Assembly (NCBI GenBank): GCA_002269645.1
Contig: NIVC01002933.1
Coordinates: 65,575 to 129,574 of the forward strand
Direction: 5' to 3'
From: Macrostomum lignano
Lineage: Eukaryota
Length of the DNA stretch: 64,000 nt
Shown here: positions 1 to 64,000 of the stretch, in pieces
Numbering within the stretch: position 1 is the stretch's first letter
Layout of the letters: the number at the start of each line of letters is the position of its first letter
The notes under the pieces: model-generated
What the model was told of the DNA's origin: nothing
The model's database searches: none
The model's input: only the letters and a program-made list of their open reading frames with translations
Position numbers and translations under genes: made by a program

Positions 1-678
1 TGCCGCCTGTGCCACGCCTGCGTCACCGGCCTGCTGCACGAGGTGGAGAAGCGGCCCTGTCCCGGAAACACCGAGGCCTGCACACTCAGAGACCACCACT
101 CGGAGGAGGACGTCGGCGACGGCGACGGCGGCGGCGAGGTCGAGGTGAGCCAGGCTATCTGCTTTCCCGACATGGCGACGAGACGCGAGGTCGCCAAGCT
201 GCGAGTCCGCTGTCCGAACTGCGACGCCGGCTGCTCTGTCCAACTCGAATGGGCTCGCATGGACCAGCATGTGCAACAGAGCTGCGACTGGCACTCACTC
301 CGCTGTGAGCAGTGCAAAGAGCTCATCCTGAAGAAGGACATGCAGCGACACACCAGCAGCGAGTGTCGCCACAGGAAGGAGACCTGCGACCTGTGCTCTC
401 AGCTGGTCACACACAGCGAGATGGAGACCAGTCACAGGAATCTGCAGTCCGATGTGTGCTGTCCGAGATTCTCAGCTCGCTGTCCTCACTGCTCGGAGCG
501 GAGCACACCGATGGACAGGCGGGGATATGTTGCTCACCTGTCGGAGTGTCCCGAGAGACCGGTAGAGTGCAAGTACTCTCACCTGGGCTGCAGGGCGATG
601 GTGCGCAGGTCCGATGTGGAGAGGCACTACATGGACAGCGTGGACTCTCACCTTGAGCTCATGGACTCGAGGCTCTGA
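1..678 (+). pseudogene. TRAF-like copy 1 (RING/TRAF zinc-finger exon), 5' end outside window, in-frame TGA shortly before the exon donor
   Basis: Near-identical to the other copies. TGA at 676-678 replaces the AAG of KLKQAA. The homologous phase-1 donor follows at 707 (ACAG|GTAAAA). No coiled-coil exon is seen downstream. Confidence 0.8.
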
Positions 679-844
679 CAGGCCGTGATAGCTCAGCGGA
701 GTACAGGTAAAATAGAACTTTTTTATAATAAAAAATATTTTAGACTTTCATTACAACAGCCCCAAGGTGTGTCGCTGAGTTCAAGTGAGTCTTTGTTGCA
801 GAAGATGGGGCAGGCCGACTTCCCTAATGTTTTTTATACTGAGA

Positions 845-3180
845 TTTTATAATGCGGAAAAGTTTTTTAATCATTTGTCAGCGTCTGTGAGGACTGTAGC
901 GGCTTTCCAGAGTCTTGAACAATTTCAAAATTGCCCACGTGGCGCCAGGATCGAGTCACATGCCGAACAGCTAGTAATTCTTGTGAGCCTTCAAATTTTT
1001 ATGTTCTAGTGAGTTGTTAAACGCTTCTAAAAAGTAGAGAGGCATTACCATTTTTCAGCTACTCGAACAGCGGAACTCTGAGCCAGTGGATTCTGCTGCC
1101 TGAACTTGGTGACCGATTTGGCCAGCTTATCTAGTTACTTTGAGCCTTTCTGTCGTTAATACAATGATATTATTACTCGTGCTTCCTAATATTAAGCCTA
1201 TTACGAGCTGCGATGGTTGTAAAATCGCCAAATCAAGCGTTCGAATTTTTGCTGTTTCTGCATGCTGATTGATTTATGTCTCAGTTGTTGTGAAATTTAT
1301 CCAATATTCTTCGCTCTGAAAGCATCACCAAAAGTACACAGAATTCGGGTACAGGTCATCACAACACATGACTATAACGAGGAACGACTTGTTCGGTACT
1401 GCCTTGTAGCCTTCCTGTATTTCTTTACTAGAATGAAATGTTGACTCACCACTGCTAAAATTATAACTTTCCACAGTACTTAATGCAGTTCCGTTCTACA
1501 TGGAAAAGCTACAAGGTACTACAGCTGCACTTTATTAAAAGCCTATGCACTTTAAATAGTACGCACTAAAAGTTAAAACTTTTCGTCTGACAAGTTTCAT
1601 TGGTATCGAGGAAAACTTCTGCGATTTGGCTGGACTCGAGGACGATTCAATGGTTCATCAGTGTAACTAAAAACGGTTTGCTTCGAGCGCTTTTATGCAG
1701 TGTTGGGCAAGTTACTCAAAAAAAGTAACTTGCGTTACTGTAACTTAAGTTACCAATTTTTAAAAAGTAACTTACGTTAGCCTAGTAACTTTAGACAAAA
1801 ACCTGGTAACTTTTAAGTTACTGTCCGTTACTCACTTCCGTTACCCATGTTATTAACAAAATTTTCTGCTTTTTTCACATTGCACATTTTTTCACATTGT
1901 TGTTACCGAAATTTGCCATTGGGCATTGGGATTAACCGATTAACAGACAGAGACAGGAATTGACGACACGATGTGAGGCAAGTAGAAGGACCAATGGGCA
2001 ATGGCAATCAATAATTAAAATTATAAATGATAAATTAAACGAATATCAATAATTCAATAGAGTAAAATAAATAGAACTGTATAAAATGGTGTAGTGTATA
2101 CTGCAGTGCCAGTGGAGGGACTTGTGGAGGCTACAGATGAATTTCTTTCTTTGGTTGTTTGTTTGAATCAAACTTAAAAATTTTTAGTAACGAAAATGAA
2201 GGCGAAAATATTTTACCGAAATTAACAAAGTAAAACATGTTTCAAGTATTTCTTCATTAATTAAGCGCAATACCATATGATACTATTCACTTAATTTTGA
2301 ATTTAGGAATGAAAAATGCAAAAACATGTGACAACCGGCGTACTAGCTAAGCATTTCAGTTTTAAATTTAAATATTGCGATTGTTGCAAAGTACTCTGTA
2401 ACGGACTTCTGAAATTTGAGTAACTTACCGTTACTCCGTTACTAAAATAAAAAAGTAACTTGCGTAAGGAACGCTTTACGAAAAAGTAACTTGCGTTACC
2501 ATTTGCAAGTTACTCGGTAACGGAAGTGCCCAACACTGCTTTTATGATTAATTAAAATCGACATCGAAAATTCACTTCTACTCTCAGCTCCTCAACGGGC
2601 CGTTCCCGATAAAAACTGTACCAAGGCTAAGAAGCGTCCCAGAGTCACGCCCCAAAGTTGTTTCAGAGCCGTTGCAGGTAACACAGGTAAAATAGGAAAG
2701 AGGTGACTCTAAATGACTCTAAAACGGTGAGATGTCACTGTCAAACTTCGCCGAAAAGTCATCAAAGAGTCACTTAAGGCTCAATCTGATGTGTTTGATT
2801 GTCTGCGACCCTGAAATGCCTTTAGTGTGTGATGGAAGTGACTCTGTGGCGCTTTTATACTGACTCTGGGGCCGGCGCGTCTGCGTTACATTTTGCGTTT
2901 ATAAAAAAACTCTGTTTAGTCTACTTGAGTTAGTAATAAGTTACGTGAATACGACTCTTGGACAACTTTTGCGCGACTCATATGATTATACAACTCACTT
3001 GATGCGCTCGAGACTCAAGAGTCTCCTCTAAGCCGCATTGCAGTCGCTTGAGTCGTTACAAGAGTCGCTCCTGAGTTGCTCGAGTAATTTTTGCTACAAC
3101 TCCTGCTAAACGATAGCGATTCTTGTCCAAGACTTTGACGTTTTCAGCGTGTGTCCAATCGCCAATAAAACAAATCAAAA
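845..3180 (+). repeat. Segmental duplicate A (interrupted by the hAT MITE) of 3875-5215
   Basis: Collinear similarity, e.g. CAGAGTCTTGAA.AATTTCAA, GGATCGAGTCA, CCTGAACTTGGTGACCGAT.TGGC and GCAGGTAACACAGGTAAAATAG in both copies. Confidence 0.85.
1698..2538. mobile_element. Non-autonomous hAT-type DNA transposon (MITE)
   Basis: TIRs CAGTGTTGGGCA / TGCCCAACACTG. 8-bp TSD CTTTTATG at 1690-1697 and 2539-2546. Many subterminal GTAAC/GTTAC motifs. The paralogous region near 4770 has a single CTTTTATG (empty site). Confidence 0.92.
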
Positions 3181-3350
3181 AGACGGAACCTACTCTTGAA
3201 GCTATCCTCGGCTGAAGGTGGCAAGTTTCACGGATGCAGCAACTGCCACTGGGCGGTCTGACGACTCGGACTCACGAACTGGCTGCATGTTGAACAAAAT
3301 GCTGTTGTAACTGAAATTTGACTCACCTCCACTACATTCCCAGTTCCGAA

Positions 3351-3504
3351 AAGCTAACACAGTGTACTTGCTAAGCTAACACAGTGTACTTGCTAAGCTA
3401 ACTCAGTGTACATGCTAAGCTAACTCAGTGTACATGCTAAGCTAACTCAGTGTACATGCTAAGCTAACTCAGTGTACATGCTAAGCTAACTCAGTGTACA
3501 TGCT
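3351..3504. repeat. 22-bp tandem repeat GCTAAGCTAAC(A/T)CAGTGTAC(A/T)T
   Basis: About 7 units read directly. The same unit occurs at 7333-7465. Confidence 0.9.
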
Positions 3505-3874
3505 GTTGCGACTTTCCTAGTCATTTCTTAGTTCACCTTCACTTGTCTCTGTTTACTCTGTTTTCTCTCTCTCTCTCTCTGTCTAGCTCAATCTTGTTAT
3601 TCTTATCTCTCTCTCTCCCTTGCTGCCTTCTGATTGGTTCTCCATTCTCGCCTCTCTATTTAGTCGCGCACTCCACCCCTCTCTTTATTATCTGCAATTC
3701 AAACCGCCTAAGTTAATGTCTGGTATAAATATACTTGTTTGGGCCCTGCGCCCATTTACTGGCTTATCTTAAATTCAATTTAACTCTAATTTAAATATCT
3801 CATAATTCAATCGTTACTAGTATTTTCTCTACATAATACCTGTTCGGGCGCCATGTAGAGAAAATACTAAGATT

Positions 3875-5215
3875 TTATAATTCAGAAAAGTTTTCCATTG
3901 AACGAGCTACATTCTTCAGCGTCGGAAGCTGCTGTGAGGTTTGCAGCAGCTTTTCAGAGTCTTGAAAAATTTCAACAGCGGCCACGGGACGTCAGGATCG
4001 AGTCATCTACCGAACAGCTGGTCATTTAGTAATTTGCTAAACGAATTCAAAATGATTCTCCCATTTTAGCTACTCGAATTGCGTCATTCTGAGGCAGTCG
4101 GTTTTGCGTCCTGAACTTGGTGACCGATCTGGCAAGCTTATCGAATTACTTCGAGCTTTTACTTGATACTTTATTACTCATATTTCTTAATATCCTGCCT
4201 ATCAAAACGCCAAATCAAGCGTTCGAACTTTGGAAGTTTTCTTGTATGCTGATGGATCGAGAATTCTTCGCTACAGAAGCATCAACAGAAAGTGCACTGA
4301 AGGTCAGAAGTGGCTTGCAGGTCATGGAAACATAACAATAATGAGAAACGTGACATTTCTAAGGCTTATTCGGTACTACCTTGTAGCCATGCTGCGTTGC
4401 ACGACAAGAATAAGTTTGTGATTCAGTGCTATAATTATAACTTCGGACAGCAAATAATGCAGCTCTGTTCTTGAAAATCCTTGAAAAGCTATACAAGGTA
4501 CTACAGCTGCATCTCAATAACTTACTTTGCACTTTAAATAGTACACACTAGATGGTAAAACTTTTCGTCTGTCTGACCATTCTTTTGTACGCAGGAAAAC
4601 TGCTGAACTATTTATTGGCAAGACTAAAGCGCTTTTCAATGCGCACTTCTGGGATTCACTCTGACTACCCCATATTGACAAGAATCTTCACTAAGCGCTC
4701 CTTAAAGCAATTAGGTTGTTTATTTTCTAGGGGAAATACCAGATGACTAAAAACCGTTTGATTCGAGCACTTTTATGATTAAAATCGATATAGAAATCTT
4801 GCTTCTACTCTTAGATCCTCAACGGGCATTGCAGGTAACACAGGTAAAATAGAAAAGAAGCGACTCTAGTCCCCCTAGACGACTTGTTTAAAGGATGTGT
4901 CACTTGATGAATTAGAATCGCATTTCGAACTTATAACAACTCTATTCAGTCTACTCGAGTTAGTATGAAGCTATGCGTGAATATAACGACTATTAGACAA
5001 CTTTTTTGCGACTCATACGATTCTACGACTTAAAAGTCGCTTCTAAGCCGCATTACAGTCACTTGAGTTGGTAAAACGTCACAAGAGTCGCCCCAGAGCT
5101 GCTATAGTAATCTTTGGTATGACTCTAGCGATTCTTGTCCCGCTACGTAACGTTTTCAATGTGTTTCAACTTGCTAATATAACAAATAACAAAGACAGAA
5201 CTAACAATTGAAGCT
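3875..5215 (+). repeat. Segmental duplicate B of 845-3180
   Basis: Same anchors as duplicate A, without the MITE. Confidence 0.85.
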
Positions 5216-6013
5216 TTTAATTTAGCAAAAAATCGAAAGATGGAAAACTGAGGCAAGAGCCAGACTATAATTAGAAGTAATAAAACTGGACCTCATCGTT
5301 CGACACGCGACTATTTTTTTAATTGCTTTAAATAGCCCGTGCACACAAAACGCACAAAAATAAAACGATCCATTTGGGGCCGCCATATACGCAAAATTAT
5401 ACGGACGAGATAGAAAAAAAATTTTATTGGCAATTTTGTTTGTGCAAAAATCTGACAACCTACTTTAGAATTTCCCATGGAGCTGCATTTATCGGGACAC
5501 AAATATCAAACCTCGGGAGAGACTTATGCACGAGAAACATTATAGAGATCCCTAATGCCTACTGTTCGCTGTAAAATAAATGAAAAATAAAAGAGCTGAG
5601 CGTCTCGCGTGTACGCATTCTTTCAAGTCCGCTAACCCATAAATACAGGCATTCGAATCGGCAACTCACAGTCGAAAGCACAGTTGACCTGATTGAACGG
5701 AGAACCACTGGTCCGAAATAATAGCAAAGTAAACAAAAAGGCAATGTGTACTTTTTCACGCACTAAAAGTACGCAGCGGAGCAATTTCAGATATCGTATG
5801 AGTATTCATAAACAATTCTCCCGAGCTATTTTAAAATCCAACAAGTCAAGCCATTCCGTGAGTGGAAAAATCAATCAAAGACAAGGAGACATGTAAGAAG
5901 CAAAATTATGATTTTAAGTAATCACGAGCTTGTAAAGAAATGGGTAGAATAACTGCAGATGCCTTTGCAATGCATGTTTTACGCTAAGTTTAAAATGCAT
6001 TGAAAAGTGAATA

Positions 6014-7844
6014 TTACAAGCTTGAACCAACTCGCAACTTCAGGCAGAAAACGTTGCCCCGAGCATCTCCGACAAGCAGATGCAGCTGAGCATCGAATGA
6101 CAGCAGCTTCATCGTAGTAACTTCGCAGCTGTGCTTGAAGTGCGACACCTGCAAAAATTGCAGGGTTCGAAATATTCTGATAATAAAAAACACAATGCGA
6201 TAAAAGCTCATGAGGGAGATTTTAAGCCGCACCTCAGCGAGCTGGTTCAGTGCAGCTCCGGCCTGCATGCGCCAGACGCTGACTTCCCCACCGAGGCCGT
6301 GGCGAGGAACGGCAGGACGCCGCTCAGATCGTCCGTCAGCCGGCAGAGGGCTGTGATTGGCTGCGCGTGGCACTGCGATGGTCGGTGAGAACGGTGCGAT
6401 GAGATATTTCTTCTGAGGTCAGATTTTCAAGACGTTGAAATTCTCTGCAGCTGTTCAAAAGGCTTACCAGAAATCTGCTGACCACTGGGCAGAGCTGCAT
6501 GCTGGAGTCCATTCTGAGCACCGAGATCCGCCCGGGTATCCCACAAGGGAATATCAGGCAGGCTTCTCCGGGCAAGTCGCCGGCAGCGAATACCTGCAGC
6601 AAGGCCGCAGCTCCGTCCAGCAAGTCGAGTCGGTCAGAAGCTCGCCAGCCTCCAACAATGGCAGGACCCGCCAACGCGGTGCGCAGCGTCGCCAAGTAAA
6701 GCCTGGGGTTGCCGAGCTGCAAGCAGAGCATGTAGTCCGGCTCCACGATCCGCAGAAGCACCGGCGGCCCAGCCGTCGCATCCAGGTCGCCGGCACCACT
6801 TTGGTGCCGAAGGGCGACGAAACTGCCCTGAGCTGCCACCAAAGCCAAAGTGGAATCTTCAAAGCCTACGACTGCCGCATGATTCTCAGGGATGGGGCAG
6901 AGGGCTGTCACGGGCGAGTGGCTGTCCAGCAGCTCTGCGACTCCAGCATTCAGCATGTCACGCAGAAGCGACTCATGGCCTTGAAGTAGGAGCTGCCCAC
7001 AGCGGATTCTGACCAGGCCTCTCCGCTGCTGCCAGCTGAGCAACAGAAGACTACCCGTCGGCGAGTTCAGATGGGTCACGGCGCCCCAAAGCGATGGCGC
7101 CAGCATTCGATGCTGCAGACACATGGAGTCCAGGTGCCACAGCAGCACGGACCCGTCCGCGCCGCCAGTGGCAACAAAAGAAATGTTTCCAAGACGGCAG
7201 ACTGCGGCGACTCGACTGCTGTGACCTCGGCTGAAGCCCAGCTCAGCGGGTGGCAAGTTTGAAGGATGCAGCAACTGCACTGGGCGGTCAGACGACTCGG
7301 GGTCGCGAACGGGCTGCAAGTTGAAGGCGAAAAAGCTAACACAGTGTACTTGCTAAGCTAACACACTGCACTTGCTAAGCTAACAAACTACACTTGCTAA
7401 GCTAACACAGTGTACTTGCTAAGCTAACACAATGTACTGGCTAAGCTACGAACACAGTGTACTTGCAAGTCTTACAACATGCACTTGTTCGGCTCCACCA
7501 CAAGGAAGACGAAAATGTTGCGTCGCAATCGACCCGCCGGTTGCAATAAAATTCGCTGAAGGCGCTGCTGGATCCTGGACAGGCTCCTGCGGCGAATCAG
7601 TCAGCCTTTCGTCAAACAAAATTCTGCTGCTGTCCGTGGCGGAGTCACGCGCTGGTCGGCTCCCAGAGTTGCCTGAGAATCCGTGAAGTTGAATAGTTTG
7701 CTACTTTTCAGAAAATTGAAGCCAGAAACACACATGACATAAATTTGTATTTAAAAATGTTTCACTTACCAATAGCTCGCTGCAGCCGTTGAGAAGAGGC
7801 AATTTGGCGCTGAGGTGCGATCGAAGCGCCACGAGGTCTCTCGG
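6014..7844 (-). pseudogene. WD40-repeat gene A (5'-truncated, fused to TRAF copy 2, frameshifted)
   Basis: Exons about 7844-7770, 7700-7476, 7335-6468, 6372-6230 and a last exon ending at 6014. WD-type motifs GHSSRVAAV...VATGGADGSVLLW and CHAQPITAL...LATAS...VSVW; C-terminus LLVGDARGNVFCLKL. Exon structure is paralogous to gene B. Frameshift near 6290 relative to B. Confidence 0.75.
7333..7465. repeat. 22-bp intronic tandem repeat (same unit as 3351-3504)
   Basis: GCTAAGCTAACACAGTGTACTT units inside a WD40-A intron. Confidence 0.85.
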
Positions 7845-8502
7845 GACACTCCGACAGGTGAGCAACATATCCCCGCCTGTCCATCGGTGTGCTCCGCTCC
7901 GAGCAGTGAGGACAGCGAGCTGAGAATCTCGGACAGCACACATCGGACTGCAGATTCCTGTGACTGGTCTCCATCTCGCTGTGTGTGACCAGCTGAGAGC
8001 ACAGGTCGCAGGTCTCCTTCCTGTGGCGACACTCGCTGCTGGTGTGTCGCTGCATGTCCTTCTTCAGGATGAGCTCTTTGCACTGCTCACAGCGGAGTGA
8101 GTGCCAGTCGCAGCTATGTTGCACATGCTGGTCCATGCGAGCCCATTCGAGTTGGACAGAGCAGCCGGCGTCGCAGTTCGGACAGCGGACTCGCAGCTTG
8201 GCGACCTCGCGTCTCGTCGCCATGTCGGGAAAGCAGGTAGCCCGGCTCACCTCGACCTCGACCTCGCCGCTAGCGTCCTCCTCCGAGTGGTGATCTCTGA
8301 GTGTGCAGGCCTCGGTGTGTCCGGGACAGGGCCGCTTCTCCACCTCGTGCAGCAGGCCGGTGACGCAGGCCTGGCACAGGCGGCACCCGTGCAGAGTCTG
8401 TTGGGCGTTGAAGAGCGGCTTTGAGCAGCTGCTGCACTGCAGGTGAGCCGGCAGATCGGAGACCGGCCGTGCGGCCGTCACACTCGAAGGCAGCTCGGAC
8501 AT
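7845..8502 (-). pseudogene. TRAF-like copy 2, truncated after ...SECPERP and joined to a WD40-A exon
   Basis: ATG at 8502 (MSELP). Similarity to the other copies stops at GAGAGACC (about 7845), after which an unrelated exon ending in a GTAAGT donor follows. Confidence 0.85.
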
Positions 8503-10214
8503 GGCGGTTGAAGCAGGGAACTGTTTTCAAACGTTTTTAATTGTCAGTCTTAAGTATGTTGCCTTCACTTTACTAGGGTTACTGCTAATGCCACAGGGTT
8601 CTACCTACACTCTTCAGTACTGTCTACTGTACTGCAGCTCTTTCCTCTGGATAAGGTTGTTCATATCGCGTGCGTTGCTTCCTTGTTAAAGGCTGCCTGT
8701 GATTCTGTTTATAGGCGTTTTCATTTTAGATGAAGTTTTCCTTTTTTACAAAACGTCTAAAATTAAATGTACTGCGGTGTCGTGAGTACACTATTAGCTA
8801 CAGTGATGGAAATGTAAATTTCCTTCGCTTTCTTCACTTTGAACAGATAGAAAAACACATTTATACGAGCGTATATCTGCTTAAAACATGATCAGGTACA
8901 ACCTATGACATTTCACGGACTACTTAAGTAGACGATATAAACGACAATTAAGTAGTCTGTGAATATGATTCGGTAAATAGCACTCTTTAACATTGGCATC
9001 AAATCAAAAGATTGACAAAACTTAAAACATTTTTATGGCTCGCAATTCAGGCCACCCATTCGCAATTGAGGTGACATGTTTTCGTCAGGAAGAGGTCGCC
9101 GGCGCCCCGACTGGACAAAAAGCGGATCCCGCTACCGGCCACAGTGCCAAAATGTCCAACTGGGTCAATGGACTCTAGTAGCTATGATATTAAAACGAAA
9201 AGCCATCGTATTCATTGAATTCATACATCATCAACATATAGCCCCTAAATAGTCGCGAACGAGAATGGCTGTTAACCAAACGAAAACAGAAAAATCACTT
9301 GAAGCAGAGAAAGATATTTAATTTTTAATATATTCATTGTCTCCTCTCGGCTTTCCCAGATAGATATTTTAGTACATTGGCTATGAATTATTGGAAAAGA
9401 ACACTTCAACGCTGCTATCATGATCAAATTTCTTCAACTTTAACTCAGTGTGCAAAATTATACTCAACTCACAGTAGTGGTGTGTACTCGTAGGCACAAT
9501 TAGAAGCCACCGATGTGCTTGGGAACCAGATTTTTAAGCCGTTGATATTTTAAGCGGCTTTCCACGGATAATCCTTAATATCTCATCGCAAGCGGCAAGT
9601 CCAAGTGAAGCCCATAGCAATTCCGTGGATTCTCCAGCAGTGAAGAACGCATTCAATACTCGTACGAGGCTATTCTACGGCTTTTCCGGCTAAATCAGAA
9701 TGGTAATGTTTCAAAGAAAAGAACTTCAAAGAAAACGTGAGTACAGTGCATGCGCACACAGTTGCCGCCCAGTTAAAAGGCGAAATGCAGACTCTACTTA
9801 GCTCGCAGTAGAGTGAAACATGGTGTACGCCACAAAGTGTTTTTGTATTGCACATTGCAACTAAGTACAGTCAACACTGCACGTTTAAAAGGGAACTTGT
9901 TTTTTGCGCTTGGCATTGTACGCAAAGTTAGTACACTAAGTTTTTCGCAACCAAGCGATGGAGTTTTGCTGCTTTATAAACGCGTATAGGTTTCTCAGCA
10001 TTGTGTCAACAAAAAATTAAGCAACACCTCAAAAGAGGCCCAGAACTTCTAAAGAAATCCCGCAAGAATTGCTGGCTAGTTTTATGAAATGATTGATGTG
10101 ATCTGATTTGGATAATTGCATTACTGATATCAGAATAACTATATGATTACTAAACCCTGTATCTGTTAAACTGCAAGTAATGAGGTGCAGAGTAAGTATT
10201 TGTACGATGTCTTC

Positions 10215-10440
10215 CTTGTTAAAGGCTGCCTGCATGCATCTATTTATAGGCTTTATTCATTTTGGATGAAGTTCTACTTTTTATGTACGTCTAAAATTAA
10301 ATGTACTGCGGTGCTGTAAGTACACTATCAGCTACCGTGATAGAAATGTACACTTCCTTCGCTTTCTTAACTTTTGAACAGATATAAAAACACATTTATA
10401 TATCTGCTTAAAACATGATCAGATACGAGTACAATCTATG
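10215..10440. repeat. Orphan copy of the TRAF upstream flank (direct repeat of 8680-8900)
   Basis: Shared CCTTGTTAAAGGCTGCCTG, CGTCTAAAATTAAATGTACTGCGGTG and TATCTGCTTAAAACATGATCAG. Confidence 0.8.
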
Positions 10441-10789
10441 ACGTTTTTGCATACAGCTGGTAAATAGGTATGAAAGGCTCATTGTGTATTATTGAAATAT
10501 CACTAAAGAGTAATGTGAAAGATATTAGAAAAATAACGTTACTATCTTTTATGCTTCTACACTTCTGTAAACAGAACTTAAAAATTCATAGGTAATAGCT
10601 ACTTGTTTAGGTATTCTCAATCCCAGCTAAATATTCATGAATATCCGAGTGTTAAAGGGATAAAACTATGAAATTGACAATAGAAAAATTCTAACAAAAG
10701 CAGAATTTGTCATCTGTTGCCTGATAATTCTTTGCCTTCATTTTTTGTCTTTAATTTTGCCCAGACAAGAATTCAGTACTAGAATTCAT

Positions 10790-11290
10790 AGACTACTAGA
10801 ATAGGTTACTAGAATTCATTTCCAGAGTTCATAGACTACTCGAATAGGTTTCTAGAATTAATTAATAGAGCTCATAGACTACTAGAATAGGTTACTAGAG
10901 CTCATAGACTACTAGAATAGGTTACTAGAGCTCATAGACTACTAGAATAGGTTACTAGAGCTCATAGACTACTAGAATAGGTTACTAGAGCTCATAGACT
11001 ACTAGAATAGGTTACTAGAATTCATTACTAGAGCTCATAGACTACTAGAATAGGTTACTAGAATTAATTACTAGAGCTTATAGACTACTAGAATAGGTTA
11101 CTAGAATTCATTTCCAGAGTTCATAGACTACTAGAATAGGTTACTAGAATTCATTTCCAGAGTTCATAGACTACTAGAATAGGTTACTAGAATTCATTTC
11201 CAGAGTTCATAGACTACTAGAATAGGTTACTAGAATTCATTTCCAGAGTTCATAGACTACTAGAATAGGTTACTAGAATTCATTACTAGA
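10790..11290. repeat. Minisatellite, core TAGACTACTAGAATAGGTTACTAGA (30-bp and longer unit variants)
   Basis: Read directly. Confidence 0.9.
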
Positions 11291-11833
11291 ATTCACTACG
11301 TTTTACCTTCAAGCCGTTTATAAAAATTGCCTGAGCTATTTATAGAAATTACAATGAGATGCTCAATCTCAAAAAAAACTATCAGAAGCTGAGTGAGTAC
11401 ATGGCCAACAAATGCATCGCACTGCTCACGCTACTCAGTGTACATCAGCAACGTAAAAGAAGCGAAATTGATCAAAGTTCTTCCTGAAACATGAAACCTT
11501 CTACTTAAAACTAAAGCTTTCTTCTACACTAACGGTGAGTAGTCAGTGATGTGTGAGTAAATTGAAAAATGAAAAACGAAAATTGAGTAATAGTAATAAA
11601 ACGAGAACCGTAACTCATAAAGCCTATAAACAGAATCACAGAAGCCTTTAACAAGGAAGCAACGCACGCGATATGAACAACCTTATTCAGAGGAAGAGCT
11701 GCAGTACAGTAGACAGTACTGAAGAGTTTAGGTAGAACCCTGTGGCATTAGCAGTAACCCTAGTAAAGTGAAGGCAACATATTTAAGACTGACAATTGAA
11801 AACGTTTGAAAACAGTTCACTGCTTCAACCGCC

Positions 11834-13054
11834 ATGTCCGAGCTGCCTTCGAGTGTCGTGGCTGCCCGGCCGGTCTCCGATCTGCCGGCTCACCTGCAGT
11901 GCAGCAGCTGCTCCAAGCCGCTCTTCAACGCCCGACAGACTCCGCACGGGTGCCGCCTGTGCCAGGCCTGCGTCACCGGCCTGCTGCACGAGGTGGAGAA
12001 GCGGCCCTGTCCCGGACACACCGAGGCCTGTACACTCAGAGACCACCACTCGGAGGAGGACGCTAGCGGCCAGGTCGAGGTCGAGGTGAGCCAGGCTACC
12101 TGCTTTCCCGACATGGCGACGAGACGCGAGGTCGCCAAGCTGCGAGTCCGCTGTCCGAACTGCGACGCCGGCTGCTCTGTCCAACTCGAATGGGCTCGCA
12201 TGGACCAGCATGTGCAACAGAGCTGCGACTGGCACTCACTCCGCTGTGAGCAGTGCAAAGAGCTCATCCTGAAGAAGGACATGCAGCGACACACCAGCAG
12301 CGAGTGTCGCCACAGGAAGGAGACCTGTGACCTGTGCTCTCAGCTGGTCACACACAGCGAAATGGAGACCAGTCACAGGAATCTGCAGTCCGATGTGTGC
12401 TGTCCGAGATTCTCAGCTCGCTGTCCTCACTGCTCGGAGCGGAGCACGCCGATGGACAGGCGGGGATATGTTGCTCACCTGTCGGAGTGTCCCGAGAGAC
12501 CGGTAGAGTGCAAGTACTCTCACCTGGGCTGCAGGGCGATGGTGCGCAGGTCCGATCTGGAGAGGCACTACAGAGAAAGCATGGACTCTCACCTTGAGCT
12601 CATGGACTCGAAACTGAAGCAGGCAGCGATAGCTCAGCAGAGTCCTGGTGAGATTTGCTTTCCAAATCAGTAAATTGGTTAACCAGAAAAAGCTGCTACG
12701 AGCGTATTTTCGGATATTAAAAAAAAATTTATACTTTTAGTATCTGCGGTCCCGCAGTCTTCTGTCGGTGCCGGAGCTCTTGCCGCCACAGCCACCGATG
12801 GACGCGATGTGGTCGACGTGAAGCGGCGAGTCGGCAGCGTCTTCGAGCAGTTCAAGAAGCTGCAGGTCAACGTGGCGAACTGGGCTCACAGCACCATGGA
12901 GCTCGAGCAGCTGGCTGACAGGTTCGGAGGCGTCTCGCAGCTGCGGACTCTGCTGAGCGGACTGGACGAGCGGACGAGGAGCGTCGAGCAGCTGCAGCAG
13001 CAGGTGCAGGAGCTCCAGCAGCAGGTGCAGCAGCTGCAGCGACATCGAGCCTGA
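11834..13054 (+). CDS. TRAF-like copy 3, intact: RING + TRAF zinc fingers + coiled coil, no MATH domain
   Basis: Exon 11834-12647 (donor GTGAG, phase 1) and exon 12741-13054 (TTTTAG acceptor) join in frame. CSSC...HGCRLCQAC...CP RING, CPNC...H...C and CEQC...H...C fingers, QQQVQQL heptads, ends HRA-stop. Confidence 0.9.
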
Positions 13055-13686
13055 TGAATAAAACTAATACGCTCGTATTTTACTGTGTATGACTCAGTTC
13101 CTTGTTCAGTCCCTGGATTCACTTCCTAGAACCGCTGCAATGTGGAATGACGAAGTATATCCCATTGCTAAATTGTTCACTAGAAAATTCATGCTTTATG
13201 CTTCATATATGATTTTCATATCCAGAATCAGTTCGTACGCTCAAATGACGACCAAAGGAGAGCTGCCAGTCTTTGCGCAAAGTTCGGCTGTTTTGGCTGA
13301 CTAAATTAATTTTTTGTTCGGAACACATCCGGAGGTCAGTCCAATTGCTAGTAGAACAAATACACGAACACGGAACTAAATGACTAGCACGGACCCATCA
13401 GCGTGTGAGCGAGGCTATATTTAGAAAATGGACTGGACCTCTTTGTGAGACCAAATTGTCGATCGTGCAACTATTTAATAGGACATGCCACACACACAAA
13501 CACAAGTAAAAAAGATCAAACGGTCCAATGGGGGCCACCAACACTCAAAACTACACAGACGAAATAGGAAAAGGAACGATTATTGTCTGTTTTTATTCAT
13601 AAATCTGGAAACTGTGAACTTGGCTGGGTGGAATGCTCCGTAGTGCCTGTCAGGAAAATTTGTAGAGGACCAGGTAACTGATTAAA

Positions 13687-13863
13687 TGATTACCTGCTGA
13701 ATTGATTACCTGCTGAATTGATTACCTGCTGAATTGACTACCTGCTGAATTGATTACCTGCTGAATTGATTACCTGCTGAATTGACTACCTGCTGAATTG
13801 ATTACCTGCTGAATTGATTACCTGCTGAATTGATTACCTGCTGAATTGATTACCTGCTGAATT
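13687..13863. repeat. 16-bp tandem repeat TTGATTACCTGCTGAA
   Basis: About 11 units read directly. Confidence 0.92.
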
Positions 13864-14619
13864 TGAGCACTCCATCTCTTCCTTCGCTTCCTGGATCGCG
13901 AATTCGTCCAGCTAGACCGGCTGCGCAATCCCGAGAGGGTTGAATCAGTGCAACATCTGCGTATTCGATCGATGCTTCCACGTTTGCTTCCCTTTATTTC
14001 GCGGCAGACGAGCAGTCGATGATCGGACTACAGGTAATGCGCGGAATTCGACAACCCGATGTCCAGTTCCGAGACAAGGACTACTTAAGTAGATCTTCTT
14101 AAGTAGATGTAACGTCATCTTCCAGTGGTCCTTGTCACGAAAATGCGCCAGCGCATGCAATGCTCGAGCTGTGCTTGCCTTCAGGTTGCATTCTGTCCCA
14201 AATCGCAGAGGTCGAATGCAAGACCGCTCGATGACTTGTGACACCATGTCCTGCTTCTCTTGAGAATTAGCGTTCATATAGAACCATGCTCTAAGATGTC
14301 TTGAGTCAAATCAGAGCCGCTTCAAATCAAACCCCACTGAAACAATGAGCAATGAGCAATGATGCAACCGAGCCAAGGGATTTTTTGCACTTCACTGGGA
14401 GCCGAAATGCTGTCGAAAGACAAACTCATCCGAATACACTTCAGAAACAGTTGGTTTAATTCACTACCCTTTGCATCCCAACGTAAAGCAGAGCGGTCAA
14501 TCAAAGCACTAAGTGTCGTTGGAGACTTTAATCTTTTATGTGAACAATAAAATGTGACCTTACTTGTACCTTATTTTTAGATAAAATTTAGTATATGGGA
14601 TATTTTTAGGGGCCGCACT

Positions 14620-14990
14620 CCCGTGGTCTAGCGCGACGTTCTGATGTGCTCGAAGACACAGGCTCGATTTCAAGTGCAGTCACAGTATTTCGGGGCTGAA
14701 TTGGAAATTGGAATCTTGGTTTGCATCTGCTGGTGCAATAAACGACCTTGAGGGCCAACCCCCAAGGCACAGTGAAGTAACATTCATAAAGTTGGGCCGC
14801 TGTACACTCCTGTGTGAATGCATGCCTGTGCGCATGACTGCAAACGTATCCGCGCGCTTGTGTGCCTTCTCAAGAGAGTCGACGGAATGGACAGTAGTGC
14901 CTCTCGCCGGTTGTGTGACAATGTCGCTTAAGATGCGCCAGGGTGCACACAGCCCCCTGCCTCTAACAAAAAATTTTTTTCAGAGCAAAT
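14620..14990 (+). mobile_element. tRNA-derived SINE-like repeat, family also at 29140-29360 (+) and 32890-33200 (-)
   Basis: A-box-like TGGTCTAGCG and B-box-like GGCTCGATTTC. Body motifs CCTTGA.GGCCAACCCCCAAGGCACAGTGAAGT, CTCCTGTG and CGGAATGG.CAGTA.TGCCTCT are shared with the other copies. A-rich end. Confidence 0.6.
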
Positions 14991-15704
14991 CTTAATAAAA
15001 TGAATTGAAATGAGGCTTGCACCGCAAAAGTGCCGAACACATCACTGCGTTCTCTTTAAGCAGTCTTTCATAGCACGTTTGTGTATAATTATAATGTTTT
15101 GTATATTTTGTATTTTGTAATACGAGCTATTTTGTATTTTGTCCAAGCCCATCCCACTCCTTGGTTCGGTAGCTCCCCCTCTCTCTGTTAACTTTTTGTA
15201 AGCGAGCTGCGCTTCCAGACTTTGCCTAAGCCAGGTTTTGAATTAACCATGTTTTGCTGGGCGTCTGCAAATTTGCGTTTCTGCTGTGGTGGAACGGCTG
15301 TTCGTGTTATCCGAAACGTCAACAGACTTTTTAACCGAGTCCTGCTCAGCACAGCTCAACTCATTCCTCGTCAACTTTCCTCTACGCTTGTACCGACCTG
15401 CCTGTGGTTTGTGTCGCTTGCAACGCTTGGCTGGGATTCTCTCCGTTGCATTGCGTATTTTTCGGGATCTGCTTCAGCCTGCAGTCTTGCTATAAAAAAA
15501 GCTGCTTTCAATTCAAAAAGTTCGGCAAGCGGAACTTCCCATTCTGCTCGACACGCGGCTTCTACAGTTTGGAATGGGGAAGTCAACAGATCGGCGTTGG
15601 GATCAGAATGCCTGCTGAGTTAAAAAAAGCAGCTGCAGTTGCGAAATCATATCTGATTTACGACAGGATGACGGTTTAGCTTGATGTCAAAATACTCCTT
15701 GCAT

Positions 15705-17217
15705 AGCAGAGAGACAGCAGAGAGACGGCAGAGAGACAGCAGAGAGACAGCAGAGAGAAAGCAGAGAGACGGCAGAGAGACAGCAGAGAGACAGCAGAGA
15801 GACAGCAGAGAGACAACAGAGAGACATCAGAGAGACAGCAGAGAGACAGCAGAGAGACAGCAGAGAGACAGCAGAGAGACAGCAGAGAGACAGCAGAGAG
15901 ACAACAGAGAGACAACAGAGAGACAGCAGACACAGCAGAGAGAGAGCAGAGAGACAGCAGACACAGCAGAGAGAGAGCAGAGAGACAGCAGACACAGCAG
16001 AGAGACAGCAGAGTGACAGCAGAGAGACAGCAGAGAGACAGCAGAGAGACAGCAGAGAGACAACAGAGAGAGAGAGCAGAGAGAAAGCAGACACAGCAGA
16101 GAGACAGCAGAGTGACAGCAGAGAGACAGCAGAGAGACAGCAGTGAGACAGCAGAGAGACAACAGAGAGACAGCAGAGAGACAGCAGAGAGACACCAGAG
16201 AGACAGCAGAGAGACAGCAGAGAGACAGCAGAGAGAAACCAGAGAGACAGCAGAGAGACAGCAGAGAGACAACAAAGAGACAGCAGAGAGACAACAGAGA
16301 GAAACCAGAGAGACAGCAGAGAGACAGCAGACACAGCAGAGAGAGAGCAGAGAGACAGCAGAGAGACAACAAAGAGACAACAGAGAGACAGCAGAGAGAC
16401 AGCAGAGAGACACCAGAGAGACAGCAGAGAGACAGCAGAGAGACAGCAGAGAGAAACCAGAGAGACAGCAGAGAGACAGCAGAGAGACAACAAAGAGACA
16501 GCAGAGAGACAACAGAGAGAAACCAGAGAGACAGCAGAGAGACAGCAGACACAGCAGAGAGAGAGCAGAGAGACAGCAGAGAGACAACAAAGAGACAACA
16601 GAGAGACAGCAGAGAGACAGCAGAGAGACACCAGAGAGACAGCAGAGAGACAACAGAGAGACAGCAGAGAGACAGCAGACACAGCAGAGAGACAGCAGAG
16701 TGACAGCAGAGAGACAGCAGAGAGACAGCAGAGAGACAGCAGAGAGACAACAGAGAGAGAGAGCAGAGAGAAAGCAGACACAGCAGAGAGAGAGCAGAGA
16801 GACAGCAGACACAGCAGAGAGACAGCAGAGAGACAGTAGAGAGACAGCAGAGAGACACCAGAGAGACAGCAGAGAGACAGCAGAGAGACAGCACAGAGAC
16901 ACCAGAGACAGCAGAGAGACAGCAGAGAGACAGCAGAGAGACAGTAGAGAGACAGCAGAGAGACACCAGAGAGACAGCAGAGAGACAGCAGAGAGACAGC
17001 ACAGAGACACCAGAGAGACACCAGAGAGACAGCAGAGAGACAGTAGAGAGACAGCAGAGAGACAGCACAGAGACACCAGAGAGACAGCAGAGAGACAGCA
17101 GAGAGACAGCAGAGAGACAACAGAGAGACAGCAGAGAGACAGCAGAGAGACAGCAGAGAGACAGCAGAGAGACAGCAGAGTGACAGCAGAGAGACAGCAG
17201 AGTGACAGCAGAGAGAC
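15705..17217. repeat. Purine-rich about 11-bp minisatellite (GACAGCAGAGA variants)
   Basis: Read directly. It produces the spurious SLLSLCCL and RQQRDSRE ORFs. Confidence 0.95.
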
Positions 17218-17423
17218 GGTGGATCCGCCTATCGAAAAGCCGCCGCCACGCAGCTCAAGCGCAGACGTGGAAGACAGCCAATGAGAAATTGCCAAGCCAT
17301 AAAGATAAACTGCTCACTGTCTCCACGCAACGGAAGATGAACAGCGGAAGAGGAAATTTCCACTGCCTCGCCTAAATGAGCGGCAGCCTGAGATTTGCCG
17401 AGGAATTTCTTCGAGCTCTGAAA

Positions 17424-18956
17424 ATGTTATTCGGAATCATGTCACTTCTCTGTTGCACCGCCCTCGGTAAGTGCAACGCCGAATGTCAATTCTAAGCCCG
17501 TAATAGTCGCAGTTTCAACTCGCATTTCAAACCGATGGCTTGACTGACCTACCTCATGATATGAGAGACTAAAGCTCAATACTTTCGACTCAAACTGAAA
17601 TTTCACAGGCTTGCAGCCAGACATTTCCAGCCGCTTCTTCGCCTTGGACCCCGGACCCGTCCGGATCGGCAACGCCTCCAGCAGCGAACTCGTCAACCTG
17701 ACCGGCGTCAAGTCGCGGCTGCTGTGTCTGGCAGCGTGCCAGCGGAACGGCTGCCTGCTGGCTTCGCTCATCCCCAGCTCGAGCGTCTGCCAGCTGCTGC
17801 TGCTGAACAACGCGTCTCAGGCGCCGGGACCGGCCGGGACTCACGTGCAGAGACTCGTGGGCTCCGAGCCCGGCGCCAGGCTGTGGACGGCCGAGAACTT
17901 CACGGAGCTGATGAGGAAGAGGATGCTGAATGTCACCATTGAGCTGAGAAGTGAGTCACTCCACCTCATGGCTAGATGTCACTGCGATCTAAACACTCAT
18001 GCTGTGCTTTGAGAGTCCAAATGGCGCCCTCTCTCACTGCAGACAGCGGCACGGGCAGGGCCGGCTCCATCCAGTCCGTGACGATCCCCTCGACCGGCTG
18101 CTACCGGATCGAAGTGTCGGGCGCCAGAGGCGGCACCAACTCCTTCTCAGGCAAGGCTGGCGGCAGCGGCGCCTTCGTGTCCGGCGCCTTCAACCTGACA
18201 GCCGGCACCCAGCTGAGCGTCGTGGTCGGACAGGCCGGCGGTCCGCCCAGCTCGAACTACAAGGGAGGCGGTGGAGGCGGCGGCAGCTTCGTGTACAGAA
18301 CGGCAGACGAGCTGCTGCTGGCTGCGGCCGGAGGCGGCGGTGCTGGCACCTACAGCTCAGCTGGTGAGTCATTCTAGCAACTCAAACAGTGACCGAACGT
18401 GAGCATCATCATTGCCGCTTGAGTAGTGCAGAGCAAATTTTGATTTGTTTCAGGCCTGCCGGGCGAAGCCGGCCCGAATGGAACAGATGACACAGCGCCA
18501 AGCACGAGCCCCAAGAGCTACGGAGGCAGCAACGGACAGCCGGGCTTCAACAACCCGAGCGCCATGCCCACCAGCCACAACCACGGCGGCTGCGGCGCCG
18601 GCTGGCTGGGGAAGCCAGTGAACGCCAGGCGGGGGCCGAGCGATGGCGACGGAGGAGGCAGTCGGGCTGAAGGCTGGGTCGGCGGCGACGCCGGCGGCTC
18701 CAACACCGGCGACGGTGGGTTCGGCGGCGGCGGAGGCGGCGGCACGACGAACCCCAACTGGGGCGCTGCCGGGGCCGGCAGCGGCTTCAGCGGAGGCGGG
18801 GCCGGGTTCTACACCAGCCAGTCTGGAGGCGGCGGCGGTTCCTTCTGCTCCGGCAGCGGCTGCAGCGGCACCACGGGCGGCAACGCCGATCAGCACGGCC
18901 TGGTGTTCATCCGGCTGGTCCTGCCGCTGGGCGACTTCTGCGAGCACCTGACGTGA
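17424..18956 (+). CDS. Secreted protein: signal peptide + PAN/apple-like Cys domain + ALK/LTK-type glycine-rich domain, no TM or kinase
   Basis: Four phase-consistent exons 17424-17466, 17609-17950, 18043-18363 and 18454-18956. N-terminus MLFGIMSLLCCTALG; CLAACQRNGC...C; motif GSIQSVTIPSTGCYRIEVSGARGG...GGSGAFVSGAFNL...LSVVVGQAG...GGGGGGSFV...LLAAAGGGGA...GGFGGGGGG...GGGGGSF. Confidence 0.85.
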
Positions 18957-19426
18957 GGTGAGAAGGAATCTTCGCATCCTGCCCAAGATGCGTTATCGGG
19001 CCGTCCTACGCCCCTGACGAAGTTAATAAGAGCAGTTTAAAAGCTGTTTTAATCGAACCTTGGATTGCTGATTGCCGAAATAGTGCTTTTTTCAAGCAGC
19101 TTTTTGAAGAAATAAAATCTTCGGTGCAAATTAGATTTGAGAAGCTCGGTTTTGTTTTTATTATTTTCTGCCTTTTCTTTCTCAAGGTCTTCCCACTGCA
19201 TACTTCAGTTCTCGTTACTTTTCCTCTACTGAGCGACTTGCTTCCAGCTTTCAGAATTCAAAGCTGGGTGGCCGAGCGACTCCCGCTCCAAGGATCAAGG
19301 ATTCGGCCGCGCATTCATTCATGTACTTTCGATTTAGATAGCCTGTTGTAAATCTCTATGCAGACAAAGAGGTGTCCCGGTTTATTTTTGGAGTTCCAAT
19401 GGGAGTCCCAAAGCCCCTGAATTGTA

Positions 19427-19769
19427 AGAGGCAGAGGGAAGGCAGAGAGAAGGCAGAGGGAAGGCAGAGTGAAGGCAGAGTGAAAGCAGAGTGAAAGCAG
19501 AGGGAAGGCGGAGGGAAGGCAGAGTGGAGGCAGAGGGAAGGCAGAGTGAAGGCAGATGGAAGGCAGAGGGATGGCAGAGGGATGGCAGAGGGAAGGCAGA
19601 GGGAAGTCAGAGTGAAAGCAGAGGGAGGCAGAGGGAAGGCAGAGTGAAAGCAGAGGGAAGGCAGAGGGAAGGCAGAGGGAAGGCACAGGGAAGTCAGAGG
19701 GAAGGCAGAGGGAAGTCAGAGGGAAGGCAGAGTGAAAGCAGAGGGAGGCAGAGGGAAGGCAGAGGGAAG
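19427..19769. repeat. 11-bp purine minisatellite GAAGGCAGAGG
   Basis: Read directly. Confidence 0.92.
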
Positions 19770-20245
19770 GCGGATTCGCCTATCGGCAGGTTTAGGTATT
19801 GATACACCTCGCATTGACAGGGGGCCTAAGGGATTGTGACAAAAATAATGGCGCCCCCTCACAGTAATTTCAGCGCCCCTTCACAACAGGCCCCTGATAT
19901 GCATGCGAGTTCCAGAAGGGCGCTTTCCCAAAACAGAAATTCGATATACGAGCGTACGACAATATTTTATCCAGCATTACGAAACAAAACTAGAAAAATT
20001 CGTTAATTGGAAGCTGTTTATTTTGCCGGAGCGTCATTTCGCCGGCAAGAGCGGAGCGGTTTGTACAGAGTACATGAGTAAACCATATACATATACTAAT
20101 AGATCATTCGGTAGTCAGGTTATATGCACGAGGCCAAGGCCAAGCCTAAAAAGGTGATGGGTAAAAAGCCGCATCACCCCACAAGGACCAGTCTCGTAAA
20201 ATCGAAAAAAACGGAAAATCCTTGAAAATAAATTTCCATAAAGCA

Positions 20246-22718
20246 TCAAAATGCAGTCTGATGAAATGCGTTCGCAGCAAGCCAAGGAAGCTCCAGAGAG
20301 AAGGCGTTCCCGCCAGCATCCCCGACAAGCAGCAGAGGCCGGTCGGTGGCTGTGAGGTGCAGCCCCAGGGTGGTCACCTCGTGGCCGTGCTCGAAGTGAG
20401 CAACCTGAGTGGCAGGGGCGGGTTAGAAATTGGCGAGAAGTTTGATTAGAAGCGAAACGAAAAATGACTGCACGATGCCTGACCTCAGCCAGCTGATTGA
20501 CCCCGCTCTGCATGCGCCAAACGCTGACTTTCCCTTGAGCAGAGGCCGTGGCCAGGAGCGGCAGGGCGCCCGTGAGGTCGCTCGTCAGCAGGCTGATGGC
20601 TCGTATCGGCCGGGTGTGGCACTGCGGAAAGGGAGACAAATCGCAGGGAGATCGGGGTGAGTTCGGTGTGAGATCAGGGTGAAACCGGGGTGAGATCGGG
20701 GTGAGATCGAGGTGAGATCGGTGTGAGATCGGGATGAAATCGGGGTGAGATCGGGGTGAGATCGTGATGAGATCGGGGTGAGATCGGGGTGAGATCGGGG
20801 TGAGATCGGGGTGAGATCGGGATGAGATCGGGGTGAGATCGGGGTGAGTTCGGTGTGAGATCAGGGTGAAACCGGGGTGAGATCGGGGTGAGATCGAGGT
20901 GAGATCAGTGTGAGATCGGGATGAAATCGGGGTGAGATCGTGATGAAATCGGGATGAGATCGGGGTGAGATCGGGGTGAGATCGGGGTGAGATCGGGGTG
21001 AGATCGGGGTGAGATCGGGGTGAGATCGGGGTGAGATCAGGGTGAGATCGGTGTGAGATCGGGGTGAGATCAAGGTGAAACCGGGGTGAGATCGGGGTGA
21101 GATCGGGGTGAGATCGGGGTGAGATCGGGATGAGATCGGGGTGAGACCGGGGTGAGATCGGGGTGAGATCGGGGTGAGATCGGGGTGAGACCGGGGTGAG
21201 ATCGGGGTGAGACCGGGGTGAGATCGGGGTGAGATCGGGTGAAACCGGGGTGAGATCGGGGTGAAACCGGGGTGAGATCGGGGTGAGATCGAGGTGAGAT
21301 CGGTGTGAGATCGGGATGAAATCGGGGTGAGATCGGGGTGAGATCGTGATGAGATCGGGGTGAGATCGGGGTGAGATCGGTGTGAGATAGGATGAGATCG
21401 AGGTGAGATCGTGGTGAGATCGGGGTGAGATCTGGGTGAGATCGGGGTGAGATCTTGTGGAGGTTCTGGGTGAATTTGGTGAGAAATGGAAAACATCCTC
21501 AGTTTCAGAATTGAACTTCAGCCTGCAGCAACTTGAAACAATAATTTTAGGTTAGAAATTCAGACATCAGATATTAAAAAGAAACGATTCACCATAAAAC
21601 CCGTCAAGACGGGATGAATTTTGGCATCGGAGCCGAGTTTAACGATGGAGATCCGATTGCGACTTTGACACCGAAACGCCACAATGGCAACTCCGGGACC
21701 GCAGCCTGCAGCGCACGCCTGAATCACTGGAGAAGCATCCGCCGCCATCTCGTCGAAGCACTGGAAGGTTCGCCAGCCGCTGACAGCCATCCTGCCGTCC
21801 TGAGCCGTGTGCAGCTGAGCGGAGCGGAGCACAGGGCTACTGAGCTGGCGGGCCAGCAGCCACCCGGGCTCCAGAATCCGCAAAAACATCGGCGGGCCAG
21901 CCAGAGGGTCGAAACCGGTGAGCCCAACCAGCGGCTGAAGACCTCCTTCGGCTGGCACCAGTGCGAGGCTTCTATCGGTGAGAGCGACAATGGCCTGAGC
22001 AGATTCGGGAACTGCGCACATGACCGCCACAGGTGAGTTGCTTTGAAGCAGCTCCGCCTCTCCAGTGCTCAAAAGGTGCTCCAGCTCAGCATCAGTGTCG
22101 CACAGATACCCCTCCGGGCACCGGAGTCGCACGAGTCCATTCAGATTCTCCCAGCCGGCCAACAGAATGTCAGATGCCGGAGACACCAGACAGATGATTG
22201 GACCCCAACTCGCAGGGGCCCGGACTCGACTCTGGAGACGCATTGAGTCGAGGTGCCACAGCACCGCGATTCCGTCCGCGCCTCCCGAAACAAAAATCTG
22301 ATGCCCGTCTAGAGAGCAGGCAGACGTGACTCGGCCAGCATGACCCCGACTGAAAACCAGCTCGGACAGCAGCTGATTAGGCCCGCTCAGTATTCGGACA
22401 GGCGAGTCGGCAGCAATGGGGTTGCAAATTGGCTAAAAATGTGGAATGAGTTTAGTGACAGGACTTTCGACTAAGTGAATAAAGGTGCGAATGAATATAC
22501 GCAAAGTCGCTCACATTCTGCAACTGCAGAGCTCCACCCAACGAATACGGCCTGTGAAGGAACGATGAAGAGCTCATCGGCGATTCTAGCGGATCTTGGC
22601 CGGGGTCTCGGGGCACCGAGGTCAGTTGTGCGTCGTGTCGGCTTCGGTCGCCAACAGGAACGTCCATGGCCTGCCGTCGGCCACTGAAAACAGCTGACCA
22701 GTGATGAAGAGCAAACTG
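20246..22718 (-). CDS. WD40-repeat module B, four open phase-0 exons, no start exon other than TRAF copy 4
   Basis: Exons 22718-22515, 22432-21593, 20621-20484 and 20404-20246 all have AG/GT ends and join without stops. Motifs GHAGRVTSA...FVSGGADGIAVLW, CHTRPIRAI...LATASAQGKVSVW and LLVGDAGGNAFSL. Confidence 0.82.
20648..21455. repeat. 11-bp intronic minisatellite GAGATCGGGGT
   Basis: Read directly. It lies in the intron between WD40-B exons 2 and 3. Confidence 0.95.
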
Positions 22719-22793
22719 CTAGCATGCTGAGTAGCAGTACATAAAATTTGTCTCAATAATAGAATCCATTGACCCTACACCATACTGACATAC

Positions 22794-23604
22794 CAGAATT
22801 CGAATGAGCTATCGCTGCTTTGAGTTTCGAGTCCATGAGCTCAAGGTGAGAGTCCATGCTTTCCCTGTAGTGCCTCTCCAGATCGGACCTGCGCACCATC
22901 GCCCTGCAGCCCAGGTGAGAGTACTTGCACTCTACCGGTCTCTCGGGACACTCCGACAGGTGAGCAACATATCCCCGCCTGTCCATCGGTGTGCTCCGCT
23001 CCGAGCAGTGAGGACAGCGAGCTGAGAATCTCGGACAGCACACATCGGACTGCAGATTCCTGTGACTGGTCTCCATCTCGCTGTGTGTGACCAGCTGAGA
23101 GCACAGGTCGCAGGTCTCCTTCCTGTGGCGACACTCGCTGCTGGTGTGTCGCTGCATGTCCTTCTTCAGGATGAGCTCTTTGCACTGCTCACAGCGGAGT
23201 GAGTGCCAGTCGCAGCTCTGTTGCACATGCTGGTCCATGCGAGCCCATTCGAGTTGGACAGAGCAGCCGGCGTCGCAGTTCGGACAGCGGACTCGCAGCT
23301 TGGCGACCTCGCGTCTCGTCGCCATGTCGGGAAAGCAGGTAGCCCAGCTCACCTCGACCTCGCCGCCGCCGCCGCCGTCCTCCTCCGAGTGGTGGTCTCT
23401 GAGTGTGCAGGCCTCGGTGTGTCCGGGACAGGGCCGCTTCTCCACCTCGTGCAGCAGGCCGGTGACGCAGGCCTGGCACAGGCGGCACCCATGCGGAGTC
23501 TGTCGGGCGTTGAAGAGCGGCTTGGAGCAGCTGCTGCACTGCAGGTGAGCCGACAGATCGGAGACCGGCCGGGCGGCCGACACAGTCGAGGGCAGCTCGG
23601 ACAT
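22794..23604 (-). CDS. TRAF-like copy 4 first exon (RING + zinc fingers), directly upstream of WD40 module B
   Basis: ATG at 23604. Open to the phase-1 donor CTG|GTATGT at 22794/22793. No coiled-coil exon follows. Confidence 0.88.
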
Positions 23605-24509
23605 GGCGGTTGAAGCAGTGAACTGCAAGTTCTTTCTGTTCCTTGCTAAGCCTTATATAGGCATTTTCTAGTTTAGAGGGTCAATTGCTTTACAAGGTTC
23701 TACCTGAGCTCTACAATACTCCCTACGGATTTCAACTGCACTGCAGTTTACTTCTGAATAGGCTTTTTTATAGCGCGTAGTTGCTTCCTTGTTAAAGGCG
23801 GCTCATGCTGCTTCTATTTTTAGGCGTTATGATTTAAGGTACTGGTTTATTACTCAATTTTGCCAGTATGTCTGTTTGGTTTCTTCTCGTGAAGTTTTCT
23901 GAAAGTTCAGACTTTTTATTTATGAATAATTTTATCTATTAAAAATAAAAAAAACTTTATGCTTAGGGGTAGTACATTTTCGAAACCAAATTACTTCTCC
24001 TTAGCCAAATGATATTGCGACGTCACTCCTATGAGCAGACACAAAACACCGCATCGGTGTATTGCTATCATACTCGTATGGCTATAGAAAATCAAGTTTT
24101 TTGACTGTCTATAGCATCAGTTTCTACCAACGTAATAATAATTCCTCCCCAGTCTCACAGTCTCCATGAAGCTGCAGTAAAGAGCATGGTAGCCTTTGTT
24201 CTAGATCGCTAAGTACGAGTATACAGTATTTAGGAGCGCGCCGGATCCATATACTAAAAATTCAATCTAAAATGCATTCTGCTTGGTGCACTGCCTACAA
24301 AACAACCTGGATCGAGCCGTGTGCTATTTTTATCACGGCGTGTGATCTATTTTTGGAAACATCAAACACAACTCTAATAAATAATAAATAACATAATAAA
24401 ACATACATAATAAATAGAACATAATAAATAAACTGCAATGATTTTGTCTGATTGTCAAAAGCGTCGCAGCAGTTTTTGGGAGACGGCTACTCGTTGCCTC
24501 CTCTTCTGG

Positions 24510-24810
24510 CTGTCATCCAGATGATGCAGCACCCACCAATCGCTCAGTGACCCTCTGTAGACCCAGGTTCTCTGTAAGAATGCTGTATGATGCTGTATGA
24601 AGGAATTCCGCTGAGTTCTGCCATTTCGATTTCCAGTAGACCACAGATGAGCTCGATTTTGCTCTTGGTCCCCACTTTCCGGGGCCTCCCAGATCTCGGC
24701 TCGTCCAGGGTCGAAGTGCAGCCGCTCTTGAAGCGGTCGTACCGCTTGTACTCAGCTCACTGGCACGCTGCATTCTTGCCGGTGGACTTGCACAGCCGAA
24801 GTTTCTTGCA
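24510..24810 (-). mobile_element. Degenerate mariner/Tc1 transposase N-terminal relic
   Basis: Minus-strand frames give YDRFKSGCTSTLDEPRSGRPRKV and, after a shift, ILTENLGLQRVTERLV. These resemble the mariner motifs RFKxG..sl.D.PRSGRP and IL.e.LG...v..rWVP. Confidence 0.65.
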
Positions 24811-25151
24811 ACCATTCACTTTTTATTTGACACCGTCTTGGCTTCAGCTTCTTGCTTGGCTTCCTACAGATCCATTTATTCAAACAGCAGTTTGATCTTG
24901 AATAATGGAAATACGAGCGTATATTTTAGACGATTTTACATTTTTGTCTACTTCCCACTGGTCCTCCCCACCTCCGCGCCATCCTCCGCCGCACGCCATG
25001 TGGTTTTTAACCTCTCTTCTTTTCAGCCTTGGCCTTGGTGCTGCGTTCCATTGTTTGGAATTTTATCTGAATGTTTACAACTTATTGAAAAATTTTCCTT
25101 TAGAAACTGGAGTCGGCTCGGGTGCCTGAACTTGAAGGCAGAGAATTTGAC

Positions 25152-25604
25152 GAGCTACAGAGGGGGCGCCAGCTACAGAGGGGGCGCCAGCTACAGAGGG
25201 GGCGCCAGCTACAGAGGGGGCGCCAGCTACAGAGGGGGCGCCAGCTACAGAGGGGGCGCCAGCTACAGAGGGGGCGCCAGCTACAGAGGGGGCGCCAGCT
25301 ACAGAGGGGGCGCCAGCTACAGAGGGGGCGCCAGCTACAGAGGGGGCGCCAGCTACAGAGGGGGCGCCAGCTACAGAGGGGGCGCCAGCTACAGAGGGGG
25401 CGCCAGCTACAGAGGGGGCGCCAGCTACAGAGGAGGGCGCCAGCTACAGAGGGGGCGCCAGCTACAGAGGGGGCGCCAGCTACAGAGGGGGCGCCAGCTA
25501 CAGAGGGGGCGCCAGCTACAGAGGGGGCGCCAGCTACAGAGTGGGCGCCAGCTACAGAGGGGGCGCCAGCTACAGAGGGGGCGCCAGCTACAGAGGGGGC
25601 GCCA
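25152..25604. repeat. 18-bp tandem repeat CCAGCTACAGAGGGGGCG
   Basis: About 25 near-perfect units. Confidence 0.95.
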
Positions 25605-27149
25605 GTTCATAAGGGTGTCTCCGCAGACTGAGATGTCGCTGACCTGTTGTCAGCACTGCTGAGAGTGAGAGCTGCTGCACCTGCCTAGGGACGTACGACT
25701 CTGATGATAGTAGTATTCATATCATTTTAGCGGTGTTTGCTATTTGGTCAAAATAGTCATTGACCATTTTGATGACTAATGCTTGTACATATGTTTGCCC
25801 AAAATGACATATGTTCTATTTTTAGACAATTCACAAAAGCAAAGTACGAGCGTAATATAATAATTCACATAGTTTTCTTTTCATTTCTTTCACGTGGTCT
25901 TTTTTCTCTCTGCACCCATTATTTAAGCCAAGTGTTGCTCTTACGTTTGACATTGAAAAACTCGCTTGCTGTTTAAAAGAATCCTGCGGCTGTTTGGGTT
26001 GGCAGAAGATCGACTCTTTTAAATTTCAACATTCATAGTTTTATAATCAATCGTAGTTTAGAAACAAAGCAGTTTGTGATTAAAGTCACAATAATCTTAA
26101 TCAGGTAACTGACTAGAATTAGGCTATAAATTTTATCTATCAATTGCTCGCGAGTCTCATGTACGACGTACTCGCTTCATTTTTGAGTAAAGAAATACAC
26201 TGCAGTTTGGGAAGTTCCTTCAGTGAAACGGTGAAACTTGATTTCTTTGCCTAAATGAGCTTGGTTGGCTTTTTAATTTTTTCGATGCCAATAGTTTTAT
26301 TATTCAATGTCTTTATTTTATATACTTTTTTATCTTTTATGCCGCGAAACTGCGGACTTTTGTGTCTTGGATTTAACTAGGTTAATTGGAACAGAAACGA
26401 CACTTTGTTAAAGTATTTAGAATTTTTATTAAGCAATTTATAATAGTTGTTGTCAGCTGCCAGAACAGCAGAGGTCACAGCAGCCTTTCGGCCCTTTCGG
26501 CTCTCTTTTAGGCTTCTAAAATCCTGACTCACTGACAGGTATCAACTTTGTTGCCATATCAATAGGAAATCATCTTCACCTGCCTCCAGGAGAAGTTCAT
26601 AAAGATTTTGCAGTAGCTCTTGAGGATCTCCGCTTCTTCTTAGTCGATTTATTGTGCCATCTTGCGATACCCGACGGTTGAGCAGCTGCGTCCAGCTTCT
26701 CAGCATAAGCCTTCATCTCACAGTTTTAATTAGTTGTAGCTAGCCCCGATTTTGCAACTTCGAAACTGTTAGATAGAGATTATTAAATTCCCACAAGACG
26801 CTGCAATATTTCGTATTCAGCACAAAAACGATAGTGTGACAAATTTTTAACTCCTTAAAAATCAATTACGTTTTTTGTTGGATGAAGTCTGGTGAAAACG
26901 GCAAAAATTTTATGAATATTTGATATAATGGCATGACACTAGTAACAGGCCAAGTTTACCTACACGAATTTCTAAAAAAAATTGTGCCAAAACGAGTCAT
27001 GAGCAAGCTTTCGTGTTTCATGGACTCGGCACGCAGCTAAAAAGGAGCATTGCAGCGTTTGATGACAAAAAACAGAGCCACACCCTTTCACAAAAACGCC
27101 TAAAGTTTTTAAAAGAAGACTTCTCACTTTTCAGCAGAACACATGCGTC

Positions 27150-28395
27150 ATGTCAGAACTTCCACAGCGAGTGTCGGGAGCCCGGCCGGTCTCCGATCTG
27201 CCGGCTCACCTGCAGTGCAGCAGCTGCTCCAAGCCGCTCTTCAACGCCCGACAGACTCCGCACGGGTGCCGCCTGTGCCAGGCCTGCGTCACCGGCCTGC
27301 TGCACGAGGTGGAGAAGCGGCCCTGTCCCGGACACACCGAGGCCTGCACACTCAGAGACCACCACTCGGAGGAGGACGTCGGCGGCGGCGGCGAGGTCGA
27401 GGTCGAGGTGAGCCGGGCTACCTGCTTTCCCGACATGGCGACGAGACGCGAGGTCGCCAAGCTGCGAGTCCGCTGTCCGAACTGCGACGCCGGCTGCTCT
27501 GTCCAACTCGAATGGGCTCGCATGGACCAGCATGTGCAACAGAGCTGCGACTGGCACTCACTCCGCTGTGAGCAGTGCAAAGAGCTCATCCTGAAGAAGG
27601 ACATGCAGCGACACACCAGCAGCGAGTGTCGCCACAGGAAGGAGACCTGCGACCTGTGCTCTCAGCTGGTCACACACAGCGAGATGGAGACCAGTCACAG
27701 GAATCTGCAGTCCGATGTGTGCTGTCCGAGATTCTCAGCTCGCTGTCCTCACTGCTCGGAGCGGAGCACACCGATGGACAGGCGGGGATATGTTGCTCAC
27801 CTGTCGGAGTGTCCCGAGAGACCGGTAGAGTGCAAGTACTCTCACCTGGGCTGCAGGGCGATGGTGCGCAGGTCCGATCTGGAGAGGCACTACAGGGAAA
27901 GCATGGACTCTCACCTTGAGCTCATGGACTCAAAACTCAAGCAGGCAGCTGCTGTTCCGTCGAATTCTGGTAAGCTTTTCTGTTGATTAATAGCAAAGAT
28001 CAATGTGCGCCAATACATTAAGGTGGTTGGATGCGAATGTTTTGTAGGCCGCTATTGCAATAATGTTTAATTGTTCATTTCCAGCAGCTGCGGTCCCGCA
28101 GTCCTCCGCCGGTGCCGCACCTCCCGCCCCCACAGCTGCCGACGGTCGCGAGGTGGCCGACGTGAAGCGGCGAGTCGGCAGCGTCTTCGAGCAGTTCAAG
28201 AAGCTGCAGGTCAACGTGGCGAACTGGGCTCACAGCACCATGGAGCTCGAGCAGATGGCTGACAGGTTCGGAGGCGTCTCGCAGCTGCGGACTCTGCTGA
28301 GCGGCATGGACGAGCGGACGAGGAGCGTCGAGCAGCTCCAGCAGCAGGTGCAGCAGCTCCAGCAGCAGGTGCAGCAGCTGCAACAGCGGGCTTGA
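27150..28395 (+). CDS. TRAF-like copy 5, intact RING/ZnF + coiled coil
   Basis: Exons 27150-27969 (G|GTAAG) and 28085-28395 (TTTCCAG|CA) join in frame; ends QRA-stop. Confidence 0.9.
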
Positions 28396-28747
28396 TGGTT
28401 AAAATGCTTTAATCAGGAAAAATTATGCATTCAACTGCTTTAATTGTAATCGGCCAGCATAGATGTGATGTTTATAATGTAAATCTGCCTTTCGCGATTA
28501 TTATTCAGAAGGAAATGTGATTTTTTCCAGCAAATTGGGTCAATATCAATATTGGGTCGGATTTCAAGTTTTGATTGTTGAATAACCTGTTTAAAATTTT
28601 AAGCAGTTTTAAAACGCTTTCCTAACTTCGTTGACAGAACATTTTTGTGCAATTGGTATCAACTATTAAACAAATTTTGTGCCCGACTCTAAAGTCCGTG
28701 CTGACCGCTGCAGTATATTCTGACTTTTTACTAACCTTCCAGTCGGC

Positions 28748-29112
28748 CTGCACTGAGGTCTCTCCAGTGTGCACTGCCCACCTACATTGTAAGTCGGCAC
28801 TGAGGTCTCTCCAGTGTGCACTGCCCACCTACATTGTAAGTCGGCACTGAGGTCTCTCCAGTGTGCACTGCCCACCTACATTGTAAGTCGGCACTGAGGT
28901 CTCCAGTGTGCACTGCCCACCTACATTGTAAGTCGGCACTGAGGTCTCCAGTGTGCACTGCCCACCTACATTGTAAGTCGGCACTGAGGTCTCCAGTGTG
29001 CACTGCCCACCTACATTGTAAGTCGGCACTGAGGTCTCCAGTGTGCACTGCCCACCTACATTGTAAGTCGGCACTGAGGTCTCCAGTGTGCACTGCCCAC
29101 CTACAGTGTAAG
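28748..29112. repeat. 45-47-bp tandem repeat CTGAGGTCTCCAGTGTGCACTGCCCACCTACATTGTAAGTCGGCA
   Basis: About 8 contiguous units with no unique spacers. Confidence 0.93.
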
Positions 29113-29139
29113 TCTGTCTGAAGTCTCTTCACTGCATTC

Positions 29140-29360
29140 CAAGTGCAGTCACGTTAATTTGAGACTAAATTGGAATATCGGCTTGGCTCTGCTCGTTAAA
29201 TTAAGGTCCTTGATGGCCAACCCCCAAGGCACAGTGAAGTGTACATGCCTAACAATAAATAAAGTGAGACTCCTGTGCGAGTGTGTGTCTGTGCGAATGA
29301 CTGCCTGCTCAGGGGTCGGCGGAATGGGCAGTAATGCCTCTCTCACCGGCTGTGTCTGTT
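29140..29360 (+). mobile_element. SINE-like family copy (partial)
   Basis: CAAGTGCAGTCAC...CCTTGATGGCCAACCCCCAAGGCACAGTGAAGT matches 14670-14900. Confidence 0.6.
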
Positions 29361-29756
29361 TAAAAAATGGCTCATTTCTCTATGTCCAGTTAATTAGCAA
29401 TGTGCGTCCCCCACCCGTTTGGGAGGCAAAAAAGAAAGAAATATAAATATGTGAATAAACTGCAAGTAGGTTTTGACCTTGTACAATTAACATTTGCTAT
29501 TATTATTTTCTAAAGGAAAATTATGTTTTAAGCAAAAAGCATACGCTCTGAAATCCAGCTATCTTAGGCTTCTGAGCATGAACCTTGACATCTCAGCAAC
29601 TCTCCCGATGAGCCACAAAATTTTAATAGTACCTCCATGAGCATTGAGATCTCAGCAATTTCCCACTTGAACATTGATATTTCAGCAGTTCTCACTGACC
29701 CACAGAATTTCAGAGATTTCCCCATGAAGCCTTGACGTCTTGTAGCAATTCCCCCC

Positions 29757-30540
29757 ACGAGCCTTGACATCCTAGCATCCCCCCACAAGCCTTGACATCC
29801 TAGCATCCCCCCACGAGCCTTGACATCCTAGCATCCCCCCACGAGCCTTGACATCCTAGCATCCCCCCACGAGCCTTGACATCCTAGCATCCCCCCACGA
29901 GTCTTGACATCCTAGCATCCCCCACGAGTCTTGACATCTTAGCATCCCCCCACGAGCCTTGACGTATTGTAGCAATTCCCCCCCCCACGAGCCTTGACAT
30001 CGTAGCATCCCCCACGAGTTTTGACATCCTAGCATCCCCCCACGAGCCTTGACATCTTAGCATCCCCCCACGAGCCTTGACGTATTGTAGCAATTCCCCT
30101 CCACGAGCCTTGACATCGTAGCATCCCCCCACGAGTCTTGACATTCTAGCATCCCCCCACGAGTCTTGACATTCTAGCATCCCCCACGAGTCTTGACATC
30201 TTAGCATCCCCCCCACGAGCCTTGACATCTTAGCATCCCCCCACGAACCTTGACATCTTAGCATCTCGCCATGAGCCTTGACATCTTAGCATCTCGCCAT
30301 GAGCCTTGACATCTTAGCATCTCGCCACGAGCCTTGACATCTTAGCATCCCCCCACGAACCTTGACATCTTAGCATCTCGCCATGAGCCTTGACATCTTA
30401 GCATCTCGCCATGAGCCTTGACATCTTAGCATCTCGCCATGAGCCTTGACATCTTAGCATCTCGCCATGAGCCTTGACATCTTTGCACCCACCCATGAGC
30501 CTTGACATCTTTGCACCCACCCATGAGCCTTGACATCTTA
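29757..30540. repeat. About 28-bp minisatellite GAGCCTTGACATCTTAGCATCCCCCCAC
   Basis: Read directly, with graded variants along the array. Confidence 0.92.
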
Positions 30541-31539
30541 GAACCCTAAACCTAGCCCAAACCCTGCCGAGAGTGATAGAATTTCAGCAACAGCCGCCAG
30601 GAAATGGAGATCGGAAAATTTCTGATCGAACGGGGCAAGTTTTATGAAATTTTGTTGAGCCGTTTTTCTCTGAAATCAATCACATACCTACCTATATACC
30701 CAGATAGATAGAGAAAACTCATTTTAGTATACCGGTTATGTTAAGGCTAATCACATTTATATGTAGACTTTAAACCTTTTTTATCATCCATTAAAAGTGT
30801 GGCCCAGTGAATGTTTACGCTCGTATTGCATTATCTTCTGCTTAAGTAGTCCTTGCTATTAATACTATTTTATTTTATGATTACTCATTACTGTTCCCCA
30901 CTCTCATCTTAAAAAAGCGATTTGTCGGCCAGCTACTCAGACGAGCCGCTCATTCTAAATTTTTATTTAGAATGAGCAGCTTCATGCCTTCAGGCCTCGC
31001 CTGAAATGAGGCCTTCAGGCCTCGCCCAGAACTGAAAAAAACACAGCTCACTTGTCCTGTTTATCTGGCACACGAAGCTTCACTCGTGGCGGGGTTCTGA
31101 GATTCTAAAAATAGAACTTGCGTTTCCAGACAGGCAATTTGACTGAAATGAATTGAATGTACACTGCATGTGTGGGACTGACAAGTACATGTATACTGGG
31201 TACGTGTTGGAGTGTACATTTGGAACAGGACGTATCTTATTTCCCTACCCACACGTACAATATAAGCTAGACTTATAATAAGCAAGATATTTGTGATGTT
31301 CAAATTAATGGAATTTTCCACAACTAGCAGACATTTCCGTCACGTGAATTTTAGTCATAAAAAGCATGATTGCTCTTTATTAATTCTGTCAGTATAGAAA
31401 AGAGCTGAAAAAAGCCGAGACTGGCTCGCATTGTTCACTAACAAGTGAACCTAAAGTAAATGCGACATCAGCCAAGTGAATTCCTGCGACAGCTTATCAC
31501 AAAAGCAGGGTTTTATCCAGCGGCACCTCCAACTCATTG

Positions 31540-32295
31540 ATGGTCAGAAGCTTCCAGAACACCCAGCAGTCCTGGTGGGTCCCAGTCGGTCGCATCTCCA
31601 GCCAGGCTGAGGCCCTGTCCCAGGCTCAGCTGTTTGAGGCCCGTCATCCGGGACTAAAGTACACTGGCAGCTGGAACTCCGCCCCGAACTCAAAGCTCTG
31701 CTCCATCGAGGTCGCCTCCGCGGGGTCAATTATTGTCTCTCTGGGCGCCACCTCCAGCCGCAGAGATGCGCAAGACAAGGCTGAAGCCTTCATCGCAAAG
31801 CATCCCTACCTGAAGTGGACAGCCAGCTGCTCAGAGCTCGGCTGGCTCCAGAACTTCCAGATTGTGGTCGAAGCTTTCCTGCCCACCGAGTGGCACATGA
31901 AGGAAGGCACAGTTGGGATCTGCCTACCAGTGACCACCAGCCTGCGGCTGAGGAACCTGACCTCCGAGAAGGTGACCAGGATTACTGCAAGGGGCTTGGA
32001 GCCCAGCGACTGGGGCCAGCGGCGGCCCTGCCTCCAGTTCTCCGACGGGCATATCGCCGAGCGAGGCGTCCTGGAGAAGGAGCTGGACGTGAACTTCTGG
32101 AGCCACACGGCCAAGCTGGCGGTCTGGCTCGGCTTCCAGAGCGGCCGCTACCTGCAGTTCCAGGTGAACAGCCGGCTGGCCATCGACAGCTCGGCGAAAA
32201 ATCATTGGAAATTCTCCTCTGGAGCTGGCCTGTCGGTTTACCACAAGGTGGAACCCGGAGCCCGCCTGCTAGAGGTGGTCGTGTGCGACTCATGA
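31540..32295 (+). CDS. Single-ORF protein, two candidate MVL-like (mannan-binding lectin) repeats + unknown beta-rich domain; paralog of 37244-38011
   Basis: Open ORF with GC3-rich codons, collinear with 37244-38011. Repeats WWVPVGRISSQAEALSQAQLFEARHPGLKYTGSW and IIVSLGATSSRRDAQDKAEAFIAKHPYLKWTAS. The lectin call is motif recall only. Confidence 0.7.
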   Translation: MVRSFQNTQQSWWVPVGRISSQAEALSQAQLFEARHPGLKYTGSWNSAPNSKLCSIEVASAGSIIVSLGATSSRRDAQDKAEAFIAKHPYLKWTASCSELGWLQNFQIVVEAFLPTEWHMKEGTVGICLPVTTSLRLRNLTSEKVTRITARGLEPSDWGQRRPCLQFSDGHIAERGVLEKELDVNFWSHTAKLAVWLGFQSGRYLQFQVNSRLAIDSSAKNHWKFSSGAGLSVYHKVEPGARLLEVVVCDS

Positions 32296-32889
32296 CGCCG
32301 CACCGCTCAAAGACGCGCGGCACTTCTTGTACAAATGTTAAATAGGAGCGTAAATTGCCTGACAACTGACTTATTATAGTGTACGATTGATTTTATAATT
32401 TGTAAACAACGCTAAGCATACAATCAAAATACTTGACATTGTATTGTACTGTACAGAACAAAAATAGAAACGAAAATACACCTGAGAGCCATGTTTTTGC
32501 CACGGTCGCAGCTCTCTACCGCACGGATTTTCCATGGAAAAAACTTTGGTTATTGTACAGTTCCAACAAATCATGTGACAGAAATGTCTATTTTAAGCAG
32601 CCGCCAGCCAGAGCAGCCAGGCCAGGCGGACTGCGACCTGAAGTTGGCTGCCGAGCTCGAACTCAACTCAAGCAGGAAGCAAGTGCGTGGCTTCTCTGTT
32701 ATAATCATACTTCAGTATTTGCTGAAAGGGATAAAAAATTAAGCTCAGCATCGCCCACTGCACCTGCGCTCCCATCGCCCACCCTGCCAGCCCCGGGTCT
32801 CCAGGTTGAAAGCAGCCCCAACAGAAAGTACATCTGCGGGAAATTTCATGAATAATCGCTGGAGGGTTTGGGCTACACTCGCAAATCAC

Positions 32890-33200
32890 AATAAGGGCTG
32901 ATGAAGGATGCAGGAGGGCTGTGGGGCACCCTGTTGCAACGCTCTCGGCGGCATCGCCTGCACAACCCAACCAGCGCTGAGGACATTCTGCCCATTCCGC
33001 AGACTCCCAAGCAAATACAAGCGCGCCAATACCACACACAGGCACGCACTCGTGCACTCAGCTCACACAGGGTGTAGCGTGTACCGGGTGTACATCGTTG
33101 GCTGGCCCTCATAAGTACCTCGTATGAATTGCATGACAATAACTCGAGAGGAATCGAACCAGGGGTCGTGACACGAATCAGACGCGTTTAATGCTGAGCT
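32890..33200 (-). mobile_element. SINE-like family copy
   Basis: Minus-strand B-box GGTTCGATTCC. Body CGGAATGGGCAG and CAGGGTGC.CCACAGCCC match the 14620 copy. Confidence 0.55.
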
Positions 33201-33363
33201 GCTCTGTCTGATACCTGAACTGAGCGAATAACTGATGACAGAGAGCTCAAATTTTATCCTTTAGCCGGCACAGAAACTCGCCATTTGCAGTGAAATATCG
33301 ACAGAAAGGAAAACTCAGGTAAAGTTGCTCGCTTGGCAAGTATGATGAATAGGAAGGCAAAAA

Positions 33364-33769
33364 TCAACAATAAATTAATTTAATTGAACTACGCGTTTCG
33401 CACGATACTGTGCATCTTCAGGTTTATTTTTGAGCGAAAGAAACGAGTGAGATCGGCAGTAAATAAATACAAAATTTCGGGGTGCAAATTCAATCAATAT
33501 TTTTGAATTTGTTCTCCGTGTGTTCTGAGGGAGGGGACACTGTATGTACATTATGTACTTCAAACTATATCGCTATCATTCCGTCCCTGGACTTTTCCTC
33601 TCGACTTTTGGACCAACAAACATGTACTTCAAATATTGATTGAATTTGCACCCCGAAATTTTGTATTTGTTTACTGCCGATCTCACTCGTTTCTTTCGCT
33701 AAAAAATAAACCTGAAGATGCACAGTATCGTGCAAAACGCGTAGTTCAATTGAATTAATTTAATGTTGA
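33364..33769. mobile_element. Fold-back MITE-like element, about 140-bp inverted arms
   Basis: TTGAACTACGCGTTT.GCACGATACTGTGCATCTTCAGGTTTATTTTT...GGGTGCAAATTCAATCAATATT is mirrored at about 33625-33769. Confidence 0.8.
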
Positions 33770-34139
33770 AAGGAAAACTATTTTTAGTCCTGAAAACTGA
33801 ATGCCCTGCCGAGTTGCCGCCTCGCGAGTTTACAGAACCGCAGAAAATGATAGAATCGTGCTGGAAATACATCAAGCACGATCAATTTTAGAGTAGCCAT
33901 TAGAAGTTTTCAGTAAAATTGCAGACTTGATCTACTATAAATACCCAAAAAGCTATTAATACCAAAATTTGTGCCTCAAAATTCCTATTTCTGCTTCATA
34001 TAAAACTATGGAACGATTTTATTGCAGGTAATTTAAATATTCCGTCTTCGATCCCTCCCTGTCTGGGCACCACGCTCATAAAAAAGATTTGCATGCCACT
34101 TTTAAATTGCAGTCTGACTCTTAGGACGTTTGGACAACA

Positions 34140-35350
34140 ATGTCGGAGCTGCCTTCGAGTGTGTCGGCTGCGAGGCCGGTCTCCGCTCTGCCGGCTCACC
34201 TGCAGTGCAGCAGCTGCTCCAAGCCGCTCTTCAACGCCCGACAGACTCCGCACGGGTGCCGCCTGTGCCAGGCCTGCGTCACCGGCCTGCTGCACGAGGT
34301 GGAGAAGCGGCCCTGTCCCGGACACACCGAGGCCTGCAAAGACCACCACTCGGAGGAGGACGTCGGCGGCGATGTCGAGGTCGAGGTGAGCCGGGCTACC
34401 TGCTTTCCCGACATGGCGACGAGACGCGAGGTCGCCAAGCTGCGAGTCCGCTGTCCGAACTGCGACGCCGGCTGCTCTGTCCAACTCGAATGGGCTCGCA
34501 TGGACCAGCATGTGCAACAGAGCTGCGACTGGCACTCACTCCGCTGTGAGCAGTGCAAAGAGCTCATCCTGAAGAAGGACATGCAGCGACACACCAGCAG
34601 CGAGTGTCGCCACAGGAAGGAGACCTGCGACCTGTGCTCTCAGCTGGTCACACACAGCGAGATGGAGACCAGTCACAGGAATCTGCAGTCCGATGTGTGC
34701 TGTCCGAGATTCTCAGCTCGCTGTCCTCACTGCTCGGAGCGGAGCACACCAATGGACAAACGGGGATATGTTGCTCACCTGTCGGAGTGTCCCGAGAGAC
34801 CGGTAGAGTGCAAGTACTCTCACCTGGGCTGCAGGGCGATGGTGCGGAGGTCCGATCTGGAGAGGCACTACAGGGAAAGCGTGGACTCTCACCTTGAGCT
34901 CATGGACTCGAAACTCAAGCAGGCAGCGATAGCTCAGCAGAGTCCTTGTAAGAACTGATGTCAAAATCAGTAATATAATCACGCAGAAGATGCTGTTCTG
35001 TGGTTTAATTTTTTTTCCTATTTTTAGCAGCCGCCGTGCCGCAGTCTTATGTAGGTTCCGCAGCTCCCGCCGCCGACGGTCGCGATGTGGCCGACGTGAA
35101 GCGGCGAGTCGGCAGCGTCTTCGAGCAGTTTAAGAAGCTGCAGGTCAACGTGGCGAACTGGGCTCACAGCACCATGGAGCTCGAGCAGCTGGCTGACAGG
35201 TTCGGAGGCGTCTCGCAGCTGCGGACTCTGCTGAGCGGACTGGACGAGCGGACGAGGAGCGTCGAGCAGCTGCAGCAGCAGGTGCAGCAACTCCAGCAGC
35301 AGGTGCAGCAACTCCAGCAGCAGGTTCAGCAGGCGCAGAGCAGTCAATAG
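34140..35350 (+). CDS. TRAF-like copy 6, intact RING/ZnF + coiled coil
   Basis: Exons 34140-34947 (T|GTAAG) and 35028-35350 (TTTTTAG|CA) join in frame. Confidence 0.9.
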
Positions 35351-37243
35351 TTTTGACTGATGAACTGAATTCACATTGGAAGCTGATGTATGAGATTTCG
35401 GCAGCGTGATGCACTCGAGTGTTGATGCAATCCATGTCTCTTGGATCCTTTGACTTACAAAATTCTGCTTTTGCGGTTAAGGAGACCTTCTATTGGAACT
35501 TTTTTGATGCCAGCTGAAGCCGAAGGTGCTGCAGTCTGGCGGAGCCGACTTGATGCTGTAGTAAGGCTCACAGCGATTTTTTTCGGCAAGGAAGATCCAA
35601 CCTTCCGTATTAGCTGATTATCCCACCACAGAGGCTGCCTCACCTGACAGAAGATCTATCCTATACCCATCATTTTTCTCATTGTATAAAACCATTGGAC
35701 TTGATTTTGTACATCTTATCCAATGAAATTTTGGAAAATTGCGACATTGCGACTTGTTATTGCATTAGTTCGTGGGTCTGCGGGGGACTCTGAAAGAAAT
35801 CAAGGCCCATCGGACCCTCAGAAAGCGAGGACGCGTGCCAGATCCTCTACCAGGTCCTCTGCTCGAATCTTTAACTTACAATTTATTCAGGAATTAAGCT
35901 TTCTGCTTCACTGCGTTTTCGTTATGTGTGCTTTGTGGGCGGCCGTAGGCCGCGTACAAAGTGTGTTAGGGGTGGCGGGGTGGCGTGTGCGTTGGGGGGG
36001 TTGTCGCGGGGCGGCTAGCTTTTAACCCCCAGCTTGTGCTCTGCTCGCGGTGTCGCACACCTGCTCGACACTCGTCGAACAGCCAGGGGTTGCTCCCCTG
36101 CTCGCTGCTTTGTGCCCACGTTCTGCGTTCGGTCTTCGTCACTCGCCTAACCCCTAAGTACTTCTTAAATTCTTCAAATAGCTTAAAATTCTTTAGTGAC
36201 CATGCATGGTCTCTATGCATGACTCTGCAGCAGTCCGACCGCTTGGTAATTTTGTTTTTCATGCGCCCCCTGCTGCGGCTACGCGTTGGCTGGTGGTTAA
36301 TTGTTTTCAATAGTCAACCTCCTTGGTATTTCGCATACTATAATCTCTAAGGCAAAAGTGCATTTTTGCATGGTTTGGAATGTGTCAAACAACTAAACCT
36401 AATATGGAAGTCGCGGTGTTACAGCACCTGTTATCAGAGTTTCATCAGAAATAAATCAAAACCAAATACGACGTAGGCAAGTCTCTTGACTGCACGGATT
36501 GCCCCCGTGGCATGCGCGTACAATTTGCTTATTCATGTATACGAGCCAGCTCTATTTAAGAAAAGCGACCTTTGGATCGGGGCGTCTTCCGCCCGGTGCT
36601 AAATTTTTGGAGATCGAGGTGAGTGACGCATCTCTTGCAACTCTTGCAAAACTATTTAATAGTTTATTTTCTGTGCTAAATCCACGAATGTAGACGAAGA
36701 AAAGATTGGTCAGATCACAAAAAGTTTTTTAAATACTACTCTGAGGTGAGAGTGAGAATTTTCACGAGAATTAATAGACATTACAGACTTGTCTCGACTT
36801 TCGTGCTTATCTTATTCTTCTGTTCTCACCTCTCTGTTTACTGTGCTCTCTCTCTGCTTAGTTCAATCTGATTCTTCTTATTATCGTCTCTTTCTTTTTC
36901 TCACTTCTGACAGTCTCTTCCCACTCACTAGTTTATTTAGTCGATCTTTATTTTCATCGAAGTCAAAAAAGCTCAAGACTTGTTTTTGCCCTCACGTCTT
37001 TTTCTACAAATGCACACACTGGTAGTGTAGCGGATTGCTGGTGCAGTGCTCGTGGCTCACTCACAGAGATTTGCTCGTATTGTTCAAACTGTCAGAGTCA
37101 GTGCACCAGATCGAGCATTTTATATATGGTCATCACGTCTGCTGCAAACCATGTTAGATACAAGACAGGGAGTAGTACCCTGCAGTAGTACACCGGAACT
37201 GAATTAATTGTGACTGGTTTCCGCTCTCCTACTCACCCAGGAC

Positions 37244-38011
37244 ATGGTGCTCACCCTCCCAGTCCCGCCGGCCGTGCGCTGGACGGTACAGCTCGGCCCC
37301 GTAACTGACGCATCAGACGCGAATTCGAAGGCGCTTGCCTACATGGCGGCGAACCCGGGCCTGCGGTGGCTGGGCTCCTGGAAGGCCATCCGGGACGGCA
37401 GGCTGACCGAGATTGAGGTCTCGTCTGAGGGGAGCATCGTGGTGTCCGTTGGAAGCACATCCGACAGTCGGGATGCGAAAAGCAAGACTGAGCTCTTTCT
37501 CAGAAAGAAGCCGTACCTAAAGTGGATCGGAGACTGCACAGCCGCTGGTTGGCACGAGAACTTCGAGATCCTGGTGGAGCCGTACCTGCCCAGCCAGTGG
37601 CCTATGCAGGGGGGCACCGAGGGCTCGTGCCTGCCCGTGCAGATGCAGCTCAAGATAAAGAACGCGACGCCAGAGGCCGTTACTCGAGTTGTCGCGTGGG
37701 TCCTGGATGAAGAAGAGTGGGGCGCCAGGTCGCCGTGCCACCAGCTGACGGGATGCAGAATCGCAGCCGGCCAGAGTCTGCAGAGGCAGCTGGACCTCAA
37801 CTTCTGGCACTGGTTAGCCCAGTTCGGCCTGCGGCTAAAATTCCAGACTGGCCGGTGGCTTGAGTGCGAAGTCAACGGCAGAATTGCCATAGACTGCGCC
37901 GCGGAAAAGAGCTGGAGCTGTAGGTCGGACCGCCCGGGTCTGTCCGCCTGCCCCCTGCCGCATCCGGACTCGCAGCTGCTGGAGCTGCTGGCAGTGCCAG
38001 AGCGCGTCTGA
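37244..38011 (+). CDS. Single-ORF paralog of 31540-32295 (candidate MVL-like repeats + unknown domain)
   Basis: 255-aa ORF. VQLGPVTDASDANSKALAYMAANPGLRWLGSW...EIEV. Shared KPYLKW, FEILVE.YLP..W, G.CLPV, LD.NFW and FQ.GR.L...VN. Confidence 0.72.
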   Translation: MVLTLPVPPAVRWTVQLGPVTDASDANSKALAYMAANPGLRWLGSWKAIRDGRLTEIEVSSEGSIVVSVGSTSDSRDAKSKTELFLRKKPYLKWIGDCTAAGWHENFEILVEPYLPSQWPMQGGTEGSCLPVQMQLKIKNATPEAVTRVVAWVLDEEEWGARSPCHQLTGCRIAAGQSLQRQLDLNFWHWLAQFGLRLKFQTGRWLECEVNGRIAIDCAAEKSWSCRSDRPGLSACPLPHPDSQLLELLAVPERV

Positions 38012-38429
38012 ATGAACTCGGAACTCAGTGTCTGTGGCGTATTACTCAGATGTAAAATCTGCTCTCAGCAGTATTAGTAATCTCATTGCTCAATAGTATA
38101 GAAAATAGATTTTATACAGACACCCGAAGAGGGACCACTTTTGACGAAAATGTCAAAACCTTCCAGGGGTCATGAGCAAACGCATATACTTTATCGAGGT
38201 TGTGTTAAATATTTAACATACGAGTATTTGCCCAACTATACTGCTTCGTTGACTTTTTCGCGCTTTTTATGAACAAATGATTATACTACTGTACTCCATT
38301 CCATCCACTCTACAGAGTTACATTATAAAATTTGCTAAAAAGCTCAGCTGGTTCGGATTTTCACTAGAAAAAAGGAATTCAGAAAATTACTTTGAAATAT
38401 CAAGTACGACTAAGCTTAATACGTCAGGG

Positions 38430-38617
38430 AGTCGACGCTACAGGCAGCTACAGGCACATCAACAAAGCGGCACCCGATCGCTACGCCGCCACATCATCTG
38501 CGCCCAGTCGCACTGCCTGCAGCCGGTACAAGAGCTGCTGCTGCTGACACTGCAGGTACCCTACCGGCGAGGGAAGGCGTTTTTCGACTGCCTGCTGGAT
38601 GACGCCGGCGTCCCAGA
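38430..38617 (+). mobile_element. Non-LTR retrotransposon 3' ORF relic, continuing at 40001-40050
   Basis: RRHIICAQSHCLQPVQELLLLTLQVPYRRGKAFFDCLLDDAGVP continues in frame as DSRLLRDAS after the inserted element is removed. Confidence 0.55.
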
Positions 38618-40000
38618 TGTAACAGGTAGGATTTTGTGTCCATCCTGCCTGCACCTTCTGCTCACGTCGGATAACAAAGAATTGAACTCGAAGCACGGTT
38701 TTTCTGGGCCCAGGCTGCTGCGGCCTACAGCCCAGCCGAGGCAATGGCCATGCCTTTAGGCCCGCAGATGCGGGCGAGAGCAAAGTGAAGCGAGCGCCTC
38801 CACTGTCTCTCCTTTTATTTAAAACACTGCAGAACAGGCGCGTGGGAACGTAAACTCTTAAAGGCTACACAGAACAAAATGCAAATTTCGCAGCAAGTTT
38901 TTGGTGCAGACGTCCTTCGCAAATATGACTGCATTTTATGCAGCTCATATCCCTCCGTGGTTCAAAAAAACTTCGACACCTCGAAGTATTGTTGAAAGTT
39001 GAACCGTACTTGAAAATATCAGCCATGAGTATAGTAATGTTGGACTCCTCCAGCCGGGTCGCTACCATTCTTCAGTTCGCGCTGCTCTAAGGGGGTCAAC
39101 CTTGAAGTCCGCCACCTCGGAAACGGGCATGCAGTCCTCGTGAGCTATCCTAAGTAGCTTCACCGGCATGTCTATGGCATGCACAGATCGTGCTCCGGTC
39201 TTCCTGCCGGATGCACCGCAGATTTCCCTCACCGTCTTCTTGCTGTGGGGAGACGACTCTTGGCCTTTGGGCCGAAAAACTGCTCCGCTTTTGAGACGCA
39301 TCGCCTCTCAGGGCAGGAAAATTGATCTGCATGCCGGTCGCCGAGACAGTGACGCCGGGGCTGACTCTCTTCTTGTCGATCCATCCGAACGGCTGTTGAA
39401 CACGCGTCAGTTGGGGCGGCGGCTGCACCGTGGTGGCAGTTAAACTGAACCACCGTTGCGACTTAATGCAGTCAAGCACGCCAACGACGCAAGATGTCCT
39501 CTGGTCGCCGGATCTCGATTTGCTGATGTTGTGCTGTCCTTCAACCGGCTTCTATTCAACCCTCTGTTATCCTTCGTGACAGGAACTTCGTCTAGCAGAC
39601 TGTATTCAAGCGCGTTTCAAATTTCAACCATACTTCGAGGTGTCGAAGTTTTTTCAACCACGGAGGGATATGAGCTGCATAGAATGCAGTCATATTTGCG
39701 AAGGACGGCTGCACCTAAAACTTGCCGCGTAATTCGCATTTTGTTCTATGTAGCCTATAAGAGTTTACGTTCCCACGCGCATGTTCTGCAGTGTTTTAAA
39801 TAAAAGGAGAGACAGTGGAGGCGCTCGCTTCACTTTTCTCTCGCCCGCATCTGCGGGCCTAAAGGCATGGCCATTGCCTCGGCTGGGCTGTAGGCCGCAG
39901 CAGCCTGGGCCCAGAAAAACCGTGCTTCGAGTTCAATTCTTTGTTATCCGACGTGAGCAGAAGGTGCAGGCAGGATGGACACAAAATCCTACCTGTTACA
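38618..40000. mobile_element. Long-TIR DNA element with TGT...ACA ends and 5-bp TSD (Ginger/TDD-like, non-autonomous)
   Basis: About 395-bp inverted repeats (38618 to about 39013; about 39604 to 40000), termini TGTAACAGGTAGG / CCTACCTGTTACA, TSD CCAGA at 38613-38617 and 40001-40005. Confidence 0.88.
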
Positions 40001-40622
40001 CCAGACTCACGTTTGCTCAGAGACGCATCTTGTGACGCTGCTTTATTAAGACCGGAAAGCTTATTCTGTTTGCTGTTGTTGTGAACGCAACCTGAGCATA
40101 GTTATAAAATGGAAAACTTTAAATGCACTGAAATTCTCGACAAAGACAGTCCGCAAAAATCAGTTTCAGCAAAAATGAGGAGTTTGGGACAGACTTTACG
40201 GCTGTCTTTGATTCTATTTTCGGCTAATTTTACATACGCAATTCAGTAGAAGTGTTGGATTCCAAATCACTAATTTAGGTACCACATAACTACGTCATTA
40301 GGCATCAGCTACTTACTCATTGAAGGCGATCAGGTATAAAACACGCACTAAACTAATGCGGTAGTACTGCTCGCATCACAAGTGGTCGTCTGCATGCGTC
40401 ATGCCCAAGATATACTGTAGAGAAAAGCAACTAAAACGGAAACCAAATAGGACTGAACGCACAAGGTACAACTCAGTCTATTCAAGTGTGCGGTGAGCTA
40501 CTAAGAAATCTTTCCCACCCCAGAAGGAAGAGTGTACAAAGCATTGTACACGGTACAACTAATTAATTTGGCAACCAGTGGTGAAAGCAAATGGCGGCAA
40601 TCCTGGGTAAGCAAGCAAGTAC

Positions 40623-40692
40623 CAAGGACAACTTAAGTAGTATATATATATATATATAACGTATATATATAACGTAACTTCAGTTGTCCTTG
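40623..40692. mobile_element. 70-bp micro-MITE with 8-bp TSD
   Basis: CAAGGACAACT(T)AAGT ... ACTT(C)AGTTGTCCTTG around a TA-rich core. GCAAGTAC at 40615-40622 and 40693-40700. Confidence 0.8.
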
Positions 40693-40949
40693 GCAAGTAC
40701 ATTGTTATCTTTCCCTCTATTTTTGTTCACTGCCGTCATTCCGATCTACGCTCTTCTTTGCTTTCATTGCACGATTGTGCATTAAGGCAAAATAGAGAAT
40801 ACGTACCGGATGCACCTTGCAAAATGAAGGCAAAGTCTCACTCTATTTCACTCACCCCACAACTAAAATTCTGTATATATTTAGATTGACGGGTCCATGC
40901 TAACAATTCAATTATCAAGTTAACAAACTTCTCTGCTTCCAGTTCAGCC

Positions 40950-42213
40950 ATGTCCGAGCTGCCTTCAAGTGTGTCGGCAGCGAGGCCGGTCTCTGATCTG
41001 CCGGCTCACCTGCAGTGCAGCAGCTGCTCCAAGCCGCTCTTCAACGCCCGACAGACTCCGCACGGGTGTCGCCTGTGCCAGGCCTGCGTCACCGGCCTGC
41101 TGCACGAGGTGGAGAAGCGGCCCTGTCCCGGACACACCGAGACCTGCACACTCAGAGACCACCACTCGGAGGAGGACGGCGGCGGCGGCGGCAGCAGCGG
41201 CGAGGTCGAGATCGAGGTGAGCCGGGCTACCTGCTTTCCCGACATGGCGACAAGACGCGAGGTCGCCAAGCTGCGAGTCCGCTGTCCGAACTGCGACGCC
41301 GGCTGCTCTGTCCAACTCGAATGGGCTCGCATGGACCAGCATGTGCAACAGAGCTGCGACTGGCACTCACTCCGCTGTGAGCAGTGCAAAGAGCTCATCC
41401 TGAAGAAGGACATGCAGCGACACACCAGCAGCGAGTGTCGCCACAGGAAGGAGACCTGCGACCTGTGCTCTCAGCTAGTCACACACAGCGAGATGAAGAC
41501 CAGTCACAGGAATCTGCAGTCCAATGTGTGCTGTCCATTGTTCTTAGCCTACTGCCCTCACTGTAGCTACAGAAGCAGGAAGATGGACAGGCGGGGATAT
41601 GTTGCTCACCTGTCGGAGTGTCCCGAGAGACCGGTAGAGTGCAAGTACTCTCACCTGGGCTGCAGGGCGATGGTGCGCAGGTCCGATCTGGAGAGGCACT
41701 ACAGGGAGAGCATGGACTCTCACCTTGAGCTCATGGACTCGAAACTGAAGCAGGCAGCGATGGCTCAGCAGAGGCCTCGTAAGACAAATTTTAATCAGTG
41801 AAATAATCATGCAGGCGAAGCTGCCAGCATCAGATGCTTTCATTCTTGATAAAAAAATTTTCTCTTTTACAGCAGCTGCGGTCCCGCCGTCCTCCGCCAG
41901 TGCCGCAGCGTCCACCGATGCTCATGAAGTCGTCAACGTGAAGCGGCGAGTCGGCAGCGTCTTCGAGCAGTTCAAGAAGCTGCAGGTCAACGTGGCGAAC
42001 TGGGCTCACAGCACTATGGAGCTCGAGCAGCTCGCTGACAGGTTCGGAGGCGTCTCGCAGCTGCGGACTCTGCTGAGCGGACTGGACGAGCGGACGAGGA
42101 GCGTCGAGCAGCTGCAGCAACAGGTGCAGCAGCTCCAGCAGCAGGTGCAGCAGCTCCAGCAGCAGGTGCAGCAGCTCCAGCAGCAGGTGCAACAGCTGCA
42201 GGAAAGGATTTGA
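40950..42213 (+). CDS. TRAF-like copy 7, intact, with divergent zinc-finger patch and four heptad repeats
   Basis: Exons 40950-41778 (C|GTAAG) and 41873-42213 (TTTTACAG|CA) join in frame. Confidence 0.9.
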
Positions 42214-42748
42214 TGCTATCATTGGTTCTCCTCGGATGTTCATGAACCAATGGTGCAGCTGCACACAACTTCGAATTTTATTCGTAACCTGATAGATTAA
42301 ATCAATAATCAATGATCGATGCCTTTTAAGCACTAGCAACTTAGCATCTTAATGGAACTTGCATGTTGTTTTGCAATGGTATTTCAAGCATAAAAGTGAC
42401 AACCGAAAAAATTGCTTATTAAAAATCTGTAATGCTTAATACCTTGTTGTTTGTGGTGCAGATAGCCTTTGTTAATGATACGCTGGTATGCTAAAATATA
42501 CAAAAAATGGCTCATTGTCGTCTCTGGCAGCACTGGATTAGGGCAATATACTCGTGGTACCTGAGCACTGCAAGGCTCCAATCATTACCAAAAAATGATA
42601 CGCCTCAAAGTACGGAACAGTGGAGGTTAGTCTAAGGAATTCGAAAACAAAATTGGTCATAGTGGTTCAACTGCCTGAGGTTTTATAAATGAGGTTTATT
42701 TACTATTCGAGATGCTGGATAAGCTAGTCAATATCTTTAACAAGGCCA

Positions 42749-44443
42749 TCACGCCACAGTTTTTGACACTTGCGTCACAGTAAGCGGTAGCGAACCTACG
42801 GAGGAGCAAGTCGCCTTCCGCCGAGAGCTTGCCAGCCTGTACAGCAGGTCGACCAGCTCGGCGATGATCGCGATGGACAGCCCGCACCAGATGCCGCAGA
42901 TGCTGCCCACCTGGCACAGGAAGACAGCCGGAGTGGTGATTGGAGTCTGGCGAAAGCTCTGCAGCATGAAGGGGTTTCTGCTTACCTCGGCCATGAAGGC
43001 CCGTGGTCGAGAGACGTTGGAGCAAAGCTTCTCTGCTGAACTCTTCGAGCTGGCGTTGGTCAGCAGGGCGGCTTCGACATCCGAGATCCCGGCGCCCTGG
43101 TAGTTGACCTCGTAGATGGCCTGCTCCATCACGCAGCGCTGGAGATCATTCATGGGGACGTAGCTGGCACCCGAGACCGTGGCCGGGAACCAGAACTCTC
43201 GGCAGGAGCTCTCGCAGTTTTCATCGTAGACCTGAGACGAGCTCAGGACGTCGTCAACGCAGAAGTCCCTTTTGGAGAAAGCTTCAACTGAGTCGTCTGG
43301 TGTGAAAGCGTTGCATCGCATCGTGCGGTCCGTCAGGTTCAACAGGCCGATGTCGAGAGTACAGTTGCATCGCCGATGCACTTCTTTGCGAATCGCCTGC
43401 ACTATGCACATCTCTTTGGTGTACTTAAAGTGCCGGTGCCGCACCGTTCCGTTGTCTACGCGGTACTCTGTCGACCATCCAGACAGGCTGTTGCACTTCA
43501 GCCTTTGCAGCCTACTCTGAGTGAACTTCACCTGGTTGTAGTAGTTGCTTGGCAGTAGCAGTCTGTTGTGGGTAAAGGGCACCTCTAACTCGCTGTGCAG
43601 GTCGAAAACAAAGCCATTGGTGGAAGTGAGACCGTCGATGGGGAATCCAGTTGAAAAATGATTGTCAGTTGACGAGTTGGTGGCGTTTGCTGCGTCCGGA
43701 GCGGTCGGAATCACCAGAACAATTGACTGGGTGAGCTTGGACAATGCGGCTGGCAAAGTCACTGTGTAGCAGCTGAGGTAGTCTGGATGGTGGAATGGCA
43801 CGAGAGTGTAATCGCTGGGCACCAGCCAGATCACTCTTCCTGTCACCTGCAGCATGCGAATGATGGGCGCCCCGATGCTTGCTCTCAGACTGGAGACTTC
43901 GTGCAAGCTTCTATTGGCCCGCGACAGGGTTCCCAGCACAGTGGCTATGTAGTTTCTGAAGCTCTCGATGAGAAGCAGGAAGCCTCTGTCAGCGCTTGGA
44001 TGCCTCAGATAGAACTTCTGCACGCGATCGCGAACGTGGCTAGAAAATTCGGCCGGAGTGAGGACTCGGCCGGCCGACAGGTAACTGAGTGCGCTTTGAC
44101 TCAAGCGCGTCCCGTCGCAGTAGGACACGCTGGGGAATGGCTGGTTCGCGCTGGAAGCGAAGTGCAGATCAACAAGCAGGTCGCCCTTGACAAAGTTCAG
44201 AGTCAGCAACGTCAGGTGGCAGGTCATGCCCGCAAAGCAGGCCAGCACAAAGCAGGTCCAGAACGCGCGCAGCAGGGCGCTGTCTGAATGAACCGTCCGA
44301 CGCAGCGATCGAATGGACGATTCGGCAGCGAACTGGGTCAGGTACGAGGATATCGGTGAGGCGTGCTGCATTGAGGAGCGTTCGGTTGCACTTGCGGAGC
44401 CAAGCCTTTTTCTGTTAGGCAATCTACCCTGTCTTGAATCCAT
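42749..44443 (-). CDS. DEG/ENaC (ASIC/degenerin-like) channel subunit, single ORF
   Basis: 564 aa. TM1 RAFWTCFVLACFAG..., FPSVSYC motif, Cys-rich thumb (C...C.C...C...C...C.ESSC), TM2 FLCQVGSICGIWCGLSIAIIAELVD. Confidence 0.9.
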   Translation of the reverse strand: MDSRQGRLPNRKRLGSASATERSSMQHASPISSYLTQFAAESSIRSLRRTVHSDSALLRAFWTCFVLACFAGMTCHLTLLTLNFVKGDLLVDLHFASSANQPFPSVSYCDGTRLSQSALSYLSAGRVLTPAEFSSHVRDRVQKFYLRHPSADRGFLLLIESFRNYIATVLGTLSRANRSLHEVSSLRASIGAPIIRMLQVTGRVIWLVPSDYTLVPFHHPDYLSCYTVTLPAALSKLTQSIVLVIPTAPDAANATNSSTDNHFSTGFPIDGLTSTNGFVFDLHSELEVPFTHNRLLLPSNYYNQVKFTQSRLQRLKCNSLSGWSTEYRVDNGTVRHRHFKYTKEMCIVQAIRKEVHRRCNCTLDIGLLNLTDRTMRCNAFTPDDSVEAFSKRDFCVDDVLSSSQVYDENCESSCREFWFPATVSGASYVPMNDLQRCVMEQAIYEVNYQGAGISDVEAALLTNASSKSSAEKLCSNVSRPRAFMAEVSRNPFMLQSFRQTPITTPAVFLCQVGSICGIWCGLSIAIIAELVDLLYRLASSRRKATCSSVGSLPLTVTQVSKTVA

Positions 44444-45239
44444 TTTCGTAGTCAGGTTGATGTTTGCATTCCCAGTGCCGCATCAGCTCAGGTTGATCAG
44501 CTGGATGGAAACTGTAGACAGTGAGAGATGATTGAGGCAGCTTTCATCGGTTGGTTGCGGAGGTCCGTAGTGTCTTTTAGCTGATCAGCAAATTGGGAGC
44601 GATCTGGCAAACAAGTGCTGAAACCCAGGCCATTAATTCCATGAGTTTAATTCCCACTCCCCGAACTGCGGCTGGGCAAACACGAGACGCAAACCCGTGA
44701 ACTGCAAACAGAGCGCTGCTCCTGCTCAGTTTGCAGTTCCTGTTGGTTCGCGCACCAAGTTCTGGTGCAGTACTGCGTCATGCTCGTATTTGCTAATACT
44801 GCGCTCTTGCAAACTCCTACCTGACAGAATCCCTTTGCAGTCGCTTGTCTTGCGGCTGTGGCCAGTTCTGTCAATGAGTTGCGTAGGAGGCGGTCCTGAC
44901 CTGTAAGAGCGGTGTCATTGATTGCAAGTTTGGACCAAAATCACAGAAAAACACTCGCACCACCCAGCGGCTGCACCCATCTTGATGCAATTGGCGATTC
45001 GAAGGCATAAAAGAAGCATTAAAGCCCTTCCCGTTAGTGTGAAAGTCAAAATTGTAATAGTAATAATTGTAATTGTAATAGACGAAATTACAATTACAAT
45101 GCATATCTCAAAACTACACAGTGCAATGTTTTTGGTAAACTTACGAACGTATTATTCACACCAATAAAAGCAGCTGATTCACACCATAGATTCGAGTCGA
45201 GCCAGCCTCAATCCTTTTCACTGCATAGTTTCCAATTAG

Positions 45240-45960
45240 CTCTGGCGTGCAGCCGGCGACACCCCCTTTCCCTCGAGCTGTTCGTCCTGCCTGCTGATGG
45301 ACTGCGTGCTCCGCAGGACTATGCAGGAAGAGGATGTCTTTGTAATCCCCAGCGCCGCAGCTCGCGGCATTCTGAGGTCTGAACCTCCTGCCTGGCCTAT
45401 GCTGACGACATAGCCCTTGTCTGCTGCGGCCCAAAGTCAGCACAGAGAGCGACAAACGTACCAGCTCTTCGAGGAGGTGCCCGCGTGGATTTGCAGATCA
45501 GCGCCAAAAAGACCGAGGTGCTCCATGTGGGCACTGAGACTGCCCCGCCTCAGCCGCTGCCCAATGGGGAGACAAGAGCCGCCTACCAGGACTTAAATAC
45601 CTCGGCGTCCCGGTCATGCGACCCAGTGTCATCATTCAGGACTGGCTGCAGCAGACTTGGCGTGCCTCCCACCAACTCGGCAGTTTTTCCGCTCAGCAAC
45701 AACACTAATATTCTGCTGTTCAGGAGAGCTGTGGAGCCCATCCTGCTCTATCGGCTGGAGGCGGTCCGCACGACAGCAACCCGCTTTGCTGCTCTGAACG
45801 CCTAGTACCGTACCATCGACTGCTGCGCAACTCTCTCGGATGCCGCTACCCAGAGTTGCTGAGCAACGAGCAGCTGGCGGCCCGATCGCAAGCACCGCCC
45901 CTGAGCCGACTGGCCCTGGTGAGCCGCTTTTGGGGGGATGCCTTCCCTCTAGCCTCCCTG
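45240..45960 (+). mobile_element. Degenerate non-LTR (LINE) reverse transcriptase
   Basis: LAYADDIALV at about 45392-45421, LQISAKKTEVL, frameshifted KYLG, and an upstream GV.Q.D...LF-like remnant. Confidence 0.8.
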
Positions 45961-46413
45961 ATGCTGCACGACCCAACGAAGTCAAATTTAAATTTAAAGA
46001 GCAACACAACTATCAGTCAGGCAGAACCAGCTCTGAGATAAGTTCATTTTCAACCGCTAGCTTTTCCACGTTGCAAAAGAGATCTATTTTACCTTTTACT
46101 TGAAGGGGCTACTGCAGCCACAGAGAGCTTGTTCCAGCATAGAGAGTAAGAGAACAACAAAACATATAAGCTATTGTAAAAAGGCGAGATACCTAATTGC
46201 AAACGACATCCATTCGTGCAGGAGCGTAAGCGGCCAACGGAGAACTACCCAATAAATCATGAAGGCGGTACAGCCGAGTAAGAGAATCTATATAACTAAA
46301 TCTCTAATATCTACCTAAAGATAGCGGGTACCACCGCATACCTAAGCAAAACGTTTTAAACTCGACGCTCAAAACGAAAGCTAGTTGGATCAGCATCGCA
46401 CCAAAAAATTCAA

Positions 46414-47767
46414 ATGGCCTTTGAGCTGCCCCAGCGAGTTTCGGGAGCCCAGGCGGTCTCCGCTGTACCGGCCCATCTGCAGTGCAGCAGCTGCTCCAAG
46501 CCGCTCTTCAACGCCCGACAGACTCCGCACGGGTGCCGCCTGTGCCAGGCCTGCGTCACCGGCCTGCTGCACGAGGTGGAGAAGCGGCCCTGTCCTGGAA
46601 ACACCGAGGCCTGCACACTCAGAGACCACCACTCGGAGGAGGACGCTGGCGGCGAGGTCGAGGTCGAGGTGAGCCAGGCTACCTGCTTTCCCGACATGGC
46701 GACGAGACGCGAGGTCGCCAAGCTTCGAGTCCGCTGTCCGAACTGCGACGCCGGCTGCTCTGTCCAACTCGAATGGGCTCGCATGGACCAGCATGTGCAA
46801 CAGAGCTGCGACTGGCACTCACTCCGCTGTGAGCAGTGCAAAGAGCTCATCCTGAAGAAGGACATGCAGCGACACACCAGCAGCGAGTGTCGCCACAGGA
46901 AGGAGACCTGCGACCTGTGCTCTCAGCTGGTCACACACAGCGAGATGGAGACCAGTCACAGGAATCTGCAGTCCGATGTGTGCTGTCCGAGATTCTCAGC
47001 TCGCTGTCCTCACTGCTCGGAGCGGAGCACACCGATGGACAGGCGGGGATATGTTGCTCACCTGTCGGAGTGTCCCGAGAGACCGGTAGAGTGCAAGTAC
47101 TCTCACCTGGGCTGCAGGACGATGGTGCGCAGGTCCGATCTGGAGAGGCACTACAGGGAGAGCATGGACTCTCACCTTGAGCTCATGGACTCGAAACTCA
47201 AGCAGGCAGCGATAGCTCAAAATAGCCATAGTAAGTTTTAAGCTGCTAGTTGAAGTAGTTTGACAGTTTTTTGTTGCTATTTTCGAAATTACTAGTAAAT
47301 AACAAAAAGTGTTGTGTTACAAAGCTGCGCTTAATGAATCATAATTTTATCACTACCAGAGTAGCAGATACAATAGCTGCTTTTCTAGCTGCGATCAGCA
47401 GAACCAATTAGTAACTCGAAAGCCCCATACAAGTTCGTTGCCAACCTCCTCTTCCACAGCCGCAGTCGCGCAGCCGACTGTCCGGCCCGCTGACATCCCC
47501 GAAGCGGCCGCCATGAACCGGCAGGTCGGCAACATCTACGGCAAGTTCAAGGCGCTGCAGAAAGGCGTTTCCGACTGGGCTCACAGTACCGTCATGTTTG
47601 AGAAGTTGGTTGAGTCTTTAGGAGGCATCACACAGTTGCAAACCCTGCTCAGATTGTTCGATGAGCGCACAAGGCAGTTTGAACAGCTGCAGCAGCAGGT
47701 GCAGCAGCTTCAGCACCAAGTGCAACAGCTGCAGGCCGCGCAGCCTTCAAATTCGTATCGGGCCTGA
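46414..47767 (+). CDS. TRAF-like copy 8, standard exon 1 with a divergent coiled-coil exon 2
   Basis: Exons 46414-47230 (A|GTAAG) and 47460-47767 (TTCCACAG|CC) join in frame; ends YRA-stop. Confidence 0.85.
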
Positions 47768-47918
47768 CCTGCGCTCAGACACGGCTTGGAGCGCTTTTGG
47801 ACTCTACAGAATCACTGATTTGAGATTTGAGAGTCTTCTTTGCATCTCAAACTTTGCATAAGTACAAGTATATTTGAAAATTCAATAAAGTTATATCCAG
47901 ATTGAAATCTAATTTTAA

Positions 47919-48178
47919 ACATCAGCACACCTCACAGGTACATCAGCACACCTCACAGGTACATCAGCACACCTCACAGGTACATCAGCACACCTCACAG
48001 GTACATCAGCACACCTCACAGGTACATCAGCACACCTCACAGGTACATCAGCACACCTCACAGGTACATCAGCACACCTCACAGGTACATCAGCACACCT
48101 CACAGGTACATCAGCACACCTCACAGGTACATCAGCACACCTCACAGGTACATCAGCACACCTCACAGGTACATCAGC
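47919..48178. repeat. 21-bp tandem repeat ACATCAGCACACCTCACAGGT
   Basis: About 12 perfect units. Confidence 0.95.
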
Positions 48179-48746
48179 AGGAGTCCCAAAGGCCCTTAAA
48201 AGACTCCCAAATCAAAGCCATAACTTGGTTAAAGCACAAAAATGAAACAATATATTTAAAGCATCAAATTTCAAATACATTAATGTTTACGTAAAAAATC
48301 GGTTATATCGAGCATTATTTATTACGGTGTAATCCATGATTTACATATGGATTAAATGTTAAACTCAATCGTATTAAATTGCAAGCTAGTCGTCAAATAA
48401 AAAAATTCAAATTGCCAAAAATTTATCAATTAATGCTGCAAAACACTGAAAAAACTTAATCAGAATAGGCTTCAAATGCCAGCGAAACGCATGGAGAAGG
48501 TAGAAAGTTTTTGACAATACCGGTATTAGGCAAAAATCGCTTTAAGAATGCGCCACAAGTTATCAGAAAGAGAAAACTGAAGCTCGAGACAAATTTTGCA
48601 CCTCCTAACGCTAATGCGCATGCCAGAATAACAAAAATATTAAGTTCTGAAAGATACTTTTATTGAGAATACTTTTTCAGATTTTCTATTCTCTAGCATC
48701 AAGTCTCTTGGCCTCAGTACTTCAAAAGAAGCAGGCTGTCAGTGGC

Positions 48747-49991
48747 TCATGCCCTTGGTTGTTGCAGCTGCTGCACCTGCTGCTGGAGCTGCTGCACCTG
48801 CTGCTGGAGCTGCTCGACGCTCCTTGTCCGCTCGTCCAGTCCGCTCAGCAGAGTCCGCAGCTGCGAGACGCCTCCGAACCTGTCAGCCAGCTGCTCGAGC
48901 TCCATGGTGCTGTGAGCCCAGTTCGCCACGTTGACCTGCAGCTTCTTGAACTGCTCGAAGACGCTGCCGACTCGCCTCTTCACATCGGCCACCTCGCGAC
49001 CGTCGGCGGCTGTGGGGGCGGGAGGTGCGGCACCGGCGGAAGACTGCGGGACCGCGGCTGCTGGAAATGAACAATGAAATATTATTGCAATAGCGACCAA
49101 CAAAACATTCGCATTCAACCACCTTAATGTATTAGCGCACATTGATCTTTGCTATAATTCAACAGAAAAGCTTACCAGAATTCGACGGAAGAGCAGCTGC
49201 CTGCTTGAGCTTCGAGTCCATGAGCTCAAGGTGAGAGTCCATGCTGTCCTTGTAGTGCCTCTCCAGATCGGACCTGCGCACCATCGCCCTGCAGCCCAGG
49301 TGAGAGTACTTGCACTCTACCGGTCTCTCGGGACACTCCGACAGGTGAGCAACATATCCCCGCCTGTCCATCGGTGTGCTCCGCTCCGAGCAGTGAGGAC
49401 AGCGAGCTGAGAATCTCGGACAGCACACATCGGACTGCAGATTCCTGTGACTGGTCTCCATCTCGCTGTGTGTGACCAGCTGAGAGCACAGGTCGCAGGT
49501 CTCCTTCCTGTGGCGACACTCGCTGCTGGTGTGTCGCTGCATGTCCTTCTTCAGAATGAGCTCTTTACACTGCTCACAGCGGAGTGAGTGCCAGTCGCAG
49601 CTCTGTTGCACATGCTGGTCCATGCGAGCCCATTCGAGTTGGACAGAGCAGCCGGCGTCGCAGTTCGGACAGCGGACTCGCAGCTTGGCGACCTCGCGTC
49701 TCGTCGCCATGTCGGGAAAGCAGGTAGCCCGGCTCACCTCGATCTCGACCTCGCCGCCCCCGTCCTCCTCCGAGTGGTGGTCTCTGAGTGTGCAGGTCTC
49801 GGTGTGTCCGGGACAGGGCCGCTTCTCCACCTCGTGCAGCAGGCCGGTGATGCAGGCCTGGCACAGGCGGCACCCGTGCGGAGTCTGTCGGGCGTTGAAG
49901 AGCGGCTTGGAGCAGCTGCTGCACTGCAGGTGAGCCGGCAGATCGGAGACCGGCCGGGCTGCCGACACACTCGAAGCAGCTCGTAGGCCAT
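48747..49991 (-). pseudogene. TRAF-like copy 9, both exons present but with a 1-nt deletion five codons after the ATG
   Basis: ATG GCC TAC GAG CTG C-T TCG AGT versus CTG CCT TCG AGT in other copies. Exons 49991-49176 and 49060-48747. Intron nearly identical to copy 5. Confidence 0.75.
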
Positions 49992-51198
49992 GTTTAGACT
50001 TAAGTCATGAGATGATGAAAACTGTTGATGAAATCGTGAATACGTGGCAAAGCAGTTGCCTCAGTGCATTATAAACTCTGTTCGTTTTTTATCTTGTTTG
50101 GTAACGTGGCTGCTTCGTCACCGATCTATTTATAGCGCTTGCCCGAAATGGAAATTCCAAGGAACTGTTCTATTTTTAGAAGCGACCACGCATTTTCGCT
50201 TATGCGTGGTCGCATAAGGGAAGCTTAGGGAATTTCCCAATGAATTATTCTGTTCTTGCAACACTGTACAAGAAATCTGTGCCTTAACACTCCACAGGAC
50301 TCCGCCTTAGCTATTGCTTTGCGAGACGCGGTATGGCATCTATGTATAAGGCATTACCTCGTAATTGTGTTATTGTGTGTAATTTTCAAAAAGAATCATT
50401 AACAAAATAGCTTGTGACACAATACCTTGGTAGAGAATTGCTCATTTGGCAATTGCATGTCATAGTGTAATGCGAACTTTGCATAGACAACACCAGAGTT
50501 AAGAAAGTAAAGAGACGCAACCGGAAAGAAATACCATAGACAAAAGAAAACAAGTGCAGTCTGTAAGAACAGTTAAGAAGAGCGTCCACAGCATACAGGG
50601 GCCTTTGCTGTAGAATACTCCTAAATCATAAATCCATGCGAGTGTCCTAACTCCAAGGACCAAATCTTACTCTTAGGTTAGTAGGAGTGTCATTTTATCA
50701 TGTTTTCGGGCAGCAACCTCGGCTCGGACTCGGCTCGGAGCCAACGATCGACGACCCAGGAAATCTAAGCAAAGAATAAACTTTTTAGAACAGTTTCATA
50801 CTGTGTCACGATTTCGGCTCAATGCGAAACAACTCGCTATCTGGAAAAATCGAATTCCAAGCCGGACTCGTTGCAACTATGATTTTAGTGCCGAGCAGCA
50901 GGTTTTAGTAATAGCAGGCGAGCGGGCACCGAAAAGTGCATCTTTTAGGGCCGCAATGGCTTTAACGAATGCATTTTTTTGGCTGACTTGCATTGTTGAA
51001 TTACTCCTGAAGGTGACATCTAGGAGTTTATAATATCGCACGCAGATTGGCAGGACTCCCTAGCCAATCACCTTACACTCCTTAGAACTCCTCGATCCCA
51101 TGCTGCACTCCATCGAACAACTCCTAGCCAACTCCGAACTATTGGTTCTTGAACTGGCTATAGCACTCAAAATCGATTCACTCCTTGCTAGGAGCACT

Positions 51199-51209
51199 CC
51201 TGACTCCTA

Positions 51210-51251
<42 letters not shown>

Positions 51252-51328
51252 ACTCCTGACTCCTGACTCCTAACTCCTAACTCCTGACTCCTGACTCCTG
51301 ACACCTAACTCCTGACTCCTGACTCCTA

Positions 51329-51370
<42 letters not shown>

Positions 51371-51468
51371 ACTCCTGACTCCTGACTCCTGACTCCTAAC
51401 TCCTAACTCCTGACTCCTTACTCCTAACTCCTGACTCCTAACTCCTGACTCCTGACTCCTGACTCCTA

Positions 51469-51503
<35 letters not shown>

Positions 51504-51559
51504 ACTCCTGACTCCTGACTCCTAACTCCTGACTCCTAACTCCTGACTCCTGACTCCTA

Positions 51560-51594
<35 letters not shown>

Positions 51595-51608
51595 ACTCCT
51601 GACTCCTA

Positions 51609-51643
<35 letters not shown>

Positions 51644-51797
51644 ACTCCTAACTCCTGACTCCTGACTCCTAACTCCTGACTCCTAACTCCTGACTCCTAA
51701 CTCCTGACTCCTGACTCCTAACTCCTGACTCCTGACTCCTGACTCCTAACTCCTGACTCCTGACTCCTAACTCCTGACTCCTAACTCCTGACTCCTA

Positions 51798-51874
<77 letters not shown>

Positions 51875-52106
51875 ACTCCTGACTCCTAACTCCTGACTCC
51901 TGACTCCTAACTCCTGACTCCTAACTCCTGACTCCTGACTCCTAACTCCTGACTCCTGACTCCTAACTCCTAACTCCTAACTCCTAACTCCTGACTCCTG
52001 ACTCCTAACTCCTGACTCCTAACTCCTAACTCCTGACGCCTGACTCCTGACTCCTAACTCCTGACTCCTAACTCCTGACTCCTGACTCCTGACTCCTAAC
52101 TCCTAG

Positions 52107-52140
<34 letters not shown>

Positions 52141-52150
52141 ACTCCTGACG

Positions 52151-52187
<37 letters not shown>
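51199..52187. repeat. Heptamer array CTCCTGA/CTCCTAA (minus strand TCAGGAG/TTAGGAG)
   Basis: About 1 kb of two interspersed 7-mers. Confidence 0.95.
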
Positions 52188-52188
<1 letters not shown>

Positions 52189-52787
52189 TGCTCTTTAATC
52201 TATAGCACGGGCACCAGTATCGTTATCATGAATTAATTGGAATGCAAGAATAGACTTAAAGATATCATGATTAACTGGGCAAATCTTCCAACTGACTCCA
52301 TTGACGGCTTATCCGGCTGTGAGGTCAGTTTTCTCAGCGATCTTAGCATGCGAGAACGGAATGACCAGCTACTGAGGTTCATTAGACTTCCTGAACAAGA
52401 CAATCTTGCTGATCATGCAAATCGCCATGCCATACCGATGTTTGAGCATGGAGACCGATTTGCCCGATTTGCCAAGTTGAAAAGTAGCACCGCTGACCAA
52501 CTTCCATGGAACCGGATGCGAGTTCAAGAACTGTTCGTTTGTCTTCAATCCGAAAGAGTGAACTGTCTCAATGTAACTTGACTATTGCAACATACTCAAA
52601 GTCCCTGACTAACGCTGCATACAATTAGTCTGTTAATCCTATGTTTTATATACTCGTTTCCTGTTCCTTTTAAATAAACCGAAAACCAAGTGAACAGTTT
52701 CCGTTTAAAAAATTCCAACTAAGTCTGTGGCTTAACGGAATTTAGGCACAATATATCTTGCCTGTGAAGTTTCCACTTAGTGCTAAG

Positions 52788-53385
52788 CAGGGGCGTAGCC
52801 AGGAATATTGATTGGGGGGGCGTGAGTTAGGGGGCGCCAGTTTCTTATAGAGGGGGGGGCGCCAGTTTCTTATAGAGGGGGGGGCGCCAGTTTCTTTTAG
52901 GGGGGGCGCCAGTTTCTTTTAGAGGGGGCGCCAGTTTCTTATAGAGAGGGGGGCGCCAGTTTCTTTTAGGGGGCCAGTTTCTTATAGGGGGGGGCGCCAG
53001 TTTCTTTTAGGGGGGCGCCAGTTTCTTTTAGAGGGGGGCGCCAGTTTCTTTATAGGGGGGGGGTGCCAGTTTCTTTTGGGGGGCGCCAGTTTCTTTTAGG
53101 GGGGGGGGGCGCCAGTTTCTTTTAGAGGGGGGGGCGCCAGTTTCTTTATAGGGGGGGCGCCAGTTTCTTATAGGGGGGGGGTGCCAGTTTCTTTTGGGGG
53201 GGCGCCAGTTTCTTTTAGAGGGGGGGCGCCAGTTTCTTTATAGGGGGGGGGGGCAGTTTTTTAGGGGGGGGGGGGCGCCAGTTTCTTTTAGGGGGGGGGC
53301 GCCAGTTTCTTATAGGGGGGGGGGCGCCAGTTTCTTTTAGGGGGGGGCGCCAGTTTCTTTTAGGGGGGGGCAGTTTTTATAGAGG
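52788..53385 (+). repeat. hAT-like terminus CAGGGGCGTAGCCAGG followed by a G-rich array GnCGCCAGTTTCTT(T/A)TAG
   Basis: The terminal motif resembles hAT TIRs. The array has variable G-runs. No partner TIR was found. Confidence 0.7.
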
Positions 53386-54199
53386 GGAGCAGTTTATTTA
53401 GTTTATTTTAGCAGTAAAAGAAACAGTTAAAAATGTTTTGAGCACCTGCGCATGTACATGTAATAGACCTGCCAGAAAAACCCAACCCCAGAGGCTGACT
53501 ACGGAACTGTGAATTCGCCTGACTTTCGCAAGACGCAAACAGAATCATTGACGGTTGAGTTCGCGTCGGACCACAGCTGGCTTGGGGCATGTTATGCCAT
53601 TTGCGCCTAATGAGAGCCAATCTCAGCGCACTTTGATCGGACTGAAAGTTGATTCTGCTAGATCCTCAGGCTGAGCAGCCACCCTCTCAGATCCTCAGGC
53701 TGAGCAGCCTCCCTCTCAGATCCTCAGGCTGAGACACACCTGTTGTGCTGAAGGCTGAATAGGCCGCGCTGTACAGTAGACCCTATGTGCGGGAGTGCAT
53801 TATGAATTCTGGCCGCCATCCCGCACAAAAAGCTAATTATAGTCGGTTGGCCGTACGCGGGCAGACTTTCAAAAAATACTGGCCATACAAAAACTGGCTT
53901 TCCAAGCAGTAAACAGTGAAAATCCAGCTGGTACAAGAGCTGCTCCAATCCGGTTGGGTCAACTTCTAGCCAAACCAGAAAACCCACAGCTGCCAATTTG
54001 CTGTCACATATCTAGAAATTTTTGACGTGAGAACAAACTGTCCTATTGGCTAGAAACACTGGGTCATTTTACAGAATCGAAGCTTCGAATTGTCGAAGAC
54101 AGAAGCTGCATGTTACAATTAAATAATCACAATAGTAATTAATAACTGATTACGGTACACCTGTCCCAATGAGCAGATGTGCTACCGACAGCTCAGCCG

Positions 54200-54400
54200 C
54201 AGCTGCGTACGGCTGTTCAGCCCAAGGACCCACCCTCAATTTCCCCAACTAATGCTGGCACCCATTTTACAGCTGGGTAATCTGAAGCAATAGCGAGTTG
54301 AGTGCCTTGCTCAAAGCGACACAAATTGTTTCGAGTGAGTCGAGAATCGAACCCCCGAACTTTCAGTCGTGAGTCCGACGCTCTAACCACTAGGCTACAA
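54200..54400 (-). mobile_element. tRNA-headed CORE-type SINE
   Basis: Minus strand TAGCCTAGTGGTTAGAGCG (A box), GGTTCGATTCTC (B box), then CTTTGAGCAAGGCACTCAAC...CCCAGCTGTAAAATGGGT, which resembles the CORE domain. Confidence 0.8.
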
Positions 54401-55478
54401 CTGTAAAGTGCATGCTGTACTTTTCAGTCTCGGAACTGCACAATTCCATAACTGAAGTTAAAACAGCAAGTCTTCAAGCCTGAGAAACGACCTCAAAACA
54501 AAGCCTGCTTGATGAGTAGAGCCGATTAACCTCCAAAAGTCTGATGGTAAGCACTGCTTACCATGCGCACACCCTAGTTTCAGTCTAGGCAGAAGTCAGA
54601 TGATTCAGATCAAATATAATCTATGGTAAAATTCACACTCCGTTCCGGTCGGCTATGGTAAGCAGAACTTTTAGAACGATAGCTTCCCTGATTTTTTTAC
54701 TCGTAGTTTAGATCTCTTTCTCAATCAAAATAACCAACAGACGGTACAAAAATTTCAGCTTCCTTGAAATACAACTGTATACAGTAAGATCAGTTTTCGT
54801 TTATATAAATTTGATGTATATTTTTGCTGAGTGAGAAAACAATTGAGTAAGAATAAATTGAGTAACACCGTACGCGTAAGTTAATTAAAATTTTCTGAAG
54901 AGAAACAATCCACTCGTACCAGCGTATGATGCAAACATGAAAACTGGGACATGAAAAATGTCAGCAGAACAGAGGCGGATGCAGATTTTTTGACCCAGGA
55001 AATTATTAAGTAGTGCAGAATTTTTGTACCTAGGAGGCGGCAGCAAAGGGAAAAGACACAACAAAGGCGAGCTGCGCAGCTGGGGGCGCCACAGATGTAA
55101 GTTGTTTGGGGGGCAGTTGCCCTCTTTGCCCCCGCATAAACCCGTATTTGGAGCAGGACAGAATTGATAACAGAAAAAGTAAATGTTATTTAATTACTAT
55201 CACTTGTTTCTTAGATCTTTAAAGATGTTTTATCACGAAGTATACAAACGATTCGTTTTTGGCATTCATTCAAACAATTCTTATGGCGCATTCTCAGCAA
55301 CTCGAGATGTTAGCGCCACTAGTATTCTGAATTAATTTTTAATTATAGTCTCAGAAAGAAGAAGCTAACTGGGAGAAACCCATTTCCTCAATTTTCTTTC
55401 AGGCACACGTATAGAAGGGAATATAGCAGGAAATATTCTTCCAGCATGCGTGCACTGGGAACAAAAACTGTCAAGAAT

Positions 55479-56486
55479 TCAAGAATGCCATTGCTGAAAG
55501 CAGGTCTCCAGACACAGTCCTGGTTCACCTGGACACGCAGGGCAGCAGTAAATTGATCGTTTGATTCTTTCAGCTCAGTAGCAGACGCGACACCGCTTAG
55601 TTGGCCTTGGCTGACTTTCTCGGGCCGCAATTCGCATTGGGAAATGCGGGCTGACTTGGCCGAAGGCTTGAGCTGCAGCGGCTGCTCGCCTTCTGCTCAT
55701 CCCAGTGCTCTGCACGAATTCACGAATGCTGGCTTCCAGAAACTTAACGAACACCTTTCGGCCGCCGCACTTACAGTATACAATCCAAGCATTTCGGACC
55801 ATCTGCAAGCACAGGTGCAAACCAAGTTTCAAAAACCATTTTCTGGTTTTCCGAGCAGGCTGGTAGGGCTGCATGTGGCCGTCCATTCGATCGACGCCGC
55901 CCATGCAGCGGTTGTAACTCAAAGCTGAGCGGCACTTCTGCACTGCAGCCGCTGCTCCACCTCGGGCGATTCGTCGGACTGGAACTTTTGATGCTGCCTC
56001 CTTTGTGTCCAGCAAATACAACGTTTTTAGACCGCTTTCCTTTCTTTCAACAATCTTTGCGGCCAGTACGGCACCCTTGCGCATGAAGCCGACATCATTG
56101 GGCGGCACATTTAACTGCCTGAGCTCAATCGGCACGCCTCGGTCAGCTCGTATGGTGCAAGTCAGATGAGTATCTCGATCCAGGAGGTACATAGCCAACC
56201 GATAAGAACCAAACCACTTGTCGGCAAAAATGCGGTAGCCTTGGTCCAACAGATCTTGGCAAAGCTCGACAACAATTTTTTCGCTGAATGACAGGTTTCC
56301 GCTTTGTGGATCTAAAGCAAATCTACGATTCTCCTCCGGAGTAGCATGAACTCGAAAGTTGAACAAGTAGCCTGTTTCAGACTCACAAGCACAGTACACC
56401 TTGATGCCATACCTGGCGCGCTTAGTTGGAATGTATTGCTTGAAGCCTAATCGTCCTTTGTAAAGAACCAACGATTCGTCAACACT
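55479..56486 (-). mobile_element. piggyBac (PGBD4-like) transposase, 3' part, interrupted by the Polinton
   Basis: SVDESLVLYKGRLGFKQYIP.K.ARYGIK, FADKWFGS, YNRCMGGVDRMD and RKTRKW. A premature TGA at 55577-55575 splits the Cys-rich tail CRVCY*...YCCPACPGEPGLCLETCFQQWHS*. Similarity stops abruptly at 56486. A possible TTAA end lies at 54526. Confidence 0.88.
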
Positions 56487-57167
56487 AGTAGTATAGAAAA
56501 AGACGCTTCTAGACCCAGAGCACTTTTTTAATGACCGTTTTAAGGGTCTAGAGGGGGGACACGGGGGGTAAATAAAAAAACACATCTAAACACCCTTAAC
56601 ACATCTAATCACCCATAATCACCCCTGACAATAAAAATCATTCCCAACACTTCCAAACACTCCCCAACACTCCCCTCGCGTCCCCCCTCTTAAGACCTTA
56701 CAAACGGTCATTAAAATAAGGTCTGATCTAGAAGCGTCTTTTTATATACTACTACTCTATAACCCCTTGCCCGCGCCGCAGGCGCGAAGGGTCACAAAAG
56801 AGTTTAAACTGAGTCATGGTAATAGTAACACTCAACAAAAAATTACTCTCATAGCCACTATTGGCTAGCTTGCAAAATCTTGCCGTAGCAGGAATTGAAC
56901 GCCCACTCAGCCATCCAACTCTATAAAAACCACAGCCATCAACCCAGTTCTAGCTCATCTCTCAGGAAGAAGAAGACAGGCTCCGCGCGTCACAAGTAAA
57001 ATGGGGTGCCCACCATCAATGAATAAGTTTTTAACAAATCGTCCAGAAAAATTCTGGACGTCCAGAAAAAAATGACTCAATGCAGTATATACACCATCTT
57101 GGGTTGAAAAATATTCTTTTGTGTGTTCTCGTATTCTTTTTTTCTGTTACTAAAAATAGAACAAAAA

Positions 57168-57566
57168 ATGACACACGTTACACATGTGCAAAATATAAAT
57201 GAGTATCAGGTAGGAGATCCAATTGAATACCGAGGTGAGGGACTTTTTGATTTGGTTGGAACAGCAGCAAATTTTGTTAAAGACAATATGGGGCTTATAG
57301 GGCAAGCTGGCTCTGCAGCAGGCTCTATAACAAATGCTGTAAAAGGAGGAATTGAAGCAGCTAGAGCGGCAGAAGAACTAAAGAAATTGAGAGATTTTAA
57401 CGACACCCTCTCACAAATAAATGCAATAAAAGATTTAAAGCTGGCACAAGCCGCACAACCAACAGAAACCCCCACGAAAACCACGCCAATAAGTAATAAA
57501 GATATTCAGGATTTTAATAAAATGTTAAATACTATTAAAGGTGGAAAAGGATTAAAGAAATTTTAA
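57168..57566 (+). CDS. Polinton virion/core-type protein with putative maturation-protease sites (RGEG|LFD, KGGKG|LKK)
   Basis: GxG followed by the amphipathic LFDLVGTAANFVKDNMG. A-rich context before the ATG. Confidence 0.6.
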   Translation: MTHVTHVQNINEYQVGDPIEYRGEGLFDLVGTAANFVKDNMGLIGQAGSAAGSITNAVKGGIEAARAAEELKKLRDFNDTLSQINAIKDLKLAQAAQPTETPTKTTPISNKDIQDFNKMLNTIKGGKGLKKF

Positions 57567-57576
57567 CAATATAAAA

Positions 57577-58571
57577 ATGGACTCAGTTAATGATGATGAA
57601 AACCGGTTATATTTTATAGGAGAAATTGTAGATACCTTAAATCTTGATGATAATAAGCAAACCCACACAATGTTAAAAAGATTGGATCGATTAGGTAAAA
57701 AGTTTGACTACGACATCGATACATTTAAACTCGCAGCAAAATATGCACAAGAAGGAAGGCCAATATCCTTTAAGAATCGCGGCAGAAATTATAGGTTGAC
57801 AGACTCCGATGTGAAATTTTTAATGGAGACTCACACTAAAAAGGACGGCGGATTACTACCCATTCTACCGCTTCTTTTAGGACTTGGCGCAGCTGGAGCA
57901 GTCGGTTTAGCCGGAAAAAGAATTCATGATAATGTAAAACAGCTAGGAGAGTTAAGAGCGAAACAGGGGGAATCTTGCCCCTTGCAGCTTTGCTCCCAAT
58001 AATTTTTGCAGGAATTGGAGCAGCTGGAGGAGTTGCTGGCGGAGCAGCTGGAATTGCAAAAGCAGTAAATGACAAAAAAGCTGCGGACGAAAAAGCTAAA
58101 AGAGAGGCCGAATTTCAAAGACAGCAAATAACGCAGGACGCACAATTCAAACAGAAACTTATTGATACCATTAATAGTAGTTCAGCAACAGCAGAGCAAA
58201 AAAGAAATGCAGAAGCTAGGTTAGCAGCCGGAAAAGGTTTACTCTTGCAAGGAACAAATCACGGGAATGGTTTGGTACTAAAAGGAACAACCCAAGGAAG
58301 TGGAGTTGTCGCAGATAAACTACATGAATTTGGCCAAACTTTAGAAAAAACGGGTGAGAAAGCTAAAGGATTTTTTGACAATATTGGATCCAATTTTAGG
58401 CCAGCAGTTCAGAAGATTTTTACTAAGTTAGGAAAAGATTTTAACATCATTGAAAAACACGACGGAAGCGGATTATATCTCGAAATGCGACCAAAAGCAG
58501 GTTCAGGAATTTTCTTAAATTCAAATGTTATGGGCAATGGATTGCTATTACCAAAAGCAGATCTCGAATAG
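57577..58571 (+). CDS. Polinton PX / adenovirus pX-like core precursor, split by one missing G
   Basis: DGGLLPILPLLLGLGAAG and, with one G added to the G5 run at 57966-57970, QGGILPLAALLPIIFAGIGAAGGVAGGAAGIAKAVND. C-terminal repeated G(K/N/S)G-hydrophobic motifs. Confidence 0.75.
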
Positions 58572-58654
58572 ACTCCTGGGGGGTGGGTCAAGACACCAAA
58601 AACGCAAATTAAAAAATCAATAATTCAAACATTATATAAATTTTATTCTATAAA

Positions 58655-61600
58655 ATGGAAGCAATTTTAGCTCAAATCGACAACCCTGAACTTAGAGCAC
58701 AATTAATAGCTCAAATCGATGCACAACGAATTGCCGATAGGGCTGAAATAGAAGCAAGAATTAGGGCAGAAAATGAGATACGTTTAGAAAGACAATTAAA
58801 TGATATTAATAACCCCCAACCACAAGGACAAAATGGAGCTGAAGTAATATATATAGATATAGATATAAATACAAATTATAAAGAATATTTTAAACAAATG
58901 AAAGATAAATTAAAGACTATATTAAACAATTATACTATAAGGCCAAATAACAAACGACAGCCAATTAAGTATAAAATAGAAGTTGAAACAGAATTTAAAA
59001 ACCAAATATTCTTAATGCAAATTCAGAAATTGAAGTAATAAATAACTTTTCACAAGAATCATATAAAACATTATTATCAATGGGAAATTACAACAATCAA
59101 TTCGATCAAATAGAAGCTGAGTTTGATGAATGGATAGATAAGATGACAGAAAACGGATCTGGGTTTATATTTGTATCTTGTAATTCAGCAATAGTAAAGA
59201 TTGCACCTATAGAAATTCTTAAAGGACGATCACATATGAAGCTCAAATTTAAATCACCTATGATTATAAATCCAGACAATAAAGATAATAAATGTTTATT
59301 ATGGTGTTTATTAATTCATAAATATCACAATCAAGTAGAATCACACATTAATAAAATATATAATTATAGACAATATGAGGATGAAATAATAATGAAAAAC
59401 ATATCATACCCAGTAGCAATAGATGATATATATAAGATTGAAAAAATGAATGGTTTAAATATTAATGTTTTTACAATTGAAGAACCAGAAGATCTAGAAG
59501 AAATTCAGCAGGTCGATCCAGAATGGTATAAGAAAAGGTGTTATCTTGTTAAGCCAGCAACTGATATAACAGCACCAGATCAAATCGATCTTTTGTACAT
59601 GCAGCGCGAAAATGAAACACATTATATATACATAAAAGATATTAGTTCTTTTTTAAGAGAAAATAGAAATAGATATCCACTATGTAGAAATTGTTTTACA
59701 TTTAAAAAGGATGAAACAGCTCTTAAAAACCACCAACGATTTTGTTTAGATCACAAATTTACTAATGCTATAATGCCAGCATCTTCAGATGCAACCCTAA
59801 AGTTCCAACAACATTATATGGCAGTTAAAAAACCAATAGTAATATATGCTGATTTTGAAGCAACAAATGTTCCCTTAAAAGAATCACAGACGGCATCTGA
59901 TGACGGTCATGCAAAGCATGCGACCCTACGGGACGGTGAATGCACAAAAAAATTAGCACAACAGTTTCCTAATAGTTATTGTTTATATGTACACTCCGTA
60001 GCTGATCATATATTTAAATCAAGGATGATTACTTACCACGGTAATGATGCAGCTAAGCACATGGCAGAATCATTAGTAAATGTATTTGAATATATTCAAA
60101 ATCAATATGATAAATTATCAAAAAATATTAATATGACAAATAAGGATAGAGACAATTATAAAAATGCAACAAATTGTTTTATGTGCAAAAGATATTTAAG
60201 TAAGAAAAATAAGATACGAGAACATTGTCATCTAACGGGAAAATATCGAGGGGCAGCATGTAGATCATGTAATGCAAAAGAAGGAAAAGGATGTAAGGAA
60301 ATACCAGTATTTTTTCATAATGGTTCCGGATATGATTTTCATTTCTTAGTTCGAGAATTGCTTCATTTAGGAAAGGATGAATATGAAATAAATATATTAC
60401 CTAAAACATCAGAAAATTACATATCAATAACATATGGTAAGAAATACTCCCATCTAGTTTTTCTAGATTCCTTGAGATTCTTATCAACATCTTTAGCAAA
60501 TGTTGTTTCATCATTAGTTCCAAAACCATGGGATTTAGAAATAGTAAAGAAAAACTTTCCAATACTATTGAATCGTTTCAAAAAGGAAAAACTATCCGAG
60601 GAAGAACTAATGCTATTAACTCGTAAGGGCATCTACCCATATGAATATGTAACATCTGAAGACGTATTTTTTCATACCGAATTACCCCCAATTGAAAAGT
60701 TTTATTCAACATTATCACAAACAAACATAAGTGAATCGGATTATGAACACGCTCAAAAAGTATGGAAATACTTTAATTGTAAAACATTTAAAGATTATCA
60801 TAATCTATATCTTAAAGCAGATGTTCTCCTATTAGCTGATGCATTTGAAAACTTTAGGAATCATACATATGAGAATTTTAAAATTGATCCCGCATATTGT
60901 TTCAGTGCACCGGGATTAACATGGGCTTGTGGTTTGAAACATACAGATGTTAAGATTGATTTACTAACTGATCATGATATGTTGTTAATGATTGAGAGAG
61001 GAATTCGCGGTGGATTCTCGGGTGTACTAGGAGATAGATATACTAAAGTAAATAATAAATATCTACCAAATTATAATAAAAAAGAAAAATCATCATATGT
61101 ATTATATCTAGATGCAAACAATTTATACGGTGGTTGTATGAAACAAAAATTACCAATAGCTGATTTCCAATGGGAAGATGACCCCGATTATTACAAAAAT
61201 ATTCCCGAAGGAAGGGGCTGTATTGTAGAGGTGGATTTGCAATATACTCGGGAAGCAAAAGCAAAAACATATAAATATCCTTTAGCTCCAGAGCATTGTT
61301 CAGTTAATGAAGATGATTTATCACAAACACAAAAAGATTATCTTAAAGTAGATAATGCAAAACATCTAGCAACAAAAAAATTAATATTAAATTTACATGA
61401 TAAGAAAAACTATGTAGTGCATTATAAGCTTCTACAATTTTATGAAAAGCAGGGATTAAAAGTGTCTAAAGTACATCGAACAATATCGTTTATTGAGGAA
61501 GATTGGTTAGCTAAATATATTGACTTTAATTCAAATCAGAGACAGATGTCAAAAACAAATTTTGAGAAAGATTATTGGAAATTAATGAATAATGCTTTTT

Positions 61601-62638
61601 ATGGAAAAACGGTTGAAAATATTAGAGATAGAACCCAATTCCATTTAGAAAAGGATATTGATAAAGCAAAGAAATATTTCTCAAAACCTAACTTTAAAGA
61701 CTTTATAAAATTTGATGATAACTTTATGGGTATTCATATGAGAAATAAAACAACAAAATTTCTTAAACCAATATTTATTGGAATGGTTGTTTTAGATTAT
61801 GCAAAGCTGGTAATGTATGAATATTATTATGATGTTATAAATAAAACATGGCCAGATAACTATCCAATATATGCAGACACCGACAGTTTGGTATTTAAGG
61901 TTGAAACAGATGATCGGACGGAGTCCATGAACCAAAGGTTCGATGTCTATAAAGATATGGAAAAAATTAAGGATACATTGGACACATCAGACTATCCGGA
62001 TAACCATCCTTTAAAATCAGATCAAAATAAAAAAGTTGTACTTAAAATGAAAGATGAATTAAATAGCAAAATCATAACCGAGTTTATAGCAATAAGATCA
62101 AAATGCTATGCATTTAAGGTTTTAGGACAGGAGGGAGAGGTAAAAAAAATAAAAGGGGTATCAAGAGCAGCAGTAAAAAAGATAACATTTGATGATTATA
62201 AAAACGTACTTTTATTACCTTAATACAATTGAAAATTATTATGCTCCACAATATCGATTAAATTCAGATAAGCATCAGATGTTTGTCATCGAGACAGATA
62301 AAAAAACATTAAGTCCATTTGATGATAAAAGATATTTAGATGATAAAATTAAAACATATCCATTTGGTTTAAAAGAAGAGATAAAAAATATGATAAAAGA
62401 TAAAAAACAAAAAGAAGATATAATAAGTAAATATAATGAATACAAAGCGGCAATAAATAATTATTATTACGATTGTGATTGTGAATCCGAATGTGATTGT
62501 GAATATAATACATTTCTAGAATATGAAAAAGATATAGATAATTATTATTCAACATTTCCAAAAGAACTTAAAAAATTAAATAAGGAAAAAGTCTTGAATA
62601 ACTGGAAGAGATTAACAGAAAAATTACTTATCGGATAA
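58655..62638 (+). CDS. polB: Protein-primed family B DNA polymerase (pPolB), with two homopolymer frameshifts
   Basis: Main ORF 59080-62223 has YADFE (ExoI), FFHNGSGYDFHF (ExoII), HCHLTGKYRGAAC..CN, YLDANNLYG (A), KLMNNAFYGK (B) and YADTDS (C). The N-terminus joins via the A5 run at 58997-59001. The C-terminus (LSPFDDKRY...TYPFG) joins via the T-run near 62210. Confidence 0.95.
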
Positions 62639-63003
62639 AATCCGCGACCCTTCGGGCGGAAAAAAACTAAAGCATGTAATTGTTTAAGCATAATATCCAT
62701 TTCGATTTCATATAATATTGAAGGCCAATTTTCCTCGCAGTCATCAGGGTAACTTAAACAATCCTTTATTTTTTTCCTAAGTTTTTTTATTTTTCTAACC
62801 AATCTATCTATTTCAATTTCAATTACTATTTCAGCATAAACAATATCTTGTCTTAAAAAACGTTTTCTTTTATCTATCTCATATCGGATGGGAAACATAT
62901 CGTCCCCATACTCATGATATTTCTGAGATATAATTATATTTATTTTTTTATTAATATCATTAAGTTCACGCTCTTTAGTGATAAGGATTTTTATCGTATC
63001 CAT
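62545..63003 (-). CDS. Polinton hypothetical protein, helical and charged
   Basis: Open ORF convergent on polB, with an ATAAGAAAATG start context. No recognised motif. Confidence 0.5.
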   Translation of the reverse strand: MDTIKILITKERELNDINKKINIIISQKYHEYGDDMFPIRYEIDKRKRFLRQDIVYAEIVIEIEIDRLVRKIKKLRKKIKDCLSYPDDCEENWPSILYEIEMDIMLKQLHALVFFRPKGRGFYPISNFSVNLFQLFKTFSLFNFLSSFGNVE

Positions 63004-63377
63004 TTTCTTATAAAAAAATTTAGTCTTCGTCGTCATCCTCCCAAACAGCCGCCAATTTTACAGTCCTATCACTCTTTTTATTATTTGTTTGTTTTAGTTT
63101 AAATTGCAATCCACCCTCGTTGCAGTATTTCATAACAAACGCTTTAGGTTTATTAATAACTAAAACAGGAAAATTTTTAACATCATCTCCGCTTAGACAT
63201 AAAATTTTTGCCCATCTAATTGTAAAAATATTGATTGAAGCCCAATAAATTTAACCTGTCTCAAACATACAATATTATATTCTTTATTCTCCAACATATT
63301 GGGTGTGAGATAATTAATCACATTAGAATCGGTTTTGAACCAGCTCTCCATTTTTAATCTAAAAAAATAACAAAAAA

Positions 63378-63578
63378 ATGAAAGACATTTATGTTTGTAA
63401 TAAATGTAATGTGACTATGCACAGAGGGCAAACAGCAAACGGAGATATATATCATATGTGTTATTCATGTTCTAAAATATATCAATTTGAAAAAACAAAA
63501 AAGATTGAAAACTCATATTACTATTTTAAAAACACAATTTTAAGAAATCTTACAAGAGACATTCTGATCCAATTTTAA
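63378..63578 (+). CDS. Small Polinton zinc-ribbon-like protein
   Basis: CNKC-x14-CYSC, with an A-rich start context like the other element genes. Confidence 0.45.
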   Translation: MKDIYVCNKCNVTMHRGQTANGDIYHMCYSCSKIYQFEKTKKIENSYYYFKNTILRNLTRDILIQF

Positions 63579-64000
63579 TTCCCGGAAATAATGTTTATTT
63601 ATATAATAACTTTTTCCATTTAAATAAAGGAAAGGGATTAAGTTCGAAAGACTCCGAAAGGATTTTAATTTTAGTTGGATATTATTTCAATTTTCTTATT
63701 CGAGAGAATACAAAGTTTATAAGGATAGGTAACATACCTAACGAAATGTTATTGAAAAAGTCATTGGAATTTTTATGTATTGATAAAAAATTTAAACCTA
63801 GGATCAGAAGAGAGTTACCACTTTGGGAAGAATATATAACATATGCATTAAATAAATTAAACAACATTAAGTTCTACAGCACTTCCTGACGCGCGGCTTT
63901 GTGCCCCAGTAGCAATAGTTTCAGGTTCGTAAATGCCTAATGTTTCTATCGGTGGAGCTTTGGGTTTATCGAGTCTCAACTCTTTTAATTCCATATCGGT

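What the first reader, a model, noticed from the sequence alone, without database searches (positions are those of the whole stretch)
1..49991. Nine-copy TRAF exon acting as a constant cassette with swappable C-terminal modules and no MATH domain
Seen: the exon of about 810-830 nt is near-identical in nine places (orientation +,-,+,-,+,+,+,+,-). What follows it differs: standard coiled coil (copies 3,5,6,7,9), divergent coiled coil (8), WD40 modules (2,4), or a stop (1). All coiled-coil forms end in a stop, mostly ...RA*, so no TRAF-C domain is encoded. Neighbouring paralog pairs (WD40 A/B, the two lectin-like genes) are far more diverged than the TRAF exons. Established: the MATH domain binds receptor tails. 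Inference: a diversifying family of receptor-independent ubiquitin ligases or decoys, kept homogeneous by gene conversion or spread recently as a cassette.
Basis: partly seen in the sequence, partly recalled or inferred. Interest (0 to 1): 0.85.

Follow-up and report, generated by a model that had tools for sequence, protein, structure and literature searches.

The report
TRAF-like gene cluster homogenised by gene conversion
A flatworm (Macrostomum lignano) gene cluster holds nine TRAF-like genes without the receptor-binding domain. Gene conversion keeps their first exon almost identical while the rest of each gene has drifted apart; this is a clear but not unprecedented case of concerted evolution.

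Summary
Nine copies of an 808-829-nt exon (+,-,+,-,+,+,+,+,-) encode a RING-like motif plus TRAF-type zinc fingers. Five continue into a near-identical coiled-coil exon, one into a diverged one, two into WD40-like exons, and one ends at a stop. No MATH domain appears in any ORF of 60 aa or more.

The window is Macrostomum lignano. It is collinear with two other contigs of assembly GCA_002269645.1, probably the known subgenomes, so the array is not an assembly artefact.

Copies are 97-100% identical in the exon cores but unalignable just upstream of the ATG, in the 100-140-nt intron, and after the stop.
- Exon-1 dS among paralogs is about 0.04. The diverged exon 2 of copy 8 has dS 0.75-0.94, and the two WD40-like tails share 41% of residues.
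- Informative sites are mosaic (recombination test p = 0.0015).
- Copy 9 has position-9 flanks but a copy-5-type intron, which marks a discrete conversion tract.

The best explanation is an old cluster under domain-limited interlocus gene conversion, not a recently spread cassette. Function (E3 ligase or decoy) is untested, and dN/dS of 0.4-0.5 gives no sign of diversifying selection. Domain-limited conversion is known (TLR1/TLR6), as are flatworm TRAF expansions. Interest is moderate to low.

The parts
1..706 (+). c1: 3' 706 nt of a TRAF-like exon 1, cut by the window start. In-frame TGA at 676-678, donor GT at 707, no exon 2 downstream. Probable pseudogene or truncated form.
   Evidence: dN/dS of 1 or more against several copies.
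6035..8502 (-). c2 gene. Exon 1 is 8502-7770; family homology stops at 7835 after ...SECPERP, followed by 22 novel codons and a GTAAGT donor. Putative linker exon 7672-7476. WD40-like exons 7313-~6420, ~6387-6274 and ~6289-6035.
11834..13054 (+). c3 gene. Exon 1 is 11834-12647 (RING-like motif plus five TRAF-type zinc fingers). Intron follows. Exon 2 is ~12777-13054 (coiled coil, ends RHRA*).
20249..23604 (-). c4 gene. Exon 1 is 23604-22794. Linker exon 2 is ~22700-22520 (AVFSGRRQ...LQLQN, donor GTGAGT). WD40-like exon 3 is 22432-21644. The next intron holds an 11-nt tandem array. Exon 4 is 20621-~20478 and exon 5 is 20407-20249 or beyond.
   Evidence: Junctions match UniProt model P0006 and protein P0007.
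27150..28395 (+). c5 gene. Exon 1 is 27150-27969 and exon 2 is ~28085-28395 (ends QQRA*). Donor type for the conversion tract found in c9.
34140..35350 (+). c6 gene. Exon 1 is 34140-34947 and exon 2 is ~35028-35350 (ends AQSSQ*).
40950..42213 (+). c7 gene. Exon 1 is 40950-41778, with a copy-specific 45-nt patch of 23 substitutions. Exon 2 is ~41873-42213, with extra QQQVQQLQ repeats (ends QERI*).
46414..47767 (+). c8 gene. Exon 1 is 46414-47230 (homogenised). Exon 2 is ~47460-47767 and is a diverged coiled coil (71% nt identity, dS 0.75-0.94 against the standard; ends SYRA*).
48747..49989 (-). c9 gene. Exon 1 is 49989-49176, with a 1-nt deletion after the ATG and no in-frame ATG. Exon 2 is ~49060-48747 (ends QPRA*). 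The stretch 49220-48981 is copy-5 type, while the flanks are orthologous to copy 9 of the sister contig. This marks a gene-conversion tract.

Best explanation
The window is a lineage-specific cluster of TRAF-like genes in the flatworm Macrostomum lignano.

What the genes encode. Each gene has a RING-like motif, five TRAF-type zinc fingers and, in most copies, a short coiled coil. None has the receptor-binding TRAF-C/MATH domain.

Age of the duplicates. The duplicates are old. Introns, promoters, 3' flanks and the 5-15 kb of DNA between copies are unrelated. Two copies carry WD40-like tails only 41% identical to each other, and one copy has a coiled-coil exon with dS of about 0.8-0.9.

Mechanism (shown). 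Interlocus gene conversion, acting between direct and inverted copies up to at least 20 kb apart, keeps two coding blocks nearly identical. These are the ~730-nt RING/zinc-finger core of exon 1 in all nine copies and the ~230-nt coiled-coil core of exon 2 in five.

Why conversion stops at the exon edges (inferred). Heteroduplex extension ends where homology ends. The exon edges therefore erode gradually, and the short intron acts as a barrier that is crossed only occasionally, as in the c5-to-c9 event.

A further consequence (suggested, not proven). The shared exon also serves as a substrate for non-allelic homologous recombination that can re-assort C-terminal exons. One subgenome copy appears to show this.

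Function (inferred only). The products probably oligomerise through the coiled coil or zinc fingers and act as scaffolds or modulators of TRAF-type signalling that cannot dock on receptor tails. Whether they are active E3 ligases is open.
For: Identity of the genes:
- The closest proteins are M. lignano TRAF-type proteins at 93-95% identity.
- Pfam zf-TRAF scores 2.6e-11.
- TRAF6 RING-ZF structures match at 3.7e-10, and the alignment covers the RING.
- No MATH domain was found in any of 353 ORFs or in the public protein models.

The array is real:
- Window 25.7-54.5 kb is collinear with contigs NIVC01000672.1 and NIVC01001049.1, with the same copy order and orientation.
- M. lignano is known to carry three subgenomes that differ by about 2% SNPs (PMC10733133).

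Conversion:
- Identity is 97-100% in the exon cores. It falls to 35-45% just upstream of the ATG, in the intron and after the stop. The first and last 60 nt of exon 1 are intermediate at 62-92%.
- Exon-1 dS among paralogs is 0.038, similar to the intergenic divergence between subgenome copies (2.6-4.3%). In the same gene, c8 exon 2 has dS 0.75-0.94.
- The c2 and c4 tails are 41% identical as protein, while their exon 1 copies differ at 13 sites.
- 139 of 300 informative site pairs fail the four-gamete test. The PHI-type permutation test gives p = 0.0015 for seven window copies and p = 0.0005 for 17 copies.
- Intron types are position-specific and shared between subgenomes, yet c9 carries the c5-type intron between c9-type flanks.
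- In the core tree only copy 7 of the window groups with its positional counterparts.
- GC3 is higher in converted exons (0.77-0.91) than in their non-converted partners (0.64-0.72).
Against: - Divergence among paralog cores is about equal to divergence between subgenome copies. Much of the pattern could therefore reflect one homogenisation shortly before the subgenomes split, plus a few later events, rather than continuous conversion.
- The core tree is star-like with few informative sites.
- Short-read polishing of a genome in which 93% of read pairs multi-map (PMC10733133) could have erased or mixed true paralog differences. That would exaggerate both homogeneity and mosaicism.
- The same paper classes 36% of Mlig_3_7 scaffolds as chimeric between subgenomes. 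The rearranged copy in contig C, and in principle the c9 tract, could be assembly errors.
- It is unusual that a 100-140-nt intron has stayed unconverted between two converted blocks.
- No expression or splicing data were available.
- The public gene models at the sister locus are chimeric across paralogs.
- c1 and c9 may be pseudogenes.
Confidence: 0.78

Rival explanations
1. Recent cassette spread or exon shuffling. A single ~0.8-kb exon, or a 1.2-kb two-exon unit, was recently copied to nine places in front of different 3' exons, for instance by a transposon or by template switching. The copies are alike because they are young.
For: Homology starts within a few bases of the ATG and ends at the donor or just after the stop. 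The intergenic DNA is unrelated. Core divergence is about as low as subgenome divergence.
Against: - Each copy has its own 5' 60 nt, 3' 25 nt, intron and flanks, and these are conserved between the three subgenome copies.
- Identity decays gradually rather than at a sharp junction.
- No terminal repeats or target duplications appear at the boundaries.
- All copies keep the same donor position and phase.
- Variants are mosaic.
- c2, c3 and c4 share a further 250 nt upstream, so the unit has no fixed ends.
Confidence: 0.1
2. Old paralogs kept alike by purifying selection alone, acting on the protein and perhaps on codon usage or mRNA features, with no sequence exchange.
For: The conserved blocks coincide with the folded domains, and the linkers vary. 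dN/dS is below 1.
Against: - Synonymous divergence in exon 1 is 0.04. It is 0.75-0.94 in c8's exon 2 and about 0.45 against the outgroup species.
- Selection cannot place a c5-type intron inside c9.
- Selection cannot produce the four-gamete violations clustered by distance.
Confidence: 0.04
3. Assembly, polishing or haplotype artefact. The number of copies or their near-identity is produced by mis-assembly of a repeat-rich polyploid genome.
For: M. lignano assemblies are known to be error-prone, with 36% of scaffolds chimeric and most reads multi-mapping (PMC10733133). c9 has a 1-nt deletion in a CC run, typical of long-read indel errors. The rearranged copy in contig C could be a mis-join.
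Against: - Three separately assembled collinear contigs show the same order, orientation and unique spacers, including an ASC channel gene between c7 and c8.
- The copies sit in unique, non-repeated DNA.
- Polishing can only blur copies that are already about 95% alike.
Confidence: 0.08

Closest known systems
Canonical TRAFs (closest by sequence: TRAF6, then TRAF5 and TRAF2, N-terminal RING-zinc-finger region)
   Same: RING-like motif followed by five TRAF-type zinc fingers and a coiled coil. The alignment to TRAF6 RING-ZF structures (5vo0, 8hz2, 3hcs) scores E of about 1e-10.
   Different: No TRAF-C/MATH domain. RING ligands 3 and 4 are swapped (PHGC instead of PCGH). Ser replaces TRAF6 Ile72 at the position that, from my own knowledge of the TRAF6/Ubc13 structures, contacts the E2. 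An acidic, Gly-rich linker of variable length is inserted after the RING.
TRAF7 (RING, TRAF zinc finger, coiled coil, seven WD40 repeats; architecture from established knowledge)
   Same: c2 and c4 replace the MATH domain by a WD40-type C-terminal region. The predicted c4 product is about 690 aa, close to TRAF7 in size.
   Different: Only one WD40 repeat is recognisable. The rest has no relatives among 1.84 billion representative proteins except one M. lignano protein. Exon 1 belongs to the local conversion pool rather than to a conserved single-copy gene. This is most likely an independent, analogous fusion.
Domain-limited gene conversion between innate-immunity paralogs, e.g. mammalian TLR1/TLR6 (PMC2077338)
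   Same: Conversion keeps one functional region of tandem paralogs nearly identical while other domains diverge.
   Different: Here there are nine or more copies rather than two, in both orientations. There are two separate conversion blocks split by an unconverted intron. Wholly different C-terminal domains are attached.
TRAF/MATH expansion in planarians (Schmidtea mediterranea, PMC6109357)
   Same: A flatworm lineage-specific expansion of TRAF-related genes.
   Different: The planarian expansion is counted by MATH domains (about 100-120). The Macrostomum family described here lacks MATH altogether.

Membership tests
TRAF family (canonical, TRAF1-6) | C-terminal TRAF-C / MATH domain | tested here: not met
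   Pfam scan of all 353 stop-to-stop ORFs of 60 aa or more in the window gave no MATH hit at E up to about 0.005. Exon 2 ends in a stop in c3 and c5-c9. Public M. lignano models carry only PF02176. MATH exons shorter than 60 aa or outside the window are not excluded.
TRAF family (canonical, TRAF1-6) | TRAF-type zinc fingers | tested here: met
   PF02176 at 2.6e-11, above the gathering score, in all nine copies. Five C-x2-C...H...C units are visible in the translation.
TRAF family (canonical, TRAF1-6) | N-terminal RING finger | tested here: inconclusive
   No Pfam RING hit. Residues 17-64 do align to TRAF6 RING structures (8hz2 5.5e-10 over RING plus zinc fingers; 2eci and 2jmd at 0.05-0.06). 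All eight ligand positions hold Cys or His, with ligands 3 and 4 swapped.
TRAF family (canonical, TRAF1-6) | Coiled coil (TRAF-N) after the zinc fingers | tested here: inconclusive
   Exon 2 gives only weak, generic coiled-coil Pfam hits (ATG16, Laminin_II, Prefoldin, Mis12) and contains QQQVQQLQ repeats. No dedicated coiled-coil predictor was run.
TRAF7-type (RING, zf-TRAF, WD40) | Seven WD40 repeats forming the C-terminal domain | tested here: inconclusive
   One repeat was detected (Pfam 1.7e-5, 25.6 bits against a cut-off of 27). Profile hits in the 1.84-billion-protein library and in the PDB all fall on positions ~25-70 only. The AlphaFold2 model was unusable (pLDDT 30.8).
TRAF7-type (RING, zf-TRAF, WD40) | Orthology to metazoan TRAF7 | not tested
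   No TRAF7 sequence was available for direct comparison. No hit covered more than the single WD40 repeat at positions ~25-70.
Concerted evolution by interlocus gene conversion | Paralog identity, including synonymous sites, far above that of adjoining non-converted sequence | tested here: met
   Exon-1 dS is 0.038, against dS 0.75-0.94 in c8 exon 2. Introns and flanks are 35-45% identical.
Concerted evolution by interlocus gene conversion | Mosaic variants and phylogenetic incompatibility with distance dependence | tested here: met
   139 of 300 site pairs fail the four-gamete test. PHI-type permutation p = 0.0015 and 0.0005.
Concerted evolution by interlocus gene conversion | A discrete tract of donor type between orthologous flanks | tested here: met
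   c9 at 49220-48981 is 90-97% identical to c5/B5 and 22-72% to B9. Its flanks at 50240-50121 and 48800-48501 are 83-100% identical to B9.
Concerted evolution by interlocus gene conversion | Paralogs within a genome copy closer than positional orthologues | tested here: inconclusive
   W5-B5 differ at 21 sites but W5-W4 at 8. W9-B9 differ at 17 but W9-B10 at 8. However, W7/B7/C7, B8/C8 and B11/C10 do group by position, and the tree is star-like.
Transposable-element-borne cassette | Sharp boundaries with terminal repeats or target-site duplications | tested here: not met
   The boundaries are graded and differ between copies, and no terminal repeats flank the units.

The most novel reading that the evidence does not exclude
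The homogenised exon 1 is more than a passive product of conversion. It may act as a portable block of homology that lets non-allelic recombination re-assort C-terminal exons (standard coiled coil, diverged coiled coil, WD40-like) among members of the cluster. That would make it a built-in way of generating new adaptor architectures in a signalling family. The subgenome copy in which c8's exon 1 is joined to c9's inverted intron and exon 2 would be one such event caught in the act. The WD40-like forms would be an independent re-invention of the TRAF7 architecture.
Probability: 0.15. Interest if true: 0.55.

Novelty: new member of a known kind. Interest (0 to 1): 0.3.

Why it matters
- It gives a clean, well-delimited example of domain-limited concerted evolution in a regeneration model organism. 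There are nine or more copies in both orientations, two conversion blocks separated by an unconverted intron, and three subgenome copies that serve as internal time markers.
- It has a practical consequence. Public gene models at the sister locus are chimeric across paralogs, so expression and RNAi studies of these genes in M. lignano need paralog-specific exon ends.
- It adds a MATH-less TRAF-like family, including TRAF7-like fusions, to the picture of TRAF diversification in flatworms.
- It does not open a new mechanism. Gene conversion in tandem families and TRAF expansions are both well known.

Tried and rejected
- Homologue search with the c2 WD40-like ORF found nothing among 5.8 billion proteins.
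- The profile search in 1.84 billion representatives found one real relative (P0007, M. lignano). All other hits were generic and fell on a single WD40 repeat. The PDB profile search gave the same picture.
- AlphaFold2 on the two-sequence WD40-like alignment gave pLDDT 30.8 and was discarded, so no fold search was run.
- Looking up P0007's contig, to obtain the sister locus of c1-c4, found nothing on record. Positional counterparts are therefore available only for c5-c9.
- A search with the outgroup protein P0004 found no further relatives. A classical within-species versus between-species test was not possible.
- A literature search for TRAF-type proteins in Macrostomum found nothing.
- The 'lectin-like' label could not be verified.
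- PHROGs and lenient Pfam scans of the AT-rich end of the window found only an endonuclease VII domain.
- Purifying selection alone, a mobile cassette and assembly artefact were considered as full explanations and ranked low, for the reasons given under the rival explanations.

Full report
**1. The observation**

A repeat search and a self-BLAST find nine copies of one ~0.8-kb sequence, in the orientation +,-,+,-,+,+,+,+,-. The positions are:
- c1 1-706, cut by the window start
- c2 8502-7770
- c3 11834-12647
- c4 23604-22794
- c5 27150-27969
- c6 34140-34947
- c7 40950-41778
- c8 46414-47230
- c9 49989-49176

Each copy is an open reading frame of about 270 codons. The full exons are 808-829 nt long. 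All end in phase 1 at a GT donor at the same position. In the 730-nt core the copies differ at 8-26 sites, or 33-49 sites for c7.

**2. What the exon encodes and whose genome this is**

Pfam finds the TRAF-type zinc finger (PF02176, 2.6e-11) and nothing else significant. A sequence search of the PDB gives the TRAF6 RING-zinc-finger fragments as best hits (5vo0 3.7e-10, 8hz2 5.5e-10), then TRAF5 and TRAF2. The 8hz2 alignment runs through the RING.

The RING-like motif reads C-x2-C-x11-H-x-C-x2-C-x2-C-x12-C-x2-H. All eight ligand positions hold Cys or His. Ligands 3 and 4 are swapped relative to TRAF6 (PHGC for PCGH). Ser occupies the position of TRAF6 Ile72. From my own knowledge of the TRAF6/Ubc13 and TRAF2 RING structures, that is an E2-contact position, so E3 activity cannot be assumed.

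The closest proteins in 5.8 billion are TRAF-type domain proteins of Macrostomum lignano at 93-95% identity. There is also one 63%-identical ORF from a Logan assembly (SRR24204725), which I used as an outgroup.

**3. What follows the exon**

c3, c5, c6, c7 and c9 have an intron of about 80-130 nt. It is followed by a second exon encoding VKRRVGSVFEQFKKLQVNVANWAHSTMELEQLADRFGGVSQLRTLLSGLDERTRSVEQLQQQVQQLQ..., a variable number of QQQVQQLQ units, and a stop.

c8 has a homologous but diverged second exon, with 60-66 differences in 207 nt.

c4 continues through several exons:
- a 60-codon linker exon;
- a 263-codon exon that begins with one clear WD40 repeat;
- an intron holding an 11-nt tandem array;
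- two further exons.

The c4 junctions match a UniProt model (P0006) and a 278-aa M. lignano protein (P0007).

c2 has the same downstream architecture, and an open splice chain exists. Its exon 1 loses family homology after ...SECPERP, which removes the fifth zinc finger. It then ends with 22 unrelated codons and a GTAAGT donor.

c1 has a TGA 10 codons before the donor and nothing recognisable downstream. c9 has lost the in-frame ATG through a 1-nt deletion in a CC run. This may be a long-read error.

**4. No MATH domain**

I translated every stop-to-stop ORF of 60 aa or more in all six frames (353 ORFs) and scanned each against Pfam. zf-TRAF appears in nine ORFs. MATH appears in none. The precomputed Pfam annotation of the public M. 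lignano models also lists only PF02176. Short MATH exons, or exons outside the window, are not excluded.

**5. The 'WD40 modules'**

The c2 and c4 tails are paralogous at 41% amino-acid identity over 251 residues. Only the first ~40 residues score as a WD40 repeat (1.7e-5, just under Pfam's cut-off).

- A word-indexed search found no homologue.
- A full HMMER profile search of 1.84 billion representatives found one true relative, P0007. Its other 1,573 hits touch only profile positions ~25-70.
- The PDB gave the same picture.
- An AlphaFold2 model was useless (pLDDT 30.8).

The domain is therefore WD40-like at its start and otherwise lineage-specific. In architecture c2 and c4 resemble TRAF7, but nothing indicates orthology.

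**6. The array is real**

Two public M. lignano proteins led to contig NIVC01000672.1 of assembly GCA_002269645.1, and a third led to NIVC01001049.1. Window 25.7-54.5 kb is collinear with both. The TRAF copies have the same order and orientation, and the spacers are the same unique sequences, including an intronless ASC-type channel gene between c7 and c8.

Substitution divergence in the spacers is 2.6-4.3%. The Mlig_3_7 assembly is reported to consist of three subgenomes (S, L1, L2) that differ by about 2% SNPs (PMC10733133). The three contigs are most simply those three copies.

The sister contig B has two further copies beyond c9 (B10 and B11). The window begins inside c1. The cluster therefore has at least eleven positions per subgenome.

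The NCBI gene models at the sister locus join exons of different paralogs across 9-14 kb, or read exon 1 out of frame. They are not evidence for long-range splicing.

**7. The pattern of similarity**

Aligned to c3, the other copies show the following identity:
- 35-55% in the 300 nt upstream of the ATG, except c2 and c4, which share about 250 nt of upstream sequence with c3;
- 63-92% in the first 60 coding nt;
- 97-100% through the core, apart from a variable Gly/acidic linker and the c7 patch;
- 62-89% in the last 60 nt of the exon;
- 29-46% in the intron;
- 92-100% in the exon-2 core;
- 31-56% just after the stop.

The DNA between the genes is not repeated. These are not young tandem duplicates.

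**8. Selection or exchange?**

Nei-Gojobori dS among the window's exon-1 cores averages 0.038 without c7, and dN/dS is about 0.4. Against the outgroup, dS is about 0.45 and dN/dS about 0.5.

In the same gene, c8's exon 2 has dS 0.75-0.94 against the standard exon 2. Standard exon 2 copies differ at only 0-8 of 207 sites. A twenty-fold difference in synonymous divergence between two exons of one gene cannot be explained by protein-level selection.

- The informative sites are mosaic.
- 139 of 300 site pairs fail the four-gamete test.
- Incompatibility rises with distance more than in permutations: p = 0.0015 for seven window copies and p = 0.0005 for 17 copies from three contigs.

**9. A conversion tract seen directly**

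The intron and the exon ends are position-specific and conserved between subgenomes: W5/B5, W6/B6, W7/B7/C7 and B11/C10. c9 is the exception.
- Its upstream flank (50240-50121) is 83-100% identical to B9, and its downstream flank (48800-48501) is 92-100% identical to B9.
- The stretch 49220-48981 covers the exon-1 tail, the intron and the exon-2 head. It is 90-97% identical to c5/B5 and only 22-72% to B9.
- The last codons of its exon 2 (QQPRA) are again of the position-9 type.

This is a conversion from c5 into the inverted c9, 20 kb away. It occurred after the subgenomes separated. The tract is at least 240 nt and at most about 1.2 kb.

In a neighbour-joining tree of the core, only copy 7 of the window groups with its positional counterparts. 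W5, W6, W8 and W9 do not. The tree is star-like, so this is weak support on its own.

GC3 is 0.77-0.79 in exon 1 and 0.91 in the standard exon 2. It is 0.72 in c8's exon 2 and 0.64-0.67 in the WD40-like exons. Introns and flanks have 36-42% GC. This fits GC-biased conversion but does not prove it.

**10. Module swapping**

In contig C the copy at position 8 has B8's upstream region and exon 1 (99.8% identical). This is joined to B9's intron and exon 2 in inverted orientation. The 5' 270 nt of B9's exon 1 and B9's upstream flank follow immediately.

An inversion by recombination between the inverted exon 1 copies of c8 and c9, followed by a deletion, would produce exactly this structure. It would exchange c8's diverged coiled coil for the standard one. 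Because 36% of Mlig_3_7 scaffolds are classed as chimeric, I treat this as suggestive only.

**11. Interpretation**

The best-supported account is an old, lineage-specific cluster of MATH-less TRAF-like genes under domain-limited interlocus gene conversion.
- There are two conversion blocks, the RING/zinc-finger core and the coiled-coil core.
- Conversion stops where homology has been lost. That explains the graded exon edges and the persistence of distinct introns.
- c8's exon 2 and the WD40-like tails have escaped the conversion pool.

- The proteins cannot dock on receptor tails through a TRAF-C domain.
- They probably oligomerise.
- Their RING may or may not recruit an E2.
- dN/dS of 0.4-0.5 and variation confined to linkers give no sign of diversifying selection.

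**12. Comparison with what is known**

- Domain-limited conversion that holds one functional region constant while others diverge is documented, for example for TLR1/TLR6 (PMC2077338).
- TRAF/MATH expansions are known in planarians (PMC6109357).
- TRAF7 is the known case of WD40 replacing MATH.
- No paper on TRAF-type proteins in Macrostomum was found.

The finding is a new member of known kinds. It is a tidy example with practical consequences for annotation, not a new mechanism.

**13. Caveats**

- There are no expression data.
- Assembly and polishing quality in this polyploid genome is limited.
- Positional counterparts are available only for c5-c9.
- The outgroup is a single contig.
- The recombination test is my own implementation of a PHI-type statistic.

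Noticed in passing
window 57000-64000, ORF 59080-62223 (+): The last ~6 kb drops to 28-32% GC. It carries an intronless 1047-aa ORF with an endonuclease VII domain (Pfam 3.3e-7, PHROG 3.2e-6) and GC3 of 0.20, against 0.65-0.9 in the host genes. Collinearity with the sister contig C stops at 54529. It looks like inserted mobile or foreign DNA of unidentified type.
   Followed up: partly
window 55575-56585 (-): ORF with a piggyBac-type transposase domain (DDE_Tnp_1_7, 4.4e-38), truncated at its N-terminus relative to the profile. It lies between the end of collinearity and the AT-rich segment.
   Followed up: no
window 15617-17300, 20506-21500, 51049-52000: Long microsatellite-like arrays with periods of 11, 11 and 7/14/21 nt. 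The second lies inside the c4 intron between WD40-like exons 3 and 4. These arrays create long spurious ORFs.
   Followed up: no
window 17976-18374 (+), continuing to ~18953: ORF with an ALK/LTK glycine-rich domain (PF12810, 3.3e-9), lying between c3 and c4.
   Followed up: no
window 42749-44443 (-): Intronless 564-aa amiloride-sensitive sodium channel (ASC/DEG-ENaC) gene between c7 and c8. It is conserved at 94-95% in both sister contigs.
   Followed up: partly
window ~41530-41590 (exon-1 nt 573-617 of c7): Twenty-three substitutions within 45 nt change CCPRFSARCPHCSERSTPMD to CCPLFLAYCPHCSYRSRKMD in zinc finger 4. The patch is shared by c7 in all three subgenome contigs. It may be an old conversion from an unseen, more diverged paralog.
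   Followed up: partly
L001/L002 (NIVC01000672.1) and L003 (NIVC01001049.1): NCBI gene models BOX15_Mlig029665g1, Mlig005209g2 and Mlig006760g2 are chimeric. They join exons of different TRAF paralogs across 9-14 kb, or translate exon 1 out of frame. This probably results from mapping transcripts onto near-identical exons.
   Followed up: yes
L003 reverse-complemented ('C'), 9226-10690: The position-8 copy has c8-type exon 1 fused to an inverted c9-type intron and exon 2, followed by the 5' 270 nt of c9's exon 1. This is either an inversion through the inverted exon 1 copies plus a deletion, or an assembly chimera.
   Followed up: partly
window 38618-39014 and 39605-40000: A 397-nt inverted repeat, 95.7% complementary, 590 nt apart. 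It may be the terminal repeats of a ~1.4-kb DNA transposon.
   Followed up: no
window 8503-8719 and 11619-11833 (also 23605-23861): c2 and c3 are head-to-head and share ~215 nt of upstream sequence at 95-98% identity. c4 shares it at 62-81%. This is the only case where homology extends into a putative promoter.
   Followed up: partly

Follow-up and report, generated by a model that had tools for sequence, protein, structure and literature searches.

The window analysed here is a 64,000-nt stretch of the Macrostomum lignano genome (assembly GCA_002269645.1, contig NIVC01002933.1, positions 65,575-129,574, forward strand). It is eukaryotic sequence: the exons are rich in GC, and the GT-AG introns are short and rich in AT. 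The window contains nine near-identical copies of an exon of about 270 codons, whose product consists of a Cys-rich N-terminus and TRAF-type zinc fingers. The N-terminus is visibly rich in Cys and His (CSSCSKPLF...HGCRLCQAC...CPGH), and no Pfam RING family matched it at E <= 0.1. The C-terminal parts downstream in the array are either a 250-aa domain without a Pfam match or a WD-like module. In UniRef, the M. lignano gene model A0A1I8GMY3, named "TRAF-type domain-containing protein", is stitched from copies 5 and 6 of this window. In addition, the merged model P0151 scored 73.1 bits for zf-TRAF in Pfam. The WD-like modules lie behind copies 2 and 4, and we refer to them as WD40-A and WD40-B, respectively. 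The features of the copy 2 locus are as follows.

8503..8719, minus strand: 5′ flank of TRAF copy 2, putative promoter and 5′ UTR; 97% shared with the head-to-head neighbour, copy 3
7835..8502, minus strand: exon 1 from ATG 8502 as far as the TRAF homology reaches; encodes the Cys-rich N-terminus and the zinc fingers of TRAF type; ends ...SECPERP
7770..7834, minus strand: unique exon tail, 65 nt; RGASIAPQRQIASSQRLQRAI(G) in the ATG frame (phase 1 end), DLVALRSHLSAKLPLLNGCSELL in the +1 frame (phase 0 end)
7673..7769, minus strand: intron 1, GTAAGT...CAG, 97 nt, GC 0.31; with the alternative acceptor, TAG 7703-7701, the next exon would begin at 7700
7476..7672, minus strand: WD40-A exon 2, a linker without ATG; homologous to WD40-B exon 2 in the phase-1 frame
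7314..7475, minus strand: intron 2, GTAAGA...CAG, 162 nt; 22-nt x 6 tandem repeat at 7333-7466
6468..7313, minus strand: WD40-A exon 3, 282 open codons; one recognisable WD repeat (FSRGH...GGADGSVLLWHL); 42% identical to WD40-B exon 3
6233..6372, minus strand: WD40-A exon 4; lacks 4 nt relative to WD40-B, with a frameshift at about 6297-6283; the ORF in the ATG frame stops at TGA 6249-6247
6014..6148, minus strand: WD40-A exon 5, still open; out of frame through the exon 4 shift
3217..3504, minus strand: partial, degenerate second copy of the intron 2 repeat plus 78 nt from the start of exon 3

The results of self-BLASTN and of a nine-copy alignment showed that copy 2 shares 89-97% identity with the eight other exon-1 copies from 8729/8719 to exactly 7835 (...CCCGAGAGACC). 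For instance, positions 7835-8719 matched positions 12501-11619 with 97.2% identity over 885 nt (self-BLASTN). In the alignment, identity was kept through ...GAGTGTCCCGAGAGACC and was followed by complete divergence of copy 2, and beyond 7835 neither method found similarity between copy 2 and any of its eight sister copies. From there on come the 65-nt tail, the GTAAGT donor that closes it and the WD40-A exons. Thus, the intra-exon junction of TRAF-type sequence with a WD-repeat gene, which an earlier note on this DNA had proposed, is borne out. The same note held that the breakpoint differs from that of copy 4, and this is correct, since the homology of copy 4 to copies 5 and 9 reaches 22791, just past the exon-1 donor. 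The tail itself has no second copy elsewhere in the window.

Copy 2 breaks off after ...SECPERP, midway through the last TRAF zinc finger, of which half is lost. In Pfam, with a gathering score of 27 bits for both zf-TRAF (PF02176) and the WD repeat, copy 2 reached 21.6 bits for zf-TRAF (E = 3.7e-4, one stretch, residues 126-178), which is below the cut-off, and full-length copy 4 reached 44.3 bits. The ORF of the TRAF part of copy 2 is intact. Relaxed selection on this part was considered and rejected, because its private changes (three synonymous and four non-synonymous) are like those of the sister copies.

Exon 2 of WD40-A was homologous to exon 2 of WD40-B in one frame pair only (cross-frame alignment, z = 7.0). 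An indel near 7332, which the earlier note had called for, is unneeded, because a 162-nt GT-AG intron (7475-7314) joins exons 2 and 3 in frame. Furthermore, the 347 open codons in exons 2 and 3 argue for long-term function. A frameshift that the note had placed near 6290 is genuine (about 6297-6283): the flanking pieces align to WD40-B in different frames, and the shift is present relative to UniRef A0A1I8G632 as well. By this shift the ORF loses its last 63 residues or so. The remaining part of exon 4 together with exon 5 (63 aa) has 57% identity to the WD40-B C-terminus, and exon 5 is still open; thus, the lesion looks recent. In addition, the other ORFs in the window run unbroken over about 15 kb in all, which makes it unlikely that exon 4 carries a random assembly indel.

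The WD-like module gave one WD repeat in Pfam (25.6 bits, below the 27-bit cut-off). Among 1.84 billion representative proteins, the WD40 profile matches comprised essentially that one repeat, with best stretches mostly at profile positions 29-63. In PDB, the profile matches to WD40 proteins were confined to the N-terminal third (query positions about 44-148) of the module, and the exon 4-5 ORF matched the C-terminal propeller of TEP1 weakly (E = 0.012). An AlphaFold2 model of the module was all-beta, but it is unreliable at a mean pLDDT of 40.7. In an HMM scan of the 1.84 billion proteins, the module had a single true relative, A0A1I8G632, which is partial and WD40-B-like (92% identity to WD40-B). 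No protein, whether annotated or transcript-derived, resembling WD40-A, the tail or the TRAF-WD40 chimera was found in the 5.8-billion or the 1.84-billion protein set by word-index search and HMM scan, and with the whole copy 4 chimera as the query, a TRAF-only model was the sole match.

The reading frame across the junction depends on the splice site at the end of intron 1. The TRAF ATG frame crosses the join as ...CPERP-RGASIAPQRQIASSQRLQRAI-G, stays open and ends in phase 1. Splicing 7770^7672 (CAG, phase 1 for the WD frame) then gives an uninterrupted 633 codons from ATG 8502 to TGA 6249-6247. Thus, no indel is needed at the junction, where the earlier note had asked for one (7845). Its description of the exon as "one base out of frame" stands in so far as the +1 frame, DLVALRSHLSAKLPLLNGCSELL, is real; however, the offset holds under one splice model only, and the ATG frame is phase-matched to the CAG at 7673. 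The junction frameshift is therefore probably unnecessary. The frame of WD40-A itself lacks an ATG before residue 129, which means that a coding exon upstream of it is required. WD40-B, behind copy 4, has the same exon structure as WD40-A; the phase-1 donor of copy 4 pairs with a phase-1 acceptor, and copy 4 and WD40-B joined form an intact ORF of 708 codons.

Our preferred explanation, which we hold tentatively, is that copy 2 belongs to a small TRAF-zinc-finger/WD-repeat gene pair in a tandem TRAF-like array and has been rearranged, with an in-frame path via CAG 7673 that is ended by the frameshift in exon 4. Transcription from the putative TRAF promoter and cis-splicing 7770^7672 would produce an in-frame protein of truncated TRAF and WD-repeat parts, predicted to be without the last one or two beta-propeller blades. 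The copy 2 locus would then be the sister of the intact copy 4/WD40-B gene, disabled or truncated not long ago, and not a frame-broken fusion; it probably is a recently disabled paralogue. Several points speak against this explanation: the zinc-finger domain is destroyed by the break, exon 4 is frameshifted, the codon usage of the tail favours the +1 frame, by our own rough estimate about one in four random fusions would leave such an open, phase-compatible path, the tail and intron 1 gave no significant homology to their counterparts, and the searches of the protein sets gave no match to WD40-A, the tail or the chimera.

The origin of the pair can be approached through the degree of identity along the array. 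The exon 1 copies are about 96% identical, whereas the identity is 43% between the C-terminal exons of copies 5 and 6 and 42% between WD40-A and WD40-B. Thus, exon 1 has been homogenised among old paralogues. In addition, the head-to-head arrangement (WD40 <- TRAF | TRAF ->) is present twice, and each WD40-linked TRAF is most similar to its own head-to-head neighbour (97.2% and 96.8%). The earlier note had TRAF placed in front of a WD40 module twice. This is not the most economical history, since exon 1 is homogenised and the same arrangement is found at both WD40 genes. One old TRAF-WD40 gene that was later duplicated is at least as likely. The ancestral gene may have been duplicated along with its divergent TRAF neighbour, gene conversion may since have kept exon 1 near-identical to the rest of the array, and 7835 would be the end of the homogenised tract against old or rearranged sequence.

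The argument for a single origin is purely one of arrangement and parsimony, because the comparisons of the tail with the normal TRAF exon tail and of the first introns of A and B gave no significant homology. For the introns, homology was not detectable (p = 0.36). An eye-catching match between them, ACAAATTTATGT, is within chance. A derivation of the tail by divergence from the normal end of the TRAF exon was likewise not demonstrable: local and ungapped nucleotide alignments, tested against shuffled sequences, had p values of 0.03-0.24 at offsets that did not agree, and protein comparisons in all three frames were not significant (p about 0.45-0.6).

As an alternative, a deletion or rearrangement could have fused TRAF exon 1 into the middle of the first coding exon of WD40-A itself. 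The native frame of the tail would then be +1 (DLVALRSHLSAKLPLLNGCSELL, phase 0), with a splice to TAG 7701 (QTIQLHGFSGNSGS...). The TRAF part would be one base off, and the chimera would be dead unless an indel is an assembly error. The 65-nt tail is open in all three frames; the +1 frame is in phase 0 at the donor, enters the WD40-A frame only via the TAG acceptor at 7701 and is in frame with WD40-A on the TAG|7700 path. From the TRAF ATG, a splice to TAG|7700 runs into a stop at codon 262. Furthermore, the abrupt drop from 97% to no similarity at 7835 is what a non-homologous join predicts. The codon usage of the tail is also best in the +1 frame (GC3 0.71; log-likelihood ratio +1.5, against -4.9 for the ATG frame and -3.1 for the third). 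However, the same test was correct in 21 of 44 windows of A exon 2 and in 18 of 35 of B exon 2; since it is right only about half of the time on these adjacent linker exons, we gave its result less weight.

The acceptor region speaks against this alternative. The 28 nt between the two acceptors (7700-7673) would become coding, yet they look intronic (GC 0.39; GC3 0.22 for the nine codons 7700-7674). The TAG is preceded by GAAAAG and makes a poorer acceptor than the CAG, which reads TTCTCAG; CAG is the dominant cis-acceptor motif of M. lignano, as GT[G/A]AG is the dominant donor motif (PMC8629364). Moreover, the in-frame acceptor of WD40-B (GGTCAG|22693) is phase 1 and not phase 0, and lies at most one codon from the position of the acceptor in A. 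Finally, upstream of the tail the +1 frame has one ATG only, which lies in TRAF-derived sequence behind many other ATGs. We consider this alternative unlikely.

It is also conceivable, though we think quite improbable, that the locus holds two separate units, a truncated TRAF relic and an independent WD40-A that is trans-spliced to a spliced leader (SL) in the manner of an operon. The relic ORF would have 246 codons and end at TGA 7764-7762 if the donor is left unspliced. The M. lignano SL terminates in ...TTGCATG (PMC8629364), and an ATG supplied by it at TAG|7700 would be in frame and open an ORF of 399 codons. WD40-B does have a start of its own, an internal ATG in a GCCATGG context with a stand-alone ORF of 429 codons. 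It lies 17 nt after the acceptor TTTCAG|22683, which fits the SL acceptor motif [T/C]TNCAG (PMC8629364). However, neither of the two acceptors of A (TCTCAG|7672 and AAGTAG|7700) fits this motif. Just upstream is GTAAGT, a strong cis donor of the kind that normally favours cis-splicing (for the principle, see PMC8629364). In addition, an SL-derived ATG joined to CAG|7672 meets a stop after 24 codons, and WD40-A has CGT at the site of the ATG of B. The residues upstream of that ATG also appear to be conserved as coding: the motif S-G-x-R-x-A-x-D is kept there in A and B with different codons.

TRAF7 consists of a RING domain, a TRAF-type zinc finger, a coiled coil and seven WD40 repeats, and members of the canonical TRAF family (TRAF1-6 type) carry a C-terminal MATH/TRAF-C domain. 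A WD40 beta-propeller is built from several, usually seven, tandem WD repeats. In domain order the M. lignano genes are like TRAF7: the N-terminus is Cys-rich, TRAF-type zinc fingers come next, and a WD-repeat region takes the position of MATH/TRAF-C. They differ from it in that the module shows one WD repeat below the cut-off (25.6 bits) instead of seven canonical ones; seven such repeats were not detected with Pfam or in PDB, and no coiled-coil exon was found downstream of copies 2 and 4. From the canonical family they differ in that Pfam gave no MATH domain at E <= 0.1 in copy 2, copy 4, their WD40 exons or the C-terminal exons at 31537-32295 and 37244-38011. The TRAF-WD architecture of M. 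lignano looks assembled locally in the flatworm TRAF array and not inherited from TRAF7. A stronger version would be that the flatworm built a TRAF7-like architecture independently, in an array whose first exon gene conversion keeps uniform, and that in copy 2 an intra-exon rearrangement shifted the native frame of the tail, which is offset by moving the 3′ splice site 28 nt downstream, from 7701 to 7673. We regard this version as distinctly doubtful; if it is true, the chimera stays translatable and the choice of a splice site rescues an out-of-frame gene fusion.

The weakest explanation, which we rate as very improbable, is that the junction at 7835, the frameshift in exon 4 or both are assembly errors in an array of nine 96%-identical copies in a hidden-polyploid genome: the strongly repetitive array, the known difficulty of M. 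lignano assemblies (PMC10468722) and a GGGG run next to the exon 4 shift speak for it, but a mis-join within a repeat would give a full-length copy and not a truncated copy beside unique sequence, and the indel error rate is low, since no frameshift is present in any of the nine TRAF exon copies, in the 564-codon ASC ORF or in WD40-B.

To return to the rearranged gene pair, a large TRAF/MATH expansion has been reported for the planarian Schmidtea mediterranea (PMC6109357). The M. lignano array resembles the expanded TRAF families of free-living flatworms in being tandem, lineage-specific and TRAF-type; however, its downstream exons that we tested gave no MATH domain in Pfam. As in exon shuffling and gene conversion in tandem arrays, exon 1 is uniform and the junction of copy 4 lies exactly at the exon 1 donor, whereas the boundary in copy 2 lies inside an exon and a zinc-finger domain and not at an intron. 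Our verdict is ordinary exon shuffling and gene-family turnover in a tandem array. Should the chimera be expressed, the expanded TRAF repertoire of flatworms would gain a lineage-specific TRAF-zinc-finger/WD-repeat adaptor, and the locus would be a compact case of concerted evolution and exon shuffling in a tandem array; otherwise, it reflects the ordinary birth and death of genes in a genome that is repetitive and hidden-polyploid. For annotation, no sequence correction is required at the junction, and exon 4 contains the only clear lesion of the ORF.

The junction between TRAF copy 4, one of the nine near-identical TRAF exon-1 copies, and WD40-B, the paralogue of the WD-repeat-like gene WD40-A, has two candidate splice acceptors. 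The features concerned here are as follows.

22515-22794 (-): copy 4/WD40-B junction region, read as splice-path ORFs
15676-17295, 20660-21500, 24838-25662, 47902-48294: long minisatellite arrays
3217-3504: degenerate partial duplicate of WD40-A, ~4 kb downstream of it, from self-similarity and tandem-repeat reading
31537-32295 and 37244-38011 (+): C-terminal exon of TRAF copy 5 and that of TRAF copy 6, each encoding a ~250-aa domain
57000-64000: AT-rich block, GC 0.28-0.32
59080-62223 (+): 1047-codon ORF in this block, with family-B DNA-polymerase-like motifs and an endonuclease VII match

Only the weaker acceptor, GGTCAG|22693, keeps the copy 4/WD40-B chimera in frame (708 codons). The stronger one, TTTTCAG|22683, matches the M. 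lignano spliced-leader acceptor motif, and the path through it meets a stop at codon 290. In addition, an ATG internal to WD40-B at 22667 (context GCCATGG) opens a stand-alone ORF of 429 codons. Because the stronger acceptor gives a stop and WD40-B has its own ATG, the chimera should be called intact only as a prediction from the weaker-acceptor path.

Intron 3 of WD40-B is occupied by one of the four minisatellite arrays, and these arrays give rise to spurious long ORFs on both strands. The WD40-A duplicate comprises the tandem repeat of intron 2 (22 nt x 7) and the first 78 nt of exon 3.

TRAF copies 5 and 6 share ~96% identity in their first exons but 43% in their C-terminal ones, a pattern of strong concerted evolution confined to the 5′ exons. 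A Pfam search of the C-terminal domain gave no match. Glycine-rich ORFs (GGGGGGSF..., GGFGGGGGGG...) lie 3′ of TRAF copy 3 (17976-18956, +). Within the TRAF array, between copies 7 and 8, there is an intronless amiloride-sensitive sodium channel (ASC/ENaC) ORF of 564 codons (42749-44443, -; PF00858, 9e-30).

The AT-rich block at the window end differs in GC from its surroundings (0.45-0.55). Its 1047-codon ORF contains the family-B DNA-polymerase-like motif YADTDS, the motifs being spotted by eye, and matches endonuclease VII (Pfam PF02945, 3e-7; PHROG 423); several adjoining small ORFs had no matches. The block is possibly an insert, either Polinton/Maverick-like or of viral origin. A PiggyBac-type transposase remnant was also found at 55575-56585 (-; Pfam PF13843, 4e-38).

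Follow-up and report, generated by a model that had tools for sequence, protein, structure and literature searches.

The locus described here raises the question of whether an exon that encodes TRAF-type zinc fingers is spliced to exons for a WD40-like domain that lie shortly beyond it on the same strand. The window we analyzed is a stretch of 64,000 nucleotides from the flatworm Macrostomum lignano (contig NIVC01002933.1). In its initial annotation, one of several TRAF copies in the window, here called copy B, was proposed to form a new, TRAF7-like chimera with an intact WD40 module. We find that the fusion is real at the level of a gene family. Copy B itself is probably a member of a small, M. 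lignano-specific family in which a TRAF6-like exon 1 is cis-spliced to WD40-like exons.

Gene model of copy B

Copy B can be modeled on the minus strand with five exons (23604-22794, 22693-22515, 22432-21593, 20621-20484, and 20404-20246) and GT...AG at each exon boundary; the open reading frame of exon 1 starts at the ATG at 23604. The features are listed below, and here and in the following a slash marks a splice junction.

22794..23604, minus strand: exon 1, 811 nt, ends in phase 1; RING-like motif and TRAF-type zinc fingers, residues 1-270
22694..22793, minus strand: intron 1, 100 nt, GTATGT...GGTCAG; copy-specific extra AGs and a TAG
22515..22693, minus strand: exon 2, 179 nt, from phase 1 to phase 0; linker rich in Ser, Pro, and Asp
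22433..22514, minus strand: intron 2, 82 nt, GTGAGC...TTTTAG; junction LQLQN/PICN also found in PAA78657.1
21593..22432, minus strand: exon 3, 840 nt; first ~5 blade-like units of the WD40-like domain
20622..21592, minus strand: intron 3, 971 nt, phase 0; holds an 11-nt minisatellite
20484..20621, minus strand: exon 4, 138 nt; WD-like blade (…ATASAQGKVSVWRM…)
20405..20483, minus strand: intron 4, 79 nt, GTCAGG...ACTCAG; 79 nt in all three B-type copies
20246..20404, minus strand: exon 5, 159 nt, stop codon TGA at 20248-20246 included; C-terminus with the final blade-like unit
20017..20022, minus strand: candidate poly(A) signal AATAAA, ~225 nt 3' of the stop codon

Spliced in silico, the exons yield 2127 nt, which comprise 708 codons and the terminal stop; the frame is uninterrupted, which confirms that the four WD40 exons join without a stop or a frameshift. 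The candidate poly(A) signal is the sole AATAAA or ATTAAA within 400 nt past the stop codon of copy B. The junction that leads into exon 4 (TDFM/CHTRPIR) is present in the UniProt models A0A1I8G7W2 and A0A1I8GNQ9. The minisatellite in intron 3 had been overlooked previously; it extends over 20648-21454 and comprises 73.5 copies of GATCTCACCCC with 86% matches (TRF).

In the predicted product of 708 amino acids, a RING-like motif together with four or five zinc fingers of the TRAF type would occupy residues 1-270, followed by a disordered linker of ~60 residues encoded by exon 2 and an approximately seven-bladed WD40-like domain (residues ~340-708). The product would have neither a coiled coil nor a MATH domain.

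The TRAF and WD40-like halves of the protein

The assignment of exon 1 to the TRAF family is supported by Pfam family zf-TRAF (PF02176), which matches two stretches of the copy B exon (E = 1.3e-9, 39 bits with a cut-off of 27 bits); among solved structures, the RING-zinc-finger chains of TRAF6 (5vo0, 8hz2, and 3hcs) match best (E ~1e-10). The designation of its N-terminus as a RING domain is tentative. Pfam returns no RING family at E <= 1, and the phmmer alignment of residues 17-64 to the TRAF6 RING reaches just 12-13 bits, a weak match. The RING-like motif has eight Cys/His positions (C23, C26, H38, C40, C43, C46, C59, and H62), the third and fourth of which are swapped relative to TRAF6. 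The same Pfam scan of the copy B product finds no MATH family at E <= 1. Residues 271-330 form a Ser/Pro/Asp-rich linker without a helix (AF2 pLDDT < 35); with the coiled coil absent, any oligomerization of the protein would depend on the RING.

The WD40 module that had been described as intact is shown more weakly than this term implies. The sole canonical WD repeat is located in exon 3 (residues 355-398); Pfam WD40 detects this one repeat at 24 bits, under the cut-off of 27 bits, and hhalign matches a single repeat to the canonical WD repeat with 87% probability over 45 columns. Pfam propeller families give weak matches at residues 543-694, and a TEP1-type match in the WD part is not significant (E = 0.085). 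The AF2 model, calculated from an alignment of four sequences, is all-beta with ~26 strands and a pLDDT of 43, which is too poor for a blade count. The top Foldseek matches for this model are all WD40 propellers, with TM-scores of 0.2-0.3; given the poor model, these matches provide weak support. A profile of the domain compared to solved structures recovers generic single-repeat WD40 matches only. In a search of 1.84 billion representatives, the profile finds no relatives of the WD part outside M. lignano; beyond this species it retrieves just multi-repeat WD40 proteins, which match the one canonical repeat, and the origin of the propeller is therefore not traceable.

Splicing of exon 1 to exon 2

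The WD40 reading frame is open from 22718 onward, 76 nt past the 3' end of the TRAF exon, as had been noted before, and tblastn searches verify that the coiled-coil exon is missing 3' of copy B; none is found 3' of the copy at 8502 either. Two in-frame routes across this gap had been suggested. The first connects the phase-1 donor at 22794 to the acceptor GGTCAG/CT at 22693. This junction is read in the RNA-seq-derived GenBank entry PAA78657.1 (BOX15_Mlig012340g1, "hypothetical protein, partial") and is shared by three UniProt models (A0A1I8G688, A0A1I8G7F6, and A0A1I8J792) from paralogues that are 89-93% identical; three intact copies and a decayed one have retained the junction. Each of the nine copies of TRAF exon 1 in the window terminates in a phase-1 donor. 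The 100-nt intron that results falls, as originally stated, within the range of 80-115 nt observed for most other copies, intron 1 of the six canonical TRAF copies in the window measuring 80, 93, 94, 115, 115, and 229 nt. The second route (23604-22786 joined to 22718-...) does have an open frame, of 719 amino acids, but its acceptor is absent from the paralogues and the route is unsupported.

The deposited models also show that the fusion was already present in the databases, with an entry in GenBank as an unnamed and partial hypothetical protein. PAA78657.1 runs from the TRAF exon through exon 2 into exon 3, with the junctions …SNS/AVFSG…, an exact match to the first route, and …LQLQN/PICN…; exon 2 is read in this entry and in A0A1I8G688. 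The GenBank annotation was built from RNA-seq and de novo transcripts only and was cut at trans-splicing peaks (Wudarski 2017, PMC5730564), and the pipeline placed no cut between the TRAF exon and exon 2. The models PAA78657.1, A0A1I8G688, A0A1I8G7F6, A0A1I8J792, A0A1I8G7W2, and A0A1I8G632 are 83-93% identical to copy B and share its junctions; unlike copy B, all are partial, none covers exons 1-5, and their source is a paralogous contig. An exact-sequence look-up of A0A1I8G7W2, A0A1I8G632, and A0A1I8G688 recorded no contig. The names given to the deposited models are at most "hypothetical", "TRAF-type domain-containing", or "WD repeats region". We found no mention of Mlig012340 in the literature, and it is also absent from the supplements of PMC5816591.

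The structure of PAA78657.1 raises the concern that the annotated fusion is an artefact, generated by a chimeric assembly or by merging gene models of abundant TRAF transcripts and a neighboring WD40 gene. Exon 1 of this entry maps to one genomic unit (99.4% identity) and exons 2-3 to another (100%), 14 kb away, which implies a 14-kb "intron"; furthermore, its CDS runs into intron 3 and ends there. The entry is thus partly a hybrid of paralogues and incomplete. However, the two units do not differ in the final 54 residues of exon 1, which leaves no ambiguity at the junction itself. Another model from the same cluster, A0A1I8GMY3, is plainly chimeric (two TRAF genes and an unrelated ORF of 250 amino acids), and the RNA-seq reads were multi-mapped, to up to 1000 places per read (PMC5730564). 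A merge of this kind is nevertheless very unlikely to account for the fusion: the join coincides exactly with a canonical GT donor and an AG acceptor and maintains the frame, and the phase-compatible arrangement is conserved at four loci, one of them with dS > 1. The analysis thus shows the gene structure, its conservation, and support from RNA for the junction in near-identical paralogues; that copy B itself is expressed is presumed.

A family of fusion genes and the possible decay of its members

Copy B had been considered a single chimera; we find instead a small family in which TRAF-WD40 and TRAF-coiled-coil genes are paired head to head. GenBank contig NIVC01000672.1, to which the window is collinear at 93-97% identity, contains two fusion units (L001 10193-13393 and 24374-27400). 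Both have exons of 811/814, 179, 840, 138, and 159 nt and intact frames of 708/709 amino acids. The only exon indel among the three B-type copies is one whole codon in exon 1, and introns 1-3 vary in length (intron 3 measures 820 and 643 nt in the two paralogues). The protein encoded by exon 3 is 90-93% identical to that of the paralogues, and exon 1 of copy B shares 92-97% identity with the window's other copies of TRAF exon 1.

An additional unit in the window had been overlooked:

6014..8502, minus strand: copy A, older TRAF+WD40 unit, exons 8502-7770, 7672-7476, 7313-6468, 6372-6233, and 6148-6014

Copy A is probably a pseudogene. A 4-nt deletion and a 6-nt insertion in its exon 4 result in a frameshift, and its TRAF exon diverges past ECPERP; the local alignment score between its 65-nt exon-1 tail and the normal TRAF tail was reached by 19-35 of 500 shuffles. 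The phase-1 donor and the phase-1 exon 2 are retained, and exon 2 contains no ATG and thus cannot start a protein. In both copies the acceptor is located 12 nt upstream of a shared GCCGAC, exon 2 is homologous from the acceptor onward, and its length is 2 mod 3. Between copies A and B, dS is 0.046 in exon 1 and exceeds 1 in the WD part, where exons 4-5 are best conserved (59% amino-acid identity, dN 0.31, dS 0.76). A possible homology between the starts of exon 2 and of the coiled-coil exon ("SAV") was rejected, as the DNA does not align.

Copy A shows that members of this family decay, and copy B might be on the same path. The family would then be real, with copy B decaying or mis-spliced at out-of-frame AGs and producing a truncated TRAF protein only. 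The final 40 nt of its intron 1 are unlike those of the paralogues: AGs end at intron positions 9, 19, 42, 67, 75, 78, and 100 in copy B and at 9, 42, and 88 only in the paralogues, where no other AG precedes the in-frame acceptor within the final 46 nt. The additional AGs in this 3' segment of copy B are those at 67, 75, and 78, and the one at 67 is followed by TAG. Yet the 3' end of the copy B intron resembles, by eye, that of the old copy A, and it is therefore probably ancestral and not a new lesion. The donor GTATGT departs from the consensus GT[G/A]AG but is also found in the transcript-supported paralogues. A strong acceptor, TTTTCAG/TGG at 22683, which had escaped notice, is located 10 nt below the in-frame one, and joining the donor at 22794 to it would end the frame after ~20 codons. 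Across exons 2-5, the young paralogues show a dN/dS ratio of 0.6-0.7, indicating weak constraint; nevertheless, copy B retains all of its 708 codons and, apart from the whole codon mentioned above, differs from the paralogues by no indel. We consider decay of copy B unlikely.

Cis- or trans-splicing

Spliced-leader trans-splicing is common in M. lignano and was not taken into account in the initial annotation; the spliced leader reads …TTATTGCATG. In this species, 30% of the genes are trans-spliced and 15% are in operons, with a commonest intergenic distance of ~100 nt (PMC8629364). The two halves of copy B could accordingly be read as an operon pair, in which a TRAF protein of ~283 amino acids ends in the retained intron and a separate WD40-only mRNA, trans-spliced at 22693 or 22683, is translated from the ATG at 22667 into ~428 amino acids. 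Exon 2 contains both the alternative acceptor at 22683, where TTTTCAG/TGG fits the trans-splice acceptor motif [T/C]TNCAG (PMC8629364), and this ATG (22667-22665), which is in frame, has a GCCATGG context, and is conserved in the B-type paralogues. However, the homology of the coding frames of A and B begins at the acceptor, upstream of the ATG, and copy A, whose exon 2 is without an ATG, has Arg where B has Met. The leader's own ATG was rejected as a start codon; it is out of frame at 22693 and 22683 and also at the acceptor of copy A. A phase-1 donor used by the RNA-based model is present in cis 100 nt upstream, and acceptors with an upstream cis donor are expected to be cis-spliced (Conrad 1993, quoted in PMC8629364). 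The RNA-derived models cross the junction in cis, where a pipeline that cuts at trans-splicing peaks made no cut, and a 3'-end signal (AATAAA or ATTAAA) is lacking from intron 1 in all four copies checked (B, A, U1, and U2). We regard an operon pair as quite unlikely, and an operon-type WD40-only form could exist as a minor isoform of the cis-spliced fusion.

Comparison to TRAF7 and TRAF6

TRAF7 is composed of a RING, a TRAF zinc finger, a coiled coil, and WD40 repeats (PMC7179693). Copy B resembles it in domain order, with a RING-like motif and TRAF-type zinc finger(s) at the N-terminus and a putative WD40-type propeller, instead of the MATH domain, at the C-terminus. The two likely share the logic of an E3 module combined with a propeller that binds partners. 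If TRAF6 and TRAF7 are taken as a guide, the N-terminal half of copy B may recruit a ubiquitin-conjugating enzyme, and the propeller may bind a partner or substrate. The label TRAF7-like is appropriate for the domain order but not for the remainder. Copy B has no coiled coil between fingers and propeller, its four to five zinc fingers are of the TRAF6 type, and its propeller is highly divergent with one repeat near the Pfam level, whereas the repeats in TRAF7 are canonical. Moreover, the TRAF exon hardly differs from its neighbors; at 92-97% identity to the adjacent TRAF-coiled-coil genes, its present form matches the local cluster. This identity, TRAF6 as the best solved match, and the lack of relatives of the WD part outside M. 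lignano in the profile search speak indirectly against descent from the metazoan TRAF7 lineage. The resemblance to TRAF7 appears to be superficial and confined to domain order.

The match to TRAF6 covers the RING region and zinc fingers 1-3, with FPD…REV…L.V.C and the Cys/His spacing conserved. Copy B differs in the third and fourth metal-ligand positions (H-G-C, compared to C-G-H in TRAF6), in the absence of a coiled coil and a MATH domain, and in its WD40-like C-terminus. The neighboring TRAF-coiled-coil genes of M. lignano, such as BOX15_Mlig029665g1 with 378 amino acids, have a near-identical exon 1, the same phase-1 donor, and an intron 1 of similar length, and ~250 nt of upstream sequence is common to some copies. 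The neighboring genes of 378 amino acids are also without a MATH domain. In contrast to copy B with its four WD40-like exons, their second exon is the last and encodes a Gln-rich coiled coil.

Origin and significance of the fusion

In the reading that we prefer, exon 1 of a TRAF6-like gene that has undergone tandem amplification would be joined, through its usual phase-1 donor, to four exons derived from a fast-evolving WD40-like beta-propeller gene, and these would replace the usual single coiled-coil exon. We tentatively suggest, as a possibility that falls somewhat short of being probable, that the TRAF7-like architecture arose independently in the Macrostomum lineage when, in a tandem TRAF cluster, the terminal coiled-coil exon was swapped for the exons of an orphan propeller gene via the shared phase-1 intron. 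The fusion would then be old, as it would predate the split between copies A and B (dS > 1), and gene conversion would hold its TRAF exon close to the neighboring TRAF genes while the propeller diverges quickly. Such a pattern might fit a recognition domain under fast evolution, for instance one that acts in innate immunity.

The fusion is an undescribed, lineage-specific domain swap, and it opens no long-standing question. A full-length model of 708 amino acids can now be set against the partial, unnamed fragments in the public annotation, and the models for this M. lignano cluster, with their hybrid exon assignments and chimeric merges, need long-read correction. If our reading is true, the cluster would offer a clean and datable domain swap through a phase-compatible intron within a tandem gene array, in which one half of the gene has been homogenized by gene conversion (dS 0.05) while the other diverged (dS > 1). 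If the fusion is independent of TRAF7, it would represent convergence on the TRAF7 design.

Gene structure and paralogous units

The fusion unit on the minus strand of the window, here called copy B, joins a TRAF exon to WD40-like exons as follows.

23604-22794, minus strand: exon 1 (TRAF exon)
22693-22515, minus strand: exon 2
22432-21593, minus strand: exon 3
20648-21454: 11-nt minisatellite, 73.5 copies, almost filling intron 3 (971 nt)
20621-20484, minus strand: exon 4
20404-20246, minus strand: exon 5
20022: single AATAAA, about 225 nt past the stop

The initial annotation's five-segment frame is borne out: the joined exons (2127 nt) give 708 codons and a TGA with no internal stop, each intron is GT…AG, and the 100-nt intron 1 is close in length to that of the canonical TRAF copies of the window (80-115 nt in five of six). 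Nine TRAF first exons occur in the window, and each is terminated by a phase-1 donor. The second route proposed for copy B, 23604-22786 joined to 22718, also leaves an open frame (719 aa), but the AG on which it depends is peculiar to copy B and missing from the paralogues.

Read in reverse, the window aligns collinearly to contig NIVC01000672.1 (GCA_002269645.1) at 93-97% identity, so it represents a homeologous or allelic version of that region, different in sequence. Two further units, U1 and U2, lie on that contig within locus L001 (their positions below are those of L001), and an older paralogue, copy A, lies in the window.

Fusion units and their head-to-head TRAF-coiled-coil partners
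Copy A: window 8502-6014, minus strand, layout as copy B (TRAF exon, exon 2, three WD40-like exons); partner 11834-13045, plus strand
Copy B: window 23604-20246, minus strand; partner 27150-28395, plus strand
U1: L001 10193-13393, plus strand, positional counterpart of copy B; partner 7889-6653, minus strand
U2: L001 24374-27400, plus strand, tandem duplicate; partner 21681-20468, minus strand

Each of the four fusion units faces its canonical TRAF-coiled-coil partner head to head, and what is repeated is therefore a divergent gene pair. NIVC01000672.1 has one tandem pair copy beyond those that can be matched in the window.

The exons of U1 and U2 match the layout of copy B (811/814, 179, 840, 138 and 159 nt) with intact frames (708/709 aa), and the donor G/GTATGTCAG and acceptor GGTCAG/CTGTTTTCAG are common to all three. 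Their exons differ by substitutions and one whole codon only; the lengths of introns 1-3 vary. The dN/dS values among the three (0.3-0.4 in the TRAF exon, 0.6-0.7 in exons 2-5) amount to weak purifying selection, with frameshifts avoided.

Transcript-derived models and splicing

Homology searches with the WD40-like part matched proteins of Macrostomum lignano only, and no relatives of the whole WD part emerged outside this species when a profile was run against 1.84 billion representative proteins. The same profile search returned UniProt A0A1I8G688 (149 aa), which reaches from the end of the TRAF exon across exon 2 and into exon 3, and whose 90% cluster includes GenBank PAA78657.1 ("hypothetical protein BOX15_Mlig012340g1, partial", 684 aa). 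PAA78657.1 comprises, in order, the TRAF exon, …SHSNS/AVFSGRRQ…, …LQLQN/PICN… and the whole of exon 3, ending a few codons inside intron 3; its exon 1/exon 2 join matches exactly the first route proposed for copy B (donor 22794, phase 1, to acceptor 22693). The annotation of GCA_002269645.1 drew only on RNA-seq (StringTie, TACO) and a de novo transcriptome, split transcripts at detected trans-splicing or poly(A) signals, and called ORFs with TransDecoder (PMC5730564). Because these models are RNA-derived and cut at trans-splice sites, the junction between the TRAF exon and exon 2 was seen in RNA, uncut by trans-splicing.

Exon 1 of PAA78657.1 has the U1 sequence (99.4% identity) and exons 2-3 have the U2 sequence (100% identity), a mixture that implies a 14-kb intron and that we interpret as cross-mapping or cross-assembly of the paralogues. 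The junction itself is secure, since U1 and U2 agree in all of the final 54 residues of exon 1. UniProt A0A1I8G7W2, A0A1I8GNQ9 and A0A1I8G632 supply the joins of exon 3 to exon 4 and of exon 4 to exon 5. As none of the deposited models extends over the full set of exons, the 708-aa model modestly improves what public annotation offers. As a family the fusion gene is real, with RNA support in near-identical paralogues; for copy B itself it is a plausible candidate. The sequence, initially presented as a candidate new chimera, was already deposited as an unnamed partial protein and belongs to a family with paralogues on NIVC01000672.1; its discovery is not new.

In M. lignano 30% of genes are trans-spliced and operon gaps are about 100 nt; trans-splicing uses the acceptor motif [T/C]TNCAG and a leader that terminates in ATG, and a donor upstream in cis is quoted as the condition preventing it (PMC8629364). 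A WD40-only isoform may accordingly arise by spliced-leader trans-splicing in an operon-like arrangement, given that TTTTCAG/TGG at 22683 matches the motif and that an in-frame ATG follows at 22667. That an operon is the main form is argued against by the RNA-derived models, which span the first junction in cis, by the donor upstream in cis, by the absence of AATAAA/ATTAAA from intron 1 in every copy, by the leader ATG being out of frame at both acceptors, and by copy A, which has no start codon: its exon 2 carries Arg in place of the copy B Met (22667) and no ATG, and so cannot be the first coding exon there.

Within cis-splicing, the standard donor joined to the acceptor at 22683 ends the frame after about 20 codons. 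The in-frame acceptor of U1 and U2 is the first AG within the last 46 nt of intron 1, and is thus favoured under the first-AG rule, the usual acceptor preference. Intron 1 of copy B contains three additional AGs, ending at positions 67, 75 and 78 of the intron, with a TAG after the first of these; the stretch is probably ancestral, judging by its likeness by eye to copy A. These AGs leave real doubt over how copy B itself is spliced.

Age of the arrangement

The TRAF exon of copy A has a phase-1 donor, GTAAGT, followed by a 97-nt intron. Its exon 2 is homologous to that of copy B from the acceptor onward, the acceptor lying 12 nt before a shared GCCGAC in both, and the exon lengths, 197 nt in copy A and 179 nt in copy B, each equal 2 mod 3. 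Copy A has suffered damage: after ECPERP its TRAF exon diverges and the last finger is missing, and a 4-nt deletion and 6-nt insertion shift the frame of exon 4. The similarity breaks off abruptly at ECPERP within the exon, which looks like a gene-conversion tract boundary.

Between copies A and B, dS exceeds 1 in the WD part but is only 0.046 over the TRAF exon together with some 250 nt of upstream sequence. This suggests that the arrangement is old and that the TRAF exon was recently homogenised, or replaced, by its neighbours. Copies A, B and a further TRAF copy, copy 3, share about 89% identity over a stretch made up of TRAF exon 1 and some 250 nt ahead of it (22794-23861 versus 7835-8729 and 11579-12649), although silent sites have reached saturation between the WD40 parts of A and B.

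Other elements in the window

Gene models in the TRAF cluster are unreliable; UniProt A0A1I8GMY3 (603 aa) merges two TRAF genes and an unrelated 250-aa ORF via cryptic intra-exon sites (27150-38011, plus strand). Long coding-looking minisatellites, open in several frames, inflate ORF lists and probably break transcript assemblies; their peptide repeats include SLLSLCCLSAV / RDSRETAERQQ and GGASYR.

43-678, plus strand: TRAF copy 1, truncated by the window start; frame stopped prematurely by a TGA close to where exon 1 ends (…LELMDSRL*), coiled-coil exon absent within reach; probably another decayed copy
15676-17295, 19315-19800, 24838-25662, 47902-48294: long minisatellites
31537-32295 and 37244-38011, plus strand: pair of paralogous single-exon ORFs (about 250 aa; 43% identity across 237 aligned residues), each downstream of a TRAF-coiled-coil gene; no Pfam match for 37244-38011; third copy at L001 2476-1769
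42749-44443, minus strand: intronless 564-aa ORF inside the TRAF cluster, amiloride-sensitive sodium channel family (PF00858, E = 9e-30)
55575-56585, minus strand: 336-aa ORF adjoining the low-GC stretch, piggyBac-type transposase domain (DDE_Tnp_1_7, E = 4e-38)
57000-64000: G+C 27-32% against about 50% elsewhere; intronless ORFs, mostly plus strand
59080-62223: 1047-aa ORF, family-B DNA polymerase motifs by eye (DFEAT, NGSGYDF, LDANNLYG, KLMNNAFYGK, YADTDS), no Pfam polymerase match, Endonuclease VII domain (PF02945, E = 3e-7)

The low-GC stretch resembles an insert, as yet unclassified, that carries a protein-primed polymerase and is of either mobile-element or virus-like nature.

The predicted protein and its relation to TRAF7

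Residues 1-270 of the predicted protein contain TRAF-type zinc fingers (PF02176, E = 1.3e-9) and are closest to the RING-zinc-finger region of TRAF6 (E = 1e-10). Pfam calls no RING in the predicted protein; a weak alignment to the TRAF6 RING has all eight metal-ligand positions filled, with H-G-C replacing C-G-H. The predicted protein has no coiled coil; a linker rich in Ser, Pro and Asp occupies that position. The WD40 module, initially described as intact, is so in its frame, but less clearly in its repeats. In the C-terminal 370 residues, Pfam finds a single WD repeat of near-canonical form (residues 355-398) and, at residues 543-694, weak matches to propeller families; hhalign likewise recognises a single repeat. 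AF2 gives an all-beta model of about 26 strands (pLDDT 43), whose Foldseek matches are WD40 propellers only, at TM-scores of 0.2-0.3. Counting by eye suggests seven blade-like units.

TRAF7 has a RING, zinc finger, coiled coil and 4-7 WD40 repeats instead of a MATH domain (PMC7179693). The likeness to TRAF7 drawn initially holds for the domain order; however, the flatworm protein has no coiled coil, its zinc fingers are TRAF6-like, its propeller is without detectable relatives, and its TRAF exon, as it now stands, agrees with those of the local cluster. The neighbouring TRAF-coiled-coil genes have two exons (about 378 aa), with the same exon 1 and a Gln-rich coiled coil, and also lack a MATH domain. 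The fusion would work like a TRAF7-type design, but we do not class it as a member of the TRAF7 family; it represents a lineage-specific variant, hitherto undescribed, of the TRAF design.
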